From: an uncultured Aminicenantes bacterium
Lineage (GTDB): Bacteria; Acidobacteriota; Aminicenantia; UBA2199
DNA: 64,000 nucleotides
Assembly: GCA_965195285.1 (NCBI GenBank)
Contig: CBDAFS010000012.1
Span: 32,001-96,000, forward strand
Direction: 5' to 3'
The notes under the pieces were generated by a model. That model did not search any database, had not been told where the DNA came from, and saw nothing but the letters and a program-made list of their open reading frames with translations. The position numbers and the translations under genes were made by a program. Positions 1 to 64,000 of this stretch are shown piece by piece (within the stretch, counting starts at the first letter, position 1; each line of letters opens with the position of its first letter).

Positions 1-828
1 TCGGGCAAGCGGATGAAGGGCCTGGATTTAAAAACCTTTTTAAAAGAGGCGCTTCATGGAAGTAAGACCAAGACCGAGCATCTGGACGGTTCGTTTTTTT
101 ATCCCCGCACCCCGGGCATCGGTGCTATTACCGATCGGCTGGAAAGATTTTGCGATTCCGGGAATATCAAAAAAAATGCCCGGATTACCAGGGTTTTTCA
201 TGCCGCGGACCGTATTCGGGCAGTTGAGATAAACGGGAAACAAAGGATCGATACCGAATACGTAATCAGCACCCTGCCGATCAACCGGTTTATACTGATG
301 ATGGATCCCCCTCCTGATCCGGAAATCATGGAATTGGCCAAGAGCCTTCGCTTTAGAAATATTATCCTGGTTGCCCTTTTTCTGAACCTGGATTCCATCA
401 ACCGGGCAGCCACGGTGTATTTCCCGGGTGATGAGTTTCCCTTCACCCGCATGTACGAGGCCAGAAATAGAAATCCTCTCATGTCTCCCCTGGAAAAAAC
501 ATCGGCTGTGGTTGAGATCCCCTGTCAATTGGGAGACCGCTACTGGAATATGGATGATCAATTGCTGGTGAAGATGGTCAGGGATAAACTGGTTGAAGCG
601 GGATTGTTTAAAGATAGCCAGGTGATCGATTCAGCCGTCTACCGGATGTCCGATGCCTATCCGATTTTGGAAATCGGTGTGGATGTGAAAATCGAAAAAA
701 TCTTTGCTTTTTTAAACCGGTTTAAAAATTTGCGGATCTCCGGCCGCAATGGCCGGTTTTTATATACCCATGTTCATGATATGATGCAATTTGGCAAGAA
801 TATCATGGCAGATTATCCTTTTGAATGA
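1..828 (+). CDS. FAD-dependent oxidoreductase (protoporphyrinogen oxidase/UDP-galactopyranose mutase-like family found in glycan loci), 5'-truncated by window edge
   Basis: Frame is open from base 1. Motifs FFYPRTPGIGAI, VISTLP, AYP and C-terminal GRNGRFLYTHVHD are typical of this family; the N-terminal GxGxxG lies outside the window. Confidence 0.75.
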   Translation, partial: SGKRMKGLDLKTFLKEALHGSKTKTEHLDGSFFYPRTPGIGAITDRLERFCDSGNIKKNARITRVFHAADRIRAVEINGKQRIDTEYVISTLPINRFILMMDPPPDPEIMELAKSLRFRNIILVALFLNLDSINRAATVYFPGDEFPFTRMYEARNRNPLMSPLEKTSAVVEIPCQLGDRYWNMDDQLLVKMVRDKLVEAGLFKDSQVIDSAVYRMSDAYPILEIGVDVKIEKIFAFLNRFKNLRISGRNGRFLYTHVHDMMQFGKNIMADYPFE

Positions 829-863
829 TAAAACGGAGCTGAAAGGTCTCGGCAGGATACAAG

Positions 864-2780
864 ATGTGTGGTATTGCTGGTGTTTTAAAATTAGATCAAG
901 CCAAGTGCAATTTTCCCGATAACATTGTTATCGATATGGTCAATACCATCCGGCACCGGGGACCAGATTATACCGGTACTCACTGGAATGGTCCCTGCGG
1001 GCTGGGCCATTCGCGGTTGAGTATCATTGACTTAAGTCCGGCAGCCCGGCAGCCCATGTCCAATGAAAACGGAACGGTTTTTATTGCCTATAATGGAGAA
1101 GTTTACAATTTCAGGGATCTGCGTGCATCTTTCGGGCTGGACCAAAAGGGGCATCATTTCAAATCCAGTTCGGATACCGAGGTCATTATACATCTGTATG
1201 AGGAAAGGGGCATTGATTGTCTTTCTGAGCTGAACGGGATGTTTGCCTTTGCCCTGTGGGACAGCCGTCAGAAAACCCTTTATCTGGCCCGGGACCCCTT
1301 TGGCATTAAACCGCTGTTTTATACCCAGCATGACGGTGCTTTTTGGTTTGCCAGCGAGATCAAGGCCCTGTTGAAGATCCCCGGATTTTCACCGGGCCCG
1401 AATCTTGAAGCTTTCTATCATTACCTTTCTTTTGATTATATACCGGGTAAACATACGGCTTTTCAAAATATTCATGAGCTGCGGCCCGGACACCTGTTAA
1501 CCGTACAATGCCAGCCGAACCGGGTATCGGAAAGGCGCTATTTCGACATTCAATATGAGGTGAACCACGGCTTAACCGAAAAGGAAGCCGTGGAACGGAC
1601 CCGGCATTTCTGCTATGAGGCGGTTGAACGGCATTTGATATCGGATGTTCCGGTGGGGGTCATGCTGTCAGGTGGGCTTGATTCCAGTTCCTTGACCGTA
1701 TTGATGGCGGAAATCCGGGGGGATGCCGATTTCCACACCTTTTCTCTGGCCTTTGATGAATCAAGCTTTGATGAATCCCATTATGCCCGGTACCTGGCCC
1801 AGAGTGCTGGAACCATCCATCATGAGATACAGGTTACTCCCCAGAAGGTGGCCCGGCTGCTTCCAAAATATTTGACTTTTATCGATGAACCGTATGCAGA
1901 CGGTTCAGCCATCCCCACCTATCTGCTGGCAGAAGAGGCCCGGAAATTTGTGACCGTCCTGCTGTCCGGAGAAGGGGGTGATGAGTTTTTCAGCGGTTAC
2001 GACACCCATATGGCCTTTAAGGTCAGGCGGTTGTACCGCCGGATTCCGGCCCTGGTCAGACAGAAATTAATTGCTCCCCTGGTGAATCGGTTGCCGGTAT
2101 CCCACCGAAAACTGAGCCTTGAGTTCAAGGCAAAACGGTTTATTCAGGGCGCCGAACTGGATATTCCCAATTCTCACTTTTTCTGGAGGCTGGTGTTATC
2201 AGAGGCGGCCAAAAAAAAAATACTGGCTGACGAATCACTGTTCAGCCATATACAGCCATCAGCCGTTTTTTTCGAACAGGCTTATCAACAGTGCGGAGCA
2301 GAGGATGATTTGAACCGGTTGCTATACATTGATTACCGTTACCATCTGCCGGATGATCTGATGATCAAAAATGACCGCATGACCATGGCCCATTCGATGG
2401 AGGCCCGGGTTCCATTCACTGACCGGAACCTGGTCCAGTTTCTTTCAACCGTACCGGTTGATATCAAATTCAAGGGGTGGAACAAGAAGTATCTGTTGAA
2501 GGCAGCTTTAAAAGATAAACTGCCAGCAAAGATATTGAATAAGAAAAAAATCGGTCTGGAAATGCCCTACTCAAAATGGATGCTGACCGAACTTCGAGAC
2601 CTGTTCGAATACGTTCTGTCTCCGCAGAGTCTGAAGATGACCGGATTTATTGATCCGAAAGGGGTAGGGCAACTGTGGGAAGAGCATAAGGCCAAGAAAG
2701 TGGATCATGGACGGGCATTGTGGGGTCTGGCCAATTATATGTTCTGGTACAAGATTTATATGGCCGGGGAGTCCTTTTAA
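864..2780 (+). CDS. asnB: Asparagine synthase (glutamine-hydrolysing) family amidotransferase
   Basis: N-terminal MCGIAG, HRGPD, RLSIID, NGEVYNF, LSGGLDSS, LSGEGGDE, SMEARVPF. Glycan-locus context suggests amidation of a sugar. Confidence 0.93.
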   Translation: MCGIAGVLKLDQAKCNFPDNIVIDMVNTIRHRGPDYTGTHWNGPCGLGHSRLSIIDLSPAARQPMSNENGTVFIAYNGEVYNFRDLRASFGLDQKGHHFKSSSDTEVIIHLYEERGIDCLSELNGMFAFALWDSRQKTLYLARDPFGIKPLFYTQHDGAFWFASEIKALLKIPGFSPGPNLEAFYHYLSFDYIPGKHTAFQNIHELRPGHLLTVQCQPNRVSERRYFDIQYEVNHGLTEKEAVERTRHFCYEAVERHLISDVPVGVMLSGGLDSSSLTVLMAEIRGDADFHTFSLAFDESSFDESHYARYLAQSAGTIHHEIQVTPQKVARLLPKYLTFIDEPYADGSAIPTYLLAEEARKFVTVLLSGEGGDEFFSGYDTHMAFKVRRLYRRIPALVRQKLIAPLVNRLPVSHRKLSLEFKAKRFIQGAELDIPNSHFFWRLVLSEAAKKKILADESLFSHIQPSAVFFEQAYQQCGAEDDLNRLLYIDYRYHLPDDLMIKNDRMTMAHSMEARVPFTDRNLVQFLSTVPVDIKFKGWNKKYLLKAALKDKLPAKILNKKKIGLEMPYSKWMLTELRDLFEYVLSPQSLKMTGFIDPKGVGQLWEEHKAKKVDHGRALWGLANYMFWYKIYMAGESF

Positions 2781-2789
2781 GGTGATCTG

Positions 2790-3215
2790 ATGATAAAGAA
2801 CAAAATCAGAAAGGTGCTGATGCTCCAGAAAACCGATAATTTCATTATCCAGTTTTTTCGTTATGGTTTTGCCGGCGGAGTAGCCTTTGTGGTTGACTTC
2901 AGCCTGCTATATTTTCTGACCGAATACCTGCACATCTACTATTTGATTTCAGCGGCCCTGTCTTTCATTCCGGGATTGCTGGTGAATTACCTGCTGAGTG
3001 TTCACTGGGTATTCAATAAACGGGTCCTGAAAAATCGATCCGCGGAATTCATTTTTTTTACCCTGATCGGACTGGGAGGGCTGGGATTCAATGAATTTTT
3101 CATGTGGTTTTTTACCGATGTGGTCGGTTTCTATTACCTGATTTCTAAAATTATTTCAACGGCCCTGGGTTATCTGTGGAATTTTTTTGCAAAAAAATAC
3201 TTCCTTTTCAGATAA
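2790..3215 (+). CDS. GtrA-family polyprenyl-phosphate-sugar flippase
   Basis: About 140 aa with 4 TM segments; QFFRYGFAGG...VNYLLS..WVF...WNFFAKKYFLF pattern. Confidence 0.9.
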   Translation: MIKNKIRKVLMLQKTDNFIIQFFRYGFAGGVAFVVDFSLLYFLTEYLHIYYLISAALSFIPGLLVNYLLSVHWVFNKRVLKNRSAEFIFFTLIGLGGLGFNEFFMWFFTDVVGFYYLISKIISTALGYLWNFFAKKYFLFR

Positions 3216-3239
3216 TCGTCAAATCATACAAAAAGTTTT

Positions 3240-4919
3240 TCAACCTGATTTATTTGCCTTTTGGTCTATGGAATCTGGTTTTAGTAGGATGGGAATTAAG
3301 AATAGGGAGAGGTAGTAGATAAAATCAAGTGGGTAGGATAGTCTGACATCAGAGAAACTGGATATGGAAATCACCACTCCATGGAGCAGAGCGGAGCCGG
3401 TCAGGACAAACATGAAAAATGCTCCCCGGTGATGAAATCGGGTAACCAGTGTTTTAATGGAACTGAAGATAAAAGAGAAAAAAAAGAAGAAAATCCATAG
3501 TTTGTTGTGGAATAGCGGTTGATGAATTTTTAGAAAACCATTATGAACTTTTTGAAGAAAATGTAATTTCAGGGTTTTGAGTCTGAGCTGACTTTTTTGG
3601 GCAGGTGGCAGTATCCTTAAGTCCCAATATTCCTTTAATAGATTTTTAACGTATTCCTGATCAATGGTTTTAATGTATTCGTTTTTATAGTACAACCGAA
3701 GAGTATTAGGAGCCCTGTATTTGTAAAAACGTATATATCTTTCCTTAAGCAGAAGTGTACTTCGGTATCTTCCCAGCAAGCGAGTATAAAAATTGATGTT
3801 TTTCTTTCTTAAAAAGTACCGGTTTAAATTGGCATAAAAAAATTTTAAATAAATATCCGGGTGCTCACGGATGGTGTCCCAGGCGACTTTTTTTAGAACA
3901 GGTCTCCATTTCATGTAGAGGTTGTCGGCATTTTTATCTTCAAAAGATTTCAGGGTTTGAAAAATGATTCTCCGGTTACGATTGTAATGTCTGTGGAGAA
4001 TATGACCCAGTGGTTTGGGATCCCAGGAATTTTTTATGATTTTTTTTTTATACGGACTTATGCGGTTGAGGTTTTTTTCGATTGCCCGGTTTACCTGGGG
4101 GCTGTAGCCGGGATTTTTTTCCAGGAAGGTTGAAGTGAATGAAATTAATGCATGTTCGGTGAATGTGGATATGGCAAACGATCCGATGGTAAAATAATTA
4201 TATATGCATAAAAGAATCAGCGGGGTGACAAATGAGATTGAAAATAACAGAATGAGTTTTTTTTTATAGGCATTGAGAAATAAAAAAAGCAGAATAGCCA
4301 GGAATAATGGCACCAGAAACAAGCCGGAAGGTCGAATAAGAATCACCATTGCCATTGTGATTCCGCAACATACCCAGTACATTCTGTTCTGACAATAAAT
4401 GGCTAAAAGAAGAAAACTGAAGAATAGAAGAATTGTATTGATGTAAATGCTTTCTGTTGCCAGAGCAGTGTCAAGGCAAAGGTGGATGGATAAGGAGATA
4501 AAGGCTCCCAGACCGATGGCGGCCAATAGGGTAAGGTATTTCCATTTTTTTCCGAAGATTTTGTTAATCACGAAAATGAAAAATAAAGAGCTGAATAAGG
4601 TGAATAGATTTTGTACAACAATAACGGCTAAGTTGCTCTTGAAAAAGATAAATATAAATGACAGAAAAAGGGGATAACCGGGAGTTCGAATGTTGAAGGT
4701 GGGCATGAAACCTTTATCGATTTGATCTACAATCATATAGTAGTGTTGGTAATCAGGGGAGAGCAAGTAAATGGAATCATAGAGGAAAAAGGGAAGCCTG
4801 GTGATCAGGAAAAACAAAGAAAAGATAAAATAAGCCAGGAACAGAATCCTGTTTCTACTGAACTGTTCCTTGATATAGTGAATGGCTCCGGCCCGGGTGT
4901 GATTGACGATTTCATTCAT
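3240..4919 (-). CDS. GT-C-fold (PMT/ArnT-like) polytopic glycosyltransferase
   Basis: SPDY..Y, RTPGYPLFL, ATES, LIRP motifs and many TM helices. Start moved to MNEIVNH (4919) because the ORF-track start at 4973 coincides with a -35 box (TTGATC-17-TAAAAT). AT-rich. Confidence 0.7.
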   Translation of the reverse strand: MNEIVNHTRAGAIHYIKEQFSRNRILFLAYFIFSLFFLITRLPFFLYDSIYLLSPDYQHYYMIVDQIDKGFMPTFNIRTPGYPLFLSFIFIFFKSNLAVIVVQNLFTLFSSLFFIFVINKIFGKKWKYLTLLAAIGLGAFISLSIHLCLDTALATESIYINTILLFFSFLLLAIYCQNRMYWVCCGITMAMVILIRPSGLFLVPLFLAILLFLFLNAYKKKLILLFSISFVTPLILLCIYNYFTIGSFAISTFTEHALISFTSTFLEKNPGYSPQVNRAIEKNLNRISPYKKKIIKNSWDPKPLGHILHRHYNRNRRIIFQTLKSFEDKNADNLYMKWRPVLKKVAWDTIREHPDIYLKFFYANLNRYFLRKKNINFYTRLLGRYRSTLLLKERYIRFYKYRAPNTLRLYYKNEYIKTIDQEYVKNLLKEYWDLRILPPAQKSQLRLKTLKLHFLQKVHNGFLKIHQPLFHNKLWIFFFFFSFIFSSIKTLVTRFHHRGAFFMFVLTGSALLHGVVISISSFSDVRLSYPLDFIYYLSLFLIPILLKPDSIDQKANKSG

Positions 4920-5074
4920 GTTTTTTGTTTTCCAAGTTGAGAAGATTTTAGCATTGGGATTGATAAAGATCAAGTTCGATAACGGTCAAATTAACGATTT
5001 CCGGGAAATGGCCGACAATTTTAATAATAAAATTGACGGCGGTGTTATTTTTTGTTAACATTTAATCTAATCAC

Positions 5075-6412
5075 ATGAAACGCAGAGATTTTGTTCAAAA
5101 ATCCTTACTGGTTACCTCTGGTCTGGCCGCGGCCCATTGCGGGATCCGGACCACTGAAAAAACCCGGGTGGTGATTCTGGGTTTTGACGGAGCCAACTGG
5201 CCCACCATTGATCCGTTGCTAAAAAAAGGAAAGTTACCCTATCTGGAACAATTAAAAAAAGACAGTGCCTGGGCCTATTTTAAAACCTGTAAACCCGCTA
5301 AATCAAATGTGGTATGGAGCAGTATTGCCTCCGGGAAAAATATGATGAAACATGGGATCATGGATTTTACCTTTCTCAGGAAAAGTGGAATCAAAGTCCC
5401 GTATTCCAAGTCAGAAAGAATGGCTCCCATGATCTGGCAGATTCTCGATGAATTCCGGCGGCGAAGTATGGTGATCAACTGGTGGGTATCCCACCCTCCT
5501 GACCCCATCAACGGAGTGATGATTTCCGATTATTTCCGGCTGGTGTTCAGGCGTAGGCCTGATAAGCTCAATGAGTTTAAAGAATCCATTCACCCGGCCT
5601 CCTATTTCCGGCTTTTCAGAAAAATGGTTGAAAGAAACAACTACAGAGCCATTTTGAAGCAGACCGGATTGGCGGATTTTCCGGCCCTGTTCTATGAAAA
5701 ATATCCCGGGGGAAATATCAAACGGACCGTCACCCTGAAAAACTACCCCGGATTCGTTGAGCAGGACTACCTGATTGAACGGGCATCCTGGTACCTGTAC
5801 AATAAGGAAAAGTTTGATTTTTTTGCTACCTATTTCAGGTTACCGGATATAGCCCAGCATTCGGTGACCCATTTGATGGACAGACAGTTTAAAAAGAAAT
5901 TGATATCGGCATTTAAGACCAATACGGTCACCCAGTCAATGATTGATGAAGCGGTGCTTCAGGTATCGGATATACTTGAATCGGTTTACCGTCATATGGA
6001 AAAAACCATCAAGGATTATATCACCCATGAAAAAAACAGGAATACGACTTTTTTAATCATGTCGGATCATGGATTTTCGTTTTATCCGGGCGGATACAAT
6101 CATTATGGTCTTCCGGATGATTATCCGGCTCCGGACGGCATGCTCATGGTTCACGGTCCTGGAGTGAAAAAAGGCAGAATAGAAGAGGCCTCCATATTTG
6201 ATATCGCTCCTACCATTTTATACCTGCTGAATCACCCGGTAGGCCAGGACATGGATGGCCGGCCTTTAAAAGAGATATTTCAATTTAAACGCCAGGTCAA
6301 ATACAAACGCTATACCCTGAAAAAAGATCCGTCCAAGAGTCGGAATCGAGCCTATGATGAAGAGAGCCTCAGAGAACTTAAATCCCTGGGGTACATTTCC
6401 TCAGAGAAATAA
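5075..6412 (+). CDS. Alkaline-phosphatase-superfamily (NPP/phosphodiesterase-type) protein with Tat signal, probable lipoprotein
   Basis: MKRRDFVQK Tat motif; GFDGA, SNVVWSSIASG, SDHGF, DIAPTIL; C-terminal LKSLGY. Confidence 0.85.
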   Translation: MKRRDFVQKSLLVTSGLAAAHCGIRTTEKTRVVILGFDGANWPTIDPLLKKGKLPYLEQLKKDSAWAYFKTCKPAKSNVVWSSIASGKNMMKHGIMDFTFLRKSGIKVPYSKSERMAPMIWQILDEFRRRSMVINWWVSHPPDPINGVMISDYFRLVFRRRPDKLNEFKESIHPASYFRLFRKMVERNNYRAILKQTGLADFPALFYEKYPGGNIKRTVTLKNYPGFVEQDYLIERASWYLYNKEKFDFFATYFRLPDIAQHSVTHLMDRQFKKKLISAFKTNTVTQSMIDEAVLQVSDILESVYRHMEKTIKDYITHEKNRNTTFLIMSDHGFSFYPGGYNHYGLPDDYPAPDGMLMVHGPGVKKGRIEEASIFDIAPTILYLLNHPVGQDMDGRPLKEIFQFKRQVKYKRYTLKKDPSKSRNRAYDEESLRELKSLGYISSEK

Positions 6413-7226
6413 GCCGAATCGGTTCGGCAAGCCCGGGCGGGTCTCGATTTCTTATTTCCTCATTCCACTCCTGATGCTGAGCATCTGGTCGGGTTGCGGA
6501 AACCCTGATGCTTACCAGATATTAGATACCCCTCATCAGGTCATTGATCAGTGGGGAAAAGCCAGGATTTATACGGTCTACCGGCCACCGGGCCAAAAAA
6601 AACTTCCCCTGATGGTCTATTTTCACGGTGTGATGTCAGAGGGATTCAAAAGCATTCCCGCGCTGAAGAAATACACCGGCAGCCCGGTAGAAGAGACCGG
6701 ATTGATTGAGTTCTGCAAACGCCGGGATATTATTTTGCTGGTTCCCCGATCAGCGTATCACTACACTTTTTTAAATCAAGAGGCCACCGGCTGGTTGCCA
6801 TTTAATAAAGAAATCGATGGAATCGAAAAAATGATTGATCTGGTGGTTGAAAAATACCCGGTTTCTTCAAATGATATTTACCTGGTGGGGATTTCTGCCG
6901 GCGCAGGGATGTGTCACCACCTGGCCAATCATCGACCGGATTTTTATAATACCATCCTCTCTCATTCTCAGGGTTATGTTGGCCAGGATGACATCCTCTT
7001 AAAGCCAAAGCTAAAAGGCCCTCGATTCGGAGTGGTTTTTTGCTTTACCAGAGGAGATTATGATAATTTGATTGATATATGTATCCAATCAGAAAAAATA
7101 TACCGGAAATCTGGCTACCGGACTGTTCTTTTAAAAAATTTACCTCCAAAAAGCCATAGCTGGTCAAGGGAGAGTAATCGCAGATTCTGGAGGTATATGC
7201 AAAATGTTGGAAGAAAACAGAACTAA
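6354..7226 (+). CDS. Alpha/beta hydrolase (esterase/PHB-depolymerase-like), probable lipoprotein; start uncertain
   Basis: LPLMVYFHG, GISAG nucleophile elbow, C-terminal HSW; hydrophobic stretch ending WSGC. Confidence 0.75.
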   Translation: MMKRASENLNPWGTFPQRNKPNRFGKPGRVSISYFLIPLLMLSIWSGCGNPDAYQILDTPHQVIDQWGKARIYTVYRPPGQKKLPLMVYFHGVMSEGFKSIPALKKYTGSPVEETGLIEFCKRRDIILLVPRSAYHYTFLNQEATGWLPFNKEIDGIEKMIDLVVEKYPVSSNDIYLVGISAGAGMCHHLANHRPDFYNTILSHSQGYVGQDDILLKPKLKGPRFGVVFCFTRGDYDNLIDICIQSEKIYRKSGYRTVLLKNLPPKSHSWSRESNRRFWRYMQNVGRKQN

Positions 7227-9649
7227 CGGCTCATGTCAGTTTTAATAATTTCCGGGTAATCCGGGATCAGGGTTATGCGTTTTATAAAAAAATTATTCTC
7301 TCGCAGACCTCTCACATCCACCTCAATAAAATTGATCGGATCATTTATCTCTATTTGAATTGATTCGAATTCCTTATTCAGTTCAAAAGATTTTTTGGAA
7401 ATCCCTGCTGATGTAAAGAGTCGGTATTCCAGAGTATTTTGATATTCTGCTGAAAATTGTTTTGATATTCTGTGTCCGACTATATGGAGTTTGTATTTGC
7501 CCTGTGAAATCGGGAAAAAATCGATATGGATATTTTTCAGGGTATTTTCCGAATTATTGAATATCTCAGCTGTTTGAATAAAGGTGAGCAGTGATAGGTC
7601 AAGACCTGTTTTTTTATAATAATTTTTCATCCAGTATGGAAGTTTTTTATTTGAGAACAGTTCCGGAATTGGTTTGTTTATGGTTTTGGCGTCGGTTTTT
7701 TTTATTTTCAGTACTGATTTTTGAATGCCACTAAAAATCGGGGTAAGAACAAAATAATAGGGCCTGTGTTTGGCATTGGTTTGTATTTCGATATGATAGA
7801 CATAATCTTTATGATACTTTTTTGGTTTGATGTTGCCTATTTCAATCAGGTTGATTGTTGTTTGGTTTTTTTGGTTTATGATTCTTTCTACATTGTTTAT
7901 CTTGAGGTTTAAATCCAGATGCTCATTAAGGGAAAACAGGATCATATTCAATTTATTTATTTTCACTTTGGAATAGAGGTAATGGCAGTATCTGCCCTGT
8001 ATTGTTTTTCCGAATCCCGGGTTTTTTTCATATGCCTGAAGGGGAAAGTATGATGTGTGTTCATTCAGGCAGTATGTTCTGGGTAATTTCATTAACAATT
8101 GTGATCCGGGATTCGAAATTTGTAAAAGCTCTTCTGAAATACGGTATAAAAAAATAAAATCAATGTCCCAGGGTTGAAATCTGGGTTTCTGAATCAGGTA
8201 AAAGGGTTTGTACTTTGAAAAATCAATTGGTAAATCAATTTTTTGCTTTTTATCTCTTTTGGTTAATCCAAGGTATTGTTGATGAACCGCTTGAATGAAA
8301 TGGGGAATTCGATCTAAATGCCTAAACCATCTGATTTGAAATTTGGCATTCAGTTTTATCCCGCCCTTAATCCGCGGGGTAAGGTGTTGAAAGGCAATGT
8401 TATAACGATCTGCCGAGATCCCTTGATGGTGTCGGTAATCCTTAGCCCAGTTGTTTTTTGATTTGGTCTTCAATTGATTGAAGATCGTAATATTTGTTTT
8501 AATATTGGAAAGGGCGAAAACAGATGTACCGATCCAGAAAAAAACAATGAAAATTTGCCAGGCCTTTTTATTACCTCTGAATACTTTTTTTAAATCAACG
8601 AATATTGTTTTTCCAATCAAAATCACAATACTTGAATAGAGGGGGATACAAAAACGGTCACCATAAAATCCCATTAAACCAAATATGGATATATAAATTA
8701 ATATAAAAGAACCAAATATAATTTCCTTTTTCCCTTTTATTATGAAACTGAGCGGAATTGCCAATAGCAAGATAATGACAAAGATCAATCCGAAGTCTTT
8801 AATGAAGTTATTGACGAATTTCATGTAGATATCCATGGGTGAATATATTCGATAGGGTTCAAAAACGGATTCGCTTCCAAAACCATACTTTTGAAGAAAA
8901 TATTTCAGATTTTTTAATGGATGAATCAACCAGTTCGGTGCCCCGATAAAAAATCCGGCTGCCATCACCACAGGCAAAAAAATCAGTGATTTTATTGCTT
9001 TTTTCTTGTTTATTTCCTTTCTGGTTAAAAATATAACCAGCAGAATTATCAAAATAAATATATAAACATTATATTTGGTGGCAACGGCTATGCCGAATAT
9101 AAATGAAGCCCATAGCAGTAATTTGATGTCATGGTTTTTTAAATATTTCAACAGGAAATACAGAGCCAGGGTTATAAAAAGGGATACCAGAATATCGGAT
9201 TTGAAGATATGGGCCTGGAGGATTATAAGATGATTAAAAGCCATCAAAATGGCGGCAAAAAAGGCAACGTTCCGGTTATAAAATTCGTTACCTATTCTAT
9301 ATACCAGATATACCAGCAAAACGGCCAGAAATGCATTGATAACTCTTCCGGCTTCTACCGTAAAATGAAGGCCTATTGATGACATGAATTGAGAAAATGT
9401 GCTGATTAATCCAAGAAAAATCAATATGTTTTTGTACAGAAAGGATAATATGAAATTTAGATACAGGAAAAACGGAGGATATAAGTTTACCGGAAAGGGA
9501 TTTTCATAAAGATCCCAGACAAAGCCGGCAATCATGGTTTCATCTACTGATTTGAAGGGAATGAGTTGTTTTATACTCAGGAGAAACGTGATAAATAGAA
9601 TGGAGATTAATAATATTTTTCTGATAATACGAAAGGCGGAAGCGTTCAT
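7223..9649 (-). CDS. GT-C-fold (GT39/PMT_2-like) glycosyltransferase with large C-terminal periplasmic region
   Basis: VDE motif after TM1, YPPFFLY, KSD, ATKY, RF motifs; about 11 TM helices; strongly AT-rich. Confidence 0.8.
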   Translation of the reverse strand: MNASAFRIIRKILLISILFITFLLSIKQLIPFKSVDETMIAGFVWDLYENPFPVNLYPPFFLYLNFILSFLYKNILIFLGLISTFSQFMSSIGLHFTVEAGRVINAFLAVLLVYLVYRIGNEFYNRNVAFFAAILMAFNHLIILQAHIFKSDILVSLFITLALYFLLKYLKNHDIKLLLWASFIFGIAVATKYNVYIFILIILLVIFLTRKEINKKKAIKSLIFLPVVMAAGFFIGAPNWLIHPLKNLKYFLQKYGFGSESVFEPYRIYSPMDIYMKFVNNFIKDFGLIFVIILLLAIPLSFIIKGKKEIIFGSFILIYISIFGLMGFYGDRFCIPLYSSIVILIGKTIFVDLKKVFRGNKKAWQIFIVFFWIGTSVFALSNIKTNITIFNQLKTKSKNNWAKDYRHHQGISADRYNIAFQHLTPRIKGGIKLNAKFQIRWFRHLDRIPHFIQAVHQQYLGLTKRDKKQKIDLPIDFSKYKPFYLIQKPRFQPWDIDFIFLYRISEELLQISNPGSQLLMKLPRTYCLNEHTSYFPLQAYEKNPGFGKTIQGRYCHYLYSKVKINKLNMILFSLNEHLDLNLKINNVERIINQKNQTTINLIEIGNIKPKKYHKDYVYHIEIQTNAKHRPYYFVLTPIFSGIQKSVLKIKKTDAKTINKPIPELFSNKKLPYWMKNYYKKTGLDLSLLTFIQTAEIFNNSENTLKNIHIDFFPISQGKYKLHIVGHRISKQFSAEYQNTLEYRLFTSAGISKKSFELNKEFESIQIEINDPINFIEVDVRGLRENNFFIKRITLIPDYPEIIKTDMSR

Positions 9650-9655
9650 TTCCCT

Positions 9656-9684
9656 ATTTTAGCAAAGGACATATATGCAGTCAA
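9656..9684 (-). promoter_or_regulatory. sigma70-type promoter, leaderless configuration
   Basis: Minus strand TTGACT-17-TAAAAT with extended TG, 6 nt before ATG 9649. Confidence 0.7.
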
Positions 9685-10661
9685 TTGGTTGATTCAACCC
9701 AGAGATCCGGATCCCAACCGTATCCAATAAATACACGACCTCCCATGCTGATCCGGCGTACATGCATTCGCTGGTTTTCAGCACTGCCAAACATATGAAC
9801 CGCAAAATCAGGGTGATTGGACCAATTCAGTCGATAAATTCCTTCATTTGCCGGTGCCAAAAGTTTTTGTATTGACTTGCCGTTTTCAGCATTAAATATC
9901 TGATAATTGGTGTGGGAGGCGGGCAACCAGGCTACCCGGTTATCCGGAGCGGCACAGGGCCGGCAGCTTTGTCTGCGGGAAATCTTAATGGGTAGAGATC
10001 GGTCTTCAACCGGAGTAACATATATATCATTACCCGTATCATATACCACATATTTTCCGTTTCCCGTGACTTCACACCACCACTTTACATCCCCACCATT
10101 ATATATGGTTTTTGTAATCGAGGGATCGGATATATTGATCATTATAATATTGCCTTCCTTGGAGGGTCCCACTGCCCAATCGATATCATTTCCCCTCCAC
10201 CAACTCCAGCGCGTTTCTTTGGAAGCATCCATAAGGGCGTTTTTTATTTCTATTTTTTCACCTTTTTCATTACTGATATAGATTTTATTTTTAAATCGAT
10301 ATATAAACCTTGTTCCATCCGGGGACCAGAAAGGGCGGGGGGTTAAACCGCGCATTTTTCTTCCGCTTCCTCCTTCCACTTCAATATGAGGGATAATTTT
10401 TCTTTTACCGGATTTCAAATCCAGGATAATCATATGGGGGGGCTGGGCATAGATCACCCTGCCCCGGCGGTTATCTGATAGTCTCTTCCATCCTTCAACC
10501 ATTTCTTTTATCACCACGGTCTCTTGATGGTCGCTGGACTGAATCGGAGAAAAAATCAGCAGAAAGAATCCCCAGAGAGCAGCCATTAAAATCAAAAATG
10601 AAACCATTCCCTTGGCAAGAGTCACCCACAAACCCGGACTGATTGATCGTTGCTGGTTCAT
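9681..10661 (-). CDS. Membrane-anchored TolB-like beta-propeller protein
   Basis: N-terminal TM, PFWSPDGTRFIY, terminal DPDLW. Start MNQQRS inferred from the promoter TTGACG-17-TATAAT at 10669-10697. Confidence 0.65.
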   Translation of the reverse strand: MNQQRSISPGLWVTLAKGMVSFLILMAALWGFFLLIFSPIQSSDHQETVVIKEMVEGWKRLSDNRRGRVIYAQPPHMIILDLKSGKRKIIPHIEVEGGSGRKMRGLTPRPFWSPDGTRFIYRFKNKIYISNEKGEKIEIKNALMDASKETRWSWWRGNDIDWAVGPSKEGNIIMINISDPSITKTIYNGGDVKWWCEVTGNGKYVVYDTGNDIYVTPVEDRSLPIKISRRQSCRPCAAPDNRVAWLPASHTNYQIFNAENGKSIQKLLAPANEGIYRLNWSNHPDFAVHMFGSAENQRMHVRRISMGGRVFIGYGWDPDLWVESTN

Positions 10662-10668
10662 CGGGGTC

Positions 10669-10733
10669 ATTATATCAAAACTCCGAATCACCGTCAATTT
10701 CAAATTGACTGACCCCGCGGGTTGTGTTAAAAT
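10669..10733. promoter_or_regulatory. Back-to-back sigma70-type promoters
   Basis: Minus: TTGACG-17-TATAAT (10697-10669). Plus: TTGACT-17-TAAAAT (10705-10733). Confidence 0.7.
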
Positions 10734-10784
10734 ATACAAAAGTCCCGGAACTTCTGGACCGGGATGGTTGATGAGTAAGCGTAC

Positions 10785-12107
10785 ATGAAGACAAAATCGG
10801 TTGACTTGAAAAAAAATGCGGTCCTGGTGTTGATTTTACTGTTTTCCCTGTTGTTCGGTACCTGTTCCCCCCGAAAGGTGGCCGATTTCAATATTGTTTT
10901 GATTGTGATTGACACCCTGAGATCGGATCATCTGTCTTTTTACGGGTATGACAAAAATACAACTCCTTTTTTATCTGAAATTGCAAAAAAATCAATTATT
11001 TTTGAAAATTGCTTTTCTGCTTCATCCTGGACATCTCCTGCAACTGCCTCGATCTTTACTTCCATGTATCCCTTTCAACATGGAGTTCTATTGGGATTGC
11101 TGGCTGTGATAAAGGCGAAAGCTTTAGAACCGGAAATCAAAGTAAATAAAATCCCAGAGAGAATTGAGACCATCACCGAAGTTTTTAAGAAGAATAATTA
11201 TAAGACTTTTGGTATTTCCGATAACCTGAATATTGGAAAGAAACAAGGATTTAATCAGGGTTTTGATCGCCTCCAAACTTTCAATTATAAAGGAGCCCCT
11301 GAAGTAAATAAAATTTTAAAAAAATGGAAAAAGGAAATACTTGAGAATGGGAAATATTTTTTATATCTTCATTATATGGATCCGCATGCGCCATATCATC
11401 ATAGAAAACCCTGGTATAAGCCTCAAGTAGGCAAGAAAAATATCTCACTTGAAGCCTATGACAGTGAAATTTATTATGTTGACCAATACATCCGGGAAGC
11501 CTTTCAGCTATTCAATTGGAAAAAAAACACCCTGGTCATTGTTACCTCTGATCATGGAGAGGGATTATGGGATCACGGAATTATGGGCCATGGTTATACA
11601 TTGTATCGAGAGGAAATACAGGTCCCCTTGTTGATTTATTTACCCGAAAAAAAGATTTTCAGAAGAATAAGTTCAAATGTAAGCACCATTGATATTTTAC
11701 CTACAGTTAGAGAGCTGGTTGGCCTGCCTTCCAGTAAAAATGACGAAGGTATCAGCCTTTTACCCTATATAGAAAATAAAAAGAAAAAACCGGATAAACG
11801 GTTTGTATTTTCCTATTTATGGAAGCTCGGTACTGAAAAAGGCGATCAAATCGAATACAAGTCAGCCATTTACAAGAGGTTGCATTTTATGATGAAGCTC
11901 CCTGCCGAGAGGGAGCTATATGACCTGTATACAGATAAAAAGGAAGAAAACAACCGGTTCAATTCCAACCGGAAGAGTGCCAGGTATTTGGAATCAAAAT
12001 TTAATATATTTATGAAAAAGTGTAAAAAGTTCAACCCCGAATCAGTCCATTATAAAATGAGTAAAAAGAATATCGAGAGATTAAAAACACTGGGATATGT
12101 TAAATAA
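10785..12107 (+). CDS. Sulfatase-like hydrolase/transferase (Thr at nucleophile position), probable lipoprotein
   Basis: NIVLIVIDTLRSDH, WTSPATAS, YLHYMDPH, SDHGE, GHG; signal ending FGTC; C-terminal LKTLGY. Confidence 0.87.
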   Translation: MKTKSVDLKKNAVLVLILLFSLLFGTCSPRKVADFNIVLIVIDTLRSDHLSFYGYDKNTTPFLSEIAKKSIIFENCFSASSWTSPATASIFTSMYPFQHGVLLGLLAVIKAKALEPEIKVNKIPERIETITEVFKKNNYKTFGISDNLNIGKKQGFNQGFDRLQTFNYKGAPEVNKILKKWKKEILENGKYFLYLHYMDPHAPYHHRKPWYKPQVGKKNISLEAYDSEIYYVDQYIREAFQLFNWKKNTLVIVTSDHGEGLWDHGIMGHGYTLYREEIQVPLLIYLPEKKIFRRISSNVSTIDILPTVRELVGLPSSKNDEGISLLPYIENKKKKPDKRFVFSYLWKLGTEKGDQIEYKSAIYKRLHFMMKLPAERELYDLYTDKKEENNRFNSNRKSARYLESKFNIFMKKCKKFNPESVHYKMSKKNIERLKTLGYVK

Positions 12108-12177
12108 TCATATTCAATGAGTCACGGAGCTATCCCCAATTTGTCATATATACCGATAAATATGGTATAATGTTCTC

Positions 12178-13512
12178 ATGAATAAAAGCAAATATTATCA
12201 GTTTATATTGGTCATCATTGCTGTTATGGGTTTATTCACCTGTGGAAAACAAACAGATTCAGGGACTACTATTAAGGTAGTGGTATTGGGATTTGACGGG
12301 GCCAGTTGGGCAACTATTGATCCGCTGATTGACAATGGAAAATTGCCTTTTCTGAAGCAATTGAAAGCGGAGTGTGCCTGGGCGAATTTCAAAACCTTCA
12401 AACCCACCAAATCCAATGTCGTATGGACCAGCATTGCCTCCGGGAAAACCATGTTAAAACACGGGATCATGGATTTTGTCTATCTGAAAAAGAAGGGGAT
12501 CAGGGTTCCCTTTTCCAAATCCAACCGTCTGACGCCCATGCTCTGGCAGATTCTGGATCTGTATCAAAAGAGAAGCATTGTGTTGAACTGGTGGGTTTCT
12601 CATCCCCCGGACAAAATCAACGGGGTCATGATATCGGATCATTTCAGAAAAATTGCCACCACCAGACCGAAATTTCTGGATGAGTACCGGTCCTCGGTTT
12701 ATCCGCCTGAATATTTTGATCGGTTAAAAAAATTCGGGGACATGAATCGGAAATACCTACAGGTTTTGAAAAAGACAGGTCTTCCTGAATATATCAGTTG
12801 GTATTACCGAAGTCAGCCCCGGGGGGATCACCAGAAAGTTCCGGTTTTAAATGTATATCCTCGCTTGATCAAATACGATGCCACCATTGAAAGTGTATCC
12901 GGTTATCTGTACCAGCGGGAAAATTTTGATTTTTTTGCCACTTATTTCCGGTTTCCGGATATCATCCAGCACTTTGTGATTGAATTGATAGAGGAAGACA
13001 TTAAAACCAGGCTGAAGGAGTTGGATTTTGATGCACCCGAATCAACGGATTTTCTCAGCCGGACCACCCGGAAGATTTCCGACCTGATGGAACCGGCCTA
13101 TCAATACATGGAGCGAATTCTCAAGGCCTATATGTCCAATCCGAAATATAAAAATGCCTATTTCTTTATCATGTCCGATCACGGTTTTTCCCTGACCCCG
13201 GAGGGATATGACCACTACCACCTGCCTGTAAAATTCGATCCGCCCGATGGGTTCCTCATCATCAGGGGGCCAACGGTAAAAAAGGGAAAAATTGAGAAGG
13301 CTTCGATTTATGACATTGCCCCGACCATTCTGAATTTATATAATCTTCCGGTCGGGGAAAACATGGACGGCCGGGTATTGCGGGAGGTTTTCAATCTGAA
13401 ACGCAAAACCCGATACCGGCTCTATAAATTGAAAAAAGAGAAAATCCTGCAGGATGAACGTTACAACCGGGAATCCCTAAAAGAACTGGAATCAATGGGT
13501 TATATCGATTGA
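12178..13512 (+). CDS. Alkaline-phosphatase-superfamily (NPP-type) lipoprotein, paralog of 5075-6412
   Basis: Signal ending LFTC; GFDGA, SNVVWTSIASG, SDHGF, DIAPTIL; C-terminal LESMGY. TG-TATAAT at 12166-12171 sits 6 nt before the ATG. Confidence 0.85.
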   Translation: MNKSKYYQFILVIIAVMGLFTCGKQTDSGTTIKVVVLGFDGASWATIDPLIDNGKLPFLKQLKAECAWANFKTFKPTKSNVVWTSIASGKTMLKHGIMDFVYLKKKGIRVPFSKSNRLTPMLWQILDLYQKRSIVLNWWVSHPPDKINGVMISDHFRKIATTRPKFLDEYRSSVYPPEYFDRLKKFGDMNRKYLQVLKKTGLPEYISWYYRSQPRGDHQKVPVLNVYPRLIKYDATIESVSGYLYQRENFDFFATYFRFPDIIQHFVIELIEEDIKTRLKELDFDAPESTDFLSRTTRKISDLMEPAYQYMERILKAYMSNPKYKNAYFFIMSDHGFSLTPEGYDHYHLPVKFDPPDGFLIIRGPTVKKGKIEKASIYDIAPTILNLYNLPVGENMDGRVLREVFNLKRKTRYRLYKLKKEKILQDERYNRESLKELESMGYID

Positions 13513-13574
13513 TTCACCGGTGAAAATGTGTTGGGCGTCACCGGGGAATCGATTGTCGGTGGAAACCCTTCAAA

Positions 13575-13603
13575 TTGACATAAATCAGTGCATTTGGTAA
13601 CAT
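13575..13603 (+). promoter_or_regulatory. sigma70-type promoter, leaderless configuration
   Basis: TTGACA-17-TAACAT with extended TG, 7 nt before ATG 13611. Confidence 0.65.
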
Positions 13604-13610
13604 AGCCAGA

Positions 13611-15419
13611 ATGAAAAAATCATTTGTCGCCCTTGTTTTCATCCTGATAGCTGCGGCCTTATTACTGGTATTGATTTCCCGTCCGGACCGCAGCGGATTC
13701 CACCGGCTGGCGTTTTCAGCGCCGGGCCTGAAACCGGTTCTCCAGGAACCCGAGCTCAGCCTGGCCAGAAAAGTCAAAATGGACCGGCATATTACCGATG
13801 GCCAGGTTTTACATTTCAAGGGGAGTGGAATTCTGACCCTGTCACCGGAAATCCGGGGAAAGAAGGGGGTTTTTTTCACCTTTCAGGCAGCAGCCACTGA
13901 TTCCGGAAAAATCAGGACATCCATCTATCTGGACCGAAAGGGCAAACTGGTTAAATTGAAAACCTACCTGGGCCATTCCTATTATCACAGTTTTGTCAGA
14001 GAGATGAAATTAATGAAGCAGGACCGGTTCAGAATAGAGGTCCAGGGAAATGGAATTCTGGTGGCGAACAGGCCGGTCATATACGATATTGTTGATATAG
14101 AGAAGCGTAAATATGTTTTTGTCATAGCCCTGGATACCCTGCGCTACGATAAGGTGGGGGGCACCCGGAACGGTGTGGACCTGACCCCTCATATCAGTGA
14201 ATTCAGAAGGGATTGCTGTGAGTTTACCGAGGCCTTTGCCCAAAGCAACTGGACCCTCCCCTCATTCATGAGCTTTTTTACCGGGCAGTATGAATTCAAT
14301 CATCAAATAACCCGGGATTCCTCTTTATCAGCGGATAACCCTTTTCTGAGCAGAGACCTTTCGAAAAGGTTTTTTACGGTCAATTTTAATGCCGGTTTAT
14401 GGTTGAAGGGCAAATTCGGCTTTTCCAGGGGGTTTGACCTTTTTTCGGTTCTATCCTCTCCCAAAGACAGTCTGGGCGGAAAAGTCATGTTTGCTCAGGC
14501 CCTTGACTTTCTGAAAAGGGTTCAAGCGCCCTCTGTTTTCATGTTCCTGCATACCTATCAGATTCATTCGCCTTATGCGCCTCCGGAAAAGTTTCTCAAA
14601 CAGGTTTCCGAGCAATCCGAATATAAAAAACTGGATTCATTTTTTTATAAAAAACAATTTAAAAACGATGTGGCACCGAATCTTCGCCTGGCCATGGAAA
14701 CGCTTCATGATGCCGAAATTTTAGCTTTTGACAGTTTTTTCGGGGATTTTATCCGCAGCCTCAAGGACCTGAACATCTATGACCGGTCCATGATCGTTTT
14801 TCTATCCGATCACGGTGAAGAATTCTATGAACATCAGGGCTGGGCCCATTGCCATTCCCTGTATAATGAGGTGATTCAGGTACCGCTGTTTATCAAGTTC
14901 CCCGGTTTCCGCTTCAAAGGAAAACAGATCCGGGAAAATGTCGGGTTGATTGATGTGTTGCCCACGGTAATGGATCAGTACCGGATCAACCCGAATCCAC
15001 AGGTTGATGGATTGAGTCTGATGCCGCTTTTAAAGGGGAAGGCCTGGAACCGGGAACAATTGATGTCCTCGACATCGGTGGCCTGGCTGGTCCGGCAAAT
15101 TCCGCCGAAACTGTCCCTGCTGAGAAACCGTTTCAAGCTTATCTATAATTTTAGATTTTCCCCGGAAGACCTGGATTATTTTGCCGAATTCGGAACCCCT
15201 CCGGAAGTCGATGACATACAACTTTTTGACCTGGGCAAGGATCGGTCTGAAGTTTCGGAGCTGACCGGTAAAGAAAAAGTCCGCCAGCTGAACCATTTCA
15301 GGTCAGAACTGACCCGGATGAAAAAAACCATCACTGCGGTCATGAAGAGGAAACGACTGAAAAATGTGACCCTGAGCGATGAAGAAAAAGAAAAACTGAG
15401 ATCGTTGGGGTACTTGTAG
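13611..15419 (+). CDS. Sulfatase-like hydrolase/transferase with N-terminal anchor and extra beta-rich domain
   Basis: IALDTLRYD, WTLPSFMS, FLHTYQIHSPY, SDHGEEF; C-terminal LRSLGYL. Confidence 0.85.
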   Translation: MKKSFVALVFILIAAALLLVLISRPDRSGFHRLAFSAPGLKPVLQEPELSLARKVKMDRHITDGQVLHFKGSGILTLSPEIRGKKGVFFTFQAAATDSGKIRTSIYLDRKGKLVKLKTYLGHSYYHSFVREMKLMKQDRFRIEVQGNGILVANRPVIYDIVDIEKRKYVFVIALDTLRYDKVGGTRNGVDLTPHISEFRRDCCEFTEAFAQSNWTLPSFMSFFTGQYEFNHQITRDSSLSADNPFLSRDLSKRFFTVNFNAGLWLKGKFGFSRGFDLFSVLSSPKDSLGGKVMFAQALDFLKRVQAPSVFMFLHTYQIHSPYAPPEKFLKQVSEQSEYKKLDSFFYKKQFKNDVAPNLRLAMETLHDAEILAFDSFFGDFIRSLKDLNIYDRSMIVFLSDHGEEFYEHQGWAHCHSLYNEVIQVPLFIKFPGFRFKGKQIRENVGLIDVLPTVMDQYRINPNPQVDGLSLMPLLKGKAWNREQLMSSTSVAWLVRQIPPKLSLLRNRFKLIYNFRFSPEDLDYFAEFGTPPEVDDIQLFDLGKDRSEVSELTGKEKVRQLNHFRSELTRMKKTITAVMKRKRLKNVTLSDEEKEKLRSLGYL

Positions 15420-15439
15420 TATTTTTCCATGAAATGGTG

Positions 15440-15468
15440 TTGACTATCCAAATTTTTTTGCATATAAT
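15440..15468 (+). promoter_or_regulatory. sigma70-type promoter
   Basis: TTGACT-17-TATAAT; AGGAGG RBS at 15486-15491. Confidence 0.75.
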
Positions 15469-15497
15469 GACATCTTTATTTATTTAGGAGGAATTAG

Positions 15498-17546
15498 ATG
15501 AAATTCAAACTGATGATAATGGTGGCCCTGTTGATCTCGCTCAGCCTGATCGGGTTTGAAAAGGCTGAAGAAAAAGCCACTGCAGATAGTGCCGGTCGCA
15601 TGCCGGCTCAGGCCGAACCGATTACCATCAATCTGGGTATCGATTCCCAGAATTGTATCTTTGACCTGTGCTCGGATAACAACAATAATGTTCATTTTAT
15701 CTGGGAAGGCAATGATGGATCCCTTCATTACGCCCAGATTGTTCAGAATGCAGTTGTGAACGAGGAGGTTGTTCCGGATTCCCATGATGTGTTTCCCCAG
15801 TTTCAACGGCCCAGGATCATGGCCCGGCCCAGCGGAGAGAGTGTTCATATCTCTTGGATGAGTCCAAGACCCGGAGACCATCTGGTTCATGTGTGGAAGG
15901 ATGCCTCCGGCTGGCACCGGGAACATGTCTGGACCGGTTCCGGGGCCCATATATCCCAGCCTGTGGGTGGAGCCGATCTGTCCGGAAAAATGCATTTCAC
16001 CGGTCAGGTCTGGACCCCGCTGCCCAACTTCTGGAGTACGGTGAAGTACTGGACCGGAGAGCCTGGCAGTTATAACAATGGCTGGACCCTGGTTGAGGGT
16101 GCGATCAAGTGGAGAGATACGGCTATGTTTATCGATATGGAAGGCGGTGTCCATGCGGTTTACAAGAGTGGCCAGGATCCGGGTAAGTATGTTTACTGTG
16201 CCAATGGCGGGACCCTTATCGATTCACCGGTTCAGGATATTCCCACCCCGCCGGGAGAGAAATGCGTTTCCTTCGGTGATCTTTTTGTGGACCGAGAACT
16301 GAATGTTCACCATGCCCATATGACCTACAGCTCTATGTCGGTTTATTATGAAGTGAAATATGCCGGCAGCGATGAATGGACCGATCAGTACAATGTCAGC
16401 AATGGTCCGATTGAGCTATGTAATATTCATGAGTATGATAATGCCTGGCCCAGCATCGCAGTCGGTCCCGAAGGCCGGGTTTACGTGGCCTGGGCTGATA
16501 TGCCCTGTCCGGATCAGGAAGCCAACCGGATCAACCTGGCTGTTAAGGAAGACGGGCAGTGGAGCAAAGAAACCCTGACCCTGGATGCCCACATTACCTT
16601 TCACAGCAAACCGGCCATTACCGCCAATGAAAACGGGATTTACCTGATCTGGCGCGACTGGCACGAAGAATTGATCCTCTATTCCATTATCCATAAAGAA
16701 TTGTTTATCTCCACTCCCCATGCCAACCAGAATATCTGTGATGATGTGGAAAAAATTGAAGCCAAGGTTCAGGTTCCTGCCGAGATGACCCGGGTTGAAT
16801 TCTATGTGGATGATGTGTTGCTCGGCGAAGCCACGGCCGAACCCTATGAGATCGATTGGGATATTTCCCTGTATGAAAAGGGAGATCATGACATCAAGGT
16901 TATTGGCTATAAGACCAACACTGAGATCATTGAGGATGAAATCACCGTGGACATGAATTGCCCGCCCACCATTGCCGTTGCCAATTTGATCTGGAACGGT
17001 TCTGTGGCCGGTGTGGTTGATGTGATTGCCAAGACCAGCGATGACAAGGGTCAAGTTGAGAAAGTCGATTTTTATGTGGATGGAAAACTGAAGAGCACGG
17101 CAACCGAGGATCCCTTTACTTATAGCTGGAATACCCAGTCCTATGCCCAGGGATCCGCCCACAAGCTGAATGCGGTGGTCTATGATGAATCTATGGTAAC
17201 CGATGAAGATACTGTCAGGGTAATCACATATCCGATTTACCCCCCCATCTCGCTAACCGGGGAATCCCTGATCAACCGGACCCTTTTTGTGGTCGAATAC
17301 TTTGCCAAGTTGACCTGGCAGACTAATCCCCAGAACACTCTCAATATTGTGGCTTTCCGGATTTATTATGTCGAAGACGGAGAACTGGTACTGGTGGATG
17401 AAGTGGATGGGAACACCTTCGAATACAATCACCGGAATGCCAGTGAGAATGAAGATGAATATGTATATGTGGTGACCTCTGTGGCCGGGAACGGCAAGGA
17501 AAGCCACGGGGCCTATGTCATTCTGGAAAAACCCCAGGATGAGTGA
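15498..17546 (+). CDS. Secreted protein: beta-propeller-like repeats, two bacterial Ig-like domains and an FN3-like C-terminus
   Basis: Signal peptide; repeated VHxxW/Y blades; RVEFYVD...PYEIDWD and KVDFYVDG...PFTYSWNT Ig repeats; LTW...YVVTSV..GKES FN3 pattern. Confidence 0.8.
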   Translation: MKFKLMIMVALLISLSLIGFEKAEEKATADSAGRMPAQAEPITINLGIDSQNCIFDLCSDNNNNVHFIWEGNDGSLHYAQIVQNAVVNEEVVPDSHDVFPQFQRPRIMARPSGESVHISWMSPRPGDHLVHVWKDASGWHREHVWTGSGAHISQPVGGADLSGKMHFTGQVWTPLPNFWSTVKYWTGEPGSYNNGWTLVEGAIKWRDTAMFIDMEGGVHAVYKSGQDPGKYVYCANGGTLIDSPVQDIPTPPGEKCVSFGDLFVDRELNVHHAHMTYSSMSVYYEVKYAGSDEWTDQYNVSNGPIELCNIHEYDNAWPSIAVGPEGRVYVAWADMPCPDQEANRINLAVKEDGQWSKETLTLDAHITFHSKPAITANENGIYLIWRDWHEELILYSIIHKELFISTPHANQNICDDVEKIEAKVQVPAEMTRVEFYVDDVLLGEATAEPYEIDWDISLYEKGDHDIKVIGYKTNTEIIEDEITVDMNCPPTIAVANLIWNGSVAGVVDVIAKTSDDKGQVEKVDFYVDGKLKSTATEDPFTYSWNTQSYAQGSAHKLNAVVYDESMVTDEDTVRVITYPIYPPISLTGESLINRTLFVVEYFAKLTWQTNPQNTLNIVAFRIYYVEDGELVLVDEVDGNTFEYNHRNASENEDEYVYVVTSVAGNGKESHGAYVILEKPQDE

Positions 17547-17637
17547 TTGAATCCGGATACGACCAATCATTTGTTGAAAACCTCGGACTGAAGTTCTACT
17601 GCGGTTCGAAGTTGAGTTCCTGGAGACGGGGAAAAAT

Positions 17638-20106
17638 GTGAACAGCAGGCCAAAGAATCGATATCAGTCTCCTTTCACAGCCAAGTATCTCCTGATTTTT
17701 CTCATTCTCCTAGTCGCTATTTTAATCAACCGTTTCTGGTTGCTGCCCCATATCGATACCCATGTGTTCCGGGGTGTCCCCAATTTTTATACCTGGATCG
17801 TGCTGTGGAATTGTCATTGCCTGGAAACACTTGATTTCACTGATTATTGGTCCGGTAATGCCATGTATCCCTATCCCTTTGCCCTGGCCTTTTCGGAAAA
17901 CATGCTGGGGGTGACCCCCTTTGCCTTCCCCATATGGATCCTCACCCGGAATCCGGTTTTGACTGCCAATTTGCTTTCCATTCTGATGCTGTGGCTCACC
18001 GCTATCATGACTTTCTGGTTTTTGAGAAAATTAATCGGAGCCGGATGGCCGGCCCTGGCCGGGGCCTTGATTTTTTCCCTGAATCCCTGGATCCTGAAGG
18101 CTTTTTCTCTGGGAAGGTTTCACATGCTGGGCTTGATGTGGCTGCCCCTTATCCTCTACGCCAACCGGGAATTCTGGGAAAGGGGTTTGAAGCGTCATTT
18201 GTGGGTGATAGGAGGTTTCTGGCTCTGGACCTTTGCCATCAATATATATCTCGGTATTTTTCTGGGGATATTTCTGGGAATTTGGAATCTAATCTGGTTT
18301 TTCTATCAGAGGCGAAATTTCAGCAAAAGGAAGATTGTCCAGTGGGTGGTCTGTGTGTTCCTGGTCTGGCTTTTAATGGTTCCGGTATTTTTGAATTACC
18401 AGCAGGCGGCTCGCCATACCGGAATGATCAGAACCCTGGAAAACCAGGTTCAATATACCGGTCCGATCTGGAGCTGGTTTACGGTCAGTGATGAGAACTG
18501 GTTGTGGGGCCAGACCTTAAAGTTTTTGCCCACCGGGAAACGGGATGGAATCGTTGAAAACTATATGTTTCCGGGTTTTTTGGTACTGGGATTTTTTGGT
18601 TTCAGCTTTTTGATCAAAAAAATGCCCGCCTGGCTGAGCAGTTTAAGGCTGACCGGACTATGTCTTTTTATCCTATCCATGGGACCCTATGCCCTTGGCA
18701 TTCCCTGGAAAATCCCGCTTCCCTTCCAGTTGCTATGGTTTGCATACCCACCGCTTCAGGCCACCCGTAATCCCCATCGGCTATCTTTGTTTGTTATACT
18801 GATCATTGCGGTGCTGGCCGCCTATATCATGAAAAACTTTTTTAAACGCAAACCGCTGAAGGGTTTTTTCATTGGATTTATTATTCTGGGGATTTGTGTG
18901 GAATCGATGAGCCTGGTAAATCCTCAACGGGCCCTGGACCGGAACAATAAAGAATTCTATGGTCAGATAGAAGCGGACAAGCAGTCCCGTACCCTCATTG
19001 AACTTCCGGTCAATATTCACACCGATATCCGGGCCATGGTGAGTTCCTCTCATCACTGGAAGCGGCTGGTGAACGGGGTGTCCGGATTGTGGCCGCCTTT
19101 ACAATCCCAGCTGGAAACGGAAATGAGAGAATTTCCCTCCTCTCACTCCATCCGGATTTTACAGTCTCTGGAGGTAGACCGGATTGTGATTCACGAACGA
19201 TACTACGGGAAAGACCGGAGGAGATTATTAATGCGAATCCAGCAATACCCGGAAATCAGGTTGTTGAACCGGAGCGGATATTTATCTCTCTGGTCATTGA
19301 AAGGCGGAGACATTCGCCATGATCTACAGCCTTGCCAAGACCTTGGAATCTCTACACCCTCCCGATTTGTTTCCGGTACCGTGAATTTCTGCCTGGAGGT
19401 CAAACCTGCTGAAAAAGCCATGGTATTCAACCTGAAAGCGCCCTCGAGATTCAGTTTTACACCGTCGCGTTTATGGGAATTGAAAACCCGAATTCAGGGT
19501 TCCGAAATCAGGCCCTTGGCGGAAAGCTGGAGGCCGCCGGCATTATTCCACTGGTTCAACCGGCAAAAGAAAATTGAGCTGGATATATCGGCCGGCTCCC
19601 AGCGGTTGGTGGTTGATATCGATATCATGGGCGAAACACTGCGATTGTCCAAACCGGTTGAGGTGGTCGAAGTCCAGAAATCAGAATATGGACTTCCCGG
19701 TTCACTGAGGCTACCCATGGGATATCATGCCATTGCCTGGGATCAACTGGAAGTGTCTCTGGAAGCCAGTTGGGCCAACCCTAACCTGGCCCGGCTGGAT
19801 GGTTATCTGGAAGGCGTCATCACCGTTGTGAATCCCGGTCCCTATTACTGGGTATCCGGAGAACAGCAGGGGGTGGTCCTGGGAGTTCAACTGGTCGGTC
19901 AGGTCGAAACCAGGGAATCGGAATATTGGCTGCCCCATGACCTTTTTCCCGGCGATCAGGCGACATGTCGGGTCCGGATTCCGCTGCCGGACCGATATCA
20001 AGGCGTGACGGTTTTTTTAAATTGTCTGGTCAGGGGACCCGGTCCGTTCAGGAAATGGTTTCCCGAAAACAACCGGATTCAATGCTGGCGAGACCCATCC
20101 GACTGA
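17638..20106 (+). CDS. GT-C-like/YfhO-like polytopic membrane protein with C-terminal Ig-like domain
   Basis: N..YP...LAFSE, RNPHR, LVNGVSG motifs; many TM helices; C-terminal NPG..W...LPHDLFPG Ig-like segment; GTG start. Confidence 0.7.
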   Translation: MNSRPKNRYQSPFTAKYLLIFLILLVAILINRFWLLPHIDTHVFRGVPNFYTWIVLWNCHCLETLDFTDYWSGNAMYPYPFALAFSENMLGVTPFAFPIWILTRNPVLTANLLSILMLWLTAIMTFWFLRKLIGAGWPALAGALIFSLNPWILKAFSLGRFHMLGLMWLPLILYANREFWERGLKRHLWVIGGFWLWTFAINIYLGIFLGIFLGIWNLIWFFYQRRNFSKRKIVQWVVCVFLVWLLMVPVFLNYQQAARHTGMIRTLENQVQYTGPIWSWFTVSDENWLWGQTLKFLPTGKRDGIVENYMFPGFLVLGFFGFSFLIKKMPAWLSSLRLTGLCLFILSMGPYALGIPWKIPLPFQLLWFAYPPLQATRNPHRLSLFVILIIAVLAAYIMKNFFKRKPLKGFFIGFIILGICVESMSLVNPQRALDRNNKEFYGQIEADKQSRTLIELPVNIHTDIRAMVSSSHHWKRLVNGVSGLWPPLQSQLETEMREFPSSHSIRILQSLEVDRIVIHERYYGKDRRRLLMRIQQYPEIRLLNRSGYLSLWSLKGGDIRHDLQPCQDLGISTPSRFVSGTVNFCLEVKPAEKAMVFNLKAPSRFSFTPSRLWELKTRIQGSEIRPLAESWRPPALFHWFNRQKKIELDISAGSQRLVVDIDIMGETLRLSKPVEVVEVQKSEYGLPGSLRLPMGYHAIAWDQLEVSLEASWANPNLARLDGYLEGVITVVNPGPYYWVSGEQQGVVLGVQLVGQVETRESEYWLPHDLFPGDQATCRVRIPLPDRYQGVTVFLNCLVRGPGPFRKWFPENNRIQCWRDPSD

Positions 20107-20131
20107 GATAGTCAATCAGAACTTGAAACCG

Positions 20132-21511
20132 TTAATCCTGAATGTATCCCAGGCTTTTCAGTTTTTCAATGTCTTCCTGTGAGAGTTTTGACGGATTCAG
20201 ATGATATTTCCGGGTTTCTTTGATGCAGTCTTTCACCGACTCTGCATACTGCTTCAGCTCTGACTCAAGGGCCAGAAAATTTTTGTCCTGGAATTTGTAA
20301 ATATTATTGAGTTCGAATCCATCGTTTTTCAAATTGAATACTTCGAATCTTCTCGATCTGTCGGTCAGGATTATTTTTCTTGAATTCCGAACCAGGCCGT
20401 ATTTGATCGGATAAACCCGGGTCTTGAATTTTATTCCCTTTTTAAAAACTGCCCTGCCCTTATAGGTTTCGAAGAAAACCTTTTTTCTGCGGTCGGGCAC
20501 CATTAAATTGATGCCTTCCATTTGGGGGGGCAGGGGGATCTTCAGAATGGAGAGAATGGTAGGTGAAATATCCAAAATGGAGACATAGTCGTTTCGGATA
20601 CGTTTCTCCGGCCGGTTCCCGGGCGGTTTGATAATCAGGGGTACCAGGAGGGTCGAATTGTATAGATTCCTGCCATGCCTAAAATATTTGTGTTCACCGA
20701 AACTCTCGCCATGGTCCGAATTGAAGATGATCAGGGCATCCCGGTACAGTCCAAGGGATTTTATTTTGGCGATCATTTTACCAAAATAAAAATCGGTCAG
20801 GCCGATTTCACTGTCATATTTCTCAATTTTCTGAAACTGGGTGCCAGCCGGGTAGAGGGATTTGTTTTTTTTCTGGAAATCGAACCGGAATTTCCGGTGG
20901 AATATATAGGGGGCATGGGGTTCGGTATAATGAACCCAGAGGAATATTCTTTTACCCTGATTCTTTTCCAGCCAGGTACTGGCCCTTTGGGTAACGTTCC
21001 GGGCTTTCCCTTCCGTATTCAGTATCCCCATCCATCTTTTTTTTCCAAGTACCTCGTCATACAAGTCAAAATCCCTGTCCAGGCCGCAAAGTTTCTTACG
21101 CAGGGACCAGTTGGATATAAAGGCGGCGCAGGCATAACCATGGGACTTTAAAAACCAGGGCAATGTATGAATATTACTGTATATAGACAGTCCGTTCCGC
21201 TTGGATCCGTGTTTGTGGGGAGGGAGCGAGGTCAGCATACTGGCAAAAGCCGGTGAAGTCAACGGGGTAATGGTATAACTCCGGGAGAAAAGCAAGCCAT
21301 CTCTGGAAAAAGCATCAATTTCCGGCGATGTGTTCAGCGGGTATCCGTAACAGCCCAGGTGATCGGCTCTCAACGTATCAACCGATATGATGATGATGTT
21401 TTTTAGATCGGGGGATTCGGCGGGAAGTGAAAGACAGCCCAGGGTCCAGATTAAAATCAGGACGAGTATGCGGTGGGTCGGTCCGACTTTCAAATGGGTT
21501 TTAAGATTCAT
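20132..21511 (-). CDS. Exported sulfatase-like hydrolase/transferase (Thr at nucleophile position)
   Basis: NIIIISVDTLRADH, LTSPAFAS, WVHYTEPH, SDHGE; C-terminal LKSLGY. Confidence 0.87.
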   Translation of the reverse strand: MNLKTHLKVGPTHRILVLILIWTLGCLSLPAESPDLKNIIIISVDTLRADHLGCYGYPLNTSPEIDAFSRDGLLFSRSYTITPLTSPAFASMLTSLPPHKHGSKRNGLSIYSNIHTLPWFLKSHGYACAAFISNWSLRKKLCGLDRDFDLYDEVLGKKRWMGILNTEGKARNVTQRASTWLEKNQGKRIFLWVHYTEPHAPYIFHRKFRFDFQKKNKSLYPAGTQFQKIEKYDSEIGLTDFYFGKMIAKIKSLGLYRDALIIFNSDHGESFGEHKYFRHGRNLYNSTLLVPLIIKPPGNRPEKRIRNDYVSILDISPTILSILKIPLPPQMEGINLMVPDRRKKVFFETYKGRAVFKKGIKFKTRVYPIKYGLVRNSRKIILTDRSRRFEVFNLKNDGFELNNIYKFQDKNFLALESELKQYAESVKDCIKETRKYHLNPSKLSQEDIEKLKSLGYIQD

Positions 21512-21540
21512 GTTTTTTCTCTCCGCTAATGGCCTTCCTT

Positions 21541-21627
21541 ATTATAATATTTGCGGGTAGAATTGTAAAATCCGGCCAGATTCTGCTGCCAGCCCTGCTT
21601 GACACAATACCGGGCATTCAGTATAAT
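21541..21627. promoter_or_regulatory. Divergent sigma70-type promoters
   Basis: Plus: perfect TTGACA-17-TATAAT (21599-21627). Minus: TTTACA-17-TATAAT (21569-21541). Confidence 0.8.
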
Positions 21628-21659
21628 AGGGCTTATCTTTTTCCATACACGGAAATATC

Positions 21660-22940
21660 ATGAAACGCACCATAGTAGTTGCCACCGTTCTATTTATTGC
21701 CCTGTTGATCCTGGTGTATTTTATATTCTTTCATACCGGAAATCAAAACTGGATACTGGATGATATCCAATTCAAGGCCCGGGACGGATTTGTCCTGGAT
21801 GCCTACCTGCTCCGGCCCGAAGTACCCCGGAAAAAATACCCGGCTGTGGCCTGCTTCCATCAGTTATGGGGAAACCGGGATGATTTTTTGAAACTCTTTC
21901 CCAAGCTGGCAGAAGCCGGTATCGTGGTCCTGGCTCCGAATTTTCCCAGGCAGCAGCCCACCTATGACCCCAGAAGGATCTCCGATTTGAGAAATACCCT
22001 TGATTTTCTGGAAAACATTGACTATGTGGATGGGCAAAAACTGGGGATGGTCACGGCCAGTTTTTCGGTTGAGACCGGTATGACTGCCATCAACCAGAAA
22101 CCCAATGTGATTGCCAGCGTGATGATTTCCGGACAGATTCTGCGTGAAAATTCCCGAAAGAGGCTGACCCATAATTCAAATCTGGCCATTTTTAATATTG
22201 CCAGTGTTCATGATGGCTCGCATTATCTGATCATGAAGGAATGCCTGGCCAGAAGCCTGAATCCGTTTTCCCGTTCATTCTTCATCGAAAAAAAGGAGGA
22301 TCCTTTTTCAATTCAGGCTCATGGCACCTTTGTCTTTGATGAAATTCCGGACAGTCTGGACCGGATTCAACAATTTTTCATGGATGTTTTCGGAATTTCC
22401 ATCAAAAATGAAAAATTAATCGATAAGGAGGTTTTGAAAAACACCGTTTATTTATCCTCAACCGACGGATTACCGGTAGTGGCAACCCTGAAGCTTCCCG
22501 AAAGTCCTCACCATCCTATGCCCGTAGTCATTCTGTATCCTCCCCAGTTTGAGAGTCGGATGTACTATGATAAACTGGCCGATCGGCTGGCAGAAAACGG
22601 GATTGCGGTTCTGGCTCCCAATACCAAACGAACTTGCCGTGAGCCGGTCAAGCTTCATCTCTGTGATAAGGAAATTCACGGCGCCCTTCAATATATTTTG
22701 AAAGACGGGCGGTTTGATCCCAGCCGCATTGCCCTGGTTTTTCCCTCATTCTACTTCCTGATTGCCCGGCAAATGATCGAAAACCGGGAAATTCCGGTGA
22801 AGATGGTGGTGATGATGGAGGCCGGCACCAAAAATTACGAAATTAATCCACGCAAAATAGACCATGCCGGTTATTGCTTTTATTACCTGAAAAAGCCCAG
22901 TCTGGGCCGGTTGAAATACATATTATTAAATTCATTATGA
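21660..22940 (+). CDS. Membrane-anchored protein with two tandem alpha/beta-hydrolase-like domains (degenerate active sites)
   Basis: Two repeats of DG..[LV].A.L..P...P.V...LAE.GI.VLAPN; elbows read TASFS and FPSFY instead of GxSxG. Confidence 0.7.
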   Translation: MKRTIVVATVLFIALLILVYFIFFHTGNQNWILDDIQFKARDGFVLDAYLLRPEVPRKKYPAVACFHQLWGNRDDFLKLFPKLAEAGIVVLAPNFPRQQPTYDPRRISDLRNTLDFLENIDYVDGQKLGMVTASFSVETGMTAINQKPNVIASVMISGQILRENSRKRLTHNSNLAIFNIASVHDGSHYLIMKECLARSLNPFSRSFFIEKKEDPFSIQAHGTFVFDEIPDSLDRIQQFFMDVFGISIKNEKLIDKEVLKNTVYLSSTDGLPVVATLKLPESPHHPMPVVILYPPQFESRMYYDKLADRLAENGIAVLAPNTKRTCREPVKLHLCDKEIHGALQYILKDGRFDPSRIALVFPSFYFLIARQMIENREIPVKMVVMMEAGTKNYEINPRKIDHAGYCFYYLKKPSLGRLKYILLNSL

Positions 22941-23722
22941 TGAAAATATTCGGATTGCATCGGGCCTGTATTTTGGGTTTTGTCCTGTTTTTGTTCATTC
23001 TATTTTCAGTTGCGGCGGTTCCCCGATTACCCGGGGGTGATGCTGAACCGGATCCCCGAATCGGAGCTCAGGTGTTTATACGTTCCGGGAATTATTATGT
23101 GGGAAACCCGACCGAAACAAACACTCAGTCCCACCGACTGATGGCATTCAGAGATTTTTATATAGATATCCACCCGGTGACCAATTTTCAATATGTGGAG
23201 TTTATTAACCGGAGCCGTTATCATCCACGGGGAAAGTTCAGCATTGAAGAGGCCCGAAAGAATCCCTGGCTGCCGGCCACCGGCCTGATCCATGCTGATG
23301 CCGAGGCCTTTGCCGATTTCCATCAGAAACGCCTGCCCACGGAATGGGAGTGGGAAATTGCGGCGCGTTCTCTGGAAAAGGATGTGTTGTATGCCATCGG
23401 ATCTCTGCCCACTCTGGAAACCGGTAATTTTTACCGTTATAAACAGAAGAACGGGGTCACTCCGGGTTTTTCCTACCCGCCCAATAAACTGGGAATATAC
23501 GGGATGGCCGGAAATGTGTTTGAATGGACATCCAGTTTATATCCGATCGAGAAACTCAAGGGGGCCTATTTTCAGAAATACCGCCTCATGGTTTTAAGAG
23601 GAGGTGCCTGGACCAATATTCCCCATGATGTGCGAGTGACAACCCGGACACCGTTTCCGGCCAGCAGAAGTCTGGAATGGCTGGGATTCAGGTGTGTTTC
23701 TGAGAAACCGGTCCAGCATTGA
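22937..23722 (+). CDS. FGE-sulfatase (SUMF1/EgtB/PvdO) domain protein, exported
   Basis: PVTNFQY, RLPTEWEWE.AAR, PN..G.Y.M.GNV.EW, RGGAW, GFRCV. ATG overlaps the upstream TGA. Confidence 0.87.
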   Translation: MMKIFGLHRACILGFVLFLFILFSVAAVPRLPGGDAEPDPRIGAQVFIRSGNYYVGNPTETNTQSHRLMAFRDFYIDIHPVTNFQYVEFINRSRYHPRGKFSIEEARKNPWLPATGLIHADAEAFADFHQKRLPTEWEWEIAARSLEKDVLYAIGSLPTLETGNFYRYKQKNGVTPGFSYPPNKLGIYGMAGNVFEWTSSLYPIEKLKGAYFQKYRLMVLRGGAWTNIPHDVRVTTRTPFPASRSLEWLGFRCVSEKPVQH

Positions 23723-26211
23723 CAACAATGAAAAAGAACCTGGTTCAAATCATTTTGATAACTCTCATTATTTTGTTTTCATTTGGATTGCGAATTTATT
23801 CGCCCACAGCAGACTTGCCCCCTGATATTTCATTCAGCGGTAGTATCTATACCGATGAAGGCAACCAATGTCACAATTCCAGAAGCAAGGTCCTCTTTGA
23901 TGATTGGTCTCCGGATGACTGGCGTATCAGCAATTACAGCCCGGTTGTTCCGTTCATGAAGTACCTGATTTTTAAAATATTCGGGGTGGGATTGGTTCAG
24001 GAGAGGCTGGTATCCTATATTTTTGCCTTCTTCTCTTTGCTGTTGTTTTACCTGATTCTGAAATCTTATTTCAGTTTTTCCTTTACCCTTCTGGGAACAG
24101 TAGTCATGGGGCTCAATTTCTTTATGGTGATGTATAACCGAATCGGCACTTTTGAAACCCCCATGATGTTCTGGATGATTCTCAGCCTTTATTTTGTCGA
24201 AAAATTCCGGTCCAGTGAAAATCCGCTCTACCTTTCACTTTCTGCTGCCTCTGCTTTTCTGAGCTTTGTGTTTAAAAATATCGCCGCGTATTTTGTTCCG
24301 GTTCCCCTGGCAGCGGTGATCATCTGGTTTTTACTATTTAAAACACCGGGAAAGGAATCCTGGAAGAAAGGTGTCAGGCTTTTTGGTTTTGCCTTTCTGG
24401 GAGCGGCTATTGCCATAGGACTATGGGTTGTCCTTTTTTATATTCCCAACCGGGAATGGATTCTGAGTGTGCCGGGCCAGTATATTTCCAACCAGGTGTT
24501 GCCCAAAACCCTGGATCAGGCCATTCATAATTTTTACGGGTTCAACTGGAAGGAACAGTTTTACAAAATTCCGGTGGTATGGCTGTTGTCACTTTTATCC
24601 GTTCCCTATTTAATCAGAAAAGTGGTGCAGAGAAAAATTGATATAACCGGGATCGGGTTCGGAATGTTGTTTTTCTTACATACCCTGTTTTTCATGTTCA
24701 TGAATCACCGGCCTACCCGGTATTTGATCCCGGTGATCCCGGCCATGATCTTCATGTCTGTTTTGTTTTTGAAGGCCATAACCCGTTTGCCCGGTAGCAG
24801 GCGGTTTGAATATTCATTTTTTCAGAAAGCGGTTATTTTCATATCCGATACCCTCTGGCTGGGACTGGCTGCCAATTTCTGTTTTTTCCCCCTCTGGGAC
24901 CGTTACCTGAAATCCATTCAAATTCCGCCTCTCTCCATCCGTTATGTTGTTTTTTCGGCCTTATTGATCGGATTGCTGATTTTTTTGAAAAAACTCTATA
25001 TTCGATTTATGGCCGGGCGGATCCGTTTGAATTTTAAACCGGTTTCATGGCTGCTGATCATTTTGCTGACAGGCATATCCCTGGCCAGCAATCTGTCCAA
25101 TTACCTGAAATGGAATAGGGACAAGACCCATACGGTCTATCAAATATCTCATGAACTGGGAGAAAAGCTGGATAATGCATATATCGCCGGGTTGACCGCA
25201 CCGGTGGCGGTGCTTGAAAACACCCATCGGTCTCTGTTTTTGTATCCCGATTTTGTAAACTGGGATCAGAAGACATTTGAGCGGTATCCCCTGACTCATG
25301 CCTTACTGGCCAGTTTCAATCAGGAAATAAGCCATTTTTTCAGGCAATGGCCGGAAAGAATGAATCAGGCCCGGCTCCTGAAGGTCTACAATGTGAAAGA
25401 CCAATTCTTGCACTTGTATTCTTTTGTAGATCCATTCATTGTTCAGGCCAGGGAAATCCGGGGTCGGGGAATAGAACTGAGAATTCTGAATCCTTCCGAT
25501 GGCCCGGTGAAAGTCGGCATCGGAAAGATTTTCTTTTTCAATAATGCGGGTGAACGGATCGGGCCTGAGAGTCATTTTATTGAAGAGGCAAATGAGATGG
25601 TTGTATTAAATTCCGGTGAAAATGAGCTGGTTCTGGAAGATGCATTTTCAGATCAGCCAAATCCGGTATCCGTTCTTTTATTTCTGGACCTGAAGGGGTG
25701 GAAGATAAACCACCGCTACGAGGCAGAAAAGTTTCCCGGTAAAGTCGGGGAAAACATCAGAAATGTCCGGGCCTCCGGAGGTTTTACCCGGGGTTTCTTT
25801 CAGAAAAAACACCGGGCCGGCTTTCTGAGTTTCGGCCCCTTCATACCCTATTCGAAAGGCTTTTTAAAGGTTGATTTTTATTTGCAGTGTCGCCGGGTGA
25901 GGTCAAGAATCCGGCCGCTGGCCGAACTGGATATCTTTTCCTACAGTGATAAGCAGTCCCTGGATAAACGGGTATTGAAGCCCAGGGATATCCGGGATGA
26001 TGGTTTTAACCATTACCCGTTAACCGTCGCCCTTTCCGATCGGCATTTTCTGGAATTCCGGGTTTATGCCGAAAGGTTTGCAGATATTGATTTAGACTAT
26101 GTTAACGTGGTATATTATCAGGGGTATTTACTGAATATTAACCATAACAAGGGAAGTTCATTGTTGGCCAAGAGCACCCTTCAAGGAGGAATCTTCGGTG
26201 AAACAAGGTGA
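23719..26211 (+). CDS. GT-C-fold (GT39/PMT_2-like) glycosyltransferase with C-terminal CBM-like domain
   Basis: TDEG motif after TM1, FETP, FK, PTRY; about 13 TM helices; C-terminal RYEAE...FGPF beta-sandwich. Start may be ATG 23728. Confidence 0.8.
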   Translation: MTTMKKNLVQIILITLIILFSFGLRIYSPTADLPPDISFSGSIYTDEGNQCHNSRSKVLFDDWSPDDWRISNYSPVVPFMKYLIFKIFGVGLVQERLVSYIFAFFSLLLFYLILKSYFSFSFTLLGTVVMGLNFFMVMYNRIGTFETPMMFWMILSLYFVEKFRSSENPLYLSLSAASAFLSFVFKNIAAYFVPVPLAAVIIWFLLFKTPGKESWKKGVRLFGFAFLGAAIAIGLWVVLFYIPNREWILSVPGQYISNQVLPKTLDQAIHNFYGFNWKEQFYKIPVVWLLSLLSVPYLIRKVVQRKIDITGIGFGMLFFLHTLFFMFMNHRPTRYLIPVIPAMIFMSVLFLKAITRLPGSRRFEYSFFQKAVIFISDTLWLGLAANFCFFPLWDRYLKSIQIPPLSIRYVVFSALLIGLLIFLKKLYIRFMAGRIRLNFKPVSWLLIILLTGISLASNLSNYLKWNRDKTHTVYQISHELGEKLDNAYIAGLTAPVAVLENTHRSLFLYPDFVNWDQKTFERYPLTHALLASFNQEISHFFRQWPERMNQARLLKVYNVKDQFLHLYSFVDPFIVQAREIRGRGIELRILNPSDGPVKVGIGKIFFFNNAGERIGPESHFIEEANEMVVLNSGENELVLEDAFSDQPNPVSVLLFLDLKGWKINHRYEAEKFPGKVGENIRNVRASGGFTRGFFQKKHRAGFLSFGPFIPYSKGFLKVDFYLQCRRVRSRIRPLAELDIFSYSDKQSLDKRVLKPRDIRDDGFNHYPLTVALSDRHFLEFRVYAERFADIDLDYVNVVYYQGYLLNINHNKGSSLLAKSTLQGGIFGETR

Positions 26212-26935
26212 TCAAAAAAAGGTTTTAACCGATGTGCTGTTACCGGTATATAATGAGGAACATATACTGGAAAAAAGTGTGAACCGGTTGCGGGAATTTC
26301 TGTCCGCTGAATGCAAGCATTTAAACTGGATCATTTCAATAGGGGACAATGCCTCCACTGATAAAACTCTGGAGATTGCCAGAAAATTGGAAAAACAATT
26401 TTCTGATGTCCGGGTATTTCACCTCCCCCGGAAGGGTCGGGGCCGGATGGTTAAACATGCCTGGACCAGAAGCGAGGCGGATGTTTTGTCCTATATGGAT
26501 ATTGACCTGTCAACCGATCTGAAGGCATTTCCTCCCATGATCCAGGCCATTATAGATGGCTATGACATAGCCATCGGCTCACGGCAGTATAAGGGGGCGG
26601 ATGTGGATCGAAGCCTGCGTCGGGAAATCATATCCCGGGGGTATATCTGGGTATTGAAGCTTTTACTGCGTTTTCCCTTTACCGATGCCCAGTGCGGCTT
26701 TAAAGCCATCTCCAAACAGACTGTGTCAGAGTTGTTCTCCCATATTAAAGATGATGAGTGGTTTTTTGATACGGAACTGTTGCATATTGCCCACCAGGAA
26801 GGATACAAGGTAAAAGAAATTCCGGTTCGCTGGATCGAGGACCGGGATTCACGGGTTAAAATAATGAGGACTGCCTGGCTGGATATTCTGGGGGTTCTGC
26901 GTATGATAGGATATCGAAGGGGATCTTTGAAATGA
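26198..26935 (+). CDS. GT2 polyprenyl/dolichyl-phosphate glycosyltransferase
   Basis: LPVYNEE, DNASTD, MDIDLS, DAQCGFKA, WFFDTE, EIPVRW; GTG start with AGGAGG. Confidence 0.92.
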   Translation: MKQGDQKKVLTDVLLPVYNEEHILEKSVNRLREFLSAECKHLNWIISIGDNASTDKTLEIARKLEKQFSDVRVFHLPRKGRGRMVKHAWTRSEADVLSYMDIDLSTDLKAFPPMIQAIIDGYDIAIGSRQYKGADVDRSLRREIISRGYIWVLKLLLRFPFTDAQCGFKAISKQTVSELFSHIKDDEWFFDTELLHIAHQEGYKVKEIPVRWIEDRDSRVKIMRTAWLDILGVLRMIGYRRGSLK

Positions 26936-28302
26936 AAAAATCCATATTGATAACCGGCATCACCGGATTCGTGGGCCGCCATCTGCTCGAAAAAATGGAT
27001 TTGTCATCTTATCAGACGGTTTTTGGTTTGAGCCGGGAACCGGAAAAAATTTGTTTCCCGGATAAAGTTCCCAAAAATCTGAAAATGATCCGGGGGGATC
27101 TATTGCATCCCGAGTGCTACCGGTCGATCTTAAACCAGGTGGATACGGTGGTGCATCTGGCAGCGATAACTGGCAAGGCAGGCCGGGCTGAGTATCGAAG
27201 GGTAAATGTCCGGGCCACCCGGGAATTACTGGAAGCCTGCCAGGATTCGGGAGTGAAACATTTCTTATTGGTGAGCTCCATTGCCGTAAAATTCAAACGC
27301 CAACAGCGCTATTTTTATGCCCGTTCCAAACAGCAGGCTGAAGGTGAGGTCAAAAAGAGCGGGCTCAATTATACGATTCTGAGACCTACCATTATCCTGG
27401 GGGCCGGCTCCCCGGTTTTCAGCGGCTTTGCCCGGTTTGCCGGTTTACCGCTGGTTCCGGTATTCGGTAAAGGGGCTGTACAGATTCAACCGGTACATGT
27501 GGCTGATGTGGCCGAGGTGATCCGGGATATACTGAATAAGTCGCTCTTCAAGGGGGACACTATTGAACTGGGGGGGAACCAGACAGTTACTATCAAGGAT
27601 TTCATGAAATTGCTGTCCTCCCGCTGCCAGACCGGCCCGGCCCGCTTCCTGCATGTTCCTCTGGGCCCTATGGTTTTTTTCCTGTTTCTGGCAGAACCCC
27701 TGCTGTACCCGATCCTGCCCTTTACTATGGGGCAGCTGGCCACTTTTCGCAATGATGGGATTGCTGATCCCCATGACGCGGTTGGCAGATTGTCTTCCGG
27801 GTTCCTGGGAATCGAGCGGATGATCGATGACAGTTTTCAGGCTCAGAAGGTTGAACTCCGGAAAAAGGATCTGGAAAAAGAATGCCGGGTTTTCTGTCAA
27901 TACCTGCTCGGGCAAAAGCCCGGTCCCTATGTGATGAAAAAATATTTGGATGTCCATCAAAAAATCGACATGAAGGCCAAAAACAAATTCGATCGGATAT
28001 TGGCCCGCCTGGGGGCCAGGAACCGGATTCTGGTCCGGGCCTGTGATTCGTATTCCCGTTTTTTCTATCCTTGCTCCCTGCTTCGAAAGAAGTTGGTTTA
28101 TCTGTTGGCGATTCTGGAAACCGCCTCTCCCCACGCCCAGATTATCGATCGATCGGATAACCAGGGAAAATTCATGTTGTTGTTTATCATGGGATTGAAG
28201 GGAATGGGGCTTGTCTTTTTTCTGATTGTATCGTTTCCGATTTTATTTCCCCTTCAGGTTGTCCTAAAATCCAAACAGACGGGGGAATTGAACCATGGTT
28301 AA
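26932..28302 (+). CDS. NAD(P)-dependent epimerase/dehydratase (SDR) with C-terminal extension and TM
   Basis: ITGITGFVG, VHLAA, YARSK (YxxxK), LRP; extra about 150-aa C-terminal domain. Confidence 0.85.
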   Translation: MKKSILITGITGFVGRHLLEKMDLSSYQTVFGLSREPEKICFPDKVPKNLKMIRGDLLHPECYRSILNQVDTVVHLAAITGKAGRAEYRRVNVRATRELLEACQDSGVKHFLLVSSIAVKFKRQQRYFYARSKQQAEGEVKKSGLNYTILRPTIILGAGSPVFSGFARFAGLPLVPVFGKGAVQIQPVHVADVAEVIRDILNKSLFKGDTIELGGNQTVTIKDFMKLLSSRCQTGPARFLHVPLGPMVFFLFLAEPLLYPILPFTMGQLATFRNDGIADPHDAVGRLSSGFLGIERMIDDSFQAQKVELRKKDLEKECRVFCQYLLGQKPGPYVMKKYLDVHQKIDMKAKNKFDRILARLGARNRILVRACDSYSRFFYPCSLLRKKLVYLLAILETASPHAQIIDRSDNQGKFMLLFIMGLKGMGLVFFLIVSFPILFPLQVVLKSKQTGELNHG

Positions 28303-29911
28303 AATAACGGTTGTGGGTTCCGGGGCCAGTGGTGTCCATTTTGCGCTTTCCGCCCTTAAAAAGGGACATCAGGTTGAAATGCTGGATGTGGGGTATTCAG
28401 CTCCCCCCAATGTGAACCCGGAGTTTTCTTTCATTGATATCAAATCCAAACTGGAGGACCCGGTTGCCTATTTTTTAGGTGAAAACTATGAGACCGTAGT
28501 TTCCCCCGATTTTGACAATGAGATCTACGAATTCCCTCCCAATAAGATGTATATATTTAAAGTCCCCCCGGGTTTCAAATCCGACAGCAGGGATTTTGAT
28601 CCGCTGTTTTCTTTTGCCCGGGGCGGGCTGGCCGAGGCCTGGACCGGGGGAAGCTATCCATTTAATGATCAAGATCTGGCCCTCTTTCCCTTTGACTATG
28701 AAACCCTGAAGCCCTATTACGAGGAGATTGCCGAGCGGATTGGTCTGATTGGAGACAGGGATGATATTTCCCGTTTTTTTCCTTGGCATGAGAACCTTCT
28801 CCCTCCCCTGGAACTGGATGAGAATTCAAAAATAATTCTGGAAAAATACCAAAAACGGAGAGAACTACTCAACCGGAAAATGGGTTTTTATTTGGGCAGG
28901 TCCAGGATTGCCACCCTGAGCGTTGATAAGGGGGATCGCAAGGCCTGTGACTATTCGGGAAGGTGTCTCTGGGGATGTCCCAGTGATTCCCTGTATGTTC
29001 CCTCATTGACCCTGGCCGATTGCCAGAAATACGAACATTTCAGCTATAAACCCGGTGTGCTGGTCGAACATTTTAAGGTCAATTCCCGGAAGCGGATCAC
29101 ACACCTGGTTTTCCAGGATCTGGCCCTTCAGAAAAGAGGGGAAATAAAAGTGGATAACCTGGTGTTGGCCGCCGGCACCCTCTCATCATCAAAAATTTTC
29201 CTGGATTCCGTTTACCGGCAAACCGGAAAAATACTGAAACTGGAAGGTCTGATGGACAACCGTCAAATCCTGGTTCCTTTTTTGAACCTCAGTTTAATGG
29301 GAAAATCATATAACCCGGAGTCCTATGTGTATCACCAACTGGCCGTGGGTTTCGAGTGTGAAAAGACTTCCAATTACATTCACGGTCAGATCACCACCCT
29401 GAAAACGGCCTTGATTCACCCGGTGACCCTGCAGATGCCGCTGGACTTTAAAACGGCAACCTACCTGACCCGGAATCTGCATTCGGCACTGGGGGTCATC
29501 AACCTGAATTTCTGCGATACCCGGCGAGCGGATAACCAGCTCACCATTGAGCCGGATTCAACCGGCAAGCAAGACCAGACTACCCTGAAAATTACCTATC
29601 AATCGATTCCCGACGAAAAAACCATCATTTCTTCAGCCACCAAGCGAGTGATGAAATTCCTGAGAAAACTGGGGTCGATTGCACCACCCATGATGATCCA
29701 ATCCCGGCCCATGGGGGCCAGTGTTCACTATTCGGGGACCCTGCCTATGAGCACTACCGATGAACCACTGGGTGTCACACCGGATTGCCGGAGCCGGGAT
29801 TTTGATAACCTGTTCTTTGTTGACGGAACCGTTTTTCCGTTTTTACCGGCAAAGAACCTGACCTTTACCATGATGGCCAATGCGGCCCGAGTTGCAGATA
29901 AAGTCTTTTAA
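28295..29911 (+). CDS. GMC-family FAD oxidoreductase
   Basis: VVGSGASG, C...G.C..GCP, LAAGTL, HYSGT.PM, NLFFVDG, NLTFTMMANA.R. Confidence 0.88.
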   Translation: MVKITVVGSGASGVHFALSALKKGHQVEMLDVGYSAPPNVNPEFSFIDIKSKLEDPVAYFLGENYETVVSPDFDNEIYEFPPNKMYIFKVPPGFKSDSRDFDPLFSFARGGLAEAWTGGSYPFNDQDLALFPFDYETLKPYYEEIAERIGLIGDRDDISRFFPWHENLLPPLELDENSKIILEKYQKRRELLNRKMGFYLGRSRIATLSVDKGDRKACDYSGRCLWGCPSDSLYVPSLTLADCQKYEHFSYKPGVLVEHFKVNSRKRITHLVFQDLALQKRGEIKVDNLVLAAGTLSSSKIFLDSVYRQTGKILKLEGLMDNRQILVPFLNLSLMGKSYNPESYVYHQLAVGFECEKTSNYIHGQITTLKTALIHPVTLQMPLDFKTATYLTRNLHSALGVINLNFCDTRRADNQLTIEPDSTGKQDQTTLKITYQSIPDEKTIISSATKRVMKFLRKLGSIAPPMMIQSRPMGASVHYSGTLPMSTTDEPLGVTPDCRSRDFDNLFFVDGTVFPFLPAKNLTFTMMANAARVADKVF

Positions 29912-29925
29912 TGAACGAGGAGAAT

Positions 29926-31518
29926 ATGAAGAAAATACTTTTTGGTTTACTGGCTCTCTTTCTGGTACTGAACCTGTTTCCGGAAATTGACAAAAAAAAC
30001 AATCAGAAAAAAACGTTAACATTTGAAAAAGCAGTGGCCTGCCGGGCAGTTCTTGAAATCAGGTCACTGGTCAGCGGATCTGTTTCCGAGGTGCTGGCCG
30101 CCAAGGGGGACCGAGTCACAACCGGCCAAATATTACTCCAGTTTGATGTCTCGGGGCTGGATGAGGAAATCCGGACAGCAGAGCAGAGTCTGGAAATATG
30201 GGAAAAAACACTCTTCAATCGTGAACATTGGAAGGTTCGCAGCCAGCCAGCCGAAAACCAGGCCAAAAGAAAAATAGAGGAGTTTAAAACCGATATTAAA
30301 AAGAAAAAACAGCAGAAATCCCGGCAGCGGATCCATTCGCTGATTGAGGGAAGCGTATTGGATATTGTTGATGAAAAAATGCCGGTGGAAGAGGACCAGG
30401 TAGTGGCCCGGATCGGGGATGATTCGGTGCTCAAAATTGAATTAACCCCGAATGACTCCAACCGGAATGTTCTGGCAGAAATTCAGGATGGAGAAAAAAT
30501 ATCTCTGACCTTTAAGAAAGTCAACCTGGCCTGTTCCGGGGAGATCAAAAAAGTGAATGATCGAATGGTCATTCTTATTCCCAATGACAAATACCTGCTG
30601 AAACCGGGAATGATGGCCAAATTCCAGTTCACTTATGATATCCAACCGGAGATCCAAAAGGTACTGAAACAACCCCAGGTCCGGCCGAAAGATCTTCAGT
30701 ATATAAAAGAGAAAAAGATCGGATTTGAAATTTCAGCCGGGATGTCATGGTCGGATCCCGGCGAATATTACGACCGGGCTTCAGGGATTGACAACCTGAT
30801 GGATCAGTACATCCAAAACTACGGCCTGGAATATACGATCAGCGGTAAATTCGGAAAGAATATTATTTATTTTCCGGTCAATGTCCTGGTCAATTACCGG
30901 ATTTCGGAAAAATGGTATCTGAAAGCCGGCCTTGAGTTCGGTTATGGCAATCAATCCAGCCAGAAAACCTACCATTTAAACTGGACCACCACAACCGAGG
31001 ATCACCGTTACAATCTCTCTTCAAAATTAACCTATTTCATGCCCTTTGTGGGAGCGGAAAGACGGTTCGGAAAATTTGGTGTTTATGCAAATGTGGGATT
31101 GAATTTGCTCAGCTTATCCCACCAGAAAAATCTGGAAATATCAGAATCCACTTACTGGTACAGGCAGGATGAAGACATCTCGGCCACTGGCACCGGTATC
31201 GGAATACTGGTGGGAGGAAAATACAATTTTCTCATTGGTAAAAAAACGAACCTGATTCTAAAGCTGGAATTATGTTATTTGAAAGTGAGCAACCTGTCCG
31301 GGAGCCGGGACGCCTCTATTACAAACTCGCTCGGAGAATCCCTGTCTGAATCCATTCAGGGGACCATTTACAGTTTTGAGATAAATCCCTATGACCTGGG
31401 CTGGTTTTATACCTGGGAAATGTTTGGTTCGGTTCCCGGTGAGTCCTGGATTCGAAATGTGAGCGAGATGGCCATCAATATGTCCAGTATTCGGCTGATG
31501 CTGGGAATTAAATTTTAG
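29926..31518 (+). CDS. Fusion: HlyD/RND periplasmic adaptor (MFP) plus C-terminal outer-membrane beta-barrel
   Basis: Signal peptide; lipoyl half IRSLVSGSVSEVLAAKGDRV..GQIL, coiled coil, second lipoyl half, LKPGM; amphipathic strands ending IRLMLGIKF. Start follows GAGGAG. Confidence 0.75.
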   Translation: MKKILFGLLALFLVLNLFPEIDKKNNQKKTLTFEKAVACRAVLEIRSLVSGSVSEVLAAKGDRVTTGQILLQFDVSGLDEEIRTAEQSLEIWEKTLFNREHWKVRSQPAENQAKRKIEEFKTDIKKKKQQKSRQRIHSLIEGSVLDIVDEKMPVEEDQVVARIGDDSVLKIELTPNDSNRNVLAEIQDGEKISLTFKKVNLACSGEIKKVNDRMVILIPNDKYLLKPGMMAKFQFTYDIQPEIQKVLKQPQVRPKDLQYIKEKKIGFEISAGMSWSDPGEYYDRASGIDNLMDQYIQNYGLEYTISGKFGKNIIYFPVNVLVNYRISEKWYLKAGLEFGYGNQSSQKTYHLNWTTTTEDHRYNLSSKLTYFMPFVGAERRFGKFGVYANVGLNLLSLSHQKNLEISESTYWYRQDEDISATGTGIGILVGGKYNFLIGKKTNLILKLELCYLKVSNLSGSRDASITNSLGESLSESIQGTIYSFEINPYDLGWFYTWEMFGSVPGESWIRNVSEMAINMSSIRLMLGIKF

Positions 31519-31554
31519 AGGCGAGTATATTCTGTACTGAAATGGAAGTATGAA

Positions 31555-32886
31555 ATGGAAGTAAAGAACAACGTCAGGCTGTTGATCCTATTGCTGGTTC
31601 TGGGAGTGTCGATGTGCCTGTTGATCGCCCCGGGATGCCGGCCGGACCGCTCCGTCCTGCCCAATGTGGTGGTCATTGTCATTGATACCCTGAGGGCAGA
31701 TCATCTTCCCTTCTATGGTTATCCCAAAAACACGGCCCCTTTTTTGGCTAAACTGGCCTCTCAGGGTGTTCTCTTTGAAAAAGCCTATGCGACTTCTTCC
31801 CTGACCGCCCCTTCCACCGCTTCGTTGTTTACTTCTTTTTATCCGTTTCAACACGGTGTGGTCCTGAATATTGGCGGAACCATCAAACTTCGGAAAATGG
31901 CACCCAAACTGAAGGTGAAATTAAACAAAATACCTCCGGAGATCACCACTCTGGGAGAAATATTCAAACAGGCCGGGTACAGCACATACGGGGTTTCGGA
32001 TAATATCAACATCGGTGACAAAGAAGCGTTTGATCAGGGATTTGATAAGTTTTCAACCTTTACCTACCGCGGTGCGCCGGCCATCAACCAGCAGGTAAAG
32101 GAATGGGCCGATGAAATTAAAAGCCGGGAACGGTATTTCCTGTACTTGCATTACATGGATCCCCATCAACCCTTTTTTGAACGGAAACCCTGGTATCAAA
32201 AGCAGGATGATCCTCGTGATAACCAGGTGGCCATGTATGACAGTGAAATTAATTATGCGGATCAACATATCCGGGAACTCCATGAGTTGTTTAACTGGTC
32301 GGAGAATACCCTGATTGTGGTGACCTCTGATCACGGTGAAGAGCTCTGGGATCATGGCCTGAAAGGACACGGTTATTCCCTGTTCCGGGAAGTCATTCAT
32401 GTCCCCCTGATGTTTTATTATCCCGGTGGTCAATTCAGTGCCGGAACCATAAAAGAGAATGTCAGCCTTATCGATGTGCTGCCCACCCTGAACGAATTTC
32501 TGGGATTGCCTCCGGACAAGGAGCATGAGGGAATCAGTCTGTTGCCCCGGATTATCGGGAGTGAACTGCAGTTACCCCAGCGGTTTTTATTTGCCCATCT
32601 GGTGGATCACAGTTTTTCAGAAAAAATGGCAGAGACCGAATCCACTCTCTATGAAAACTGGCATTTTATCAAGAATTTTTCCGGTTCCTGGTATTTATAC
32701 AATCTGAAACTCGATCCCGGTGAAAAATACAACCAGCAGGTCGGAGATCACGGAATTGCCCGCCGGCTTTTTGCCCGCTACCGTGGATTCAAAAAAAAGT
32801 GCCGGATTTTCAAACATGATAGTACCTCTTTTTATCTGGATGAAAAACAGATTGAGAAATTGAAAACACTGGGTTATGTGAAGTAG
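31555..32886 (+). CDS. Sulfatase-like lipoprotein (Thr at nucleophile position), paralog of 10785-12107
   Basis: Signal ending APGC; PNVVVIVIDTLRADH, LTAPSTAS, YLHYMDPH, SDHGEE; C-terminal LKTLGY. Confidence 0.88.
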   Translation: MEVKNNVRLLILLLVLGVSMCLLIAPGCRPDRSVLPNVVVIVIDTLRADHLPFYGYPKNTAPFLAKLASQGVLFEKAYATSSLTAPSTASLFTSFYPFQHGVVLNIGGTIKLRKMAPKLKVKLNKIPPEITTLGEIFKQAGYSTYGVSDNINIGDKEAFDQGFDKFSTFTYRGAPAINQQVKEWADEIKSRERYFLYLHYMDPHQPFFERKPWYQKQDDPRDNQVAMYDSEINYADQHIRELHELFNWSENTLIVVTSDHGEELWDHGLKGHGYSLFREVIHVPLMFYYPGGQFSAGTIKENVSLIDVLPTLNEFLGLPPDKEHEGISLLPRIIGSELQLPQRFLFAHLVDHSFSEKMAETESTLYENWHFIKNFSGSWYLYNLKLDPGEKYNQQVGDHGIARRLFARYRGFKKKCRIFKHDSTSFYLDEKQIEKLKTLGYVK

Positions 32887-32914
32887 TTTAAATTGGCATT
32901 AATGGGGTTCAAGG

Positions 32915-32943
32915 TTGACTTTTGGGTTCCACTTAAGTATAAT
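32915..32943 (+). promoter_or_regulatory. sigma70-type promoter
   Basis: TTGACT-17-TATAAT; AAGGAG RBS before ATG 32977. Confidence 0.75.
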
Positions 32944-32976
32944 TCCATATCTTTTAAAGGAAAAAAGGAGTTGTTG

Positions 32977-34956
32977 ATGAGAAAAATCAATTTATCTGTA
33001 CTCATTATTTCAATGATCATGGTTGTTGGGATGAATGCATATGCTCAGACTGATGATACTTCGAAAAAGGGGTGTCCGGAGTATATTGATTATTTAAAGG
33101 CAAACAAAGAAATCATAAACTATAACACTTATGGCTTAATTGAAGGCATTGAAGAAGTCGTGCTCAAAATTTATTCCCATAAGGAGTCACAGGATCAACT
33201 TTTAGGGAGCCTGCAGGATTTTTTATATACCCGCTATGAAGTCAAGGAATTTTCCGAAGATCAAATCGTCATTTCCATTTATTTCCCGGTTTCCCGGAAA
33301 ACTGAGACGAAAGCTATTGTTGCCCCGGTAACCGCAAAGGAAATGAAGCCGGAAAAGACACCGGAAACCCGGGAACCTGAGGCCGTGATAGTGATTCTGC
33401 CCCAGCCGGAACCGGAGAAAGAGGACTGCCCCGGCAGGGTGAAAGTCCAGGTCAGGAAGATCGGATATCAGGTTTTCAAGGAGTATAAATATTTTGAGGA
33501 AAGTTTATCATTTGACAGGGATGTTGAATTGAGAACCCAGCTGACCGCCAGTGTTAAAGAGGTGGCGGTTGCTGACGGTGACCGGGTACAGGAGGGCCAG
33601 ATTCTGGTTCGGCTTGATTCCGGTGTGATCGAAAAAGAGATCAAAAGCGTGGAAGAGTTAATAAAAAACTGGAAGACTATTTTATTCAAACGTCAAAACT
33701 GGAAGGTCCGAAGCCCGAGAGCTGAAAAGCAGGCCCAGGAAAAAATCCAGGAGAGTGAAATCCTGCTGGCTCAGAAAATGGAAGACCTGTCCAAAACCCA
33801 GATCAAAGCACCCTTTGACGGCAAGGTGATTTATATAATTCCAGAGGGTGAACCCCTGGAAATCGGTGCCACGGTACTGAGGATGGTGTCCGATAAATTG
33901 ATGAAAGTATCGGTTCCGGTTGTTGATTCAGGATTGTTTTCCCAGGGAATGGATGTCCGGATTTCCTCGACCGAAGTGGAAGGTGAATTCCCGGGAAGGG
34001 TCAGCAAAACCGAGACCGAAACCAAAATAGTATTGAGGAATGAGGATTTGAAATTGTCAGAGGGCATGAAGGTCAATTTCCGGGTTCTGTACAGGGAATA
34101 TGATCAGGCCATGGTGATTCCGGAAAAAGAGGTCTTGAAAGATGATTCCGGTTATTATGTTTTTGTGGTGGATGCCAAACGGGCTGCCCTGCGCAGGCTC
34201 AACGTCGGCGTCATTGAATCCGGAATGGTACATGTGCTTTCCGGGATCAATATCGGTGAGGAAGTGATTGCCACCGGTTTGAATTGCCTTCAGGATCGAA
34301 AGAAAATCAAGGTGATGATCTGGGATGCCGTGCTAGGGAAATTGAGGCCAAGAAAAAAGAAAGAAATCATTGAAGCCCCGGTTATTCAGCCGGAAGAGAT
34401 TGAAATTCCGGTTGAACGGGTCATTAAAAAGAAAAATTATTGGCGGGTTGGCGGCGGACTGGGAGCCTGTATCGGAACCGGCAGTGTGTTCTCTGATGTC
34501 TATGGTAGTTTTGTTCCGGCCGGTTTTATTACCGCTTCCTTCACCATTAACGAGAAGGTTGAAATCTTCTTTTCTACTTCCTATATCACTGCCAGCGGTA
34601 AGGCCACGGAACTGGATGACAAGGTCACTCTGACCATGATCCCGATTTATATCGGAGCAAAAATCCATTTGAACAAGATAAAAAAGTTTACTCCCTTTGT
34701 CGGTGCGGCAATGTCCAGGTACAATACCAAGGAATCATTTCCGGCAGGGAATGAATATCATGAGACCACCAGTTACCGTTCCAATTTTGGAGGTTCGGGT
34801 TTTGTAGGGACCTATTTTCCGATCGGTAAAAAGCTCGATTTGACCGTGACCCTGAAATATGATTTCAGCCAGGTTGCCATGGAAGAAGGCGAGGAAAAGG
34901 TTGATCTTTCCGGCTTCAGGCTGTTGATCGGCGTTACCTATATCCTGGGCCGCTGA
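32977..34956 (+). CDS. Fusion: N-terminal domain, complete RND periplasmic adaptor (MFP) and C-terminal outer-membrane beta-barrel
   Basis: Signal peptide ending AYA; V.DGDRVQEGQILVRLD, IKAPFDGKV, LSEGM, IP...V....G.YVFVV, GI..GEEV membrane-proximal domain; about 8-strand barrel (IPIYIGAK, PFVGA, GFRLLIGVTY). Confidence 0.8.
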   Translation: MRKINLSVLIISMIMVVGMNAYAQTDDTSKKGCPEYIDYLKANKEIINYNTYGLIEGIEEVVLKIYSHKESQDQLLGSLQDFLYTRYEVKEFSEDQIVISIYFPVSRKTETKAIVAPVTAKEMKPEKTPETREPEAVIVILPQPEPEKEDCPGRVKVQVRKIGYQVFKEYKYFEESLSFDRDVELRTQLTASVKEVAVADGDRVQEGQILVRLDSGVIEKEIKSVEELIKNWKTILFKRQNWKVRSPRAEKQAQEKIQESEILLAQKMEDLSKTQIKAPFDGKVIYIIPEGEPLEIGATVLRMVSDKLMKVSVPVVDSGLFSQGMDVRISSTEVEGEFPGRVSKTETETKIVLRNEDLKLSEGMKVNFRVLYREYDQAMVIPEKEVLKDDSGYYVFVVDAKRAALRRLNVGVIESGMVHVLSGINIGEEVIATGLNCLQDRKKIKVMIWDAVLGKLRPRKKKEIIEAPVIQPEEIEIPVERVIKKKNYWRVGGGLGACIGTGSVFSDVYGSFVPAGFITASFTINEKVEIFFSTSYITASGKATELDDKVTLTMIPIYIGAKIHLNKIKKFTPFVGAAMSRYNTKESFPAGNEYHETTSYRSNFGGSGFVGTYFPIGKKLDLTVTLKYDFSQVAMEEGEEKVDLSGFRLLIGVTYILGR

Positions 34957-34964
34957 AATCCCGA
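34947..34964 (+). repeat. Direct repeat, left copy (GGGCCGCTGAAATCCCGA)
   Basis: 17/18 identical to 36753-36770; includes the stop codon of the upstream gene. Confidence 0.85.
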
Positions 34965-35051
34965 TTTATAATAATTTCCAAACTTACAAGTACCAATCTT
35001 CATTTCTTATGTAAGAATTTAAGAATTTGATGGTTCTGGGACAGTCTCGTA

Positions 35052-35070
35052 GACTTCTCTGACAGAAGTC
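35052..35070. terminator. Hairpin downstream of tsaA (possible terminator or REP-like element)
   Basis: GACTTCT-ctgac-AGAAGTC, 7-bp stem; no clear U-tract. Confidence 0.35.
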
Positions 35071-35077
35071 GCACAAA

Positions 35078-35563
35078 TCATTTTATGAATCTCTCATCAT
35101 CTTTTGTTTTTGAAAGTTTATATATATTTTTCTCAAGCCATCCTATTTTCTCTACTTTTCTTATGTCGAATTCAGGTATATACGGTTTTATATCCAGAAG
35201 AGGGGTTCCATCTACAATATCTACCTCTTGAATATGTAGTATATTATCTTCAATCCTGATAAGACGAACTACAGAGATACCGACCGGATTTGGTCTACTC
35301 GGACCTCGTATTGCAAAAACTCCGTGTACTTCGCTATCCATATATGGTTTTACTTTTAAGGGCATCTCCTTGGATAAATGAAAGTGATATATCAAAATAA
35401 TGTGAGAAAAGCCTTCCAAATCTTTTAAACCCTCGACATATTTTGGAAATAGCTCAACTGTTCCATCAATATTTTTAGCACCTGCAGGTTGTATAGGTGT
35501 TCCTTTAGGTTCTTTAAATTGAGAATGAACAACTCCGATTGGCTTGTACTTTATCTCATTCAT
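35078..35563 (-). CDS. tsaA: tRNA m6t6A37 methyltransferase TrmO/TsaA (YaeB) family
   Basis: PIGVVHS, GLKDLEGFSH, GVFA.R.P.RPNP.G.S.V.L, D.VDGTPLLDIKPY. Confidence 0.9.
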   Translation of the reverse strand: MNEIKYKPIGVVHSQFKEPKGTPIQPAGAKNIDGTVELFPKYVEGLKDLEGFSHIILIYHFHLSKEMPLKVKPYMDSEVHGVFAIRGPSRPNPVGISVVRLIRIEDNILHIQEVDIVDGTPLLDIKPYIPEFDIRKVEKIGWLEKNIYKLSKTKDDERFIK

Positions 35564-35753
35564 AATTTTATCTTTTTATATATGCAATTTTCGATAACGA
35601 CCGTATATATTCATTGTTCTTACACCGCCAATTGGTGGTATATAAACAATTGTTTATATTTTTCAACTACAGTTGTACCACATCTATCTAAAAATATCAT
35701 CTACAGGATTCCTTGTTTATTTATAGTATTTATAGGGACGTTGCTTGGAAAAG

Positions 35754-35770
35754 GGGGACGTTGCTTGACA
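35754..35770 (+). repeat. Inverted repeat, left end (GGGGACGTTGCTTGACA); partial extra copy at 35735-35747
   Basis: Perfect reverse complement of 36726-36742. Confidence 0.9.
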
Positions 35771-35798
35771 TCGTGACATTTATTTGATATTTTTTTTC

Positions 35799-36716
35799 AT
35801 GCGTCACCCTAGAATTACTTACAAAGATGCCTTTCACCATGTTATGAATAGGGGAATTAATGGTGAGAAGATATTTGAATCTTCAAAAGATAAAAAATAT
35901 TTTCTTGAATTGGTTTTAGAGAAATCAAAGATTTTAAAAATCAGGATTCTTGCTTGTTGTATTTTAGATAATCACTTTCATCTAATAATTCAAAATTGTT
36001 CAGGTAAGATGAGTGAATTCTTGAAAAGGATAAATAGCCAATATGGATATTATTATAGGAAGAATGTAGGAGGGCATGGATATGTATTTCATGGGAGATA
36101 TAAATCAACATTAATTCAGGAAGACGAATATTTAAAAATGTCACTTTTATATTTATTTCTCAATCCTGTTCGTTCTGGCATCGTATCAAATCCATTTGAA
36201 TACAACTGGTCAAGTATTCAAGAATTGTATTTAGCGAGACGAACCAGAAAACTAACGGATTATAAATTCATAGAGGGATTATTTGGAGACCGAGTGAATT
36301 TAGTGGATAGCTTGAATATTTGGATGAATAAAGAGTTACCAATAGAACAAAATCGTTTTGGAAATTTTTTGGGTGACAATAAATTCCTGCCCAAATCACT
36401 TAATCTATATAATAGAAGGAGAAAAAAAGGAATAAGTCGTAGGATGAGAATTTTTGATCAATATTTTAAAGGAGCCACTCAAATCATATCAGAATTTGAG
36501 AATGAAAAAGGAGTTACGTTGGACAAAGTTGATTTTGTTAGTATAGAAGGTAAGGGATTGAGGGGAGAATTATTGGTGCGATTAAAGGATGAAGGTGGCT
36601 TGAAATATACAGAAATTATTAACTATCCATGGTTTGAATCCTTGAAGTATAATTCTTTAGGTCAGGTCTATAAAAGAACAAAAGTGAAACTAAATAACAA
36701 GGTGAAAATAAAATAA
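35799..36716 (+). CDS. REP-associated tyrosine transposase (RAYT/Y1_Tnp, IS200-like HUH) with C-terminal extension
   Basis: HHVMNRG...IF, NHFHL (HUH), GHG.VF.GRYKS, Y...NPVR.G.V..P..Y.WSS. Confidence 0.9.
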   Translation: MRHPRITYKDAFHHVMNRGINGEKIFESSKDKKYFLELVLEKSKILKIRILACCILDNHFHLIIQNCSGKMSEFLKRINSQYGYYYRKNVGGHGYVFHGRYKSTLIQEDEYLKMSLLYLFLNPVRSGIVSNPFEYNWSSIQELYLARRTRKLTDYKFIEGLFGDRVNLVDSLNIWMNKELPIEQNRFGNFLGDNKFLPKSLNLYNRRRKKGISRRMRIFDQYFKGATQIISEFENEKGVTLDKVDFVSIEGKGLRGELLVRLKDEGGLKYTEIINYPWFESLKYNSLGQVYKRTKVKLNNKVKIK

Positions 36717-36725
36717 CCGTCATAC

Positions 36726-36742
36726 TGTCAAGCAACGTCCCC
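36726..36742 (-). repeat. Inverted repeat, right end (TGTCAAGCAACGTCCCC)
   Basis: 9 nt after the transposase stop; matches the left end exactly. Confidence 0.9.
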
Positions 36743-36752
36743 ATCTTCATTA

Positions 36753-36770
36753 GGGCCGCTGAGATCCCGA
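36753..36770 (+). repeat. Direct repeat, right copy (GGGCCGCTGAGATCCCGA)
   Basis: 17/18 identical to 34947-34964. Confidence 0.85.
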
Positions 36771-36898
36771 ATCGTTTCCCAAAAGGTAGATTTCTGCTTG
36801 TTGGTATAGGAAATAATTTTATTAAGAAAAAAAGAAAAATTCTATTGACATTCTTTTTTTAATATACTATTTATATGGTAGAAACAAAGGAGCTAATA

Positions 36899-37138
36899 AT
36901 GAGTGATATCAAAAAAAAGGATGATACCAAGATCGAAAGCCGCCGTGAATTTATGAAGAAGATTTCCAAATGGTCAAAGGTGGCATTGGCAACGGCAGTT
37001 GGAATTACTACATTCGGTTCCTTAGCCTGTCCTCGTTATAGTGATTATTACGAGTCGGCCGGGTATTGTGATTGGTATGGTCAGGATTATTATACCTACA
37101 GTTCCTACTGTAACTACACCAATTACGGAGATTATTAA
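36899..37138 (+). CDS. Small Tyr-rich peptide with twin-arginine leader and lipobox-like Cys; RiPP-precursor-like
   Basis: AAGGAG RBS at 36887-36892; SRREFMKK, hydrophobic stretch, SLAC, then a 36-aa core with 12 Tyr. Confidence 0.75.
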   Translation: MSDIKKKDDTKIESRREFMKKISKWSKVALATAVGITTFGSLACPRYSDYYESAGYCDWYGQDYYTYSSYCNYTNYGDY

Positions 37139-37272
37139 ACCCTTCATTATTAACGTTATTTTTAACTCCCGGTTTTTTCACTTATTAAATCAGTTTTATC
37201 CCTTATATTTTCGTTAGAGAAATTTTCCCCGAAGTATTATCTACATAAAGATTGGATCGAACGTCCCGGAAT

Positions 37273-37809
37273 TCAGACCAGGTCCATACCCATTTCAATG
37301 GCCCGTTCATTGAGGGGAATTAAATGATGATGGCGCTTGGGCAGTGTATCCTTCAAGGCTATCAAAAGGGATTCTTTCTTGACCACATTTTTTAATTTAA
37401 CCAGGCTGCCCAGCAGAAGCATGTTCATGACTTTTACATTTTTCAGTTCATTGGTTGCCTTCTCAACCGCGGGCAGAGCAATAACGGTGATATCGGTTCG
37501 GACCGGGGCTTCTTTGATATGGGTGCTTTCCCAGATCATCATACCACCCTTCTTGACCCGGGGTTCGAATTTTTTCAGAGAGGGCTGATTGAGCACAACG
37601 GCAATGTCATATTCGCTGACAATAGGAGATGAGATGGGCTCGTCGCTGATATTGACCATGCAATTGGCCGTCCCTCCCCGCATTTCCGGGCCATAGGAAG
37701 GCATCCAGCTAACTTCCTTGCCTTCTTTCATGGCTGCATAGGCCAGCAGGGTTCCCATTGAAAGCACTCCCTGGCCTCCGAATCCGGCAAAAATCATTTC
37801 CTGTAGCAT
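37273..37809 (-). CDS. 2-oxoacid:ferredoxin oxidoreductase gamma subunit
   Basis: FAGFGGQG, SYGPEMRGG; start MLQEM overlaps the beta-subunit stop. Confidence 0.92.
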   Translation of the reverse strand: MLQEMIFAGFGGQGVLSMGTLLAYAAMKEGKEVSWMPSYGPEMRGGTANCMVNISDEPISSPIVSEYDIAVVLNQPSLKKFEPRVKKGGMMIWESTHIKEAPVRTDITVIALPAVEKATNELKNVKVMNMLLLGSLVKLKNVVKKESLLIALKDTLPKRHHHLIPLNERAIEMGMDLV

Positions 37810-38573
37810 TATTCCATCTCCTCCTTGGGCGGTTCTTTGAATACACCGAGAGGAAAATAGGGGAATACTTTTTCTTTCAGCCATTCCAGGGATTCTTCCG
37901 GTGTACATTTCCAGTTGGACGGGCAATTTGAAGCCACCTCTACGAATGTGGTGCCTACTCCCTTCATTTGGATTTTAAAGGCCTTTTCGATTGCCTTTCG
38001 GGCTTTTCGGGTGTGGGCCGGGGTATCGCAACTGACCCGTTCTGAATAGACCACGCCATCGAACCGGGATACCAGTTCAGCCATTTTCATGGGCATTCCG
38101 GTCTTGGACATTTCCCGGCCATAGGGGGTAGTGGTGGTTTTCTGTCCGTCCAGGGTTGTCGGGGCCATCTGGCCTCCGGTCATGCCGTAAATACCGTTAT
38201 TGATAAAGATAAAGGTGAAGTTTTCTCCCCGGTTACAGGCGTGAATGGTTTCGGCGATGCCGATGGCGGCCAGGTCACCGTCACCCTGATATGAAAAAAC
38301 GATTTTATCGGGCAGCATGCGTTTGATACCAGTGGCTACGGCTGCAGCCCTTCCATGGGCGGCTTCCTGCATATCAATATCCATGTAGTCATAGGCAAAC
38401 ACCGAACATCCGACCGGGCAGACCCCGATGATTTTGTCCTGAATGTCCAAATCTTCAACAATTTCCATTAAAATCTTATGGATGGTGGAATGAAAACAAC
38501 CCGGACAGTAGTGCATGCGTTTGGGGAGGAGGGTAGCGGGTTTTTTATATATTTGTTCGTATCCTGGTTTCAT
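37809..38573 (-). CDS. 2-oxoacid:ferredoxin oxidoreductase beta subunit (TPP-binding)
   Basis: YCPGC, VGCS, HGRA, GDGD, NN.IYGMTGGQ. Confidence 0.93.
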   Translation of the reverse strand: MKPGYEQIYKKPATLLPKRMHYCPGCFHSTIHKILMEIVEDLDIQDKIIGVCPVGCSVFAYDYMDIDMQEAAHGRAAAVATGIKRMLPDKIVFSYQGDGDLAAIGIAETIHACNRGENFTFIFINNGIYGMTGGQMAPTTLDGQKTTTTPYGREMSKTGMPMKMAELVSRFDGVVYSERVSCDTPAHTRKARKAIEKAFKIQMKGVGTTFVEVASNCPSNWKCTPEESLEWLKEKVFPYFPLGVFKEPPKEEME

Positions 38574-38582
38574 GGTTGTCTC

Positions 38583-39641
38583 CTAAAGTAAATTTTCCCG
38601 GATATGGTTCAATATCTCATCAGGTGTGGGAACAATTCCTCCGGTTCGACCGTAGAAATGAACAGGTTTCTGTCCATTTACCGATAACCTGACATCTTCT
38701 ACCATTTGTCCGGCATTCATCTCAATAGAAATGAAGAATCGGGTCTGGGGGCGTCCGGCCAGCTCCTCAATTGGCTTTTCCGGGTAGGGCCATAGGGTAA
38801 TGGGTCTGAAAAGTCCCATTTTTATTCCCTCACTCCGGGCCGTATCCACAACCTTTTTGGAGATTCTCGAGCACAATCCGAAGCTTACGATCACAAATTC
38901 GGCATCTTCCAGCTTGTATTCCTCATATCGGACCTCGTTCTCCTTTATTTTTTTATACTTTTCCTGCAGTTTCAAATTGACTTTTTCCATCACTTCGGCC
39001 TGGATAAAAAGAGAAGTAATGATGTTCCTTTCCCGGTTTGATGTTTTTCCGGTAGTGGCCCAGGGTTTGTCGGGTGTGTAGGGGATCGGATCGGGAAGCA
39101 CCACCTTTTCCATCATCTGACCGATGGCGCCATCGGATAACAGCATGGCCGGGGTCCTGTATTGATCTGCCAGTTTAAAGGCCAGGAAGATATGGTCCAC
39201 CATTTCCTGGACCGAGTTGGGCGCAAGTACAATTAAATGGTAATCTCCGTGTCCTCCTCCTTTGACTGCCTGGAAATAATCGCTCTGACTGGGCTGGATG
39301 GTCCCCAATCCCGGGCCGCCTCGGGTAACATTGGCAAAGACACAAGGAAGTTCTGCACAGGCAATGTATGAAACCCCTTCCTGCATCAATGAAAATCCGG
39401 GAGAAGAGGTGGTGGTCATGACCCGGGCACCGGCAGCGGCGGCCCCGTAAACCATATTTACCGATGCCACTTCGCTTTCCGCCTGAATCAATACGTAATT
39501 GTAGTTGGGTTCCTGCATGGCCAGATATTCCACCACTTCGGATTGAGGCGTGATGGGATACCCGAAATAAGCCTGAAGACCGGAACGAATCGCTGCTTCC
39601 CCGAGGGCTTCGTTTCCTTTCATAAATCTTGTTTCAGCCAA
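38583..39641 (-). CDS. vorB: 2-oxoacid:ferredoxin oxidoreductase alpha subunit (ketoisovalerate VorB type)
   Basis: KGNEA, GYPITPQSE, QAESE, SSPG.SL, GGGHGDY, EMNAGQM; TTG start. Confidence 0.9.
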   Translation of the reverse strand: MAETRFMKGNEALGEAAIRSGLQAYFGYPITPQSEVVEYLAMQEPNYNYVLIQAESEVASVNMVYGAAAAGARVMTTTSSPGFSLMQEGVSYIACAELPCVFANVTRGGPGLGTIQPSQSDYFQAVKGGGHGDYHLIVLAPNSVQEMVDHIFLAFKLADQYRTPAMLLSDGAIGQMMEKVVLPDPIPYTPDKPWATTGKTSNRERNIITSLFIQAEVMEKVNLKLQEKYKKIKENEVRYEEYKLEDAEFVIVSFGLCSRISKKVVDTARSEGIKMGLFRPITLWPYPEKPIEELAGRPQTRFFISIEMNAGQMVEDVRLSVNGQKPVHFYGRTGGIVPTPDEILNHIRENLL

Positions 39642-39764
39642 TTTTTCCTCCGTTAAAAAACATTCTATCTGAATCAGATAATTTGCGAAAAAGTAAAATC
39701 AATGATGAGGAAATAACTCCGTTGAATGTCGGTGAATAGGTAGCATAATTTCAGGGAGAAGACA

Positions 39765-39989
39765 TTAACTGACTTTTTTGAAAACAGTGATGGCTGCATC
39801 AGGACATATGATGGCACAGTTTTGGCAGGCAATACATTTCTCTTCATCAGCCAGATAGGCGTAATGCAGTCCGTAATTGTTGGTATCCGATGTGTTCAGG
39901 GCCAGGCATTCGGTTGGACAGTGCAAGACACAGAGATTGCAGCCCTTGCATGTTTCAACGGAAATTTCAACATATCCTTTGGCAGGCAT
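39765..39989 (-). CDS. 2[4Fe-4S] ferredoxin / delta subunit
   Basis: CKGCNLC...CP and CIACQNC...CP; start MPAKG after GGAGGA. Confidence 0.9.
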   Translation of the reverse strand: MPAKGYVEISVETCKGCNLCVLHCPTECLALNTSDTNNYGLHYAYLADEEKCIACQNCAIICPDAAITVFKKVS

Positions 39990-40100
39990 GTCTTCCTCCT
40001 TATTAAATATATTTTTAACATTTTTTCCAGGAGATTTCAAGTTTAAAAACCCAAAAATATAATTATTTCACGGGCTGAGGTTTTCCTGAATGAATGACTG

Positions 40101-41819
40101 CTACGGATTGGGGGGGCGCTTGGTACGATCAATGATATTGGTAAAGGGAAAGGGGATTTCAATGCCTTTTTGGTCAAAGGTTTTTTTAATACGGGTTTTT
40201 ATTTCACGGTCAATACCCCATTGTTTGCCGGGAACGGTTTTGGCCAGGATACGGAAATTGATGGACGAATCCCCGAATGACAGAATACCCTGCGGAACCG
40301 GTTCTTCGATTAACAGGGGATGCCACTCCCGGTCCTCATAAATATCGTGACATATTTGTTTTAATACAGACAGCACATTTTCACTGCTCTCATTATAACT
40401 TACTCCAACTTCAATGACGGCTCGGGACCACTGATGGGTGAGGTTCGATACATTGGTAATGCTGCCGTTGCGTATAATATGCAGGGTTCCGTTCAAAGAC
40501 CGGAGCCGGATGGTACGCAGAGAGATATTCTCCACCGAACCGCTTTTTCCGTCAATCTCCGCCACGTCACCTAGGGCCAGCTGTTCCTCCATGAGCATGA
40601 AGAAACCGGCCACAATATCCTTTACCAGTGATTGGGCACCGAAACCAATGGCCAGCGAGACACCTCCTGCGGCCAACAGGAAGGGAGCATAGTCAATGTT
40701 CAGTTCACCCAGTACCCACAGAACGGCCAGAACCCATAGGGTAATCTTGATGATGGAGAGAGTGATGGAGAACAGGGTCTGGTAACGTTGTTTTCGGTGG
40801 CCGGAGATGCCTGTATTCAGATCGATTCTTTTGATTATTCGTTTTCCCATCTGTCGGAAAATCCTGATCAACAGGACAACCAGAAAAAAGGCAATGATGA
40901 TGATGATAATCCCCTTCAGTATTTTTTTCTGGAAATCATTTTGCCGTTGTTTTTTCAGAGAGGTAATTTCCCTTTTTATATCTTGGCTTTTTTGCTTGAA
41001 GGTGTCTATCCGGTTTTCGGACAAATAGATGAAGGTTCTGGTGGTATTCAACCGGGGGATTTCCAGGCCGTTCAGGCGGATTTCCCTGACCTGAGCGGCA
41101 GTCCGGTGCAGCAGCTGTTCGAAGGCATTCTTTGAAAGTTTTGATTTGATTTTTGATTCCCGAATTTCAGCGGTCTTTTCTTCTATTTTTGCTTCCTGTT
41201 CTTTTTGACGGTTTCCCAGGCCTGCCAGTTTTTTGGTCTCACTTTCCAGATCATTGGACAGGATAACCTGTTTTTCCTCCAGCCTTTTGATTCGGGTAGA
41301 GATATTGATGACCTGATTGCCCCTCTGATCGATCTCCTTTTTTTCTTTATCAATTTCATTGGCCCTGTCCAGGGCCCGGACCCTTTCCTGTTCATTTTCC
41401 AGTCTGTTGATCAACAGGGCGATATGATTGATTTCCTTTTGAATGAGCAGGATACTGTTCTCACCGTCTCCGGAGAATTGTCCGAATTTTGACATGATTC
41501 GGTTTCGATGCTCCGGGTGTTCTTGGAAATATTTTAATAAAAAAGGAAAAATCTGGTCCTCTACCAGATTATAACGGTCGATGAGCAGGTTGAATTTTCT
41601 CTTGTTGAAATCGATACGCTCGATCAACTGGTTGGTTCTCTCCAATTTTTCGAATTCGGGAAATTTATTGGGTGCATATTCATCCAGGGTCAATACCTGG
41701 TTCTTCAATTCCCGCAGTTTCAATTCCATTTTTTGGAGCTCCCCGGGAATCCAGCTCTGGGGGAAGAGAATAACGCCGGTCAGTAATAAGCCCAAAAAAG
41801 TTGCTTGTCTTTTTTTCAT
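40101..41819 (-). CDS. MscS-family mechanosensitive channel with long N-terminal periplasmic coiled coil
   Basis: AIGFGAQSLVKD...GFF, G.VE.I.LR, FGDSSI, GIEIPFP; signal peptide and about 270 aa of coiled coil. Confidence 0.9.
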   Translation of the reverse strand: MKKRQATFLGLLLTGVILFPQSWIPGELQKMELKLRELKNQVLTLDEYAPNKFPEFEKLERTNQLIERIDFNKRKFNLLIDRYNLVEDQIFPFLLKYFQEHPEHRNRIMSKFGQFSGDGENSILLIQKEINHIALLINRLENEQERVRALDRANEIDKEKKEIDQRGNQVINISTRIKRLEEKQVILSNDLESETKKLAGLGNRQKEQEAKIEEKTAEIRESKIKSKLSKNAFEQLLHRTAAQVREIRLNGLEIPRLNTTRTFIYLSENRIDTFKQKSQDIKREITSLKKQRQNDFQKKILKGIIIIIIAFFLVVLLIRIFRQMGKRIIKRIDLNTGISGHRKQRYQTLFSITLSIIKITLWVLAVLWVLGELNIDYAPFLLAAGGVSLAIGFGAQSLVKDIVAGFFMLMEEQLALGDVAEIDGKSGSVENISLRTIRLRSLNGTLHIIRNGSITNVSNLTHQWSRAVIEVGVSYNESSENVLSVLKQICHDIYEDREWHPLLIEEPVPQGILSFGDSSINFRILAKTVPGKQWGIDREIKTRIKKTFDQKGIEIPFPFTNIIDRTKRPPNP

Positions 41820-42030
41820 TTTAATGTCCTCTCAATGATAATGAATTTTTATCAACCACTTGTTGATCGGTCCGGTACCCGAGCCGCACCATCTATGGGA
41901 AATTATATATCTATTTCCGGTAAAAAACAATAAAAAGTGGCAAGTGTTCCACTGCCTGAACCAATATTGTTGGGTCTGCGTAGCAATTATAGAAAACATA
42001 TGGGATAATAGTGAATGACCAGGAGGTTAA

Positions 42031-43374
42031 ATGAAACCAAAAAAGGACATGAAGCGTCGTGGTTTTTTGAAACATTCGGTATTCGGCATGGCCGGATTGG
42101 GTTTGTTGTCCGGTCCGACCGGTTTGAAATGTAATCAGGTCTCTGCAGACCTGAAACCGGAGCCGAAAATTCGGGAGTACCGTACCTTGGGGAGAACCGG
42201 GTTCAGGGTGTCGGATATAGGGGGTGGATTTCTTAAAGATGCGGGTTTGATCAAGGCCATGTTAACATCCGGGGTAAACTATATTGATACGGCCGAGAGC
42301 TACGGCAACCAGAAGGTTATCGGGGAGTCAATCCGGGATTTTGACCGAAAGAAAATATTTATCACCTCTAAACTGGAAATCAAGGAAGATGTCTCCAAGG
42401 AGGGATTCCTGAAGCGGACCCATACATGTCTTGAAGAATTGCAGACCGATTATATCGACTGCATGATGATGCACATGCCCGAGAAGCGTGAAACCCTGAA
42501 AACCGAGGGATTTCATGCTGCCATGGAACAGTTGAAGAAAGAGGGACGCATCCGTTTTGTGGGTGTATCCCATCACGGATCATTCTGGTTTCTCGATCCC
42601 GAAGAATCCATGGAAAATGTGCTCCTGGAGGCCGCTGCAGACGGGCGTTTTGATCTCATGCTGCTGGCCTACAATTTTCTCAAAATGGATGGCGGGCAGA
42701 AGGTTCTGGAGGTCTGCCAGCAAAAACAAATCGGAACCGCCCTGATGAAAACCAAACCGGTTAACACCTACCATAAAATTAAGTCACGGGTTGAGCAGTT
42801 GAAAAAAGAGGGTGAGAAAGTTCATGAACTCTATATGAAAGGGTTGGAACGGTATCAGAAAATAGCCCAGGGTGCCGAGGATTTCATCCGCAAGTATCAC
42901 TTGTCAAATCCGGAGGACATTCGCAATGCAGCGGTTTGTTTTGTGCTCAGCGAGCCCCGGGTCAATACCGTGTGTTGTTCGATGCGAAATTTTGAAGACC
43001 TGGAAAGATTTGTTGGCCTGTCCGGACAGCGTCTGACCGGGAATGACCGGAAAATGCTGGCCGCTTATCAGACTCATTGCGGCCAGCTCTACTGCCGTCA
43101 TGCCTGCGGACGCTGTGAGCCTGTTTGCCCACGGCAGGTCCCGGTCAATACCATCATGCGCTATGATCATTATTTTGTAGCCCAAGGCCGAGAAAAGGAA
43201 GCCATGGAATATTATGCCGCCATCCCCGGTAATAAAGCCGATAGCTGCCTGGAATGTTCCGGTTATTGCGAGGAGGCCTGTCCCTACGGGGTACCCATTC
43301 AGGGTATGCTGTGCATGGCCCATGAGAATTTATCCCTATCCCCTTTTTCCAAGGTGGGGAGTGTCAATTTTTGA
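42031..43374 (+). CDS. Aldo/keto reductase with Tat signal and C-terminal Fe-S dicluster
   Basis: KRRGFLK, RTLGRTG, IDTAESY, YCRHACGRCEPVCP, CLECSGYCEEACP. Confidence 0.88.
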   Translation: MKPKKDMKRRGFLKHSVFGMAGLGLLSGPTGLKCNQVSADLKPEPKIREYRTLGRTGFRVSDIGGGFLKDAGLIKAMLTSGVNYIDTAESYGNQKVIGESIRDFDRKKIFITSKLEIKEDVSKEGFLKRTHTCLEELQTDYIDCMMMHMPEKRETLKTEGFHAAMEQLKKEGRIRFVGVSHHGSFWFLDPEESMENVLLEAAADGRFDLMLLAYNFLKMDGGQKVLEVCQQKQIGTALMKTKPVNTYHKIKSRVEQLKKEGEKVHELYMKGLERYQKIAQGAEDFIRKYHLSNPEDIRNAAVCFVLSEPRVNTVCCSMRNFEDLERFVGLSGQRLTGNDRKMLAAYQTHCGQLYCRHACGRCEPVCPRQVPVNTIMRYDHYFVAQGREKEAMEYYAAIPGNKADSCLECSGYCEEACPYGVPIQGMLCMAHENLSLSPFSKVGSVNF

Positions 43375-43375
43375 C

Positions 43376-43405
43376 TTGACATTTGGAATTTTGATCACTT
43401 ATAAT
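43376..43405 (+). promoter_or_regulatory. sigma70-type promoter
   Basis: TTGACA-18-TATAAT; AAGGAG RBS follows. Confidence 0.65.
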
Positions 43406-43422
43406 ATCCCAAGGAGAGTCAA

Positions 43423-43848
43423 ATGAAAAAATATTCACTATTGATCGTTTTTATTATTGGTGTCTCCTTTTTTATAAGCGCCCAGGAACCGGTTCTCAAC
43501 CTGGGCAAGATTTACTTTCCCAGCTCATTTGTCCATGCCCAAAAAGACTATCAAAAAGGTACATACAGGGTTTTCCTGGCCACCACGGGTGAAGTTCCCT
43601 ATTTTAAAGTCTTTAACCGCAAGAATGAGTTTCTATTTGAAGAGATGGCCATTGTCAAACCGTACACGGGAAAGTATAAGAAATTCAAATACAGGCTGAA
43701 AAAAGGAGTATTAAGGGGATATGAGTACTTCAGAATACGGGTGACCCGGCCGGATAATATTTATCTGGCATTTTTCTTTTTGAAAAAAAGAGTTGTCAAG
43801 GAAGAGAAACCCAAGAAGCCCCCGGAAGATAAATCAGCCACTGACTAA
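43423..43848 (+). CDS. Hypothetical secreted protein
   Basis: Promoter, RBS, signal peptide ending ISA-Q. Confidence 0.75.
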   Translation: MKKYSLLIVFIIGVSFFISAQEPVLNLGKIYFPSSFVHAQKDYQKGTYRVFLATTGEVPYFKVFNRKNEFLFEEMAIVKPYTGKYKKFKYRLKKGVLRGYEYFRIRVTRPDNIYLAFFFLKKRVVKEEKPKKPPEDKSATD

Positions 43849-46172
43849 TTGTCTTTGGTGGTATTGTCGGTGTAATAATAATCAACTATTCTGGACCGGT
43901 CCTCTTCAGTACAGAATTCAAGGGGTTCGGTGCCGGTCAGAAATGACTCCATAAAAGGATACAGACAATCCGGTGTGAGTAACGTGCCGGTATATTTATC
44001 AATTTCGACCATGATCACACCCGATGGTTTCCTGAACTGCTGGGTCTCATCATATGTTTCCAGGTATTTTTCCATGAATTTCACAAATACGGGACAGGCA
44101 GCCTGGGAGCCGGTTTCCTTATCACCCAGGGTTCTTTTGATATCGAATCCAACCCAGACCCCGACAGTGATGGAGGGGGCGAAGCCGATAAACCAGGCAT
44201 CGGTATAATCGTCGGTGGTCCCGGTTTTACCGCCGATGGGAGCTTTCAGCCATTTGGCCCGCCAGCCGGTCCCGCTTTTAACCACCCCGCGCATTAGATA
44301 ATTCATCAGGAACGCCGTATCCTGTTCAAGTGCCTGTTTGCGGTCCGGGAAATTTTCTTCGATGAGGTTGTTGTTCTGATCCCGGATGGCTCTGATCAGG
44401 TAGGGATTGACCCGGATTCCCAGGTTGGGAAATACTGTATAGGCAGCCACCATTTCATTTAAAGTGACCTCAAAAACCCCAAGGGAAATGGCCATATAGG
44501 GTTTGATATCCGAGGTGATCCCGAATTTCCTGGCATATTCGACGATTTTTTCCGGACCCAGTTGCTCTACAATCCGGGCGGTACAGGCATTTCTGGATAA
44601 TTCGAATGCTCTCCTCAGGGTCAGGGGGCCCTTGAAACTCTTGTCTTCATTCTGGGGTTCCCATAACTCGTTCTGCCACTCGTCAAAGTAGGCAAAGGGT
44701 TCATCTTCGATGATGGTTGCCGGGGTGTAGCCGTTTTCCAGGGCAGCCGTATATACGATCGGTTTGAAGGTGGAACCGGTTTGACGAAGGGCCTGCGTGG
44801 CATTGTTCCACTTACTTTTTTCAAAGGAGTAGCCACCCACCATAGCCTTTATTTCTCCGGTCTTATTTTCCACCACCAGTATGGCGCCCTGTACTTCGGG
44901 CTCCTGTTCCAGGCCCAGATTCAGGGTTTTGGTTTTCTCATCGATATCCAGTATCTTGAAGAGTGTCACGTCCCCCTTTTTTAAAATCCGGTTCAGGGAT
45001 TTCCGGGTCCAGGCCGCATCGGCAGCCTTCAGCTGCCCTTGACGGGTGTCCACTCGAATGATTGCCTGGCGGCTGTTGACACTGAGCACAATACCGCTGA
45101 CGATATGGTCTTTTTCGAATTTCAGGTTTTTCCAGTCCGGGAGGACGTGCTCATTGATATCGAGTTGATTTTGCAGCAGATTGAATAGTTTATGATCCGT
45201 ACGCCATCCCCTTCGTTTGCTCAAATTCCTCAGACCTTCCCTCAACGATGCCTCGGCCAATTTTTGCATCTCGGAATTCAGGGTGCTGTAAACTTTTAAT
45301 CCTCCCTGGTAGAGGAGGATCTCACCGAACTTGGTTTCGATATATTTTCGGGTTTCCTCAAGGAAGTAATCGCCGATGGATTCTTTGACGGTTTCATGGG
45401 GCTCGCCGGGAAGTTCCTCCTTGATAGCCAGGTCATATTGGTTGCGGTCAATATAGTTGAGAAAAAGCATTCGCTGCAGTATCTGGTTTCTTTTTACCCG
45501 GCAGTTTTCAGGATTGGTAAACACATTGAAGAGCCGGTTGGGATTAGGATTGATGGCTGCCAGTAGAGTGGCTTCGGAAACGGTGATATCCTTGATGTGT
45601 TTTCCGAAGTAATACTGGGAGGCCGCTTCGACCCCGTAAACACTGGCCCCGAGAAAGATTTTATTCAGGTAGAAACTCAGAATTTGATCCTTGGAATATT
45701 TTCTCTCGATCTGAATGGCCAGCAGCATTTCGTTGAATTTCCGGGAAACGGATACTTCACGGGTCAGGAATAGATCCCTGGCTAACTGCTGGGTGATCGA
45801 ACTGCCTCCGCCCTTTCTTTTTCCGAAAATGATTCCGGTTATGGCCCGGAAAACACCCTTGAAATTAATGCCCCAGTGGGAATAAAATTCCTTGTCTTCG
45901 GCGGCCACGAAGGCTTCCTTGACGATATCCGGTATTTCGGAACTTTTCAGCACTTTTCTTTTCTCAATTGCAAATTCCTTGATCAGCATGCCCTTGTCAT
46001 TGTAAACAGTGGTCATGACCACCGGCTTAATATCTTCAAGGTTTTTGATCTGGTTGGGAAATCCCTTCTGGTAAACCAGAATGATTCCGACCAGGGAACC
46101 GATCAGCATGGTGAATACAATGCTGAGGAAAAACAGAATGATTTTCAGGTTTTTTAAAAGAAAATATTTCAT
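43845..46172 (-). CDS. mrcA: Class A penicillin-binding protein 1A
   Basis: AED..F..H.G, GGSSITQQL, RK..E, YLN transglycosylase motifs; STFK, SRN, KTG transpeptidase motifs. Confidence 0.92.
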   Translation of the reverse strand: MKYFLLKNLKIILFFLSIVFTMLIGSLVGIILVYQKGFPNQIKNLEDIKPVVMTTVYNDKGMLIKEFAIEKRKVLKSSEIPDIVKEAFVAAEDKEFYSHWGINFKGVFRAITGIIFGKRKGGGSSITQQLARDLFLTREVSVSRKFNEMLLAIQIERKYSKDQILSFYLNKIFLGASVYGVEAASQYYFGKHIKDITVSEATLLAAINPNPNRLFNVFTNPENCRVKRNQILQRMLFLNYIDRNQYDLAIKEELPGEPHETVKESIGDYFLEETRKYIETKFGEILLYQGGLKVYSTLNSEMQKLAEASLREGLRNLSKRRGWRTDHKLFNLLQNQLDINEHVLPDWKNLKFEKDHIVSGIVLSVNSRQAIIRVDTRQGQLKAADAAWTRKSLNRILKKGDVTLFKILDIDEKTKTLNLGLEQEPEVQGAILVVENKTGEIKAMVGGYSFEKSKWNNATQALRQTGSTFKPIVYTAALENGYTPATIIEDEPFAYFDEWQNELWEPQNEDKSFKGPLTLRRAFELSRNACTARIVEQLGPEKIVEYARKFGITSDIKPYMAISLGVFEVTLNEMVAAYTVFPNLGIRVNPYLIRAIRDQNNNLIEENFPDRKQALEQDTAFLMNYLMRGVVKSGTGWRAKWLKAPIGGKTGTTDDYTDAWFIGFAPSITVGVWVGFDIKRTLGDKETGSQAACPVFVKFMEKYLETYDETQQFRKPSGVIMVEIDKYTGTLLTPDCLYPFMESFLTGTEPLEFCTEEDRSRIVDYYYTDNTTKDN

Positions 46173-46261
46173 ATTCTATTTGATAGTATAACACAGCCGC
46201 AGGTTTTAGAAAAGTATCCCGGCCCGGGAAGGCCGTGAGGGCCTGAAAGACACCGGCTTTT

Positions 46262-47254
46262 TCAGGGGAGGGTGCGGAGGAAACTGCGCTTGGCGATTTC
46301 GGCCAGTAAAAATATGATCAGGGCGATCAGGATAAAATAGGGGTAGAGATCCCGGGCCCGGGAGTATTTTTTGGTAGAGACTTCGGATTTCTCCCAGCGA
46401 TTGATTTCGGAGAATACCTGCTGCAGTGAATCCTTGTCTGTAGCCCGAAAATAGAGGCCGCCGGTGTCGTTAGCAATCTGCTGCAACAGGGCCTCATCGA
46501 TCTCCACGTTTACCATGATGTACTGTCTGCGGCCGAACTGATCGGTAATGGGAAACCGGGCTTCTCCTCTTTTACCCACCCCGATGGCATACACTTTGAT
46601 GTTGAAATCCCTGGCAATTTTGGCTGCATCCCGCGGATCGATTTCCCCCCGGTTGTTGACTCCGTCGGTCAGCAGGATAATGATTTTGGTTTTGGTCTTG
46701 GCATGGCGTATCCGGTTGACCGAGGTGGCCAGGGCCATACCCAGGGCCGTACCGTCTTCCAGCTCTCCGATGGAGGTTTCCCTTAGTACATATCTAAGTA
46801 ATTCGTAATCAATGGTCAGTGGACACTTGGTGTAGGAGGTGCCGGCAAAAATCACCAGCCCGATCCGGTCGTTTTGTCGCTCATTGATAAAATTGGATAT
46901 GACATCCTTGGCCACTTCCAGTCGGTTCTTGGGTTTGAAGTCTATCGAGGCCATGGAACCGGAAATGTCCAGGGTAATAAGGATATCAATCCCCTGCTTC
47001 TTTTCAATCTGATAATAATTCATCAGCTGGGGCCTGGCCAGAGCCAGGATGAATAAGACCAGGGCCAACAGTTTGAAGAAAAATAAATTTTTGGTCAGGC
47101 GCACTTTCAGGGACTGGCTGGAATCTGCCAGCAGTTTCTTGGAGGAAAAGAAAACAAAGCGTTTTCCCCTTTTTTGCATGAGGAAATGCCAGTAGATCAG
47201 CACCGGGACCATGATCAGCCCGATTAAAACAAGTTTATTGTGCCATTGAAACAT
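46262..47254 (-). CDS. batA: BatA-like VWA domain membrane protein
   Basis: LARPQ, DISGSM MIDAS, PLT.D, GTA.G, LLTDG.NN.G, TGG.YFRA. Confidence 0.88.
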   Translation of the reverse strand: MFQWHNKLVLIGLIMVPVLIYWHFLMQKRGKRFVFFSSKKLLADSSQSLKVRLTKNLFFFKLLALVLFILALARPQLMNYYQIEKKQGIDILITLDISGSMASIDFKPKNRLEVAKDVISNFINERQNDRIGLVIFAGTSYTKCPLTIDYELLRYVLRETSIGELEDGTALGMALATSVNRIRHAKTKTKIIILLTDGVNNRGEIDPRDAAKIARDFNIKVYAIGVGKRGEARFPITDQFGRRQYIMVNVEIDEALLQQIANDTGGLYFRATDKDSLQQVFSEINRWEKSEVSTKKYSRARDLYPYFILIALIIFLLAEIAKRSFLRTLP

Positions 47255-48173
47255 CTTGGTCTTTATTTTCCTCGATTACGATGGCTTTTTGTATTGATAT
47301 GATGGACTCGATCCCGGACTTTACTGCTTCAAGATCCGAGGAACCCGGCCGGAATTTGGCAAATTTCACCAGATCCGCTGTGGCGAATATAAATTCAAGG
47401 TTCTGTTGGATGGTGGTATTTTCTTCATTACGCTCCACATACATCATGGTTTCGGCAGTGGTCAGATCCTCGGCATTGAATCCGTATTCCCGTTGGAGAT
47501 AATTTTTGATTATTTCGGTTAAGGCGATGAAAAATTGTTTTGCCCGGCCTTTTTCAAGCCAATTCTTTTTGAATAGTTCACTGATGGATGATTCCAGTTC
47601 TTCCAGGGGAGAGAGAAGGAGTAGGGGCCTGGATTTTGTCTGTTGCTTTTTCTTGCGGATAAACAGGAAAATTAAAACCACCAGTAAACCCAGGGCCAGA
47701 AGTAAAAAGGCATACTTTAAGACATAAAACGGATTGCCCCGAATGGAAATCAAGTCCTTGATATCCTTGATGTCTTGATCTGATTTTTCCAATACGGATT
47801 TTATTTTGATATCCAGTGAATTGGTCGTTTTTTCCTCAACAATTTTGTGATCTCGGATCGTTTTTACCCGAAAGGGCCCGATGGTATGATTCCCGGTTGA
47901 AAAAAAAGAGACCACCTCATGGATTTCGAATACGGTGTGCTCCCTGGATTTCCGGCCGGGGAAATGATGCTTTGAAATCGATTCGAAGTTTTTCTCAAGA
48001 ATATCCACTTGGATATTATTGATTTCCAGAGTGGTTTTTACGACAATTTTCAGGGTAATCCGGTCCCCGATGGTGGCGATATTTTCAGATGCGGACAGGG
48101 AAACCTGGAGTTCAGGATACAGCAATCCGGTGGCAAGCAGGAAAAAAAGCAGTAAAGGCAGTATGGTTCTCAT
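47235..48173 (-). CDS. Bat-operon membrane protein (BatD-like N-terminus)
   Basis: Signal peptide, IKDIK before the TM, TT.E, ADLVKFAK; lies between DUF58 and batA. Confidence 0.8.
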   Translation of the reverse strand: MRTILPLLLFFLLATGLLYPELQVSLSASENIATIGDRITLKIVVKTTLEINNIQVDILEKNFESISKHHFPGRKSREHTVFEIHEVVSFFSTGNHTIGPFRVKTIRDHKIVEEKTTNSLDIKIKSVLEKSDQDIKDIKDLISIRGNPFYVLKYAFLLLALGLLVVLIFLFIRKKKQQTKSRPLLLLSPLEELESSISELFKKNWLEKGRAKQFFIALTEIIKNYLQREYGFNAEDLTTAETMMYVERNEENTTIQQNLEFIFATADLVKFAKFRPGSSDLEAVKSGIESIISIQKAIVIEENKDQDVSMAQ

Positions 48174-49051
48174 TTTTGATATTTTTTCTTTCTTCTCAGA
48201 AAGAAATTAAACAGGGGTTTTTCGTAATCTTTTTCCCGGTCAATATTGATGTGATCCACATTGTATTTATTGAAAAGTTCGGTCAGGAAATCACGGTTTC
48301 CATTCAAAATGTCCTGGAATTTCTGCCTGGTTTTTTTTAAAGAAAAATCCGTAAAAAATTCCTGTCCACTTTCACAATCTTTTAAAATGAATAACCCTTT
48401 TTTAGGGGGGACCAATTCCCTCTGATCCGATATGTTAATCGCAATCAGATCATGTTTCTGGCTGGCAATTTTAAGGGATTTGGTAAAACCGCTGTCAATG
48501 AAATCGGATATCAGGAATATGATGGCCTTTTTTTTGATCACCTTGTTTAAATACACCAGACCGTTATCAATGGATGTTCCCTTGCCTTCGGGTTTAAATG
48601 TCAGGATTTCCCGGATGATTCGCAGCAGATGGGTTTTTCCCTTTTTGGGAGGGATGTAGCGTTCGATTTGATGGGTGAATATAAGTAAACCGACCTTATC
48701 GTTGTTGAGCATGGCCGTAAAGGAAATAATGGCCGAGATTTCCGCGGCAATTTCTTTTTTGCTCTTGGCTCCGGAAAAGAATCCAAGGGAGGCAGACAGG
48801 TCAATGGCCAGGATAACGGTTAATTCCCTTTCCTCAACGAATTGCTTGATATATAGCTTTCCCATTCTTGAGGACACATTCCAGTCAATAAAGCGGATAT
48901 CATCCCCGAAGATGTATTCCCTGACCTCCGAAAACTCCATGCCCCGACCCTTGAAGGCCGAGTGGTATTCACCGGCTAGAGTCTCTTTGGAGGATTTTTT
49001 GGAGATGATTTCGATTCTCTTTATTTTTTTAAAAATTTCAGTTGATATCAT
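48170..49051 (-). CDS. DUF58 family protein
   Basis: FKGRGMEFSEVREY..GDDIR.IDWNV, EEREL, DLSAS, ISDF. Confidence 0.92.
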   Translation of the reverse strand: MISTEIFKKIKRIEIISKKSSKETLAGEYHSAFKGRGMEFSEVREYIFGDDIRFIDWNVSSRMGKLYIKQFVEERELTVILAIDLSASLGFFSGAKSKKEIAAEISAIISFTAMLNNDKVGLLIFTHQIERYIPPKKGKTHLLRIIREILTFKPEGKGTSIDNGLVYLNKVIKKKAIIFLISDFIDSGFTKSLKIASQKHDLIAINISDQRELVPPKKGLFILKDCESGQEFFTDFSLKKTRQKFQDILNGNRDFLTELFNKYNVDHINIDREKDYEKPLFNFFLRRKKKYQK

Positions 49052-49196
49052 TACCGATTATTGGCCCCGGGCCGTTAGGCCATTATATAAAAAATTTAAA
49101 AAAAATTCAATCCGGTTATTACTGATTTAAATCCGATTGGATTGGTTTATTTTTCATTTCGGTTGTGTTATAATACCGCTATATAAGGCAGTGGAG

Positions 49197-49907
49197 ATGG
49201 AAAATTCAATTGATTATATGGTCAAATGCTGGCGTTGTATGGCCGAATTTAATGCCATGGAAGCCACTTTCTGCAACCATCCCGGCCCCTCGAAAATTTG
49301 TCCCTTTTGCCTGGCCTGTTTATGCCAAGCCCCTGAGAAATATCAGCAAAAATTTTGGGAAAACAGCCCCCGGGAGTTGCTGAAAGAAAAACTGGTCATG
49401 GAGAACAAGGCCAGTATGAAACTGGGTGAGATTTTAATCAGGGCCGGGAAGATTACCACGGTTCAATTGAAGGATGCCATCTATAAACAAAAAGTGATCC
49501 GCAAGCCTCTGGGAGAAATTATTATCATGATGGATTTACTCACACCGGATGAATTGGAATTGTACCTGATTGACCAGAAGCAGATGGACGATATCGAGCT
49601 GAAGGACCTTAAAATAAATGTCGGCCTGGTTGAACGGATCGGGATTGATTTCTGTTCACTTAACCGGGTCATACCCCTGGAGATCTTTACACTGGACAAT
49701 GTGGAAGTCCTTCGCCTGGCGGTCACGCCGGGGGTGGATTTGAGCCAGTTGAAAATGAATGAACGGATCAAGGAGTTTACTGTGATTTCCTATAGTGCCA
49801 GCCCCGAGGAAATCGACAGTGTCCTGCGCACCTTCAAAGGAGATGTGGATGATAAGGACATACTGGTACTGGATGATGAGTCGGACCGTAAAACGGATCC
49901 CGGCTAA
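49197..49907 (+). CDS. Cys-rich (Zn-binding-like) domain plus MshEN/GspE N-terminal domain protein, no ATPase
   Basis: CWRC..CNH..CPFCLACLC; KLGEILIRAGKIT..QL..AI..Q...PLGEIII; start MENSID after GGAG. Confidence 0.75.
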   Translation: MENSIDYMVKCWRCMAEFNAMEATFCNHPGPSKICPFCLACLCQAPEKYQQKFWENSPRELLKEKLVMENKASMKLGEILIRAGKITTVQLKDAIYKQKVIRKPLGEIIIMMDLLTPDELELYLIDQKQMDDIELKDLKINVGLVERIGIDFCSLNRVIPLEIFTLDNVEVLRLAVTPGVDLSQLKMNERIKEFTVISYSASPEEIDSVLRTFKGDVDDKDILVLDDESDRKTDPG

Positions 49908-52261
49908 TGAAAAACCCGATCCAGGAGCCGTTTCAGAATAAAACTCGCCGCTGATTTGGGATTTCCCTCACTCCGGACCGGGGGGCCGATACAGGAGGGA
50001 CAGCCGCGGCTGCAATTACAGTTTTCGATACTCTGTAAAACCAGATCCAGAAGTTCCTCTATTTTTTCATACAGGACCTCTGAAAACCCAATGCCATTGG
50101 GATAATTGTCATAAATATAAATATTGGGCTCGAATTGATAGATTGTTTTTTCAGCTTTTTGAAGGATCATTTTTTTGGCGGTATTGAGGTTGATTTTCGA
50201 TTTACTGATGTTGTCTTCAACGGACACACCGACATCCCGGGGAGCACACATCAGGATAACCGTACTGCTGTGCCTAAGCAGATGGGCAATCCCATAAACC
50301 GCTTCCACTTTTTCTTCCGGTGAAATATCAACAGACCGAATTAATTCTTCCTTGATGGTGATCCAGAAAGCAGTGGTATGCATTTCCTGCTGGGGAAGTT
50401 GAAGATCGCCGGCACCGACGTTTTCATTGGTGAAATATTTTAATTTCTTGAATCCCACCACTTGAGAAAACACATGAACATCACCGTAGGAAAAATGATA
50501 GTTGGCCTGGCGGGTATCATCAAATAAATCCAGAATGGAAATTTTAGTATGGGTAATGGCATCGGTATAATAGTCCGAGTCGGACTGGCGGACATAGGCT
50601 TTCCGGTTTTCGTAGTCAAATTCCTCCACAACATACTGTTCCCCTTCCAGGATATAGATGGCTTTGGCATGAAGGGTTTCCAGTGCGGAGGAAAAATCCA
50701 CTTCGGCAATGACCTTATGTTCACCGGTGCGGTCCACCACTACAAAGTTGTCCGAGGTGATGCGGTTGATGCTCACCGCATCCGCCGGGTACCCCTCTTC
50801 GGTCCAGAACCATTTGTCCTGTTTTTTAAATAGCACTTTGTTTTCAGCCAGGTAATTCAGGATTTCTTCCAGGTTTTCCCGGCCGAAATATTCGGTTTCA
50901 ACAAAGGGAAGTTCAAAAGAGGCGCATTTGATATGTTCGATCAGAATGGTCAGATTATCCGGATTAATCCGGCCTATTTCCGGGGACCTGCCGGTAAAAT
51001 ATTCGGGGTGATTGACGATGAACTGGTTGACCGGGGAGGATGAGGAAATCAGGATGCCAATGGATTTTGAAGAGCGCCTGCCGGCTCTTCCCATGCGCTG
51101 CCAGGTTGAGGATATGGTGCCCGGATAGGCAGCCAGTATAGCCACATCCAGGGAACCGATATCGATTCCCAGTTCCAGGGCATTGGTGGATACCACGGCC
51201 CGGATCTTACCTTCCCGCAGTCCTTTTTCTATTTCTCGTCGTTTATGGGGGAGATAACCGCCCCGGTATCCCCGGATTTTGCCCCGGTCGGTCAGTCCCT
51301 TTTCAAAATCGCTCTTCAGGTACTTGACCAGGATTTCGGTGATAAGGCGGGTATTGGCAAAAGTGATGACCTGAAGATCATTCTTCAAAATTATGCCGGC
51401 AATTAACCGGGTAATTGACACATAGGATTTACGGATACCCAGCTGTTTGTTGACTACCGGGGGGTTGAAGAAGACGATGTATTTTTCACCATGGGGGGAA
51501 CCGCTCTGATCAATCAGAACCACTTCCTGCTCGATCAATCCCTGAGCCAGTTCTCTGGGATTGGCAATGGTGGCCGAGGACATGATGAATACAGGATCGG
51601 AACCGTAGAACCGACATATCCGCCTCAGGCGGCGCATGATATTGCTCATATGGGAACCGAAAACCCCGGTATATGAATGGAGTTCATCGATGATGACATA
51701 TTCAAGGTTTTCGAACAGATTGATCCATTTGGTGTGGTGGGGCAGGATACCGGAATGCAGCATATATGGATTGGTGAGGACGATCTGGGCATTTTTGCGG
51801 ATTGATTTTCGCATGCTTTGGGGGGTATCACCATCATAAGTGTAAAGTGCCAGTCGGTCTCCGAGTAGCCGGTTTAACTCAAATAACTCCGATAATTGGT
51901 CCTGGGACAGGGCCTTGGTGGGAAATAAATATAGTGATTTAGAGCTGGGTTTGTTATTCAGGGCATTCAGGGTAACGGCATTGTATATCAGGGTTTTTCC
52001 AGAGGCCGTGGGAGTAGCGACCACCACATGCTTTCGGTTCAGAATTTCATTGATGGCCTGGGTCTGATGGGAGAATAATTGTTTGATTCCTTTCTTTTTA
52101 TAGACTTCCACTACCTCGGGATTCAGATTTTCCGGAAAATCGAAAAACTCACCCGGAAAGGCATCAATCTTGAAAATGCTGGCCTGGCTCAAGAGGTCAT
52201 TCTTCAGCTTCAGGATATCCTTCAAGGCCCGTTCGATTTTAATATTTTTATCCTCATCCAT
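49904..52261 (-). CDS. DEAD/DEAH-box helicase with DUF1998 (MrfA/Hrq1 family)
   Basis: TPTASGKT, PTKAL.QDQ, DELH, SAT, YRGGY, ALELGIDIG, QRMGRAGR, C.C..GCPSC. Confidence 0.92.
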   Translation of the reverse strand: MDEDKNIKIERALKDILKLKNDLLSQASIFKIDAFPGEFFDFPENLNPEVVEVYKKKGIKQLFSHQTQAINEILNRKHVVVATPTASGKTLIYNAVTLNALNNKPSSKSLYLFPTKALSQDQLSELFELNRLLGDRLALYTYDGDTPQSMRKSIRKNAQIVLTNPYMLHSGILPHHTKWINLFENLEYVIIDELHSYTGVFGSHMSNIMRRLRRICRFYGSDPVFIMSSATIANPRELAQGLIEQEVVLIDQSGSPHGEKYIVFFNPPVVNKQLGIRKSYVSITRLIAGIILKNDLQVITFANTRLITEILVKYLKSDFEKGLTDRGKIRGYRGGYLPHKRREIEKGLREGKIRAVVSTNALELGIDIGSLDVAILAAYPGTISSTWQRMGRAGRRSSKSIGILISSSSPVNQFIVNHPEYFTGRSPEIGRINPDNLTILIEHIKCASFELPFVETEYFGRENLEEILNYLAENKVLFKKQDKWFWTEEGYPADAVSINRITSDNFVVVDRTGEHKVIAEVDFSSALETLHAKAIYILEGEQYVVEEFDYENRKAYVRQSDSDYYTDAITHTKISILDLFDDTRQANYHFSYGDVHVFSQVVGFKKLKYFTNENVGAGDLQLPQQEMHTTAFWITIKEELIRSVDISPEEKVEAVYGIAHLLRHSSTVILMCAPRDVGVSVEDNISKSKINLNTAKKMILQKAEKTIYQFEPNIYIYDNYPNGIGFSEVLYEKIEELLDLVLQSIENCNCSRGCPSCIGPPVRSEGNPKSAASFILKRLLDRVFH

Positions 52262-52365
52262 GCTGCTAAGATAGCATAAAAAAAACCAATAGTAAAATAC
52301 TGGCTTTAAAAAAACATGTGATGATATCTCGCTCATATATATATGACAAAGATGTTGTAATATAA

Positions 52366-52394
52366 TTGACATTTTCAACAATCTATATTACTAT
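52366..52394 (+). promoter_or_regulatory. sigma70-type promoter of clpB
   Basis: TTGACA-17-TACTAT; AAGGAG RBS. Confidence 0.65.
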
Positions 52395-52412
52395 TTATAT
52401 GGATAAGGAGAA

Positions 52413-54983
52413 ATGATTATGAATCACCAAGCGTTCACACTGAAGTCGAACAGCGTCATTGAGGCCAGTGTCAGCCTGGCCCGTGAATATGGCCAGCAGG
52501 AAGTCCATCCCCTCCACCTGGCCCGTGCGATATTATCGGATTCTGAAAATATGGTTCCGGAAGTGATCAAAAAAATAGGCATAGATGTTTCGCAGATTGG
52601 CAACCGGCTGGAAGAAGAGATAATTAAAATCCCGGTAGTACAGGGTGCAGATCAGTATGTCGGTAAAAGTTTCAAGGATGTACTTCAGCATTCCGAGAAA
52701 ATTTCCAAACAATTTAAGGATGATTATATATCAACCGAGCACCTTTTCATTGCCATCCTGGAAAAAAAGGGAGAGGCTGCGGATGTATTAAAATCCGAAG
52801 GTATCACCGTTGAAAAATTTTATGAGGCTCTGATGCAGATCCGGGGAACCCAGAAAATCACCGATCAGAATCCCGAGGAAAAAATGCAGGCCCTGAAAAA
52901 GTATTCCCGCGACCTGGTTCAACTGGCCCGGGAGGGCAAATTGGACCCTGTGATCGGCAGGGACGAGGAAATACGCCGGGTCATGCAGGTGCTGGTAAGA
53001 AGGAAAAAAAACAACCCGGTATTAATCGGGGAAGCGGGTGTGGGAAAAACCGCTATAGTGGAGGGGATCGCCCTGCGTATCGTTCAAAAAGATGTCCCGG
53101 AAGTACTGAAAGACAAGCGAATTGTGTCCCTGGAAATCGGAAGTCTGCTGGCAGGGGCAAAGTATAGGGGAGAGTTTGAGGATCGGTTAAAAGCGGTTAT
53201 CAAGGAGGTCACGGAATCGGATGGTGAAATCATTCTTTTCATCGATGAACTTCATACTATTGTGGGTGCCGGAGCCGCCGAAGGGGCGGTGGATGCCTCC
53301 AATATGCTCAAGCCATCCCTGGCCAGGGGAGAATTGAGGGCCATCGGTGCTACGACTTTGAATGAATACAAAAAATACATTGAAAAGGATCCGGCCCTTG
53401 AGAGGCGGTTCCAACCGGTTTTTGTAAAGGAACCCTCGGTTGAGGAAACCATTTCCATTTTAAGAGGGTTGAAAGAGAAGTATGAAATACACCACGGTAT
53501 CAAGGTGACTGATGCGGCCCTGATCTCGGCAGCCACCCTGTCCAACCGCTATATCAGTGACCGTTTTCTGCCCGATAAAGCCATTGACCTGGTGGATGAA
53601 GCCTCTTCCAGGCTTCGAATCGAGATGGATTCCCTGCCCGAAGAACTGGATGAACTGGAACGAAAGATCATGCAACTGGAAATTGAGAAACAGGCCCTGA
53701 AAAAAGAAAACAGTTCCGATGCCAAAGAAAAGTTAAAAATTCTGGTCAATGATCTGGAGGATCTGAAAGTAAAGAGCAGCCATATTAGGGAACACTGGAA
53801 ACAGGAGAAGACATTGATCGGTCGCCTGCAGGATTTGAAGGCGGAGATTGACGAACTGAAGAATCAGCAGCAGGATGCCGAGCGTAGGAACGACTATGAG
53901 CGTGCCTCCCAGATCCAATACGGGGATATTCCGGAGAGAAACAGCCAGATCGATACCGTTCAAAAAGAGCTGAAGAAATTGCAGAAAGAAAAAAAAATAT
54001 TGACCGAGGAGATTACCGAAGATGATATTGCCGAAGTGGTTTCCAAGTGGACCGGTATCCCGGTCAGCAAGATGTTGAAGGGGGAAAAGGATAAATTATT
54101 GCGAATGGAAGAGGTATTGAAAAACCGGGTGGTGGGACAGGATGAAGCTGTTGAGGCGGTATCGAGGGTAATCCGGCGTAGCAAGGCCGGGCTGAATGAC
54201 CCGGGCCGTCCAATTGGCAGTTTTTTGTTTCTGGGGCCCACCGGGGTAGGCAAGACCGAACTGGCCAAAACCCTGAGTGAATTCATCTTTAACAGTGAAA
54301 AGGCCATGATCAGACTGGATATGTCCGAATATATGGAAAAACATTCGGTGGCCAAGCTCATCGGCGCCCCGCCGGGTTATGTGGGATATGAGGAAGGGGG
54401 GCAGCTAACCGAGGCAGTCAAGCGCAGGCCTTATGCCTTGATTCTGCTGGATGAGATCGAAAAAGCTCACCCCGATGTGTTTAATATTCTGCTCCAGATC
54501 CTGGAGGACGGACGACTGACCGATAGTAAGGGAAAAACCATTAATTTCGCCAATGCCATTGTGATCATGACTTCCAACCTGGGTTCTGAAATTATTCAGA
54601 ACAAAACCGACTATGAAGCCATTAAAAAAGAGTTGGATGAACTGCTGTTTAAATATTTCAAGCCGGAATTTCTCAACCGCATCGATGATATCATCACTTT
54701 CAGGCCACTGTCTCCGGAAATCATCAAAATAATTGCCCGGATCCAGATCGGATACCTGGCGCGGCAGCTCCAGAATTTAAACATAAAAATAGAGGTGACC
54801 GATGCCGCCCTGGACATGATTGCCCGGAAGGGATTCAATTCTTCCCTGGGAGCCCGGCCCTTAAGGCGGGTCATTCAGCGGGAAATCCAGGATAAGCTCT
54901 CAATCCTGATACTGGAAGGCAAATTGAAATCCGGTTCCTCAATCAAAGTTGATTATCAAAAGGACCAATTTACCTTTGAATAA
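52413..54983 (+). CDS. clpB: ATP-dependent chaperone ClpB
   Basis: Two AAA modules ([16 protein letters not shown]), long coiled-coil middle domain, PPGYVGY. Confidence 0.96.
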
Positions 54984-54999
54984 AAAGGGAGTGAAGCTC

Positions 55000-55281
55000 C
55001 TATTTTTCCTGGGATTTTAATAGAAGTTCGCCGGCTGATATTTTTTTAAACAGGTTAAAATCGATTCTTAGTTCATGTAATTCAGGAGTGCAGACTTCTT
55101 TTTGATACAAAAGGTAAAGTTCCAATTCTTCCGGAATTAACAGCCCCATCATGATCAGAATTTCACCGATTTTTTTCTTGTATACCTGTTGTTTTTCAAT
55201 GGCCTCGTCCAGGTGGTGTTCACTGATTTTTTGGACGCTTAACAGGATTTCTCCCAGTCTTTGGTGAGTCTTATTTTCCAT
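55000..55281 (-). CDS. Small stand-alone MshEN-domain protein (possibly truncated paralog of 49197-49907)
   Basis: RLGEILL...I....L..AI..Q...KIGEILIMMGLL.PEELELYL..Q. Confidence 0.7.
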   Translation of the reverse strand: MENKTHQRLGEILLSVQKISEHHLDEAIEKQQVYKKKIGEILIMMGLLIPEELELYLLYQKEVCTPELHELRIDFNLFKKISAGELLLKSQEK

Positions 55282-55603
55282 AGGCAATTCCAACCAGGCC
55301 TCCCAGAACCAGGGGGATCATGAAGCATAAAGACAGACAGAGACTTCCCTTTCGGGCAATGGCACCCAGAACCGGAAGGGCGGTCATGCTGGTGCTCAGA
55401 AAAAATATGGTTATCCCAAGGGTGACCGTGGATATGATGATGGCTATGAAGGCGGTTTGATGGTTGTTGGCTTTCCTGCTGCCTGAAAACCCGGCCACAA
55501 AAGAACCCACAACCGGCAGCCAGAACAATACAAAAGCAAGGATCCACATCACCAGAACCGTGGGTAATAGATTTGTTTGAGATAATTTAGAAAGCGATGA
55601 CAT
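55271..55603 (-). CDS. Small hydrophobic membrane protein
   Basis: 3-4 TM segments; LFWLPVVG.FVAGF.G..KA pattern. Confidence 0.7.
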   Translation of the reverse strand: MSSLSKLSQTNLLPTVLVMWILAFVLFWLPVVGSFVAGFSGSRKANNHQTAFIAIIISTVTLGITIFFLSTSMTALPVLGAIARKGSLCLSLCFMIPLVLGGLVGIAYGK

Positions 55604-55733
55604 GCTCAGCTATACCTTTTATCCGATATAAGCCTTTTCCATCCCTCCCCAGCTGCTCAATATATACAACTGCCTTCCTTTCCATTCCACCTAAAAAAAC
55701 TGGGTCTTTTATAGACTATTGTTATTATATCCT

Positions 55734-55749
55734 AGCAATATTCCTGCCA
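55734..55749 (-). promoter_or_regulatory. sigma54 (-24/-12) promoter
   Basis: Minus strand TGGCAGGAATATTGCT matches TGGCACGRNNNTTGCW with exact GG-N10-GC spacing; divergent from a sigma54 activator gene. Confidence 0.75.
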
Positions 55750-55990
55750 AATTCATAAAAAGTAGATTGTATTTTATTTTATGCCGGAAAATCCGGAATG
55801 TTTCCAAAACGTTGATAACAGGCTGTTCTGAGTCTAAGATTGCGATCCGATTCAAACCTCGTAATCCGGACCATGACCGGGATGTGTCAGCGGAGCTATT
55901 TGGTTGAACGAAGATTATAAACTGTCTATAAACTGTATTTACTGAGTTTATAAACAAATGGTTGAAAAAAATGATTTCCTGATATAAAAT

Positions 55991-57817
55991 ATGGTTATGA
56001 AATATTTACTATACTACGTGGATGGGTTCATTAAAAAATTCCCACTTCGAAAAGCCTCATTAACCATCGGAAGGGGAGAAGAGAATGATCTCTGGATGGA
56101 TGATGATTTCTTGTCCAGAAAGCATTTGAAGGTCCAGGTTAAAGAAAATCATATCATCATCAATGATTTACATTCGACCAATGGGACCTATGTCAATCAT
56201 GCCAAAATAAACCAGGCTGAGATTCAACTGGATGATTCTTTCAGGCTGGGCAGCTTGGAGTTCTATTTGAAAGAAGGATCGGATAAGGAATTTAAGACCG
56301 TAGCAGAATTGATTCCGATTTTCAGTAAAATCAAAAAAGATCATGAAAAGAATTTCAACGGGGAAAAAACCCGTTATATCCAGGACATTTTCCATGAAAC
56401 CTTGAAGCAGTTTTTACACAGCGGCTTGAAGAAAAACGATCTGAATGAATTATTGCAGGAACTGTCCTCCTATTTGATCAACCTGAATGTCCCCGGGAGT
56501 TTTTATCTGATCTCCCGGGAGGGAAAGGATTTCAATATACAGATGGCGGTAGATGATAAATCCGAGACACTGGACTGTTTAAAAAGGATAATCAAGAAAA
56601 ATGTGAAGTTTCTGGTTAAAAATTTGAGCGGTATCCCGCTACCCAAGAAAATGGGATATTTTAATGCCTATCCGGTGAATGTGGCTACAGAACAAACCGT
56701 GTTGATTTATCTGTCCCCGGGAGAGCATTCGAATCAAAGTAAAAAACTTGAAAAATTTATGATCATTTTGGCCAAAGAACTCTCTCTCCTGATGCAATTG
56801 TTGATGGAAAAAAAAGAGTTGTTCCGGGAGCCTTCGAACACCTTTGAGGAGAAAAAACCCGATTTTAAATATTCGATAGGAATTGTGACCGGAAGTCCCG
56901 TCATGAAAGATCTAATCAAGCAGACTCGAAAAATTGCCAACAGTGATCTCTTCATTTTGATCCAGGGAGAAAGTGGCACTGGCAAAGAGCTATTTGCCAA
57001 GTTGATCCATTATTGTTCGAAAAGAAGACAGCAAAAATTTGTGGCCATCAACTGTGCGGCTATCCCCGATAATTTATTGGAGTCGGAATTGTTTGGATAT
57101 GAAAAAGGTGCTTTTACCGGCGCTTTCAAGAATAAACCGGGAAAACTGGAACTGTCTTCCGGAGGGACACTGGTCCTGGATGAAATCGGGAATATGCCTC
57201 TGTCCCTGCAGGCAAAGCTATTGAGAGCCCTGCAGGAATATGAGTTTTACCGGCTGGGAAGTTCGACTCCCATTAAGGTGGATCTGCGGATTATCTCATT
57301 GACCAATTTAGATATAAACCAGATTTTGGGTGAGCATAAAATTCGGGAAGATCTGTATTACCGCCTGGCCCATCATGTGATTTCCATACCGCCCCTGAGG
57401 GAAAGAAAAGAGGACATCTCCTCCTTGATCACCCATTTTACCCAGGTATACAGTAAAAAAGCCAATAAGGAAATTAAAAGTTTTTCACTGCCCGCCTTTG
57501 AGATGTTGAAAAAATATGACTGGCCCGGAAATGTCAGGCAACTTGAAAATGAAATCAACCGGCTGGTGAACCTGTGTGATGACGGGGATGTGATCCGCGA
57601 TGATATGATCTCCGTCACGATAAGAACCCGGACCGGTAAAGCCCAGGCCAATGGGTTTTCTTTTTCAGGCCATGAGACAAAAAACGAAAAACAGTGGATT
57701 TTAAAGTTACTGGAAAAAAACAAATGGAATAAATCAGAAACCGCCCGGGAAATGAATATGACCTACCAGGGACTGCATAAGAAGATGAAGCGGCTGGGGA
57801 TCAAAAAGAAGAAATAA
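55991..57817 (+). CDS. FHA-domain sigma54-dependent enhancer-binding protein
   Basis: FHA motifs GR...SR.H...STNGT; GESGTGKE, ESELFG, GAFTGA, WPGNVRQL, C-terminal HTH. Start may be 55997. Confidence 0.92.
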   Translation: MVMKYLLYYVDGFIKKFPLRKASLTIGRGEENDLWMDDDFLSRKHLKVQVKENHIIINDLHSTNGTYVNHAKINQAEIQLDDSFRLGSLEFYLKEGSDKEFKTVAELIPIFSKIKKDHEKNFNGEKTRYIQDIFHETLKQFLHSGLKKNDLNELLQELSSYLINLNVPGSFYLISREGKDFNIQMAVDDKSETLDCLKRIIKKNVKFLVKNLSGIPLPKKMGYFNAYPVNVATEQTVLIYLSPGEHSNQSKKLEKFMIILAKELSLLMQLLMEKKELFREPSNTFEEKKPDFKYSIGIVTGSPVMKDLIKQTRKIANSDLFILIQGESGTGKELFAKLIHYCSKRRQQKFVAINCAAIPDNLLESELFGYEKGAFTGAFKNKPGKLELSSGGTLVLDEIGNMPLSLQAKLLRALQEYEFYRLGSSTPIKVDLRIISLTNLDINQILGEHKIREDLYYRLAHHVISIPPLRERKEDISSLITHFTQVYSKKANKEIKSFSLPAFEMLKKYDWPGNVRQLENEINRLVNLCDDGDVIRDDMISVTIRTRTGKAQANGFSFSGHETKNEKQWILKLLEKNKWNKSETAREMNMTYQGLHKKMKRLGIKKKK

Positions 57818-57826
57818 GCGGCCGGG

Positions 57827-58615
57827 ATGAAATTGAAGAAACCAGGAATTTTACTGTTTTCGTTGATGGCTTGGTTTTTCCTCAATGCTTGCTCCCGGAC
57901 CCAGCAGATCATGGTGAATCCTTTGGATTCCCCGGGGGACCTGAAAGCCGGAAAGATTCAGGACCAAGGACATTCAGATGAACCAATGGTCATTTACGAA
58001 GAAGTAGAAGAGGGAGGGATTAAAAAATCAGTTGATTTCGGGCCTTTTCTGGAGGACCAGGAAGTCCAAACCGGGGTGGCTTCGTGGTACGGAGGCAAAT
58101 TTCACGGCCGCCGTACCGCCAATGGCGAGATTTACAACAAGCACCGCCTGACCGCTGCCCACCGTACCCTGCCTTTCAATTCCATTGTGGAAGTGGTCAA
58201 TCTGGATAACCGAAAAAAGATCATTGTGCGTATCAATGACCGGGGACCCTTCATTAAAAATCGCATCATTGATCTTTCCTTGAAGGCAGCCAGAATGCTT
58301 GACATGACTGAAAGGGGCACGGTACCGGTCCGCATCCGGGTGATTCAGGCCGCTTCTGTCTCCGGTTCTGCCATGTCTCCTGATCCCGGAAAGGGCTATT
58401 GTCTGCAGGCCGGGGCTTTTGCCAGCGAGGCCAATGCCCGGAGTTTGTTAAAACGATTAAATGCGGATCAGAATCAGCTCAAATTTAATATGGTTTTTCA
58501 AAACGATTTTTATAAAATTATTTCCGAAATGATCTCCACCCGACAGTCAGCCGAGAAGTGGCTGCGCATTCTGGCCCGGAATGGGTTTGACGTATTTATA
58601 AAAGAGTATTATTAG
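57827..58615 (+). CDS. rlpA: Septal-ring lytic transglycosylase RlpA lipoprotein with SPOR domain
   Basis: Lipobox LNAC; GVASWYG..FHGR.TANGE, TAAHRTLP, RINDRGPF; LQAGAF SPOR domain. Confidence 0.92.
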   Translation: MKLKKPGILLFSLMAWFFLNACSRTQQIMVNPLDSPGDLKAGKIQDQGHSDEPMVIYEEVEEGGIKKSVDFGPFLEDQEVQTGVASWYGGKFHGRRTANGEIYNKHRLTAAHRTLPFNSIVEVVNLDNRKKIIVRINDRGPFIKNRIIDLSLKAARMLDMTERGTVPVRIRVIQAASVSGSAMSPDPGKGYCLQAGAFASEANARSLLKRLNADQNQLKFNMVFQNDFYKIISEMISTRQSAEKWLRILARNGFDVFIKEYY

Positions 58616-58643
58616 CAGTCAGGGAAAGGTCGTCCGATGGAGG

Positions 58644-60374
58644 TTACAGTAAAGACAACAAGGTCAGGAATATGAAAGTTCCCAGGATGGCCAGGACCAG
58701 GAATTGAATGGCCGGACGGTAGCGATCCGGTGTGTACGTTTTATCGACAGATTTTTCAACCAGGATATAGGGGTTTTTGCCGAAAGCCACCAGCTTATCC
58801 ACCAGACCAAAGGCCTGTTTCTCCACCCAGTCAAAGATATTGGATATAGAATCAACAAACAGCTTGCGGGCCAGTTTGGACGGCCGCCGGTAGAACCAGT
58901 CGGTGTCCAGGGAGATGGTAGCATGGGGTTCCAGTTTTTTGCGCAGAATCCAGAAGCCAATAAAGGTGAAAATTAAAATCTGTATCGCTTCCACCAGATG
59001 GTGGCTGGTGAAAGGATTCCAGTTGTGAAGATGGTAGGTGGGCAGGTATTGATATAGAAGTGAAGGGGCAATTCCGTGCAAAATACAGAAAAAAGCCACG
59101 ATAGCCATACCGATATGCATATTGGCTGGCGGCTTCTGGACCTTCACGTTTTTATCCTTTTTAGTGGAGAACCAGGTAAAATAGGGAAGCTTGATGCCTA
59201 CGCTGAGAAAAGTTCCCACCGCAGCCAGGTTCAGGAACAAATAGGCCAGGCTGTAATGGGCTTCCAGTGCACCGGCCACCACCATGGACTTGCTGATGAA
59301 TCCGTTAAACAATGGAAATCCGGAGATGGAAAAGGCAGCGATCATGTAAAGCCAGAAAGTCCTGGGCATGGCCCGGTACAATCCCCCCAATTCGGTCAGT
59401 TTGCTCTTGCCGGTGGTGTGCAAGACCATACCGGCCCCCATGAACAGCAGGGCCTTGTACAGGATATGGCTGAAAGCATGGGCAGCCGATCCATCCATGG
59501 ACATGAAACTTCCGATGCCCACTCCGGCGACCATATAGCCTACCTGGCTGATGATATGATAGGCCAGGATTCCCCGGATATCATTGGATAAAATAGCGAA
59601 AATAACCCCGTAAACCGTCATGATGGTTCCGAAGATCAATAAGATTTCCCAGCCCGGGAATAAACGAAGCAGCACGTAAACGGCGGACTTGGTAGTGAAA
59701 GCACTCAGAAAGACAGCGCCGGTGACCGTGGCTTTGGGATAGGCATCCGAAAGCCAGGCATGGAGCGGAGGCACAGCAGCATTGATGACCACACCCAGCA
59801 GGATAAGCCAGGATGAAAATGATCCCGGTGACAATTTTCCGGATATCAATATATTTCCAGGCAGGATTGAAATATGCATGATGATACCGGCGAACAGTAA
59901 TCCGCCTCCCAGAACATGGTATAGCAGGTAGCGCATGCCGGCTTTCCGGGATTCAGGGGTGCGCCTGGCCCATATCAGGTAGGTGGAGGCCACGGCCATG
60001 ATTTCCCAGTACATGAAGAGGGTAAAGAAATCACCGGCAAAGGTCACCCCGATGGCACTCCCGGCATACAGGAGTGCGGCTACTTGCTGTCCGGTTTCCC
60101 TGATATGAAAGGAATAAATACTCCCGGCAAAGGCAATGAAAGCAAAAATGATTCCGAATATCCGGCTCAAGGTATCAATTTTGAAGATGATGAGCGGGTA
60201 ATTCATGATCTGAAGGGTAGTCTGGGATCCGTCCGGCAGGACCATTATCTGGGCCAGGGTGGCCAGGGTAAATACCAGCATGGCCACCGGACGGATTTTC
60301 CGGGTTAAAAAGGGAAGCAGGCAGGCGCCGGCAATCATGATAAAGGCAGGGGGAATTACCCATTCAGTCAGCAT
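58644..60374 (-). CDS. Mrp/Mnh antiporter subunit D-like
   Basis: WEIM, PPLHAWL.DAYP.A, LSAFTTK, LAYH..SQVG, H..YKALLFM, GFISK. Confidence 0.88.
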   Translation of the reverse strand: MLTEWVIPPAFIMIAGACLLPFLTRKIRPVAMLVFTLATLAQIMVLPDGSQTTLQIMNYPLIIFKIDTLSRIFGIIFAFIAFAGSIYSFHIRETGQQVAALLYAGSAIGVTFAGDFFTLFMYWEIMAVASTYLIWARRTPESRKAGMRYLLYHVLGGGLLFAGIIMHISILPGNILISGKLSPGSFSSWLILLGVVINAAVPPLHAWLSDAYPKATVTGAVFLSAFTTKSAVYVLLRLFPGWEILLIFGTIMTVYGVIFAILSNDIRGILAYHIISQVGYMVAGVGIGSFMSMDGSAAHAFSHILYKALLFMGAGMVLHTTGKSKLTELGGLYRAMPRTFWLYMIAAFSISGFPLFNGFISKSMVVAGALEAHYSLAYLFLNLAAVGTFLSVGIKLPYFTWFSTKKDKNVKVQKPPANMHIGMAIVAFFCILHGIAPSLLYQYLPTYHLHNWNPFTSHHLVEAIQILIFTFIGFWILRKKLEPHATISLDTDWFYRRPSKLARKLFVDSISNIFDWVEKQAFGLVDKLVAFGKNPYILVEKSVDKTYTPDRYRPAIQFLVLAILGTFIFLTLLSLL

Positions 60375-60585
60375 CGTAATAGTCCTCTTTTTGATTCAAA
60401 AATAACTTTCCCAGGGTTTTCGCCACCACAATCAGGGCCAGGCAGCCAGCAAATCCAAACAGAATCCAGAAAGCCGGAATTTGATTCCACCAGTGATGAT
60501 GACCGGAATCATGATGTGTGCTGAATTCAACCACCAGGGAAGACAGGGTCAGCAACGACAGCCCGATCCAGTACCATTTTTTCAT
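60364..60585 (-). CDS. Small 2-TM accessory subunit of Mrp-type operon
   Basis: Overlaps neighbouring genes; W..IPAF..LFGF.GC..L...AK.LG...L...EDYY pattern. Confidence 0.8.
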   Translation of the reverse strand: MKKWYWIGLSLLTLSSLVVEFSTHHDSGHHHWWNQIPAFWILFGFAGCLALIVVAKTLGKLFLNQKEDYYDAD

Positions 60586-62084
60586 TATCCCACCACTCCT
60601 GTTATATTGGAGGCGATTTTTGTGGCCAGCTGATAGAAATGCAGCCAGAGATCCGGATAAAGGCCGAAAAGCAGTGAAAGGATTGCTGTAATCACCAGGG
60701 GGACCACCATGAAGGGACTGGCCTCTTTTTTGCCTTCCAGATTCCGGGGTTCTCTGAAAAAAGACCGGTAAATAATGGGAAAGAAATAGGCGGCATTCAG
60801 CAAACCGCTGATCACCAGGATAAACAATGGGATCAGATTATCCGATTGAATGGAACCCAGTCCCAGATACCATTTACTGACGAATCCGTTAATGGGCGGT
60901 ATTCCGGCCAGCCCGATGGCGCCCATGGTAAAAGCCCCCATGGTCCAGGGCATGATCTTACCGATACCATCCAGTTCACTGATATTCTCACGGTGCAGGT
61001 TCACATATATGGCCCCGGCGCAAAAGAAGAGAGTAATCTTCATGGTAGCATGAAAAGCGATATGCATCATGCCGCCGGTGAATCCGGCCGGGGATAATAG
61101 GGCAGCTCCCAGAACAATGTAGGACAGGTGGCCAATGGTGGAATAGGCCAGCAGTCGTTTCAGGTTATCCTGTTTGAGAGCGATTAAAGAAGCCAGAATA
61201 ATGGTAATTCCGGCCAGAACCAGGAGTATATGGTTTAGACCGAATTGGCGCATCAGGGACGGTCCGAACACAAAACCCACCAGACGAATAACCCCGAAAA
61301 CACCGGATTTCACCACGGCGACCGCATGCAGAAGGGCACTCACCGGGGTTGGGGCAGCCATGGCTGTGGGAAGCCAGCTGTGAATGGGCATGATCGCTGC
61401 CTTTACCCCCACTCCCCCCAGGAATAGCAGGAAGAGAATGGTGGCGATTGACGGTGACAGCAGGTCTTGGGGAAAAAGTCCGCCAGCCTTGAAATCCAGG
61501 GTACCGGCAATCTGATAAGTGATCAGGGTGGCGGCTATCAGTAACAATCCGGCAGAGAGTGTATATAGTAGATATTTGCGGCCGGCGCGGATGGCTACCG
61601 GTGTTTCCTTGTGAATAACAAGGGGATAGGTGGCGATGGTCAGGATTTCATAAAATATGATAAAGGTCAGCAGGTTGGCTGAGAAGGCAATACCGATGGT
61701 GGCGGACAGGCAGACCGCAAAAAAAGCAAAATACCGGGTTTGCTTGTGTTCGTTCAATCCCCTCATATAGCCAATGGAATAAAAAGAAGTGAAGATCCAC
61801 AGCCCGGATGCGATCAGGGCAAAAAACACACCGAAGGGGTCGGCTTTCAGGGCCAGTTTGATTCCCGGGGCCAGTTCGAACAGGCTGATTTCCGCGGTCC
61901 GGTTGGCCACTGCTCCGGGCAGCAGGGTCAATACCAGGCCGAATTTTACCAGACTGGCTGAAATGGTCCAGAATTCACGCAGGTTTCGATTCCGGGTACT
62001 GAAGAGTATCAGGGGAACCGCCACCAGCGAAACCAGAACCGCCAGTATCGGGGTCAATGAGTGGTATATTTCTGCGCTGTTCAT
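60585..62084 (-). CDS. Mrp/Mnh antiporter subunit D family
   Basis: YSIGYM, HSWLP.AM.APTPVSALLHAVAVVK, LAYST, GFVSKW. Confidence 0.9.
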   Translation of the reverse strand: MNSAEIYHSLTPILAVLVSLVAVPLILFSTRNRNLREFWTISASLVKFGLVLTLLPGAVANRTAEISLFELAPGIKLALKADPFGVFFALIASGLWIFTSFYSIGYMRGLNEHKQTRYFAFFAVCLSATIGIAFSANLLTFIIFYEILTIATYPLVIHKETPVAIRAGRKYLLYTLSAGLLLIAATLITYQIAGTLDFKAGGLFPQDLLSPSIATILFLLFLGGVGVKAAIMPIHSWLPTAMAAPTPVSALLHAVAVVKSGVFGVIRLVGFVFGPSLMRQFGLNHILLVLAGITIILASLIALKQDNLKRLLAYSTIGHLSYIVLGAALLSPAGFTGGMMHIAFHATMKITLFFCAGAIYVNLHRENISELDGIGKIMPWTMGAFTMGAIGLAGIPPINGFVSKWYLGLGSIQSDNLIPLFILVISGLLNAAYFFPIIYRSFFREPRNLEGKKEASPFMVVPLVITAILSLLFGLYPDLWLHFYQLATKIASNITGVVG

Positions 62085-62090
62085 TGTTTT

Positions 62091-63584
62091 TTACCCCATT
62101 CCCCCCGGAATAATCTTTTGGATGATACCCTTTACGATAAAGGCATTGAGCAATCCGATAACCAGGATGGCGATGGCCAGAATGATTGTGGGGACCAGCA
62201 TGCTTGGATAGGCCTCTGATCTTTTTATTTTTTCGGTTTGGTTCTTTTCGGCATCAAGTGGCCTCAGGTAAATTTTTTCCAGGATTCGGAAGAAATAAAC
62301 CGCATTCAACAAACTGCTGATGAGAATAACGGTCAGAAATATCCAGTTCGAGTTTTTTATGGTGCCCAGGGCCAGGTACCATTTGCTGAAAAATCCCACA
62401 GTGGGAGGAAGGCCGACCATGGAAAGTGCGGCTACGGTAAAGGCAGCGGTTGTCCAGGGCATCTGTTTCCGGATAGAATCAGTGAATCGATTGATGTTGG
62501 AGTGTCCCAGTTTGATCCTGAAATTTCCTGCCACCAGAAACAGGCAGGCCTTCATCAGCGCATGGTTCATGACATGAAGTACTGCCCCGATCAGACCCAG
62601 CGGGTTGGCCAAACCGATACCCAGTCCGATATAGCCAACCTGAGCAATGCTGCTGTAGGCCAGCATGCGTTTCATTTCCTTCTGGGCAATGGCCATGATC
62701 GAACCGTAAATGATGCCGATGGCAGACAACCAGCCGAGTACCTGGGTCAGAGGGAGCATTTTATTGACCAATGAAATCCCGAATATGAAAAACAATATCC
62801 GGATGATGACATAAGCGCCGATTTTGGTACCGGTCGGAGCGACCAGTGCGGCTGTTGAAGAGGGGGCATAGGTGTAGGAATCCGGCAGCCAGCCATGAAG
62901 GGGAAACATGGCCATTTTAATGGCCATTCCAATGACCATCAGAATAAGGCCCACGATTACCGTGTGTTCCTGGTAAATATGGGGCAAGATCATCTTGATG
63001 TCTGCCATATTCAGGGAACCGGTAGTCATAAACAGGAATCCGGTACCCAGTAAATAAAATGAGGCACCAATGGTGCCCATGATCAAGTATCTGAAGGCGG
63101 CGATCGGTGATTTTTTCTCACCGATGGCGATCATACCGTACAGGGCCAGGGAGCTGATCTCCAGGAATACGTAAAGATTGAAAAAATCCCCGGTCAGTAC
63201 AATGCCGTTGAATCCGCAGAGCATCAGCATTACCACGGCATAATAGGGTGTTCGCTTATTCGGGTGTTCATTTTCGACTACCCGTTTGCTGTGAATCAAA
63301 ACCAGAAAAGCGATCGAGTTGATAACCAGGACAATAAATGCGGAAAGCGGATCCAGAACATATTCAATTCCTATGGGCGGTGCCCAGCCACCGAAAAAAT
63401 AGCGGACAGATCCTTTTTGCAGGACCAGCAGTATATTGTAAACCGATATAAACACGGAAATCAGCGAGGCCAGCAGGCTGAACGGGAAGGCGATCCAGTT
63501 TTTTCTGGAGGCAATAATGGGGATCAGTGCACCCGTACCCAGAAATATCAGCGGTATCAAAGCGGGTGTGTTACTCAGTGTCAT
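62091..63584 (-). CDS. Mrp/Mnh antiporter subunit D family
   Basis: GGW.PP.GIE, GD.FNLYVFLEI, TGSLNM, PLH.WLPD.Y, LAYSS, GFFSKW. Confidence 0.9.
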   Translation of the reverse strand: MTLSNTPALIPLIFLGTGALIPIIASRKNWIAFPFSLLASLISVFISVYNILLVLQKGSVRYFFGGWAPPIGIEYVLDPLSAFIVLVINSIAFLVLIHSKRVVENEHPNKRTPYYAVVMLMLCGFNGIVLTGDFFNLYVFLEISSLALYGMIAIGEKKSPIAAFRYLIMGTIGASFYLLGTGFLFMTTGSLNMADIKMILPHIYQEHTVIVGLILMVIGMAIKMAMFPLHGWLPDSYTYAPSSTAALVAPTGTKIGAYVIIRILFFIFGISLVNKMLPLTQVLGWLSAIGIIYGSIMAIAQKEMKRMLAYSSIAQVGYIGLGIGLANPLGLIGAVLHVMNHALMKACLFLVAGNFRIKLGHSNINRFTDSIRKQMPWTTAAFTVAALSMVGLPPTVGFFSKWYLALGTIKNSNWIFLTVILISSLLNAVYFFRILEKIYLRPLDAEKNQTEKIKRSEAYPSMLVPTIILAIAILVIGLLNAFIVKGIIQKIIPGGMG

Positions 63585-63957
63585 CCTCCTTTTTCAGCTT
63601 TTTGGACAGTATGCTTTCATCCAGGGTTTTGTAGCGTTTGTAGATACTGATGACCAGTGCAAAAGCCACGCCAATAGTGGCCACACCCACCACAATGGCG
63701 GTCAGCATGAGGGTATGGGGCAGGGGATTTATGTATTTCGACGTATCGGTGGCACCGATGGCCGGATCCAGAACCGGAACCGTGGCACCCCACTTTGAGG
63801 AGGTTGCAATGTAGAAGATAATGATCGAAACCTGAAAGATGGTCATGCCGATGAGTTTTTTAACCAGATTTTTTTTAAAAATCATCCCCCAGAGTCCCAG
63901 GGTCATCAGGGCAAACATGAACCAGTAGGCGTAATGCCCCAGAAAAAAATCAAGCAT
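63571..63957 (-). CDS. Mrp/Mnh antiporter subunit C
   Basis: NLVKK.IG, NPLPH.LMLTAIVV; start MLDFF after GGAG. Confidence 0.9.
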   Translation of the reverse strand: MLDFFLGHYAYWFMFALMTLGLWGMIFKKNLVKKLIGMTIFQVSIIIFYIATSSKWGATVPVLDPAIGATDTSKYINPLPHTLMLTAIVVGVATIGVAFALVISIYKRYKTLDESILSKKLKKEDDTE

Positions 63958-64000
63958 CGGGATCTCCTTCCAACAGGTCATCGTATATGGCGACCAGGAT
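63950..64000 (-). CDS. 3' end of upstream Mrp subunit (probably MnhB-like), truncated by window edge
   Basis: Frame reads ILVAIYDDLLEGDPDA-stop and overlaps the subunit C start; the call rests on operon position. Confidence 0.5.
   Translation of the reverse strand: MLVAIYDDLLEGDPDA

Follow-up and report, generated by a model that had tools for sequence, protein, structure and literature searches.

A C-terminal module of about 15 residues, with the consensus [LI]-[ST]-x-E-[DE]-h-x-x-L-[KRE]-[STA]-[LIM]-G-Y-[IVL] (the LGY tail), is carried by alkaline-phosphatase (AP)-superfamily enzymes of two folds in the window, by which we mean the whole stretch of 64,000 nucleotides analysed, and by paralogues elsewhere in the same genome. 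Judged by comparison of sequences, the tail is better conserved than the enzymes carrying it, and we favor the reading that it is a non-covalent docking or assembly peg, to which we give a probability of about one half. No description of the tail was found in the literature searched, and no copy of it in the solved structures searched; it is a widespread add-on without a name.

Tailed enzymes of two folds

The first-pass annotation had listed six enzymes ending in L-x-x-[LM]-G-Y together with the position of each motif, and all six endings and coordinates matched exactly when codons were counted back from the stops (Table 1). The pattern L..[LM]GY.{0,8}$ matched precisely these six among the 195 stop-to-stop ORFs of at least 80 aa in the window. 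All six enzymes are probably exported, going by N-termini read by eye (hydrophobic signal or anchor, lipobox-like Cys); KRRDF forms the twin-arginine-like start of the 5075-6412 enzyme. Their setting in the window comprises GT-C-type glycosyltransferases, one GT2 and one epimerase, an envelope-glycan context.

Table 1. LGY enzymes of the window and their tail segments (positions within the window)
Feature	Positions	Strand	Basis
NPP-type AP-superfamily enzyme, 445 aa; twin-arginine-like signal and Cys; ends ...LRELKSLGYISSEK, LKSLGYISSEK	5075..6412	+	ORF translation; PF01663 E 5e-20; AF2 pLDDT 87.5
LGY tail segment of 5075-6412: linker, helix 425-438, G439-Y440, ISSEK	6326..6409	+	alignment A2; DSSP; pLDDT 69-73
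Sulfatase-fold enzyme, 440 aa; ends ...IERLKTLGYVK	10785..12107	+	PF00884 E 3e-45; T-x-P motif
LGY tail segment of 10785-12107	12033..12104	+	alignment A2; tail-profile match E 9.5e-8
NPP-type AP-superfamily enzyme, 444 aa; lipoprotein-like N-terminus; ends ...LKELESMGYID	12178..13512	+	PF01663 E 7e-20
LGY tail segment of 12178-13512	13438..13509	+	alignment A2; tail-profile match E 3.9e-6
Sulfatase-fold enzyme, 602 aa; N-terminal extension; ends ...KEKLRSLGYL	13611..15419	+	PF00884 E 3e-27
LGY tail segment of 13611-15419	15348..15416	+	alignment A2; tail-profile match E 3.1e-6
Sulfatase-fold enzyme, 459 aa; lipoprotein-like; Thr85 at formylglycine position; ends ...DIEKLKSLGYIQD, LKSLGYIQD	20132..21511	-	PF00884 E 4e-47; AF2 pLDDT 86.6
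LGY tail segment of 20132-21511: linker 437-444, helix 445-454, G455-Y456, IQD	20135..20209	-	AF2 model; alignment A2; tail-profile match E 6.6e-9
Sulfatase-fold enzyme, 443 aa; lipoprotein-like; ends ...IEKLKTLGYVK	31555..32886	+	PF00884 E 5e-47
LGY tail segment of 31555-32886	32812..32883	+	alignment A2; tail-profile match E 2.4e-7

Pfam divided the six into the two subfamilies that had been proposed, with two NPP-type proteins (PF01663, 72-73 bits versus a cut-off of 23) and four sulfatase-type proteins (PF00884, 96-161 bits versus a cut-off of 25), and their divergence was borne out by profile-profile comparison, which aligned only ~90 columns between the two types. The model of the 20132-21511 enzyme matched the S1-sulfatase fold over residues 34-438 (Z 34-39, rmsd ~3 Å, 345-388 residues aligned), and that of the 5075-6412 enzyme matched the NPP fold over residues 24-410 (Z 26 for ENPP1 and ENPP3, Z 24.6 for Xac NPP, rmsd ~3 Å over ~265-276 residues). 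Past the last motif common to both folds, M-[ED]-G-x-x-L, NPP-type proteins run on for ~45 residues and sulfatase-type proteins, which have an extra C-terminal subdomain, for ~120.

The formylglycine position is occupied by Thr, not Cys, in all four sulfatase-fold enzymes of the window. In the genome's 14 LGY sulfatase-fold ORFs, all of which lack the Arg, T-x-[PSA]-[SA]-x takes the place of the C/S-x-P-x-R that marks formylglycine in S1 sulfatases, and the sole genome ORF with C-T-A-G-R (on contig C39) is without an LGY tail. Because Thr replaces Cys/formylglycine in the window enzymes, sulfate chemistry is unlikely for them. The S1-type metal-binding Asp at the end of strand 1 and the D-H pair (D45, D266 and H267) show no variation, either within alignment A1 or among the 14 paralogues; in the NPP-type alignment (A4), D38, T71, S77, D331, H332 and H343 are invariant and are plausible candidates for the residues of an NPP-type Thr/Ser nucleophile and bimetallo site.

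Distribution, conservation and form of the tail

The genome-wide motif scan for which the first-pass annotation had called found the motif on 16 of 21 AP-superfamily ORFs, in 13 of them at the terminus (1-5 residues after the Tyr) and in three internally. A 24-column tail profile, trained on the same 16 ORFs that it recovers, returned these alone below E = 0.5 in the genome. Terminal matches numbered 15 in the genome ORFs versus a mean of 1.75 (range 0-7) in residue-shuffled ORFs (5676 ORFs of at least 100 aa, 20 shuffles), and the matches sampled from 16 other genomes were sulfatase-like ORFs in every case (20/20).

Internal motifs are followed by TPR repeats in all seven proteins that have them (three in this genome, four in other genomes) and by no other domain type. 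A Gly/Ser-rich stretch of 10-20 residues separates motif from repeats, and the helix has Gly/Ser linkers on both sides. The TPR regions of the fusions were matched by 21 ORFs of this genome at E <= 1e-6, the three fusions included. Searching 1.84 billion proteins with the tail alone gave 11 significant matches globally, at least five of them HA-repeat proteins. The same search also gave two enzyme-free LGY proteins, both singletons, on contigs of 555 and 2133 bases: an 80-aa lipoprotein made of two LGY helices, and an anti-sigma-like protein with zf-HC2, a hydrophobic segment that may be a membrane helix, two LGY helices and DUF4349.

This distribution bears on whether the tail is a C-terminal sorting, retention or surface-display signal for an envelope machine, which we consider improbable. 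One tag on many different enzymes is what known sorting tags look like; the N-termini of all 16 genome carriers, read by eye, are signal-peptide-, lipoprotein- or anchor-like, and 13 of the 16 motifs lie at the C-terminus. However, the internal copies (3 of 16 here, 4 of 20 sampled elsewhere) have 211-392 residues after them, tandem copies occur within one small protein, and other exported AP-fold enzymes of the genome are without the motif. The motif is followed by no transmembrane helix, basic cluster or beta-sandwich CTD, and terminal tails continue for 0-4 residues past L-G-Y-[IVL] that vary in number and kind, which argues that a free carboxylate is not read. Nor does a dedicated machine gene recur nearby in 20 loci and the first 36 kb of the window.

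The tail is kept in 120 of the 120 nearest sulfatase-type homologues and 116 of the 120 nearest NPP-type homologues, and of 59 NPP-type relatives, with identities as low as 26%, 58 have it, the remaining one being cut off at a contig edge. Its Tyr is invariant across the 16 paralogues, 236 nearest homologues, 58 species-level relatives and neighbouring paralogues, with no Phe substitution. Where two of the 16 tails share a residue, they often encode it differently (the same codon in only 308 of 682 such pairs), and conservation is therefore at the protein level. That so similar a tail is found on domains so divergent suggests that a single binding site serves all carriers. That the Tyr is never Phe counts against a purely hydrophobic peg, and its hydroxyl may act specifically, because a purely hydrophobic peg would not demand Tyr over Phe.

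The first-pass annotation had cast this Tyr as a possible carrier of sulfate or phosphoryl on a swinging arm. Spelled out, the Tyr would be loaded by the Thr-enzyme intermediate with a phosphoryl, sulfuryl or phospho-alcohol group, which it would then pass on. The proposal gained no positive support, and we rate it as very improbable. Its appeal lies in the invariant Tyr, in the flexible tether, in an MBOAT gene two genes upstream of one LGY enzyme on a different contig, and in the acyl-Tyr shuttles that exist on C-terminal motifs in MBOAT-SGNH systems (PMC12148441, excerpt). The tail nonetheless departs from the FXYXXF hexapeptide described there (PMC12148441, excerpt), having no Phe at -2 or +3. 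It follows a soluble catalytic domain and is not on a membrane helix, and the same helix occurs internally ahead of TPR repeats; PF03062 (MBOAT) has no match in the window and two in the genome (contigs C59 and C30) versus 16 tails; and Thr in place of formylglycine makes sulfate transfer unlikely. To our knowledge there is no phosphoryl- or sulfuryl-Tyr carrier in the AP superfamily, which we also count against it.

Two AF2 models agree with the original description of the tail as a short helix after a charged linker (Table 1): the helix is 10-14 residues long, is preceded by a coil linker and stops directly ahead of the G-Y, and the linkers are Lys/Arg/Glu-rich and mutually dissimilar (alignment A2). 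Structural matches end at residue 410 in the NPP model and by residue 449 at the latest in the sulfatase model, where helices 410-436 and 445-454 form a helical extension past the conserved core. We read the module as a short helix, amphipathic, that an N-cap-like S/T-x-x-E opens and a Gly-Tyr C-cap closes, the C-cap possibly of Schellman type with Leu(-4) packed on Tyr(+1). Tail pLDDT is 67-77 versus >90 for the catalytic cores, a range around 70 in which a free helix and a helix packed on its own domain give no distinguishable signal.

These values are above those usual for free disorder, as would be expected of a purely structural end-cap, in which the capped helix would fold back and stabilise its own protein with no partner; L-x-x-L-G-[FY] capped helices are, moreover, ordinary in unrelated domains, such as the last helix of the HA domain (PF03457). 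We nevertheless think an end-cap unlikely. The helix is attached non-equivalently on two folds, after variable charged linkers, and is flanked by Gly/Ser linkers in the TPR fusions; LGY helices are the whole content of the 80-aa lipoprotein, and the tail is conserved above the domains that it would stabilise.

A proposed docking role and its possible receptors

A docking or oligomerisation tag, which the first-pass annotation had offered as an alternative, fits all the data: a tethered, self-contained helix at non-equivalent sites on two folds, conserved above the enzyme itself and, when internal, always placed before TPR repeats. On this reading, exported Thr-nucleophile sulfatase-fold and NPP-fold enzymes would each trail, after the catalytic domain, a portable capped helix on a charged and flexible tether, and the hydrophobic face (h-7, L-4, L-1, Y+1, I+2) and conserved charges of this helix would insert into one conserved site common to all carriers. 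Both the binding of a partner by the tail and the identity of that partner are matters on which we infer from these patterns. The TPR module would be the best candidate receptor visible in the genomes, engaged in cis in the fused paralogues and in trans for enzymes that end with the peg.

We put forward a TPR receptor tentatively; an AP-fold domain or its cleft as the receptor seems less likely, and tail-to-tail association less likely again. No recurrent partner gene was found beside LGY enzymes in the 20 fetched loci and the first 36 kb of the window. Among the sampled genomes, G076, G012, G015 and G033 each have one detectable LGY protein, with a terminal tail, and the tail profile found no LGY-TPR protein in them; any receptor in these four would have to be the enzyme itself or some protein, TPR or not, that is free of the LGY motif.

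That the partner may be the enzyme itself in single-LGY genomes also suits a rival that we regard as doubtful, in which the LGY helix would grip a neighbouring or its own AP-fold subunit at or near the catalytic cleft. Enzymes gripped in this way would form homo- or hetero-oligomers, or would have their active site autoinhibited or gated, and the Tyr hydroxyl would point to the metal/phosphate site as a ligand resembling an aryl-OH product. The catalytic cleft is the sole surface conserved between NPP and sulfatase types, and the invariance of the Tyr suggests a role for its hydroxyl. C-terminal extensions drive oligomerisation in AP-type choline sulfatase, phosphonate monoester hydrolases and dimeric arylsulfatases, and the extreme C-termini of SmCS lie at the active-site entrance of the other protomer, to which they give three tunnel residues (PMC5870055, excerpt). 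Among solved chains, it is choline sulfatase with which model helix 410-436 aligns furthest, to residue 448-449. However, the known extensions are each specific to a subgroup and vary more than the core does (PMC5870055, excerpt), whereas the LGY tail is near-identical across two folds; the front half of the LGY helix is acidic, and no result here positions the tail on an AP-fold domain. Speculative, and in our view improbable, is a reading in which the helix would be a universal plug for AP-fold catalytic clefts, its invariant Tyr hydroxyl, at the metal/phosphate site, a pseudo-substrate or even a transient phosphoryl or phospho-alcohol acceptor, and the 16 tailed enzymes, TPR fusions and enzyme-free LGY mini-proteins a regulated relay or mutually gated envelope phosphotransfer network.

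Generic annotation and a lack of known substrates mark the Thr-nucleophile 'sulfatases' and the COG3379-like NPP enzymes, both very large families, and a tail conserved above the enzymes offers a handle on their organisation. Should docking be its role, the tail could be made as a synthetic peptide to catch the partner, tail deletion or a Y-to-F change should give a clean phenotype, and the motif would deserve a name of its own, so that its carriers are no longer annotated as 'arylsulfatase A-like'. Were the Tyr chemically active, it would be a new kind of cell-envelope group carrier.

Comparison with known systems

PEP-CTERM, LPXTG and GlyGly-CTERM sorting signals have a motif with a transmembrane helix and basic cluster after it, and the T9SS CTD is a beta-sandwich of ~80 aa. 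We rejected all four as counterparts of the LGY tail, in which 1-5 polar or hydrophobic residues follow the Tyr in the 13 terminal copies and three copies are internal. C-terminal peptides read by TPR proteins include the EEVD of Hsp70/Hsp90, bound by Hop and CHIP, and PTS1, bound by PEX5; these peptides are extended and are recognised through the free carboxylate. They resemble the LGY tail as short conserved C-terminal elements on many clients, TPR being the sole domain fused behind LGY (7/7), but the LGY tail is helical, has variable residues past the Tyr and occurs internally as well. A parallel in concept is the cysteine synthase complex, in which the short C-terminal tail of CysE plugs the CysK active site and couples the two activities; that system is cytoplasmic, involves different folds and requires the carboxylate of a terminal Ile.

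A capped helix of the same pattern as the LGY tail, L-S-x-E-[RD]-h-x-x-L-E-x-L-G-[FY]-h, comes last in the HA domain, but there it belongs to a cytoplasmic helical domain of ~64 residues and ends in Phe-x-Trp. PF03457 had no match on the 12 LGY enzymes scanned whole, and with the likeness confined to one helix we set HA kinship aside as a look-alike. Like the LGY tail, the FXYXXF motif of DltX and of MBOAT proteins such as PatA (PMC12148441, excerpt) belongs to envelope-modifying proteins, is conserved, contains a Tyr that does not vary and lies close to, or right at, a C-terminus outside the cytoplasm. The LGY motif is instead L-G-Y-[IVL], often with 1-2 residues past the Tyr, on soluble domains and with no MBOAT/SGNH pair in the window, and carrier chemistry on it would be phosphoryl or sulfuryl, compared to acyl in DltX/PatA.

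The extensions of SmCS-type AP sulfatases (PMC5870055, excerpt) are helical too and likewise come after an S1-sulfatase-type core. A long helix of SmCS leads the tail to another protomer, and helix 410-436 of the LGY model aligns with the corresponding region of choline sulfatase. SmCS-type tails are, however, 50-60 residues long and subgroup-specific, whereas the LGY tail has ~15 residues, is found on two AP folds behind variable linkers and can be internal ahead of TPR repeats.

A C-terminal tail common to two enzyme families

The first-pass annotation had placed an L-x-x-[LM]-G-Y motif, here the LGY tail, at the C-termini of six AP-superfamily enzymes. Translation of the ORFs bore this out, giving the ends LKSLGYISSEK, LKTLGYVK, LESMGYID, LRSLGYL, LKSLGYIQD and LKTLGYVK, and back-counting codons from each stop put every motif where it had been annotated. 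No other of the 195 window ORFs (stop-to-stop, at least 80 aa) carries L..[LM]GY nine or fewer residues from its end. In Pfam, two of the six, 5075-6412 and 12178-13512, fall in the NPP family PF01663 and the remaining four in the sulfatase family PF00884; the divergence claimed between the two types held in a profile-profile comparison, in which only about 90 columns align.

A genome-wide scan for the motif, suggested at first pass, was run on the source genome (G000, a 3.28-Mb assembly in 62 contigs, placed in Aminicenantes/Acidobacteriota by the source names of its nearest homologues) and found the terminal motif on 15 of 5676 ORFs of at least 100 aa, versus a mean of 1.75 (range 0-7) in 20 residue shuffles. 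Of these 15, twelve belong to the AP superfamily. A thirteenth terminal AP-superfamily carrier has the variant ending LKNFGYL, and in three further sulfatase-fold proteins the motif is internal, around residues 425-432; overall, 16 of the 21 AP-superfamily ORFs found in the genome with PF00884 and PF01663 are carriers. The five motif-less ORFs are a C-T-A-G-R protein on contig G000:C39, which is the sole Cys-type sulfatase of the genome, an LtaS-like polytopic protein, a cytoplasmic NPP and two large NPP-like proteins. A 24-column tail profile, trained on the 16 tails themselves, recovers all 16 carriers in the six-frame genome at E <= 4e-6, by construction, and gives no match below E = 0.55 beyond them. 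Identical tail residues share a codon in only 308 of 682 comparisons among the 16 tails, indicating selection on the peptide; recent DNA copying therefore does not explain the similarity.

Outside the superfamily, a CysA-like sulfate-transporter ATPase (G000:C49:24661-25806, minus strand) ends in LSQLGYLE, is unmatched by the tail profile at E <= 10 and probably carries the motif by chance; its gene adjoins two permease-like genes. Two other regex matches, L008 and L009, also appear to be chance.

The conserved element exceeds six residues. The sulfatase-type consensus, [LI]-[ST]-x-E-D-h-E-[KR]-L-K-S-L-G-Y-I, is present in 120 of 120 nearest relatives, and the NPP-type consensus, D-x-E-[TA]-h-x-E-L-K-[SA]-[LI]-G-Y-I, in 116 of 120, the exceptions being two truncated proteins and two with a 13-residue Lys-rich extension. 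Leu(-4), Gly and Tyr are invariant across all 16 paralogues. AlphaFold2 models of the sulfatase-type and NPP-type enzymes (from 58- and 61-row alignments) have well-folded cores, with mean pLDDT of 86.6 and 87.5, respectively. As described at first pass, a short helix follows the linker: coil leads to helix 445-454 and then G455-Y456 in the sulfatase-type model, and to helix 425-438 and then G439-Y440 in the NPP-type model, with tail pLDDT of 67-77 in both. The linkers are charged, as had also been claimed, and unalike. From the residue pattern and DSSP strings, L-x-x-L-G-Y would form a Schellman-type helix C-cap and S/T-x-x-E the N-cap. A helix of the PBP5 type, which is a membrane anchor, was set aside: the front half of the tail helix is acidic and its hydrophobic face narrow.

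Among the chains compared, the tail is absent from solved structures, an absence that is not proof. The best match of the tail profile to PDB sequences (E 0.019) is an unrelated LEKLKSLG helix of ACAD9, and in a whole-protein profile search of the PDB the best-matched stretches of the listed chains stop by profile position 441 of 454. VIA-align rows for the sulfatase-type model end by model residue 449; for the NPP-type model, only two incidental, high-rmsd rows pass residue 428, reaching 436 and 445.

Spread of the tail and its internal form

After M-[ED]-G-x-x-L, the last motif common to both folds, the NPP type continues for about 45 residues and the sulfatase type for about 120, including an extra subdomain; the position of the tail is therefore structurally non-equivalent in the two. 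The tail outlasts the enzyme: it is kept in 58 of 59 NPP-type relatives from species-representative genomes, the one exception being cut by a contig end, and is retained even at 26-29% identity in two NPP-type relatives (from a KSB1 MAG and an unclassified MAG). Across the phylum, 33 of 81 sampled genomes gave a tail-profile match at E <= 0.001 (31 of 79 excluding the unpublished G049 and G024). The source genome has the most copies, 16, followed by 11, 8, 8 and 6, a ranking favoured by a profile trained on its own tails. Twenty matches fetched from 16 other genomes comprise 16 terminal and four internal tails, and all lie within ORFs matched by the sulfatase-type HMM, one of them a 119-aa remnant; three more tailed sulfatase-like ORFs beside them have G-Y at the end or inside, never G-F.

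In all seven proteins with the internal form (three in the source genome, four elsewhere), the motif leads into 10-20 Gly/Ser-rich residues and then TPR repeats, and no domain of another type was seen after it on an AP enzyme. Two of these proteins are encoded 11-20 kb upstream of the window, on contig C12, where eight of the 16 LGY enzymes of the genome lie in a stretch of about 53 kb.

We also searched the tail-only profile against 1.84 billion representatives, a setting in which 24 columns hold too little information for single tails. The 11 proteins returned at E <= 0.001 all have repeated look-alike helices and give no count of the folds that carry the tail; at least five are repeat proteins of the HA domain (PF03457), in which the final helix is similarly capped but ends L-G-F-x-W. 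Two others look like genuine LGY and hint that the helix may function on its own: an 80-aa mini-lipoprotein made of two LGY helices (P0251), and a 436-aa anti-sigma-like protein (P0247), which combines zf-HC2 and DUF4349 with a hydrophobic stretch, read as a membrane helix, and a pair of LGY helices in the presumably periplasmic portion. Their support is weak because both are singletons on tiny contigs (555 and 2133 bases, respectively). A word-index search with the final 40 residues, limited to proteins 30-251 aa long, gave no candidate.

Enzyme chemistry and genomic setting

S1 sulfatases align with residues 34-438 of the sulfatase-type model at Z 34-39, and LtaP and PbgA also match it at Z 34; for the NPP-type model, ENPP1/3 and Xanthomonas NPP align with residues 24-410 at Z 24-26. 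Aligned to solved sulfatases, all 14 LGY-bearing sulfatase-fold ORFs have Thr at the formylglycine-Cys position, lack the Arg of C-x-P-x-R and retain the metal ligands, and are therefore more likely to catalyse phosphoryl transfer, with chemistry of the LtaS/EptA/PbgA type, than to be sulfatases. The Thr of D-T-L-R-A-D-H was ruled out as nucleophile, since in the same alignment Thr85 of T-x-P occupies the formylglycine position. NPP-type 5075-6412 starts with MKRRDFVQKS...AAAHC (5075-5150, plus strand), which by eye reads as a twin-arginine-like signal and then a lipobox-like Cys, and at least one LGY enzyme may thus be exported folded through Tat.

The window offers an envelope-glycan setting, with four large polytopic membrane proteins, a GT2, an epimerase, a GMC oxidoreductase, an FGE-like protein and a Big_7 protein. 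Of the polytopic proteins, two have PMT_2 matches (GT-C glycosyltransferases) and the other two have none in Pfam. The sulfatase-fold genes around the FGE-like gene all lack the Cys/formylglycine motif, and the product of the FGE-like gene may act on another substrate. Each of the two proteins flanking the last LGY enzyme combines a biotin-lipoyl-like (membrane-fusion-protein-like) segment with a C-terminal part resembling an outer-membrane beta-barrel, an unusual fusion for which the Pfam matches are weak, below gathering scores, and the barrel match is on the second protein only. The esterase-like ORF shares 59 bases with the end of NPP-type gene 5075-6412, tail codons included, and its true start is probably further downstream. 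On contig C59, an MBOAT gene lies two genes upstream of an LGY enzyme, the sole site in the genome where the two are neighbours.

Features in and around the window and elsewhere in the source genome
Feature	Location	Remark
Four large polytopic membrane proteins	3240-4973 (-), 7223-9649 (-), 17638-20106 (+), 23719-26211 (+)	Interleaved with LGY enzymes
Esterase-like ORF	6354-7226 (+)	Weak PF10503 match; first-ATG start
FGE-sulfatase-like gene	22874-23722 (+)	PF03781, E 3.5e-38
Two proteins of similar make-up	29911-31518 (+), 32893-34956 (+)	Flank last LGY enzyme
MBOAT gene, 581-aa membrane-anchored protein, LGY-tailed sulfatase-fold enzyme	G000:C59:14313-19483	One strand
Internal-LGY sulfatase-fold proteins	G000:C12:12137-14602, C12:18942-21089, C62:184303-186474	280-392 residues of TPR repeats follow

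A predicted docking peg and competing readings

The LGY tail is real, and its function we infer. We read it as a predicted non-covalent docking or assembly peg that would bind a partner, and give this a probability of roughly one half. Near-identical pegs on flexible tethers of divergent catalytic domains point to one common binding site that would take them all. This could be a third-party receptor, the catalytic cleft (the sole surface common to both folds) or the tails themselves. Because the LGY-TPR fusion is exclusive, the TPR module would be the best visible candidate receptor. However, several near-complete genomes hold a single, terminal LGY enzyme, and clustering of neighbours in 20 loci (about 4.5 kb on either side, as far as the contigs reached) and the window's first 36 kb yielded no recurrent partner gene, both of which argue against a dedicated receptor. 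An 822-aa membrane-protein type occurs in three loci including the window and a PMT_2 type in two; outside the window, these adjoin LGY enzymes in two and one of the 20 loci, respectively.

At locus L033:2098-8676, genome G033 has two NPP-like genes that lack the tail (712 and 654 aa), and an LGY-tailed sulfatase-fold gene overlaps the beginning of the first. The two resemble the tail-less pair G000:C62:141230-145534; the tailed and tail-less products could be a client-receptor pair.

The Tyr is never Phe in these sequences, an invariance that simple hydrophobic docking does not account for and that keeps hydroxyl-dependent readings alive. A full-text search covering the main text of papers outside subscription journals gave no description of the tail, and judged by their listing none of the papers on Aminicenantes and sulfatase deals with it. 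The tail merits experimental test.

The main rival to a docking peg is a clasp or plug on an AP-fold domain. A predicted complex between the catalytic domain (residues 30-429) and tail piece (430-459) of sulfatase-type protein 20132-21511 (-) reached scores of 0.07 and 0.09, where the mark is 0.32, a control-free result that carries no weight either way. Precedent exists in choline sulfatase, PMH and dimeric arylsulfatase, whose C-terminal extensions bring about oligomerisation and, in SmCS, extend to the entrance of the neighbouring active site (PMC5870055, in excerpt). As that excerpt describes them, however, those tails are subgroup-specific and variable, unlike the LGY tail.

The first-pass annotation had proposed, besides a docking or oligomerisation tag, that the Tyr on a swinging tail may carry a phosphoryl or sulfate group between enzymes, and had likened the tail to the DltX/MBOAT Tyr carrier. 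We consider such a covalent carrier very improbable. No MBOAT gene lies in the window; the genome contains two. In the excerpted account of the DltX/MBOAT acyl shuttle (PMC12148441), the carrier is a hexapeptide, F-X-Y-X-X-F, that lies on a membrane helix beside an MBOAT/SGNH pair, and the LGY tail fits neither that motif nor that setting.

Follow-up and report, generated by a model that had tools for sequence, protein, structure and literature searches.

Periplasmic adaptors fused to outer-membrane barrels in an uncultured marine-sediment bacterium

Adaptors of the MacA, MexA and AcrA type (TIGR01730) consist of a split lipoyl domain, an α-hairpin, a β-barrel domain and a membrane-proximal domain, and they are attached to the inner membrane through a lipidated cysteine or an N-terminal helix. 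OmpA has its barrel at the N-terminal side, ahead of a peptidoglycan-binding domain. EmrA is described as having lipoyl, hairpin and β-barrel domains and no membrane-proximal domain (PMC4158417). Published passages give the TolC-docking RLS motif of the adaptor hairpin tip as R119, L123 and S130 of MexA, state that some working adaptors are without it, and describe functional engineered AcrA tandems (PMC4446572).

The window, a stretch of 64,000 nucleotides from an uncultured marine-sediment bacterium, contains two neighbouring genes, ORF1 (29926-31518) and ORF2 (32977-34956), in which an adaptor is joined to an outer-membrane barrel. ORF2 resembles the MacA/MexA/AcrA group in having all four adaptor domains, but it has neither type of inner-membrane anchor and adds a C-terminal outer-membrane barrel, with neither a pump nor a TolC gene close by. 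ORF1 has the domain set of the EmrA type and matches the EmrA structure 4tko with a Z of 13.7; unlike EmrA, however, its hairpin is short, with about 26 residues per helix in place of a coiled coil of 127 angstroms, an outer-membrane barrel is attached to it, and no MFS partner gene was found nearby. Both barrels match the fold of the OmpA N-domain, NspA, OmpW and Opa (PF13505, PF13568) at Z values of 15 to 17.7, but differ from these small proteins in that they anchor a large periplasmic adaptor at its C-terminus. Some relatives hold two or three adaptor modules per chain, as does the fused TriA-TriB of TriABC (PDB 6vej, found among the sequence matches at E 2.3e-16), whereas the tandems of this family, in contrast to TriA-TriB and the AcrA tandems, end in an outer-membrane barrel. 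They were also considered as ORF1-ORF2 fusions, which was rejected, both modules being nearer to ORF2 than to ORF1. A description of an adaptor-barrel fusion protein was not found in the literature, in agreement with the original prediction, which knew of no characterised protein of this architecture. The combination of an adaptor with an outer-membrane barrel is a conserved, so far undescribed design.

Gene neighbourhood of the two fusions

Both frames were found as they had been described. Homologues place the start of ORF1 at MKKILFG (29926), giving 530 residues, or 535 when counted from the ATG at 29911. For ORF2 they begin at MRKINLS (32977), giving 659 residues; the TTG at 32893, from which a 687-residue frame had been listed, was therefore rejected as the start.

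Upstream of ORF1, on the same plus strand, lies a block of genes (23719..29911) identified by Pfam that encode a GT-C (PMT_2) glycosyltransferase (23719-26211), a GT2 enzyme (26198-26935), an SDR epimerase-like protein with a membrane tail (26932-28302) and a GMC oxidoreductase (28295-29911), the last of which overlaps the ATG at 29911. From the GT-C gene through ORF1, consecutive stops and starts overlap. The same order, with the ORF1-type gene last, is also found in four related loci (L001, L002, L053 and L054), where the identity of the ORF1-type proteins drops to 31%. Because ORF1-type genes close this conserved operon, at least the ORF1 paralogue would probably help to make or position a lipid-linked envelope glycan, although this link is weak. 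The proposed connection with the surrounding envelope-modification genes held for the ORF1 type.

Between the two fusion genes lies a gene for a sulfatase-fold protein of the alkaline-phosphatase superfamily (31555..32886, plus strand; Pfam Sulfatase, 161 bits). The protein has a signal or anchor, and it carries T-A-P-S-T in place of the sulfatase C/S-x-P-x-R. This gene separates the two fusions only in the closest relative, L001, and not in L002, and ORF1-type genes stand beside ORF2-type genes in close relatives only. Comparison of the related loci found no neighbour gene common to the whole fusion family; contexts vary by clade and include the GT-C operon, an asparagine synthase with an S9 peptidase, and BNR_4/PKD proteins.

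Adaptor and barrel modules of ORF1 and ORF2

Profiles, AlphaFold2 models and fold matches show that both ORFs encode exported proteins of two modules, a MacA/MexA-type adaptor in the periplasm and a small C-terminal OmpA/NspA/OmpW-like barrel in the outer membrane. The fusions foreseen in the original prediction are therefore real, and their C-terminal regions do model as membrane barrels. A signal-like segment and, after it, a lipoyl, hairpin and β-domain adaptor were recovered in both proteins, whereas the membrane-proximal domain is present in ORF2 and absent from ORF1.

ORF1 has a hydrophobic, signal-like N-terminus without cysteine, read from the sequence and not by a predictor; it looks like a Sec-type signal, though it may instead be an uncleaved signal anchor. 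Its match to TIGR01730 (RND_mfp), at 33.8 bits, lies under the cut-off of 94.9. The model (pLDDT 77.7; residues of the 535-residue frame) places the split lipoyl, α-hairpin and β-barrel domains at residues 32-243 (30004..30639), with hairpin helices at 81-106 and 112-137, followed by a disordered segment at 245-265. Over residues 33-243 the adaptor matches MexA with a Z of 14.8, and Foldseek matches to MacA and MexA have E values of about 1e-11. The barrel occupies residues 270-535 (30718..31518) and ends in LGIKF, as predicted, with the terminal F of an aromatic β-signal. Its closest folds (VIA, over 264/267-535) are the Legionella Dot/Icm porin III (Z 17.5) and the OprF N-terminal barrel (Z 17.0), followed by OmpW (Z 16.4) and NspA (Z 16.2).

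ORF2 likewise has a hydrophobic, signal-like N-terminus; it reads ...MNAYA/QTDD, which by eye and without a predictor is an AYA/Q signal-peptidase-type site with no lipobox cysteine. Its adaptor passes the TIGR01730 cut-off at 105.1 bits (residues 186-474 of the 687-residue frame). The model (pLDDT 79.2) consists, after the signal, of a small N-domain, a disordered linker, a four-domain adaptor at 150-460 and an eight-stranded barrel. The N-domain, a small α/β module at residues 30-105 (33064..33291), belongs to no known family, as no Pfam, PDB sequence or Atlas match was found; its place varies among relatives, where it can precede the adaptor, separate the adaptor from the barrel, or be joined straight to a barrel. 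The adaptor, including the membrane-proximal domain (residues 150-462; 33424..34362), has hairpin helices at 216-240 and 247-272, matches MacA 5nik_D with a Z of 17.5 over 289 aligned residues, and matches MexA, AcrA and MacA in Foldseek at E 1e-18 to 3e-20. A linker rich in Lys, Glu and Pro (residues 463-487; 34363..34437), disordered and with pLDDT below 50 over 469-484, leads to the barrel (residues 488-659; 34438..34956). Eight strands of 12-17 residues were modelled between 488 and 657, with loops of 12, 6, 13 and 11 residues and turns of 3, 6 and 4, and hydrophobicity alternates in five of them. This barrel matches NspA (Z 17.5, 154 residues aligned, rmsd 2.5), OmpW (Z 17.2) and OmpA (Z 16.1). 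Its C-terminus, ...YILGR, has no terminal aromatic residue, unlike that of ORF1.

Against Pfam OMP_b-brl (PF13505), ORF1 and ORF2 score 18.0 and 20.2 bits, both under the gathering cut-off of 28.7, so the barrel assignment rests on the models, the fold matches and relatives that pass the cut-offs. These include P0051 (30.3) and P0052 (29.5) for PF13505 and P0096 (56.3) for PF13568; P0049 (24.6) and P0051 (25.8) pass PF02462, with a cut-off of 21.

The original prediction had also offered an autotransporter-like arrangement with the adaptor displayed on the cell surface, to which the barrel would export it. In classical autotransporters the passenger precedes the barrel, and the order of parts taken alone speaks for such display. 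However, the barrel of ORF2 is eight-stranded and is predicted to have its two ends on one side, the best matches of both barrels are small ones like OmpA, NspA and OmpW and not twelve-stranded translocators, and the models contain no pore-threading helical linker, the linkers being disordered and charged. Surface display is very improbable as a result, and classification as type Va autotransporters was rejected, the barrel matches being small barrels of eight to ten strands.

The fusion family and its hairpin tip

An adaptor with a barrel was found in 88 of 191 collected relatives, tandem and N-domain variants included, with one to three adaptor modules per protein. The fusion is present in seven named genome loci, all of Candidatus Aminicenantes, and a survey of 301 genomes from the phylum recovered the long forms only in the family to which the window belongs and in a second family. 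A hydrophobic N-terminal run occurs in 78 of 80 fused relatives and a terminal F in 50 of 87. If a misassembly or frameshift had joined an adaptor gene to a porin gene, the architecture would be an artefact. No evidence in favour of this was found, and it is refuted by the number of fused proteins and the many assemblies in which they occur, by stop-free frames in sister genomes, and by a contig of 9392 bases from an independent study that covers the whole fusion stretch, differing by 10 substitutions and by a single gap of 13 bases between genes. An artefact of this kind is exceedingly improbable, and the fusion stands as originally described.

In a tree of 178 adaptor modules, built with FastTree only, unrooted and with long branches, a branch with 99% SH-like support separates 67 ordinary adaptors, including seven added from the same genome, from 111 modules among which are all 88 of the fused proteins. 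The fusion modules thus lie on the other side of this branch from ordinary adaptors.

Sequence conservation between ORF1 and ORF2 lies in the basic, aromatic hairpin tip (W...L..R..WK.RS...E.QA), which is rich in Lys, Arg and Trp. The shared tip motifs that had been pointed out are present in ORF1 as WEKTLFNREHWKVRSQPAENQA (30199..30264), conserved among its relatives, and in ORF2 as WKTILFKRQNWKVRSPRAEKQA (W232-A253; 33670..33735), which has the highest conservation in the family. W232, L236, R239, S246, E250 and A253 are invariant, and about ten invariant or near-invariant tip residues are kept across sequences that are only 24-33% identical. The core motif R..W[KR].[RK]S occurs in 66 of the 88 fused relatives and in 14 of 97 flagged as adaptor-only. 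Nine of these 14 have 557-787 residues and five have 235-414, some of which look cut short; a barrel scan of ten of them found other outer-membrane barrel families in four and none in six. When the MexA hairpin was aligned to the family profile with HMMER, R119, L123 and S130 corresponded to R, K and E of the fusion family, so that one of the three RLS positions is kept. Judged from these sequences, the tip motif is family-specific and differs from the TolC-docking tip.

Partners, orientation and possible roles

No pump or TolC gene had been seen in the window, and none of its 45 ORFs matches the RND, MacB-type or OEP proteins of the same genome or carries an ABC signature, which 19 ORFs of the genome, searched as a control, do carry. 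In a genome-wide search, all matches to PF02321, PF00873, PF12704 and PF07690 lie outside the window, the 14 OEP matches (PF02321) without exception on other contigs, and no RND or OEP gene lies within 6 kb of either fusion. All eight ordinary adaptor genes of the genome, by comparison, have an RND or OEP gene no more than 73 bases away. The 26 related loci, which together comprise 348,609 bases and 707 frames, gave no match to the RND, MacB-type or OEP proteins and no ABC signature, and homologues beside pumps were accordingly seen at 0/26 loci, although many of these are short contigs and near-duplicates of one organism (L029/L048; L006/L030) bring the independent cases below 26. ORF1 and ORF2 were also considered as TolC-type OEP factors, which was rejected, no OEP family being among their profile matches.

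The fusions might nevertheless be unorthodox adaptors of pumps encoded elsewhere, with the barrel replacing the lipid or helix anchor while the module would still assemble around a transporter, RND or MacB-type, and a TolC-type channel for substrate export. ORF2 has all four adaptor domains and passes the TIGR01730 cut-off, and its closest solved relatives, by sequence and by fold, are MacA proteins. The genome has four MacB_PCD-bearing frames with no adaptor gene within 6 kb, as judged by the adaptor profile, and two RND loci (C47 and C34) with no OEP gene within 6 kb. To our knowledge, the membrane-proximal domain touches the transporter in every solved adaptor system, and the complete one in ORF2 would fit a pump-bound role and speak against an inverted orientation. 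However, an adaptor gene is already in place at each RND locus, the window and the 26 related loci are without a pump gene, two of the three RLS positions are lost, ORF1 has no membrane-proximal domain, and on geometric grounds a median linker of 35 residues would be short for a pump-seated domain to reach the outer membrane. We consider this explanation unlikely.

We tentatively favour an inverted adaptor anchored in the outer membrane, with the conserved tip docking a partner on the inner side. Over 63 direct junctions the linker from adaptor to barrel spans 15 to 167 residues (median 35), with four exceeding 60 (72, 74, 147 and 167). An eight-stranded barrel would have both ends on the periplasmic side, and in most relatives only 15-60 residues would tie it to the membrane-proximal end of the adaptor. 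With both barrel ends in the periplasm and a short linker, the adaptor would hang from the outer membrane with its α-hairpin directed inward, opposite to the orientation of classical adaptors, whose anchor lies in the inner membrane. We infer this orientation by a geometric argument from linker length, and the outer-membrane tether with inverted adaptor proposed in the original prediction is in keeping with an even number of barrel strands and with linkers this short. The basic, aromatic tip would then be the working end of the proteins and may dock an envelope partner on the inner side, this partner being a machine in the inner membrane or, perhaps, the cell wall. As such, the fusions would be bridges from the outer membrane inward and not drug-efflux adaptors; they may serve as struts or as conduits. 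Like solved adaptors, they would probably function as oligomers, and relatives with a tandem adaptor-adaptor-barrel layout are compatible with pairing of modules. ORF1 and ORF2 may combine into a hetero-oligomer, as the original prediction offered.

Passive envelope struts or tethers offer another explanation, in which an outer-membrane barrel bears a rigid adaptor whose tip binds peptidoglycan or sets periplasmic spacing, with no transport or enzyme partner. The abundance of Lys, Arg and Trp at the tip, the lack of a partner gene conserved across the family and the spacer-like variation from one to three adaptor modules are all in keeping with it. A plan of barrel plus periplasmic module also parallels OmpA-type tethers, but the genome already has four OmpA_C-type frames. 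The conservation of about ten tip residues at such low identity suggests a specific protein interface instead of loose wall binding, and ORF1-type genes, by keeping their place in the operon, point to a role in a pathway. We consider a purely passive role unlikely.

A further and quite unlikely possibility is that six inverted adaptors, hung from their barrels, form a TolC-like α-helical tunnel that has no pore in the outer membrane. Through tip-to-tip contact with a machine in the inner membrane, this tunnel would bring lipid-linked glycans or lipids to the outer membrane's inner face. If true, this would be a TolC-independent route across the envelope, with the ORF1 type tied to the GT-C/GT2/SDR/GMC operon.

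Domain anatomy of the two fusion proteins

ORF1 (29926..31518, +) and ORF2 (32977..34956, +) lie on the same strand with a sulfatase-fold gene (31555..32886, +) between them. The listed ORF1 frame opens at 29911; its homologues begin at the MKKILFG methionine at 29926, the start that the original prediction had given. Similarly, the listed ORF2 frame opens at a TTG at 32893, and MRKINLS (32977) is the start found in homologues, giving a protein of 659 residues. Read by eye, both N-termini are hydrophobic, ORF2 running to ...MNAYA/QTDD and ORF1 without a cysteine, so that neither resembles a lipoprotein.

The profile of ordinary adaptors, TIGR01730, matched ORF2 at 105.1 bits (cut-off 94.9) over approximately residues 158-446. 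In the AlphaFold2 model (pLDDT 79.2, 19-row alignment), a small alpha/beta N-domain (residues 30-105) leads through a disordered linker rich in Pro, Glu and Thr to the adaptor (150-460), which has all four domains and whose hairpin is short (helices 216-240 and 247-272). A short Lys/Glu/Pro-rich linker with a disordered part (469-484) then connects to a barrel of eight strands of 12-17 residues each (488-657). Long connections (12/6/13/11) alternate with short ones (3/6/4) in the modeled barrel, the pattern of outer-membrane barrels whose two ends are periplasmic. Foldseek matched the adaptor to MexA, AcrA and MacA (E 1e-18 to 3e-20), and an exhaustive structure aligner placed residues 153-444 on MacA (Z 17.5, 289 aligned) and the barrel on the Legionella Dot/Icm porin III (Z 17.7), NspA (17.5), OmpW (17.2) and OmpA (16.1). 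The ORF1 model (pLDDT 77.7 from 11 rows) contains only lipoyl, hairpin and beta-barrel domains up to residue 243, then, past a disordered linker, a larger barrel (270-535) in which some strands are very long and which scores Z 15-17.5 to the small outer-membrane barrels matched by ORF2. Pfam OMP_b-brl fell below its cut-off in both proteins and above it in relatives. We regard the anatomy of ORF1 and ORF2 as secure, but not the mechanism.

Two ORF2 cysteines, C151 and C437 (approximately nt 33427 and 34285; contexts KKCPxRV... and ...CLKD), are nearly invariant and flank the membrane-proximal domain; a putative disulfide between them could lock the N- and C-terminal strands of that domain. For the N-domain, a profile of seven sequences found nothing convincing among PDB sequences (best E 0.16), searches of Pfam found nothing convincing (best E 0.041, in one of the seven), and the Atlas yielded no usable match. 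Full-length ORF2 retrieved only ordinary adaptor clusters from the Atlas, with scores of 0.80 or less.

A family of adaptor-barrel fusions

A word-indexed search returned 23 clusters of 386-680 residues at E ≤2.6e-46, below which came only ordinary adaptors of 378-440 residues (E ≥5.7e-11); a separate set of about ten relatives belongs to ORF1. When the family profile was run in a full HMMER scan, it reached 91,709 proteins at E ≤1e-3, which are adaptors in general, and 160 at E ≤1e-30. When 191 collected proteins were parsed with three domain profiles cut from the family alignment, 88 carried adaptor and barrel in one chain. The order was adaptor-barrel in 44 of these, N-domain-adaptor-barrel in 26 and adaptor-N-domain-barrel in 6; the other 12 had different orders, including ten whose barrel follows two or three adaptor modules. 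The tandem proteins were considered as Rosetta-stone fusions of ORF1 to ORF2, which was ruled out because both modules are closer to ORF2. Apart from the 88, a few proteins consist of N-domain and barrel or of the barrel alone. Stand-alone barrels of the family type occur in the window's genome (C59:66161-66724, C41:29267-29887 and C1:338-910), and a related locus, L050, encodes an N-domain-barrel protein with no adaptor (14804-15775), which indicates that barrel and N-domain act as independent modules.

In an unrooted, long-branched FastTree phylogeny of 178 adaptor modules, the only tree method used, a branch with 99% SH-like support parted 67 ordinary adaptors, including seven of the window genome's eight (a 718-aa frame on C48 was left out), from 111 modules that include all 88 fused ones. 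Fragments and long proteins account for the remaining 23 modules on the fused side, and at least three of the long proteins (P0096, P0104 and P0119) bear a barrel that the barrel profile missed.

A contig from another study spans the whole 5046 bases unbroken; 10 bases are substituted, and 13 are missing from the spacer that separates ORF1 from the sulfatase-fold gene. This gap, at window position 31538, is also present in an RNA-library contig. Both that independent contig and the 88 fused relatives among 191 argue against the fusion being an artefact; we consider the chance of one practically negligible.

Passages of adaptor reviews describe periplasmic adaptors as working from the inner membrane with the hairpin toward TolC, and those passages make no mention of an adaptor-barrel fusion. 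Full-text literature searches turned up no account of a protein that joins an adaptor to an outer-membrane barrel, in keeping with the earlier statement that no characterised protein of this architecture is known, and a search of the Aminicenantes literature returned nothing relevant. One source automatically names the relatives 'membrane fusion protein (multidrug efflux system)'.

The 301 genomes of the phylum that were searched include nine others from the window's family; eight of these gave strong matches (E ≤2e-56), in frames 620-1040 residues long. Beyond that family a single genome did so, from another family of the class (6.5e-63). All remaining matches had E ≥3.7e-37 and covered only the adaptor part of the profile, bar a few stand-alone barrel frames. 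Seven related loci lie in named genomes, five titled Candidatus Aminicenantes and two 'uncultured Clostridia'. The stretch occurs in sequencing runs whose records give marine-sediment, sediment and cold-seep metagenomes as their source. RNA-library contigs from one study (seven pieces of 157-292 bases) map to ORF1, the sulfatase-fold gene and ORF2; since RNA libraries can hold DNA, they are a mere hint of transcription.

Orientation, hairpin tip and pump genes

The adaptor and barrel profiles are separated by a median of 35 residues (range 15-167, n=63), counted from the end of the first to the start of the second. With so short a linker and both ends of the eight-stranded barrel periplasmic, the adaptor's membrane-proximal end would be tied close under the outer membrane, and by geometry the hairpin would point inward or sideways. 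Display of the adaptor on the cell surface is, in our judgment, very improbable.

The most conserved stretch of the family is the hairpin tip. Across 19 sequences, down to 24% identity, six residues never vary (W232, L236, R239, S246, E250 and A253), and four more (W242, K243, R245 and Q252) hardly do. The core R..W[KR].[RK]S was present in 66 of the 88 fused proteins, in 14 of 97 flagged as adaptor-only (nine of 557-787 aa and five shorter) and in none of six barrel-only proteins. We favour, at not quite an even chance, an outer-membrane-anchored inverted adaptor whose conserved tip would dock a partner on the envelope's inner side. The same tie to the outer membrane might instead make the fusions a passive tether or spacer, which, beside a tip of such conservation, we think unlikely.

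The tip also bears on TolC. A passage of PMC4446572 relates that the RLS motif of MexA (R119/L123/S130) is proposed to dock OprM/TolC, and also that some working adaptors have no RLS. When the family hairpin was aligned by HMMER with the MexA hairpin of the 4dk1 chimera, these positions became R/K/E, with the arginine alone kept. This departure makes a TolC-docking role of the family tip less likely.

Ordinary tripartite parts are present elsewhere in the genome (14 OEP matches, approximately nine RND genes, four MacB_PCD frames, and MFS transporters), and none of these matches falls inside the window. The adaptor profile found ten adaptor genes genome-wide; for eight of them an RND or OEP gene is no more than 73 bases away, and neither fusion has one within 6 kb. 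The window contained neither a match to the genome's RND, MacB-type or OEP proteins nor an ABC signature, bearing out by BLASTP and signature scan the original prediction that it holds no pump or TolC-type gene. The expectation that homologues would likewise lack a cognate pump held in 26 related loci (348,609 bases, 707 frames of at least 100 aa; several are short and some are near-copies, L029/L048 and L006/L030), with no BLASTP matches to those proteins and no ABC signatures, the control being 19 ORFs of the genome itself with a signature. The fusions might also be unorthodox adaptors serving unlinked pumps; given the altered tip and the pump-free surroundings, we think this as unlikely as the passive tether.

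Gene neighbourhoods and biological meaning

From 23719 to ORF1, stops overlap starts through genes for a GT-C (PMT_2), a GT2, an SDR with a membrane tail, a GMC oxidoreductase and ORF1 itself. The same order closes in an ORF1-type gene in the related loci L001 and L002 and, in a sister genus, L054 (ORF1 identity 31%); the contig of L053, also from a sister genus, has the SDR, GMC and ORF1-type genes only. The ORF2-type gene of those sister genera (N-domain-adaptor-adaptor-barrel) is at a separate locus, adjoining asparagine synthase and S9 peptidase genes. A BNR_4/PKD protein abuts the family gene in other clades; such proteins, of approximately 600 aa and two homology groups, flank it in seven loci and have no homologue in the window's genome. 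No neighbour common to the whole family was found across the related loci. Contexts thus vary by clade, with a stable operon for the ORF1 type only.

The GT2 has weak similarity to polyprenyl-phosphate hexose transferases, and the genes of 23719-29911 look, by sequence, like a pathway that may build, and perhaps epimerise, a lipid-linked sugar before periplasmic transfer. We speculate that the Pro/Thr/Glu-rich linkers of ORF2 might be acceptors of this sugar. The boldest reading, in which six inverted adaptors would form a pore-less TolC-like tunnel bringing lipid-linked material to the outer membrane, is more doubtful than the tether. A complex prediction with three copies each of ORF2 180-306 and ORF1 44-170 gave a score of 0.00 (mark 0.32), which speaks neither for nor against their assembly. 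In L054 (12987-18897) and L053 (141-6044), approximately 2 kb separate the ORF1-type gene from genes for a TamB-family protein (1065 aa) and an Omp85/POTRA protein (902 aa), which do not adjoin ORF1 in the window. In these two sister genomes they are a putative second link to outer-membrane biogenesis.

Two sulfatase-fold proteins of the window (10785-12107 and 31555-32886) have T-x-P-x-T (TSPAT and TAPST) at the signature site, where formylglycine sulfatases carry C/S-x-P-x-R; they may hydrolyse phosphate or other esters, or act as transferases, by way of a threonine nucleophile. An FGE-sulfatase-domain gene (22874-23722) is in the same gene row. In the relatives L026 and L027 (33% identity), the ORF2-type gene directly follows asparagine synthase and a homologue of window 13-828. 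Approximately 30 kb of sulfatase-fold and glycosyltransferase genes separate those genes (cf. 13-2780) from ORF2 in the window, which suggests insertion or expansion in its lineage. Just downstream of ORF2 is an IS200-like gene (Y1 transposase family, 35784-36716); the syntenic L001 lacks both this gene and a TrmO gene, a sign that DNA was inserted here between ORF2 and the ferredoxin-oxidoreductase genes. A BatA/VWA/DUF58 row (aerotolerance-type operon, 46262-49051) is unrelated to the fusions.

Until a partner or a phenotype emerges, the practical value is modest. If the favoured reading of an outer-membrane anchor holds, with the TolC-docking motif lost and the pumps left behind, the adaptor fold would have been reused for another envelope task. 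The family would then allow adaptor surfaces that serve assembly to be told apart, in a natural experiment, from those that serve pump contact, and would open a way into the envelope architecture of Aminicenantes, an uncultured group widespread in sediments.

Follow-up and report, generated by a model that had tools for sequence, protein, structure and literature searches.

Triceptides, represented by minviopeptin (MicA/MicB) and by the enzyme ChlB, are RiPPs with three-residue cyclophanes formed by rSAM/SPASM enzymes (3-CyFEs). They have cores of aromatic-x-x triplets, and PMC12912966 documents a link from Tyr C3 to a C-beta in a Y-x-K triplet, a cyclophane. The same source assigns a common origin to the 3-CyFEs and to the daropeptide maturases DarE, DynA and DarW, which cross-link aromatic side chains. 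In the HXS system, as described in PMC13128918, an HxsA effector with His-x-Ser repeats is matured in the cytoplasm and is then periplasmic. Here we analyze a 79-aa peptide encoded in a 64,000-nucleotide stretch of DNA (the window) from an uncultured Aminicenantes bacterium. To judge from homology and from co-occurrence among related genomes, on which the link in this genome is based, the peptide is probably the substrate of a radical SAM (rSAM) maturation cassette encoded elsewhere in the genome. The elements of the locus, in window coordinates, are:

34965-36752, no strand: insertion of 1,788 bp between the envelope locus and the peptide gene; outside the system
35078-35563, reverse strand: TrmO_N gene within the insertion (Pfam match)
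35784-36716, forward strand: IS200-like Y1_Tnp gene within the insertion (Pfam match)
36845-36898, forward strand: upstream block with TTGAC[AT], a T-run, TATA[CT]T and AGGAG, directly 5' of the start codon
36899-37138, forward strand: precursor gene P0001, 79 aa plus stop (from translation, homologues and dN/dS)
36899-37027, forward strand: leader, residues 1-43, with a Lys/Asp-rich N-region, a twin-arginine motif and a hydrophobic region ending in G-S-L-A
37028-37135, forward strand: core, residues 44-79, with Cys44, five Y-x-[DN] triplets, a Cys module and a period-3 Tyr run

The original prediction called for a 79-aa product with a good ribosome-binding site; the translation is of that length, and an AGGAG lies 8 nt 5' of the ATG. 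An alternative 87-aa frame opens at 36875, and its start is not the conserved one, because an in-frame TGA stands two codons 5' of the ATG in a related genome (G002). The 79-aa ORF is a real gene under purifying selection, with dN/dS of 0.166 between the window's genome and G003 and 0.119 between the window's genome and G001. This selection, together with the conserved ribosome-binding site and the conserved leader, rules out a spurious ORF over a repeat. The ~55 nt of the upstream block are nearly invariant across the four genomes of the genus, though sequence farther upstream diverges, and presumably hold the gene's own promoter along with its ribosome-binding site. We label the block promoter-like only, because a scan for the sigma-70 consensus did not call it (TATACT is spaced at 12 nt, TATTTA at 17 nt); the combined promoter and terminator scan found no intrinsic terminator. 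Contigs from RNA libraries, in two runs of one study, span 36986-37275 and 36990-37411 and extend into the convergent POR gene. Being strandless and possibly DNA carry-over, they are weak evidence for transcription of the peptide gene; neither the start of the ORF (87 nt) nor the region upstream of it is covered, which proves nothing in the case of contigs.

Aligned by blastn with the 94%-identical G003 locus, the insertion appears as a gap whose flanks overlap by 18 bp in G003 coordinates. A 659-aa envelope gene directly precedes the peptide gene in G003, which is free of the island, exactly as had been anticipated for this locus once the island was removed. The link to the envelope locus that was drawn from this holds positionally, and it is confined to one genus.

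The leader reads as originally described, with S-R-R-E-F-M-K-K (residues S14-K21, nt 36938-36961), a hydrophobic region and a Cys, and the 36-aa core indeed contains 12 Tyr, 1 Trp and 3 Cys. Tyr64, 67, 70, 73, 76 and 79 (nt 37088-37135) form the expected run of six at exact every-third spacing up to the C-terminus, every one of the triplets YSD, YCD, YSS, YCN, YTN and YGD is found in the core, and the Cys module extends from Y56-C57 to Y70-C71-N72. When the core was shuffled with its composition preserved, a period-3 run of six Tyr arose in 1,623 of 200,000 shuffles and five Y-x-[DN] triplets in 1,737 of 200,000; taken alone, these statistics are moderate support for the periodicity. Comparison with homologues is decisive. 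Y47, D49, Y56, Y64, Y70, N72, Y73, N75, Y76 and D78 are invariant in six sequences, and a homologue from another genus, with the same leader, runs on into over 20 Y-[SN]-D triplets in a row. Within the genus the leader is nearly invariant.

Described as an orphan, the peptide does stand without an adjacent enzyme gene, but it has many relatives. Six homologues share 64-87% identity with it, and a precursor at another Aminicenantes locus (L029) shares 45% (E 2e-11). It is the minimal member, with five triplets, of a hitherto undescribed multi-phylum family. The family architecture is a Tat-type leader, a Cys, and then Tyr-x-Asp/Asn arrays and/or the Cys module. Y-x-[DN] triplets number 3-51 per member (about 50 in the L029 array) and are the sole core feature common to all members. 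The Cys module of the window peptide aligns to Planctomycete modules of the form C-G-Y-C-D-x-x-G-Q-D-Y...Y-C-[DN]-Y-x-N-Y-[GA]-D, which occur in one to four copies per Planctomycete precursor. Members were chosen by eye on an RR motif and Tyr repeats, and 31 of the 33 so picked have RR followed by a Cys 24-37 aa later. Among 88 matches to 'DYSDYS', 16 were read as having an RR or KK leader and three more another signal-like N-terminus; the leaderless ones were dropped, as they are apparently frames over triplet microsatellites. Searching the peptide against Pfam and NCBIfam gave no family at E <= 10, and no model there matches the precursor family. We considered a small Fe-S protein exported via Tat, HiPIP-like or otherwise, and rejected it: the peptide has only three Cys and no family match, and the arrays of its relatives lack Cys.

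The window had been predicted to hold no maturase, and an rSAM/SPASM query indeed had no match on its contig (C12). Matches were found on contigs C9, C39 and C42 of the same genome, and the one on C9 belongs to a cassette made up as follows:

C9, 24795-28259, reverse strand: the cassette, four genes
C9, 25657-26784, reverse strand: 375-aa rSAM/SPASM enzyme, 59% identical to that of L029 (E 4.9e-152)
C9, reverse strand: 326-aa rSAM enzyme with a SPASM-like tail, flanking the rSAM/SPASM gene
C9, reverse strand: 290-aa protein with four invariant Cys (the 4-Cys partner), whose orthologue flanks the rSAM/SPASM gene
C9, reverse strand: secreted 154-aa protein, 36% identical to its L029-locus orthologue (E 4e-17)

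A search for leader homologues beside rSAM/SPASM genes, proposed earlier as a check, was positive at six loci from four lineages. At L029, L031, L033, L034, L056 and L057, which span Aminicenantes, Acidobacteria, Planctomycetes and Deltaproteobacteria, a precursor gene (two at L056) immediately precedes an rSAM/SPASM gene (PF04055 and PF13186) on the same strand. The 4-Cys partner adjoins the rSAM/SPASM gene in all five genomes from other phyla. A second rSAM enzyme is often present at precursor loci and was not found in two of those five genomes. No precursor accompanies one paralogous rSAM/SPASM gene (L058) in its 16-kb stretch. Precursors also occur away from cassettes: those of L032 and L035 lie on contigs other than that of their own genome's cassette, which has its own linked precursor, and the genes for peptide and partner in one named MAG are 1,385 locus tags apart. 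In the window's genome the two lie on different contigs, the peptide on C12 and the cassette on C9. In the cassette proteins we detected neither a RiPP recognition element nor a PqqD domain.

Among 61 genomes, orthologues of the rSAM/SPASM enzyme (E <= 7.9e-146) were found only in G000 (the window's genome) to G003 and in G005, and matches to the peptide (E <= 1.2e-5) in the same five; the two co-occur in 5 of 5 genomes, vs 0 of the 56 others. G022, which belongs to the genus of G005, has neither. Since the related genomes amount to two genera, the independent co-occurrence events are few. The linked loci, the C9 cassette and the matching distribution support the original suggestion that the maturase is encoded elsewhere. 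The peptide might instead be an exported, unmodified envelope protein or lipoprotein that has escaped from the cassette, which in this genus would then act on something else or be a relic. Such an escape could account for a gene that ends the envelope locus, away from the cassette, in all four genomes of the genus, for the loss of the long array, and for the in-frame TAG at Tyr56 of the G003 copy. We consider it improbable, as the cassette genes are intact in those same four genomes at 73-94% identity, the triplets and Cys of the peptide are invariant under purifying selection, and the cassette is otherwise rare (its partner protein was not found in any of 400 other genomes sampled from the phylum). 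The genome also offers no other candidate substrate that we could detect: across 57,293 frames, only the window peptide matches [ST]RR.F[LFMI][KR] among small ORFs.

Substrate status leaves the nature of the leader to be considered. The Tat consensus is S/T-R-R-x-F-L-K, and the classic lipobox is [LVI][ASTVI][GAS]-C, with a looser PROSITE-like pattern also in use. The G-S-L-A-C of the peptide falls outside the classic pattern and within the looser one; across the family the classic form is seen in 3 of 31 members and the loose form in 17 of 31, and P0004 has Asp at position -1 of the Cys. The genome encodes both TatC (233.6 bits, contig C45) and LspA (135.2 bits). One could read the N-terminal region as a RiPP leader that merely resembles a Tat signal, with a dedicated protease or transporter, or with a product that stays in the cell. 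The leader is more conserved than is the norm for signal peptides, the TIGR01409 Tat model does not match P0001 at E <= 10, and one family member has KK in place of RR. Against this, 30 of the 33 members, from several phyla, combine RR, a hydrophobic stretch of ~20 residues and a small residue before the Cys at a constant spacing of 24-31 aa. Neither a protease nor an ABC exporter is conserved next to the cassettes, TatC is present, and TIGR01409 is over its cut-off in one of the ten members tested (P0032). A leader of this kind seems very improbable to us, and a Tat-type signal is the reading followed below.

The 375-aa enzyme has the CxxxCxxC motif of the SAM cluster, a GGEP motif and a Cys-rich SPASM end, with C17, C21, C24, G67-P70 and eight C-terminal Cys invariant in ten sequences, and it scores 51.8 bits on the SPASM model TIGR04085 (cut-off 27). 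It is below the cut-off of every curated NCBIfam family. The best matches are to DynA (179.7 bits vs 450), the anaerobic sulfatase maturase TIGR03942 (156.2 vs 349.45) and DarE (147.6 vs 650), with DarW at 107.9 vs 650. The cyclophane formers are likewise missed: YhhB (67.9 vs 445), GrrM/OscB (66.2 vs 310), AmcB (59.3 vs 425), XyeB (57.4 vs 450) and FxsB (51.8 vs 370). Among solved structures, the anaerobic sulfatase maturase is closest (4k36-4k39, full-length, E 2e-41) and the triceptide enzyme ChlB is second (E 1.8e-16). Because the closest solved relative is a sulfatase maturase, a cyclophane is not implied, and with all the curated cyclophane families missed as well, 'poly-cyclophane' as originally written is an inference. 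By analogy with three-residue cyclophanes, the most likely chemistry would be a bond that joins the Tyr ring to C-beta of residue three, and a second modification by the other rSAM enzyme at the Cys module is possible.

The same system could also perform a different chemistry, such as thioethers of the sactionine or ranthionine type from the conserved Cys to Asp, Asn or other carbons, or another C-H oxidation, in which case the Tyr periodicity would be structural. Within the genus, Cys44, Cys57 and Cys71 do not vary, Planctomycete members are built of 4-Cys modules with Asp or Asn after each Cys, and the enzyme matches TIGR04083 (93-128 bits), PapB and CteB-type thioether formers. A SPASM enzyme that places ranthionines on a Cys-rich protein is described in PMC13692751. 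However, DynA and DarE outscore the thioether formers, and the Cys-poor linked precursors still keep the rSAM/SPASM enzyme and the partner: after the leader Cys, L031 has one Cys in 118 aa, L033 has two, and P0009 has none nearby. On balance this alternative chemistry appears unlikely, and we prefer the Tyr-centered bond; both chemistries could occur, because the cassette has two rSAM enzymes.

The 4-Cys partner is matched by no Pfam or NCBIfam model, and a sequence comparison found no relative for it in the PDB, the best match having E 0.072. Its hhalign comparison with the rSAM/SPASM profile gave 46% probability and E 2e-4, over an alignment of a barrel half and a SPASM-like part. In the ESM Atlas, its homologue P0099 led to clusters of 'hypothetical protein', one with PF13186 on 17% of its members, and to TIM-barrel-like folds at TM 0.34-0.42. 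A 'pseudo-rSAM/SPASM' identity is a lead that these comparisons suggest.

In the pathway that we propose, the peptide would be made from its own promoter, and the rSAM/SPASM enzyme, aided by the 4-Cys partner, would install side-chain cross-links in the Tyr-x-Asp/Asn core in the cytoplasm. The rigidified product would then be exported via Tat, with the twin-arginine leader serving as both recognition and export signal. Cleavage at Cys44 or immediately N-terminal to it, perhaps with lipidation, would leave a small cross-linked peptide, acidic and aromatic, at the cell envelope. By analogy with HxsA, this peptide may work in the periplasm, such as by countering phage entry or by binding cations or minerals, and not as a diffusible antibiotic. 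More generally, we tentatively suggest, as plausible though short of probable, an undescribed multi-phylum class of peptides that have a Tat signal as leader and 5 to >50 Tyr-x-Asp/Asn triplets. Before export, an rSAM/SPASM enzyme and its pseudo-SPASM partner would cross-link these triplets in the cytoplasm, and the product would stand as a rigid 'ladder', polyanionic and aromatic, at the envelope of sediment bacteria that are anaerobic and uncultured; the precursors could be encoded in trans.

If true, this would join rSAM peptide cross-linking to Tat export, widen the range of triplet-repeat substrates, so far a few motifs long, to arrays with dozens of them, and provide a second case, after HxsABCD, of rSAM-matured period-3 repeat proteins bound for the periplasm. 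A full-text literature search found no description of the system, although supplements of triceptide surveys might list the enzyme cluster; the precursor family and the partner are unnamed in Pfam and NCBIfam. Clustered at 50%, the partner protein comes to 615 representatives, which makes the system sizeable as well as unexplored. Where precursors are trans-encoded, mining based on neighborhoods or clusters would miss them. The window peptide would be a handy test case, with five triplets and three Cys in a core of 36 aa and with all four genes of the cassette present in the genome.

How does this system compare with those already described? Daropeptide cores are short peptides of the W-x-W type and, to our knowledge, carry no export signals, whereas the motif here is a period-3 Y-x-[DN]. 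The daropeptide maturases are nonetheless the top-scoring curated families for the rSAM/SPASM enzyme, all far under their cut-offs (450-650). The anaerobic sulfatase maturase, closest in solved structure, also makes an rSAM/SPASM modification in the cytoplasm on a protein that is later exported. Sulfatase substrates carry the motif C/S-x-P-x-R. The peptide core lacks it and the sulfatase-like gene of the envelope locus is unlinked to the cassette, and a sulfatase/maturase pairing with that gene was rejected on both counts. Ranthionine and sactionine systems (CrpA/CrpC; PapB, CteB) resemble ours in having Cys-rich modules beside a SPASM rSAM enzyme (PMC13692751 for the ranthionine case), but many family members here are without core Cys and all scores are under the cut-offs.

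The HXS system likewise combines a protein of period-3 repeats that bears a signal peptide, a pair of rSAM enzymes that carry auxiliary clusters (HxsB, HxsC) and an accessory protein (HxsD). The repeats there are basic His-x-Ser and here acidic Tyr-x-Asp/Asn, and a peptidoglycan-binding domain is missing here. The HxsB and HxsC models give 21-59 bits on the cassette (HxsB 57.2 vs 370, HxsC 21.3 vs 267.9), and the third cassette protein matches no NCBIfam family, HxsD included, which places the cassette outside HXS with an architecture that is merely analogous. Evidence of phage defense did not emerge from PADLOC, which on the cassette and peptide returned only generic viperin-type rSAM matches and a 14.6-bit Cas3d match that we discounted.

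With triceptides, the peptide shares a core of repeated aromatic-x-x motifs (five Y-x-[DN] in 36 aa), and its relatives share an rSAM/SPASM gene beside the precursor. It differs in that the leader is a Tat-type signal peptide, the third residue is Asp/Asn throughout, and a conserved 4-Cys partner and often a second rSAM enzyme are present. The enzyme scores 52-68 bits on the curated models of cyclophane formers, with cut-offs of 310-450. The precursor is unlinked in the window's genome, and its cross-link is a predicted one. Triceptides have a few triplets, in contrast to up to about 50 here (L029). With these differences in view, triceptides and the HxsABCD system are the closest analogues of the system described here.

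The 79-residue peptide of the window, P0001, opens with a Lys- and Asp-rich N-terminus, in which the motif S-R-R-E-F-M-K-K occupies residues 14–21. A hydrophobic stretch ending in G-S-L-A leads to Cys44, and the 36-residue core includes 12 Tyr, 1 Trp and 3 Cys. The original prediction, which had read this as an orphan Tat/lipobox peptide, described the open reading frame, leader and core correctly, and all six triplets that it named are present. Tyr64, 67, 70, 73, 76 and 79 follow an exact period of 3. Given the composition of the core, the departure of this periodicity from chance is moderate: among 200,000 shuffles, 1,623 matched the period-3 run of six tyrosines and 1,737 of 200,000 matched the five Y-x-[DN] triplets.

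Features around the peptide gene in the window
32893–34956: 687-aa open reading frame upstream of the insertion (~659 aa in relatives)
34965–36752: insertion of 1,788 bp between the envelope locus and the peptide gene
35078–35563, minus strand: TrmO_N gene within the insertion (Pfam)
35784–36716, plus strand: IS200-like Y1_Tnp gene within the insertion (Pfam)
36899–37138, plus strand: P0001 gene, a 79-codon open frame with AGGAG ahead of its start

In all four genomes of the genus, the peptide gene closes an envelope-type locus at its 3' end and converges on a 2-oxoacid:ferredoxin oxidoreductase operon (POR gamma, beta, alpha), and in none of the four does a modifying enzyme adjoin it. The insertion is missing at the 94%-identical locus of G003, a genome of the same genus, in whose coordinates the flanks overlap by 18 bp; the earlier remark that an adjacent island separates the peptide gene from the envelope locus was thus right. 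Fragments related to the insertion occur on contigs C62 (92% over 171 nt), C21 and C27, and C9 has a 313-aa open reading frame (31912–32853) that looks similar by eye. The only Pfam matches of the 687-aa frame, all sub-threshold, are to a biotin-lipoyl-like (HlyD-type) domain and an OMP beta-barrel, and it is unusual for an adaptor-like domain to be combined with a barrel. In relatives, the locus that it ends has sulfatase-like, GMC-like, epimerase-like and GT2-like genes, as judged by eye.

A word-based search of 5.8 billion proteins returned five homologues of 75–87 aa at 64–87% identity, one of which, from a Candidatus Aminicenantes MAG, is named simply as hypothetical. Among 61 related genomes, strong matches came from all three others of the genus (G003, 2.6e-44; G001, 9.6e-33; G002, 7.5e-29) and a weaker one from G005, of another genus (1.2e-5); other matches (E ≥ 0.0038) lay inside long unrelated frames. 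In a six-sequence alignment, the leader is nearly invariant; Cys44, Cys57, Cys71, Y47, D49, Y56, Y64, Y70, N72, Y73, N75, Y76 and D78 are invariant; the C-terminal residue is always aromatic (Y or W); and the mid-core is the variable part. The dN/dS of the gene is 0.166 against G003 and 0.119 against G001, other pairs being saturated. About 55 nt upstream (TTGAC[AT], T-run, TATA[CT]T, AGGAG) are kept in all four genomes of the genus, and a sigma-70 consensus scan did not call this block as a promoter. A longer, 87-aa start is ruled out because G002 has an in-frame TGA just ahead of the ATG. In the G003 copy (L022, contig C351, 4979–5215, minus strand), an in-frame TAG replaces the codon of Tyr56, a position at which the near-identical metagenome protein P0002 (17 member sequences) has Tyr; a strain-level pseudogene and an assembly error are both possible explanations. 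RNA-library contigs from two runs of one study (X5, 36986–37275; X6, 36990–37047 and 37119–37411) span the core-coding part and the downstream spacer as far as the convergent POR gene. Strandless and possibly derived from DNA carry-over, they hint only weakly at transcription.

The homologue from G005 shares the leader of P0001, after which over 20 Y-[SN]-D triplets in a row run off the contig. Used as a query, it returned 88 proteins, all inspected by eye. In sixteen, including MAG proteins labelled Phycisphaerae and Deltaproteobacteria, an RR leader (KK in one) is followed by a hydrophobic segment, in most cases a Cys, and extended Y-x-[DN] arrays, and three more have another signal-like N-terminus. 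The remainder have no leader at all, resemble frames across triplet repeats and were dropped. A Cys module, C-G-Y-C-D-x-x-G-Q-D-Y ... Y-C-[DN]-Y-x-N-Y-[GA]-D, is present in one to four copies in some planctomycete members and aligns residue for residue with G55–Y79 of P0001. With one such module and five triplets, P0001 is thus a minimal member of the family. Among 33 members picked by hand, 31 have a Cys 24–37 residues after the RR motif, and the cores are strongly acidic. The lipobox takes its classic form in 3 of 31 and a loose form in 17 of 31; the G-S-L-A-C of P0001 fits only the loose pattern. Ten members tested against Pfam and NCBIfam gave no matches beyond the TIGR01409 Tat-signal model (one member, 18.0 against a cut-off of 16.7) and PF13884 (one member). 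P0024 (220 aa) has a Tat-type leader, a Tyr-rich array and, C-terminally, a PF13884 domain (Peptidase_S74, intramolecular chaperone of endosialidase; 65.9 bits), an arrangement suggestive of self-cleaving or trimeric forms in certain lineages.

A scan of one genome per species gave 93 pattern matches, 10 of them confirmed, at ten loci. When the neighbours were compared all against all by BLASTP, four loci showed conserved genes on the same strand immediately downstream of the precursor: L029 (Aminicenantes), L031 (labelled Solibacteraceae), L033 (Deltaproteobacteria) and L034 (Phycisphaerae). By Pfam, these genes encode a radical SAM (rSAM)/SPASM enzyme (PF04055 and PF13186) and, in L029 and L033, a second rSAM enzyme; a third cassette protein, the 4-Cys partner, matches no family. 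L032 and L035 have no cassette neighbours; their genomes hold the cassette on another contig, with linked precursors of its own (two in L056, one in L057). The third protein adjoins the rSAM/SPASM enzyme in five of five of these genomes, and the second rSAM is found in three of the five. The Y-x-[DN] triplet is the sole core feature common to all cassette-linked precursors. The 16-kb stretch of L058, which has a paralogous rSAM/SPASM enzyme, contains no precursor. Longer enzymes of the clade (L033:12238–14346, L056:6025–7725, L058:6564–8195; 540–700 aa) have unassigned C-terminal extensions, that of L033 with a sub-threshold GT9-like match. At L034:10414–12639 a single 741-aa protein unites the enzyme and the 4-Cys partner, and in the search of representatives, partner domains also occur C-terminally in proteins of 600–730 aa.

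The window's own genome (G000) holds an orthologue of the L029 rSAM/SPASM enzyme on contig C9 (25672–26778; 59% identity, E 4.9e-152; next best 26% and 25%).

Cassette genes on contig C9
24795–25778, minus strand: third protein (true start per homologues gives 290 aa)
25657–26784, minus strand: rSAM/SPASM enzyme, 375 aa
26785–27765, minus strand: rSAM 1, 326 aa
27795–28259, minus strand: secreted protein, 154 aa

The 154-aa protein is homologous to the L029 gene between precursor and rSAM 1 (36% identity, E 4e-17), so that C9 carries a complete Aminicenantes cassette minus its precursor; the 313-aa frame lies ~5 kb away. In both Aminicenantes cassettes compared (C9; L029:10682–11368) this fourth protein is secreted, measures 154–228 aa, ends in a C-terminal tail very rich in Lys and belongs to no Pfam family; it is conceivably a basic partner of the acidic Tyr-array peptide. 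A six-frame scan of G000 (57,293 frames) found no other small open reading frame with an RR motif, and no other small periodic Tyr-rich frame was found anywhere in that genome. Among the 61 genomes, rSAM/SPASM orthologues (E ≤ 7.9e-146) occur only in G000, G001, G002, G003 and G005, precisely those five that carry the peptide. G056 has no closer enzyme than one of 28% identity (8.8e-31), and G022, of the same genus as G005, has neither peptide nor orthologue. The base of this co-occurrence is two genera of kin, which are not independent, plus adjacency in four other lineages. In the G005 assembly, contig C238 finishes with the precursor and C239 starts with the enzyme; in a named MAG, the locus tags of the peptide and third-protein genes have one prefix in common and lie 1,385 apart. 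The third protein was found in 0 of 400 other sampled genomes of the phylum (E ≤ 1e-10); a search of 1.84 billion representatives matched it to 615 of them at E ≤ 1e-3 and to 401 at E ≤ 1e-10.

The rSAM/SPASM enzyme has a CxxxCxxC motif, GGEP and eight invariant C-terminal Cys. It reached no cut-off of the curated families, its best scores being 179.7 bits against DynA (cut-off 450), 156.2 against anaerobic sulfatase maturase (349), 147.6 against DarE (650), 107.9 against DarW (650) and 93.2 against TIGR04083 (300). The next matches are the cyclophane formers YhhB, GrrM/OscB, AmcB, XyeB and FxsB, together with HxsB and PapB. Among solved structures, anSME (2e-41) is closest, followed by the triceptide enzyme ChlB (1.8e-16) and 5wgg (6.4e-13). 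rSAM 1 combines the SAM-cluster motif with a SPASM-like arrangement of seven invariant C-terminal Cys, and its family matches are all generic. Invariant in the third protein are an I-E-P-F motif and four Cys spaced C-x2-C-x5-C-x10-C; profile comparison (46% probability) and Atlas neighbours suggest a barrel plus SPASM-like fold.

Radical SAM chemistry depends on cytoplasmic Fe-S clusters and SAM, and the twin-arginine motif is the signature of a pathway exporting folded proteins. Given these, and because G000 encodes TatC (233.6 bits) and LspA, we propose that P0001 would be cross-linked in the cytoplasm first, then exported by Tat, with leader removal near Cys44 and possibly lipidation. The chemistry would most likely be a three-residue cyclophane at each Y-x-[DN] triplet, since this triplet unites the cassette-linked precursors, the nearest curated relatives of the enzyme cross-link aromatic side chains, and linkage at Tyr C3 has precedent. 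Links from Tyr C3 to C-beta are established in Y-x-K triplets (PMC12912966). The invariant Cys residues of the peptide speak for thioether formation at the Cys module, which may occur instead; a SPASM enzyme that puts ranthionines on a Cys-rich protein has been published (PMC13692751). With two rSAM enzymes, cyclophanes and thioethers may both be present. The product would presumably serve in the envelope or periplasm as a rigid polyanionic aromatic peptide.

Curated-model tests placed the system in neither HxsABCD nor the triceptides, and full-text searches of open-access articles found none that joins triceptides or SPASM enzymes with Tat signals or such Tyr repeats. At the system level, HxsABCD is the closest analogue: a signal-peptide effector with period-3 His-x-Ser repeats is matured in the cytoplasm by two rSAM enzymes and a small protein, and acts in the periplasm against phage DNA entry (PMC13128918). 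In substrate logic, the triceptide class is closest. We rate rSAM-matured repeat peptides as a kind already known, and as apparently new, judging from sequence, the Tat-type leader on such a peptide, the partner protein and the trans-encoded minimal precursor.
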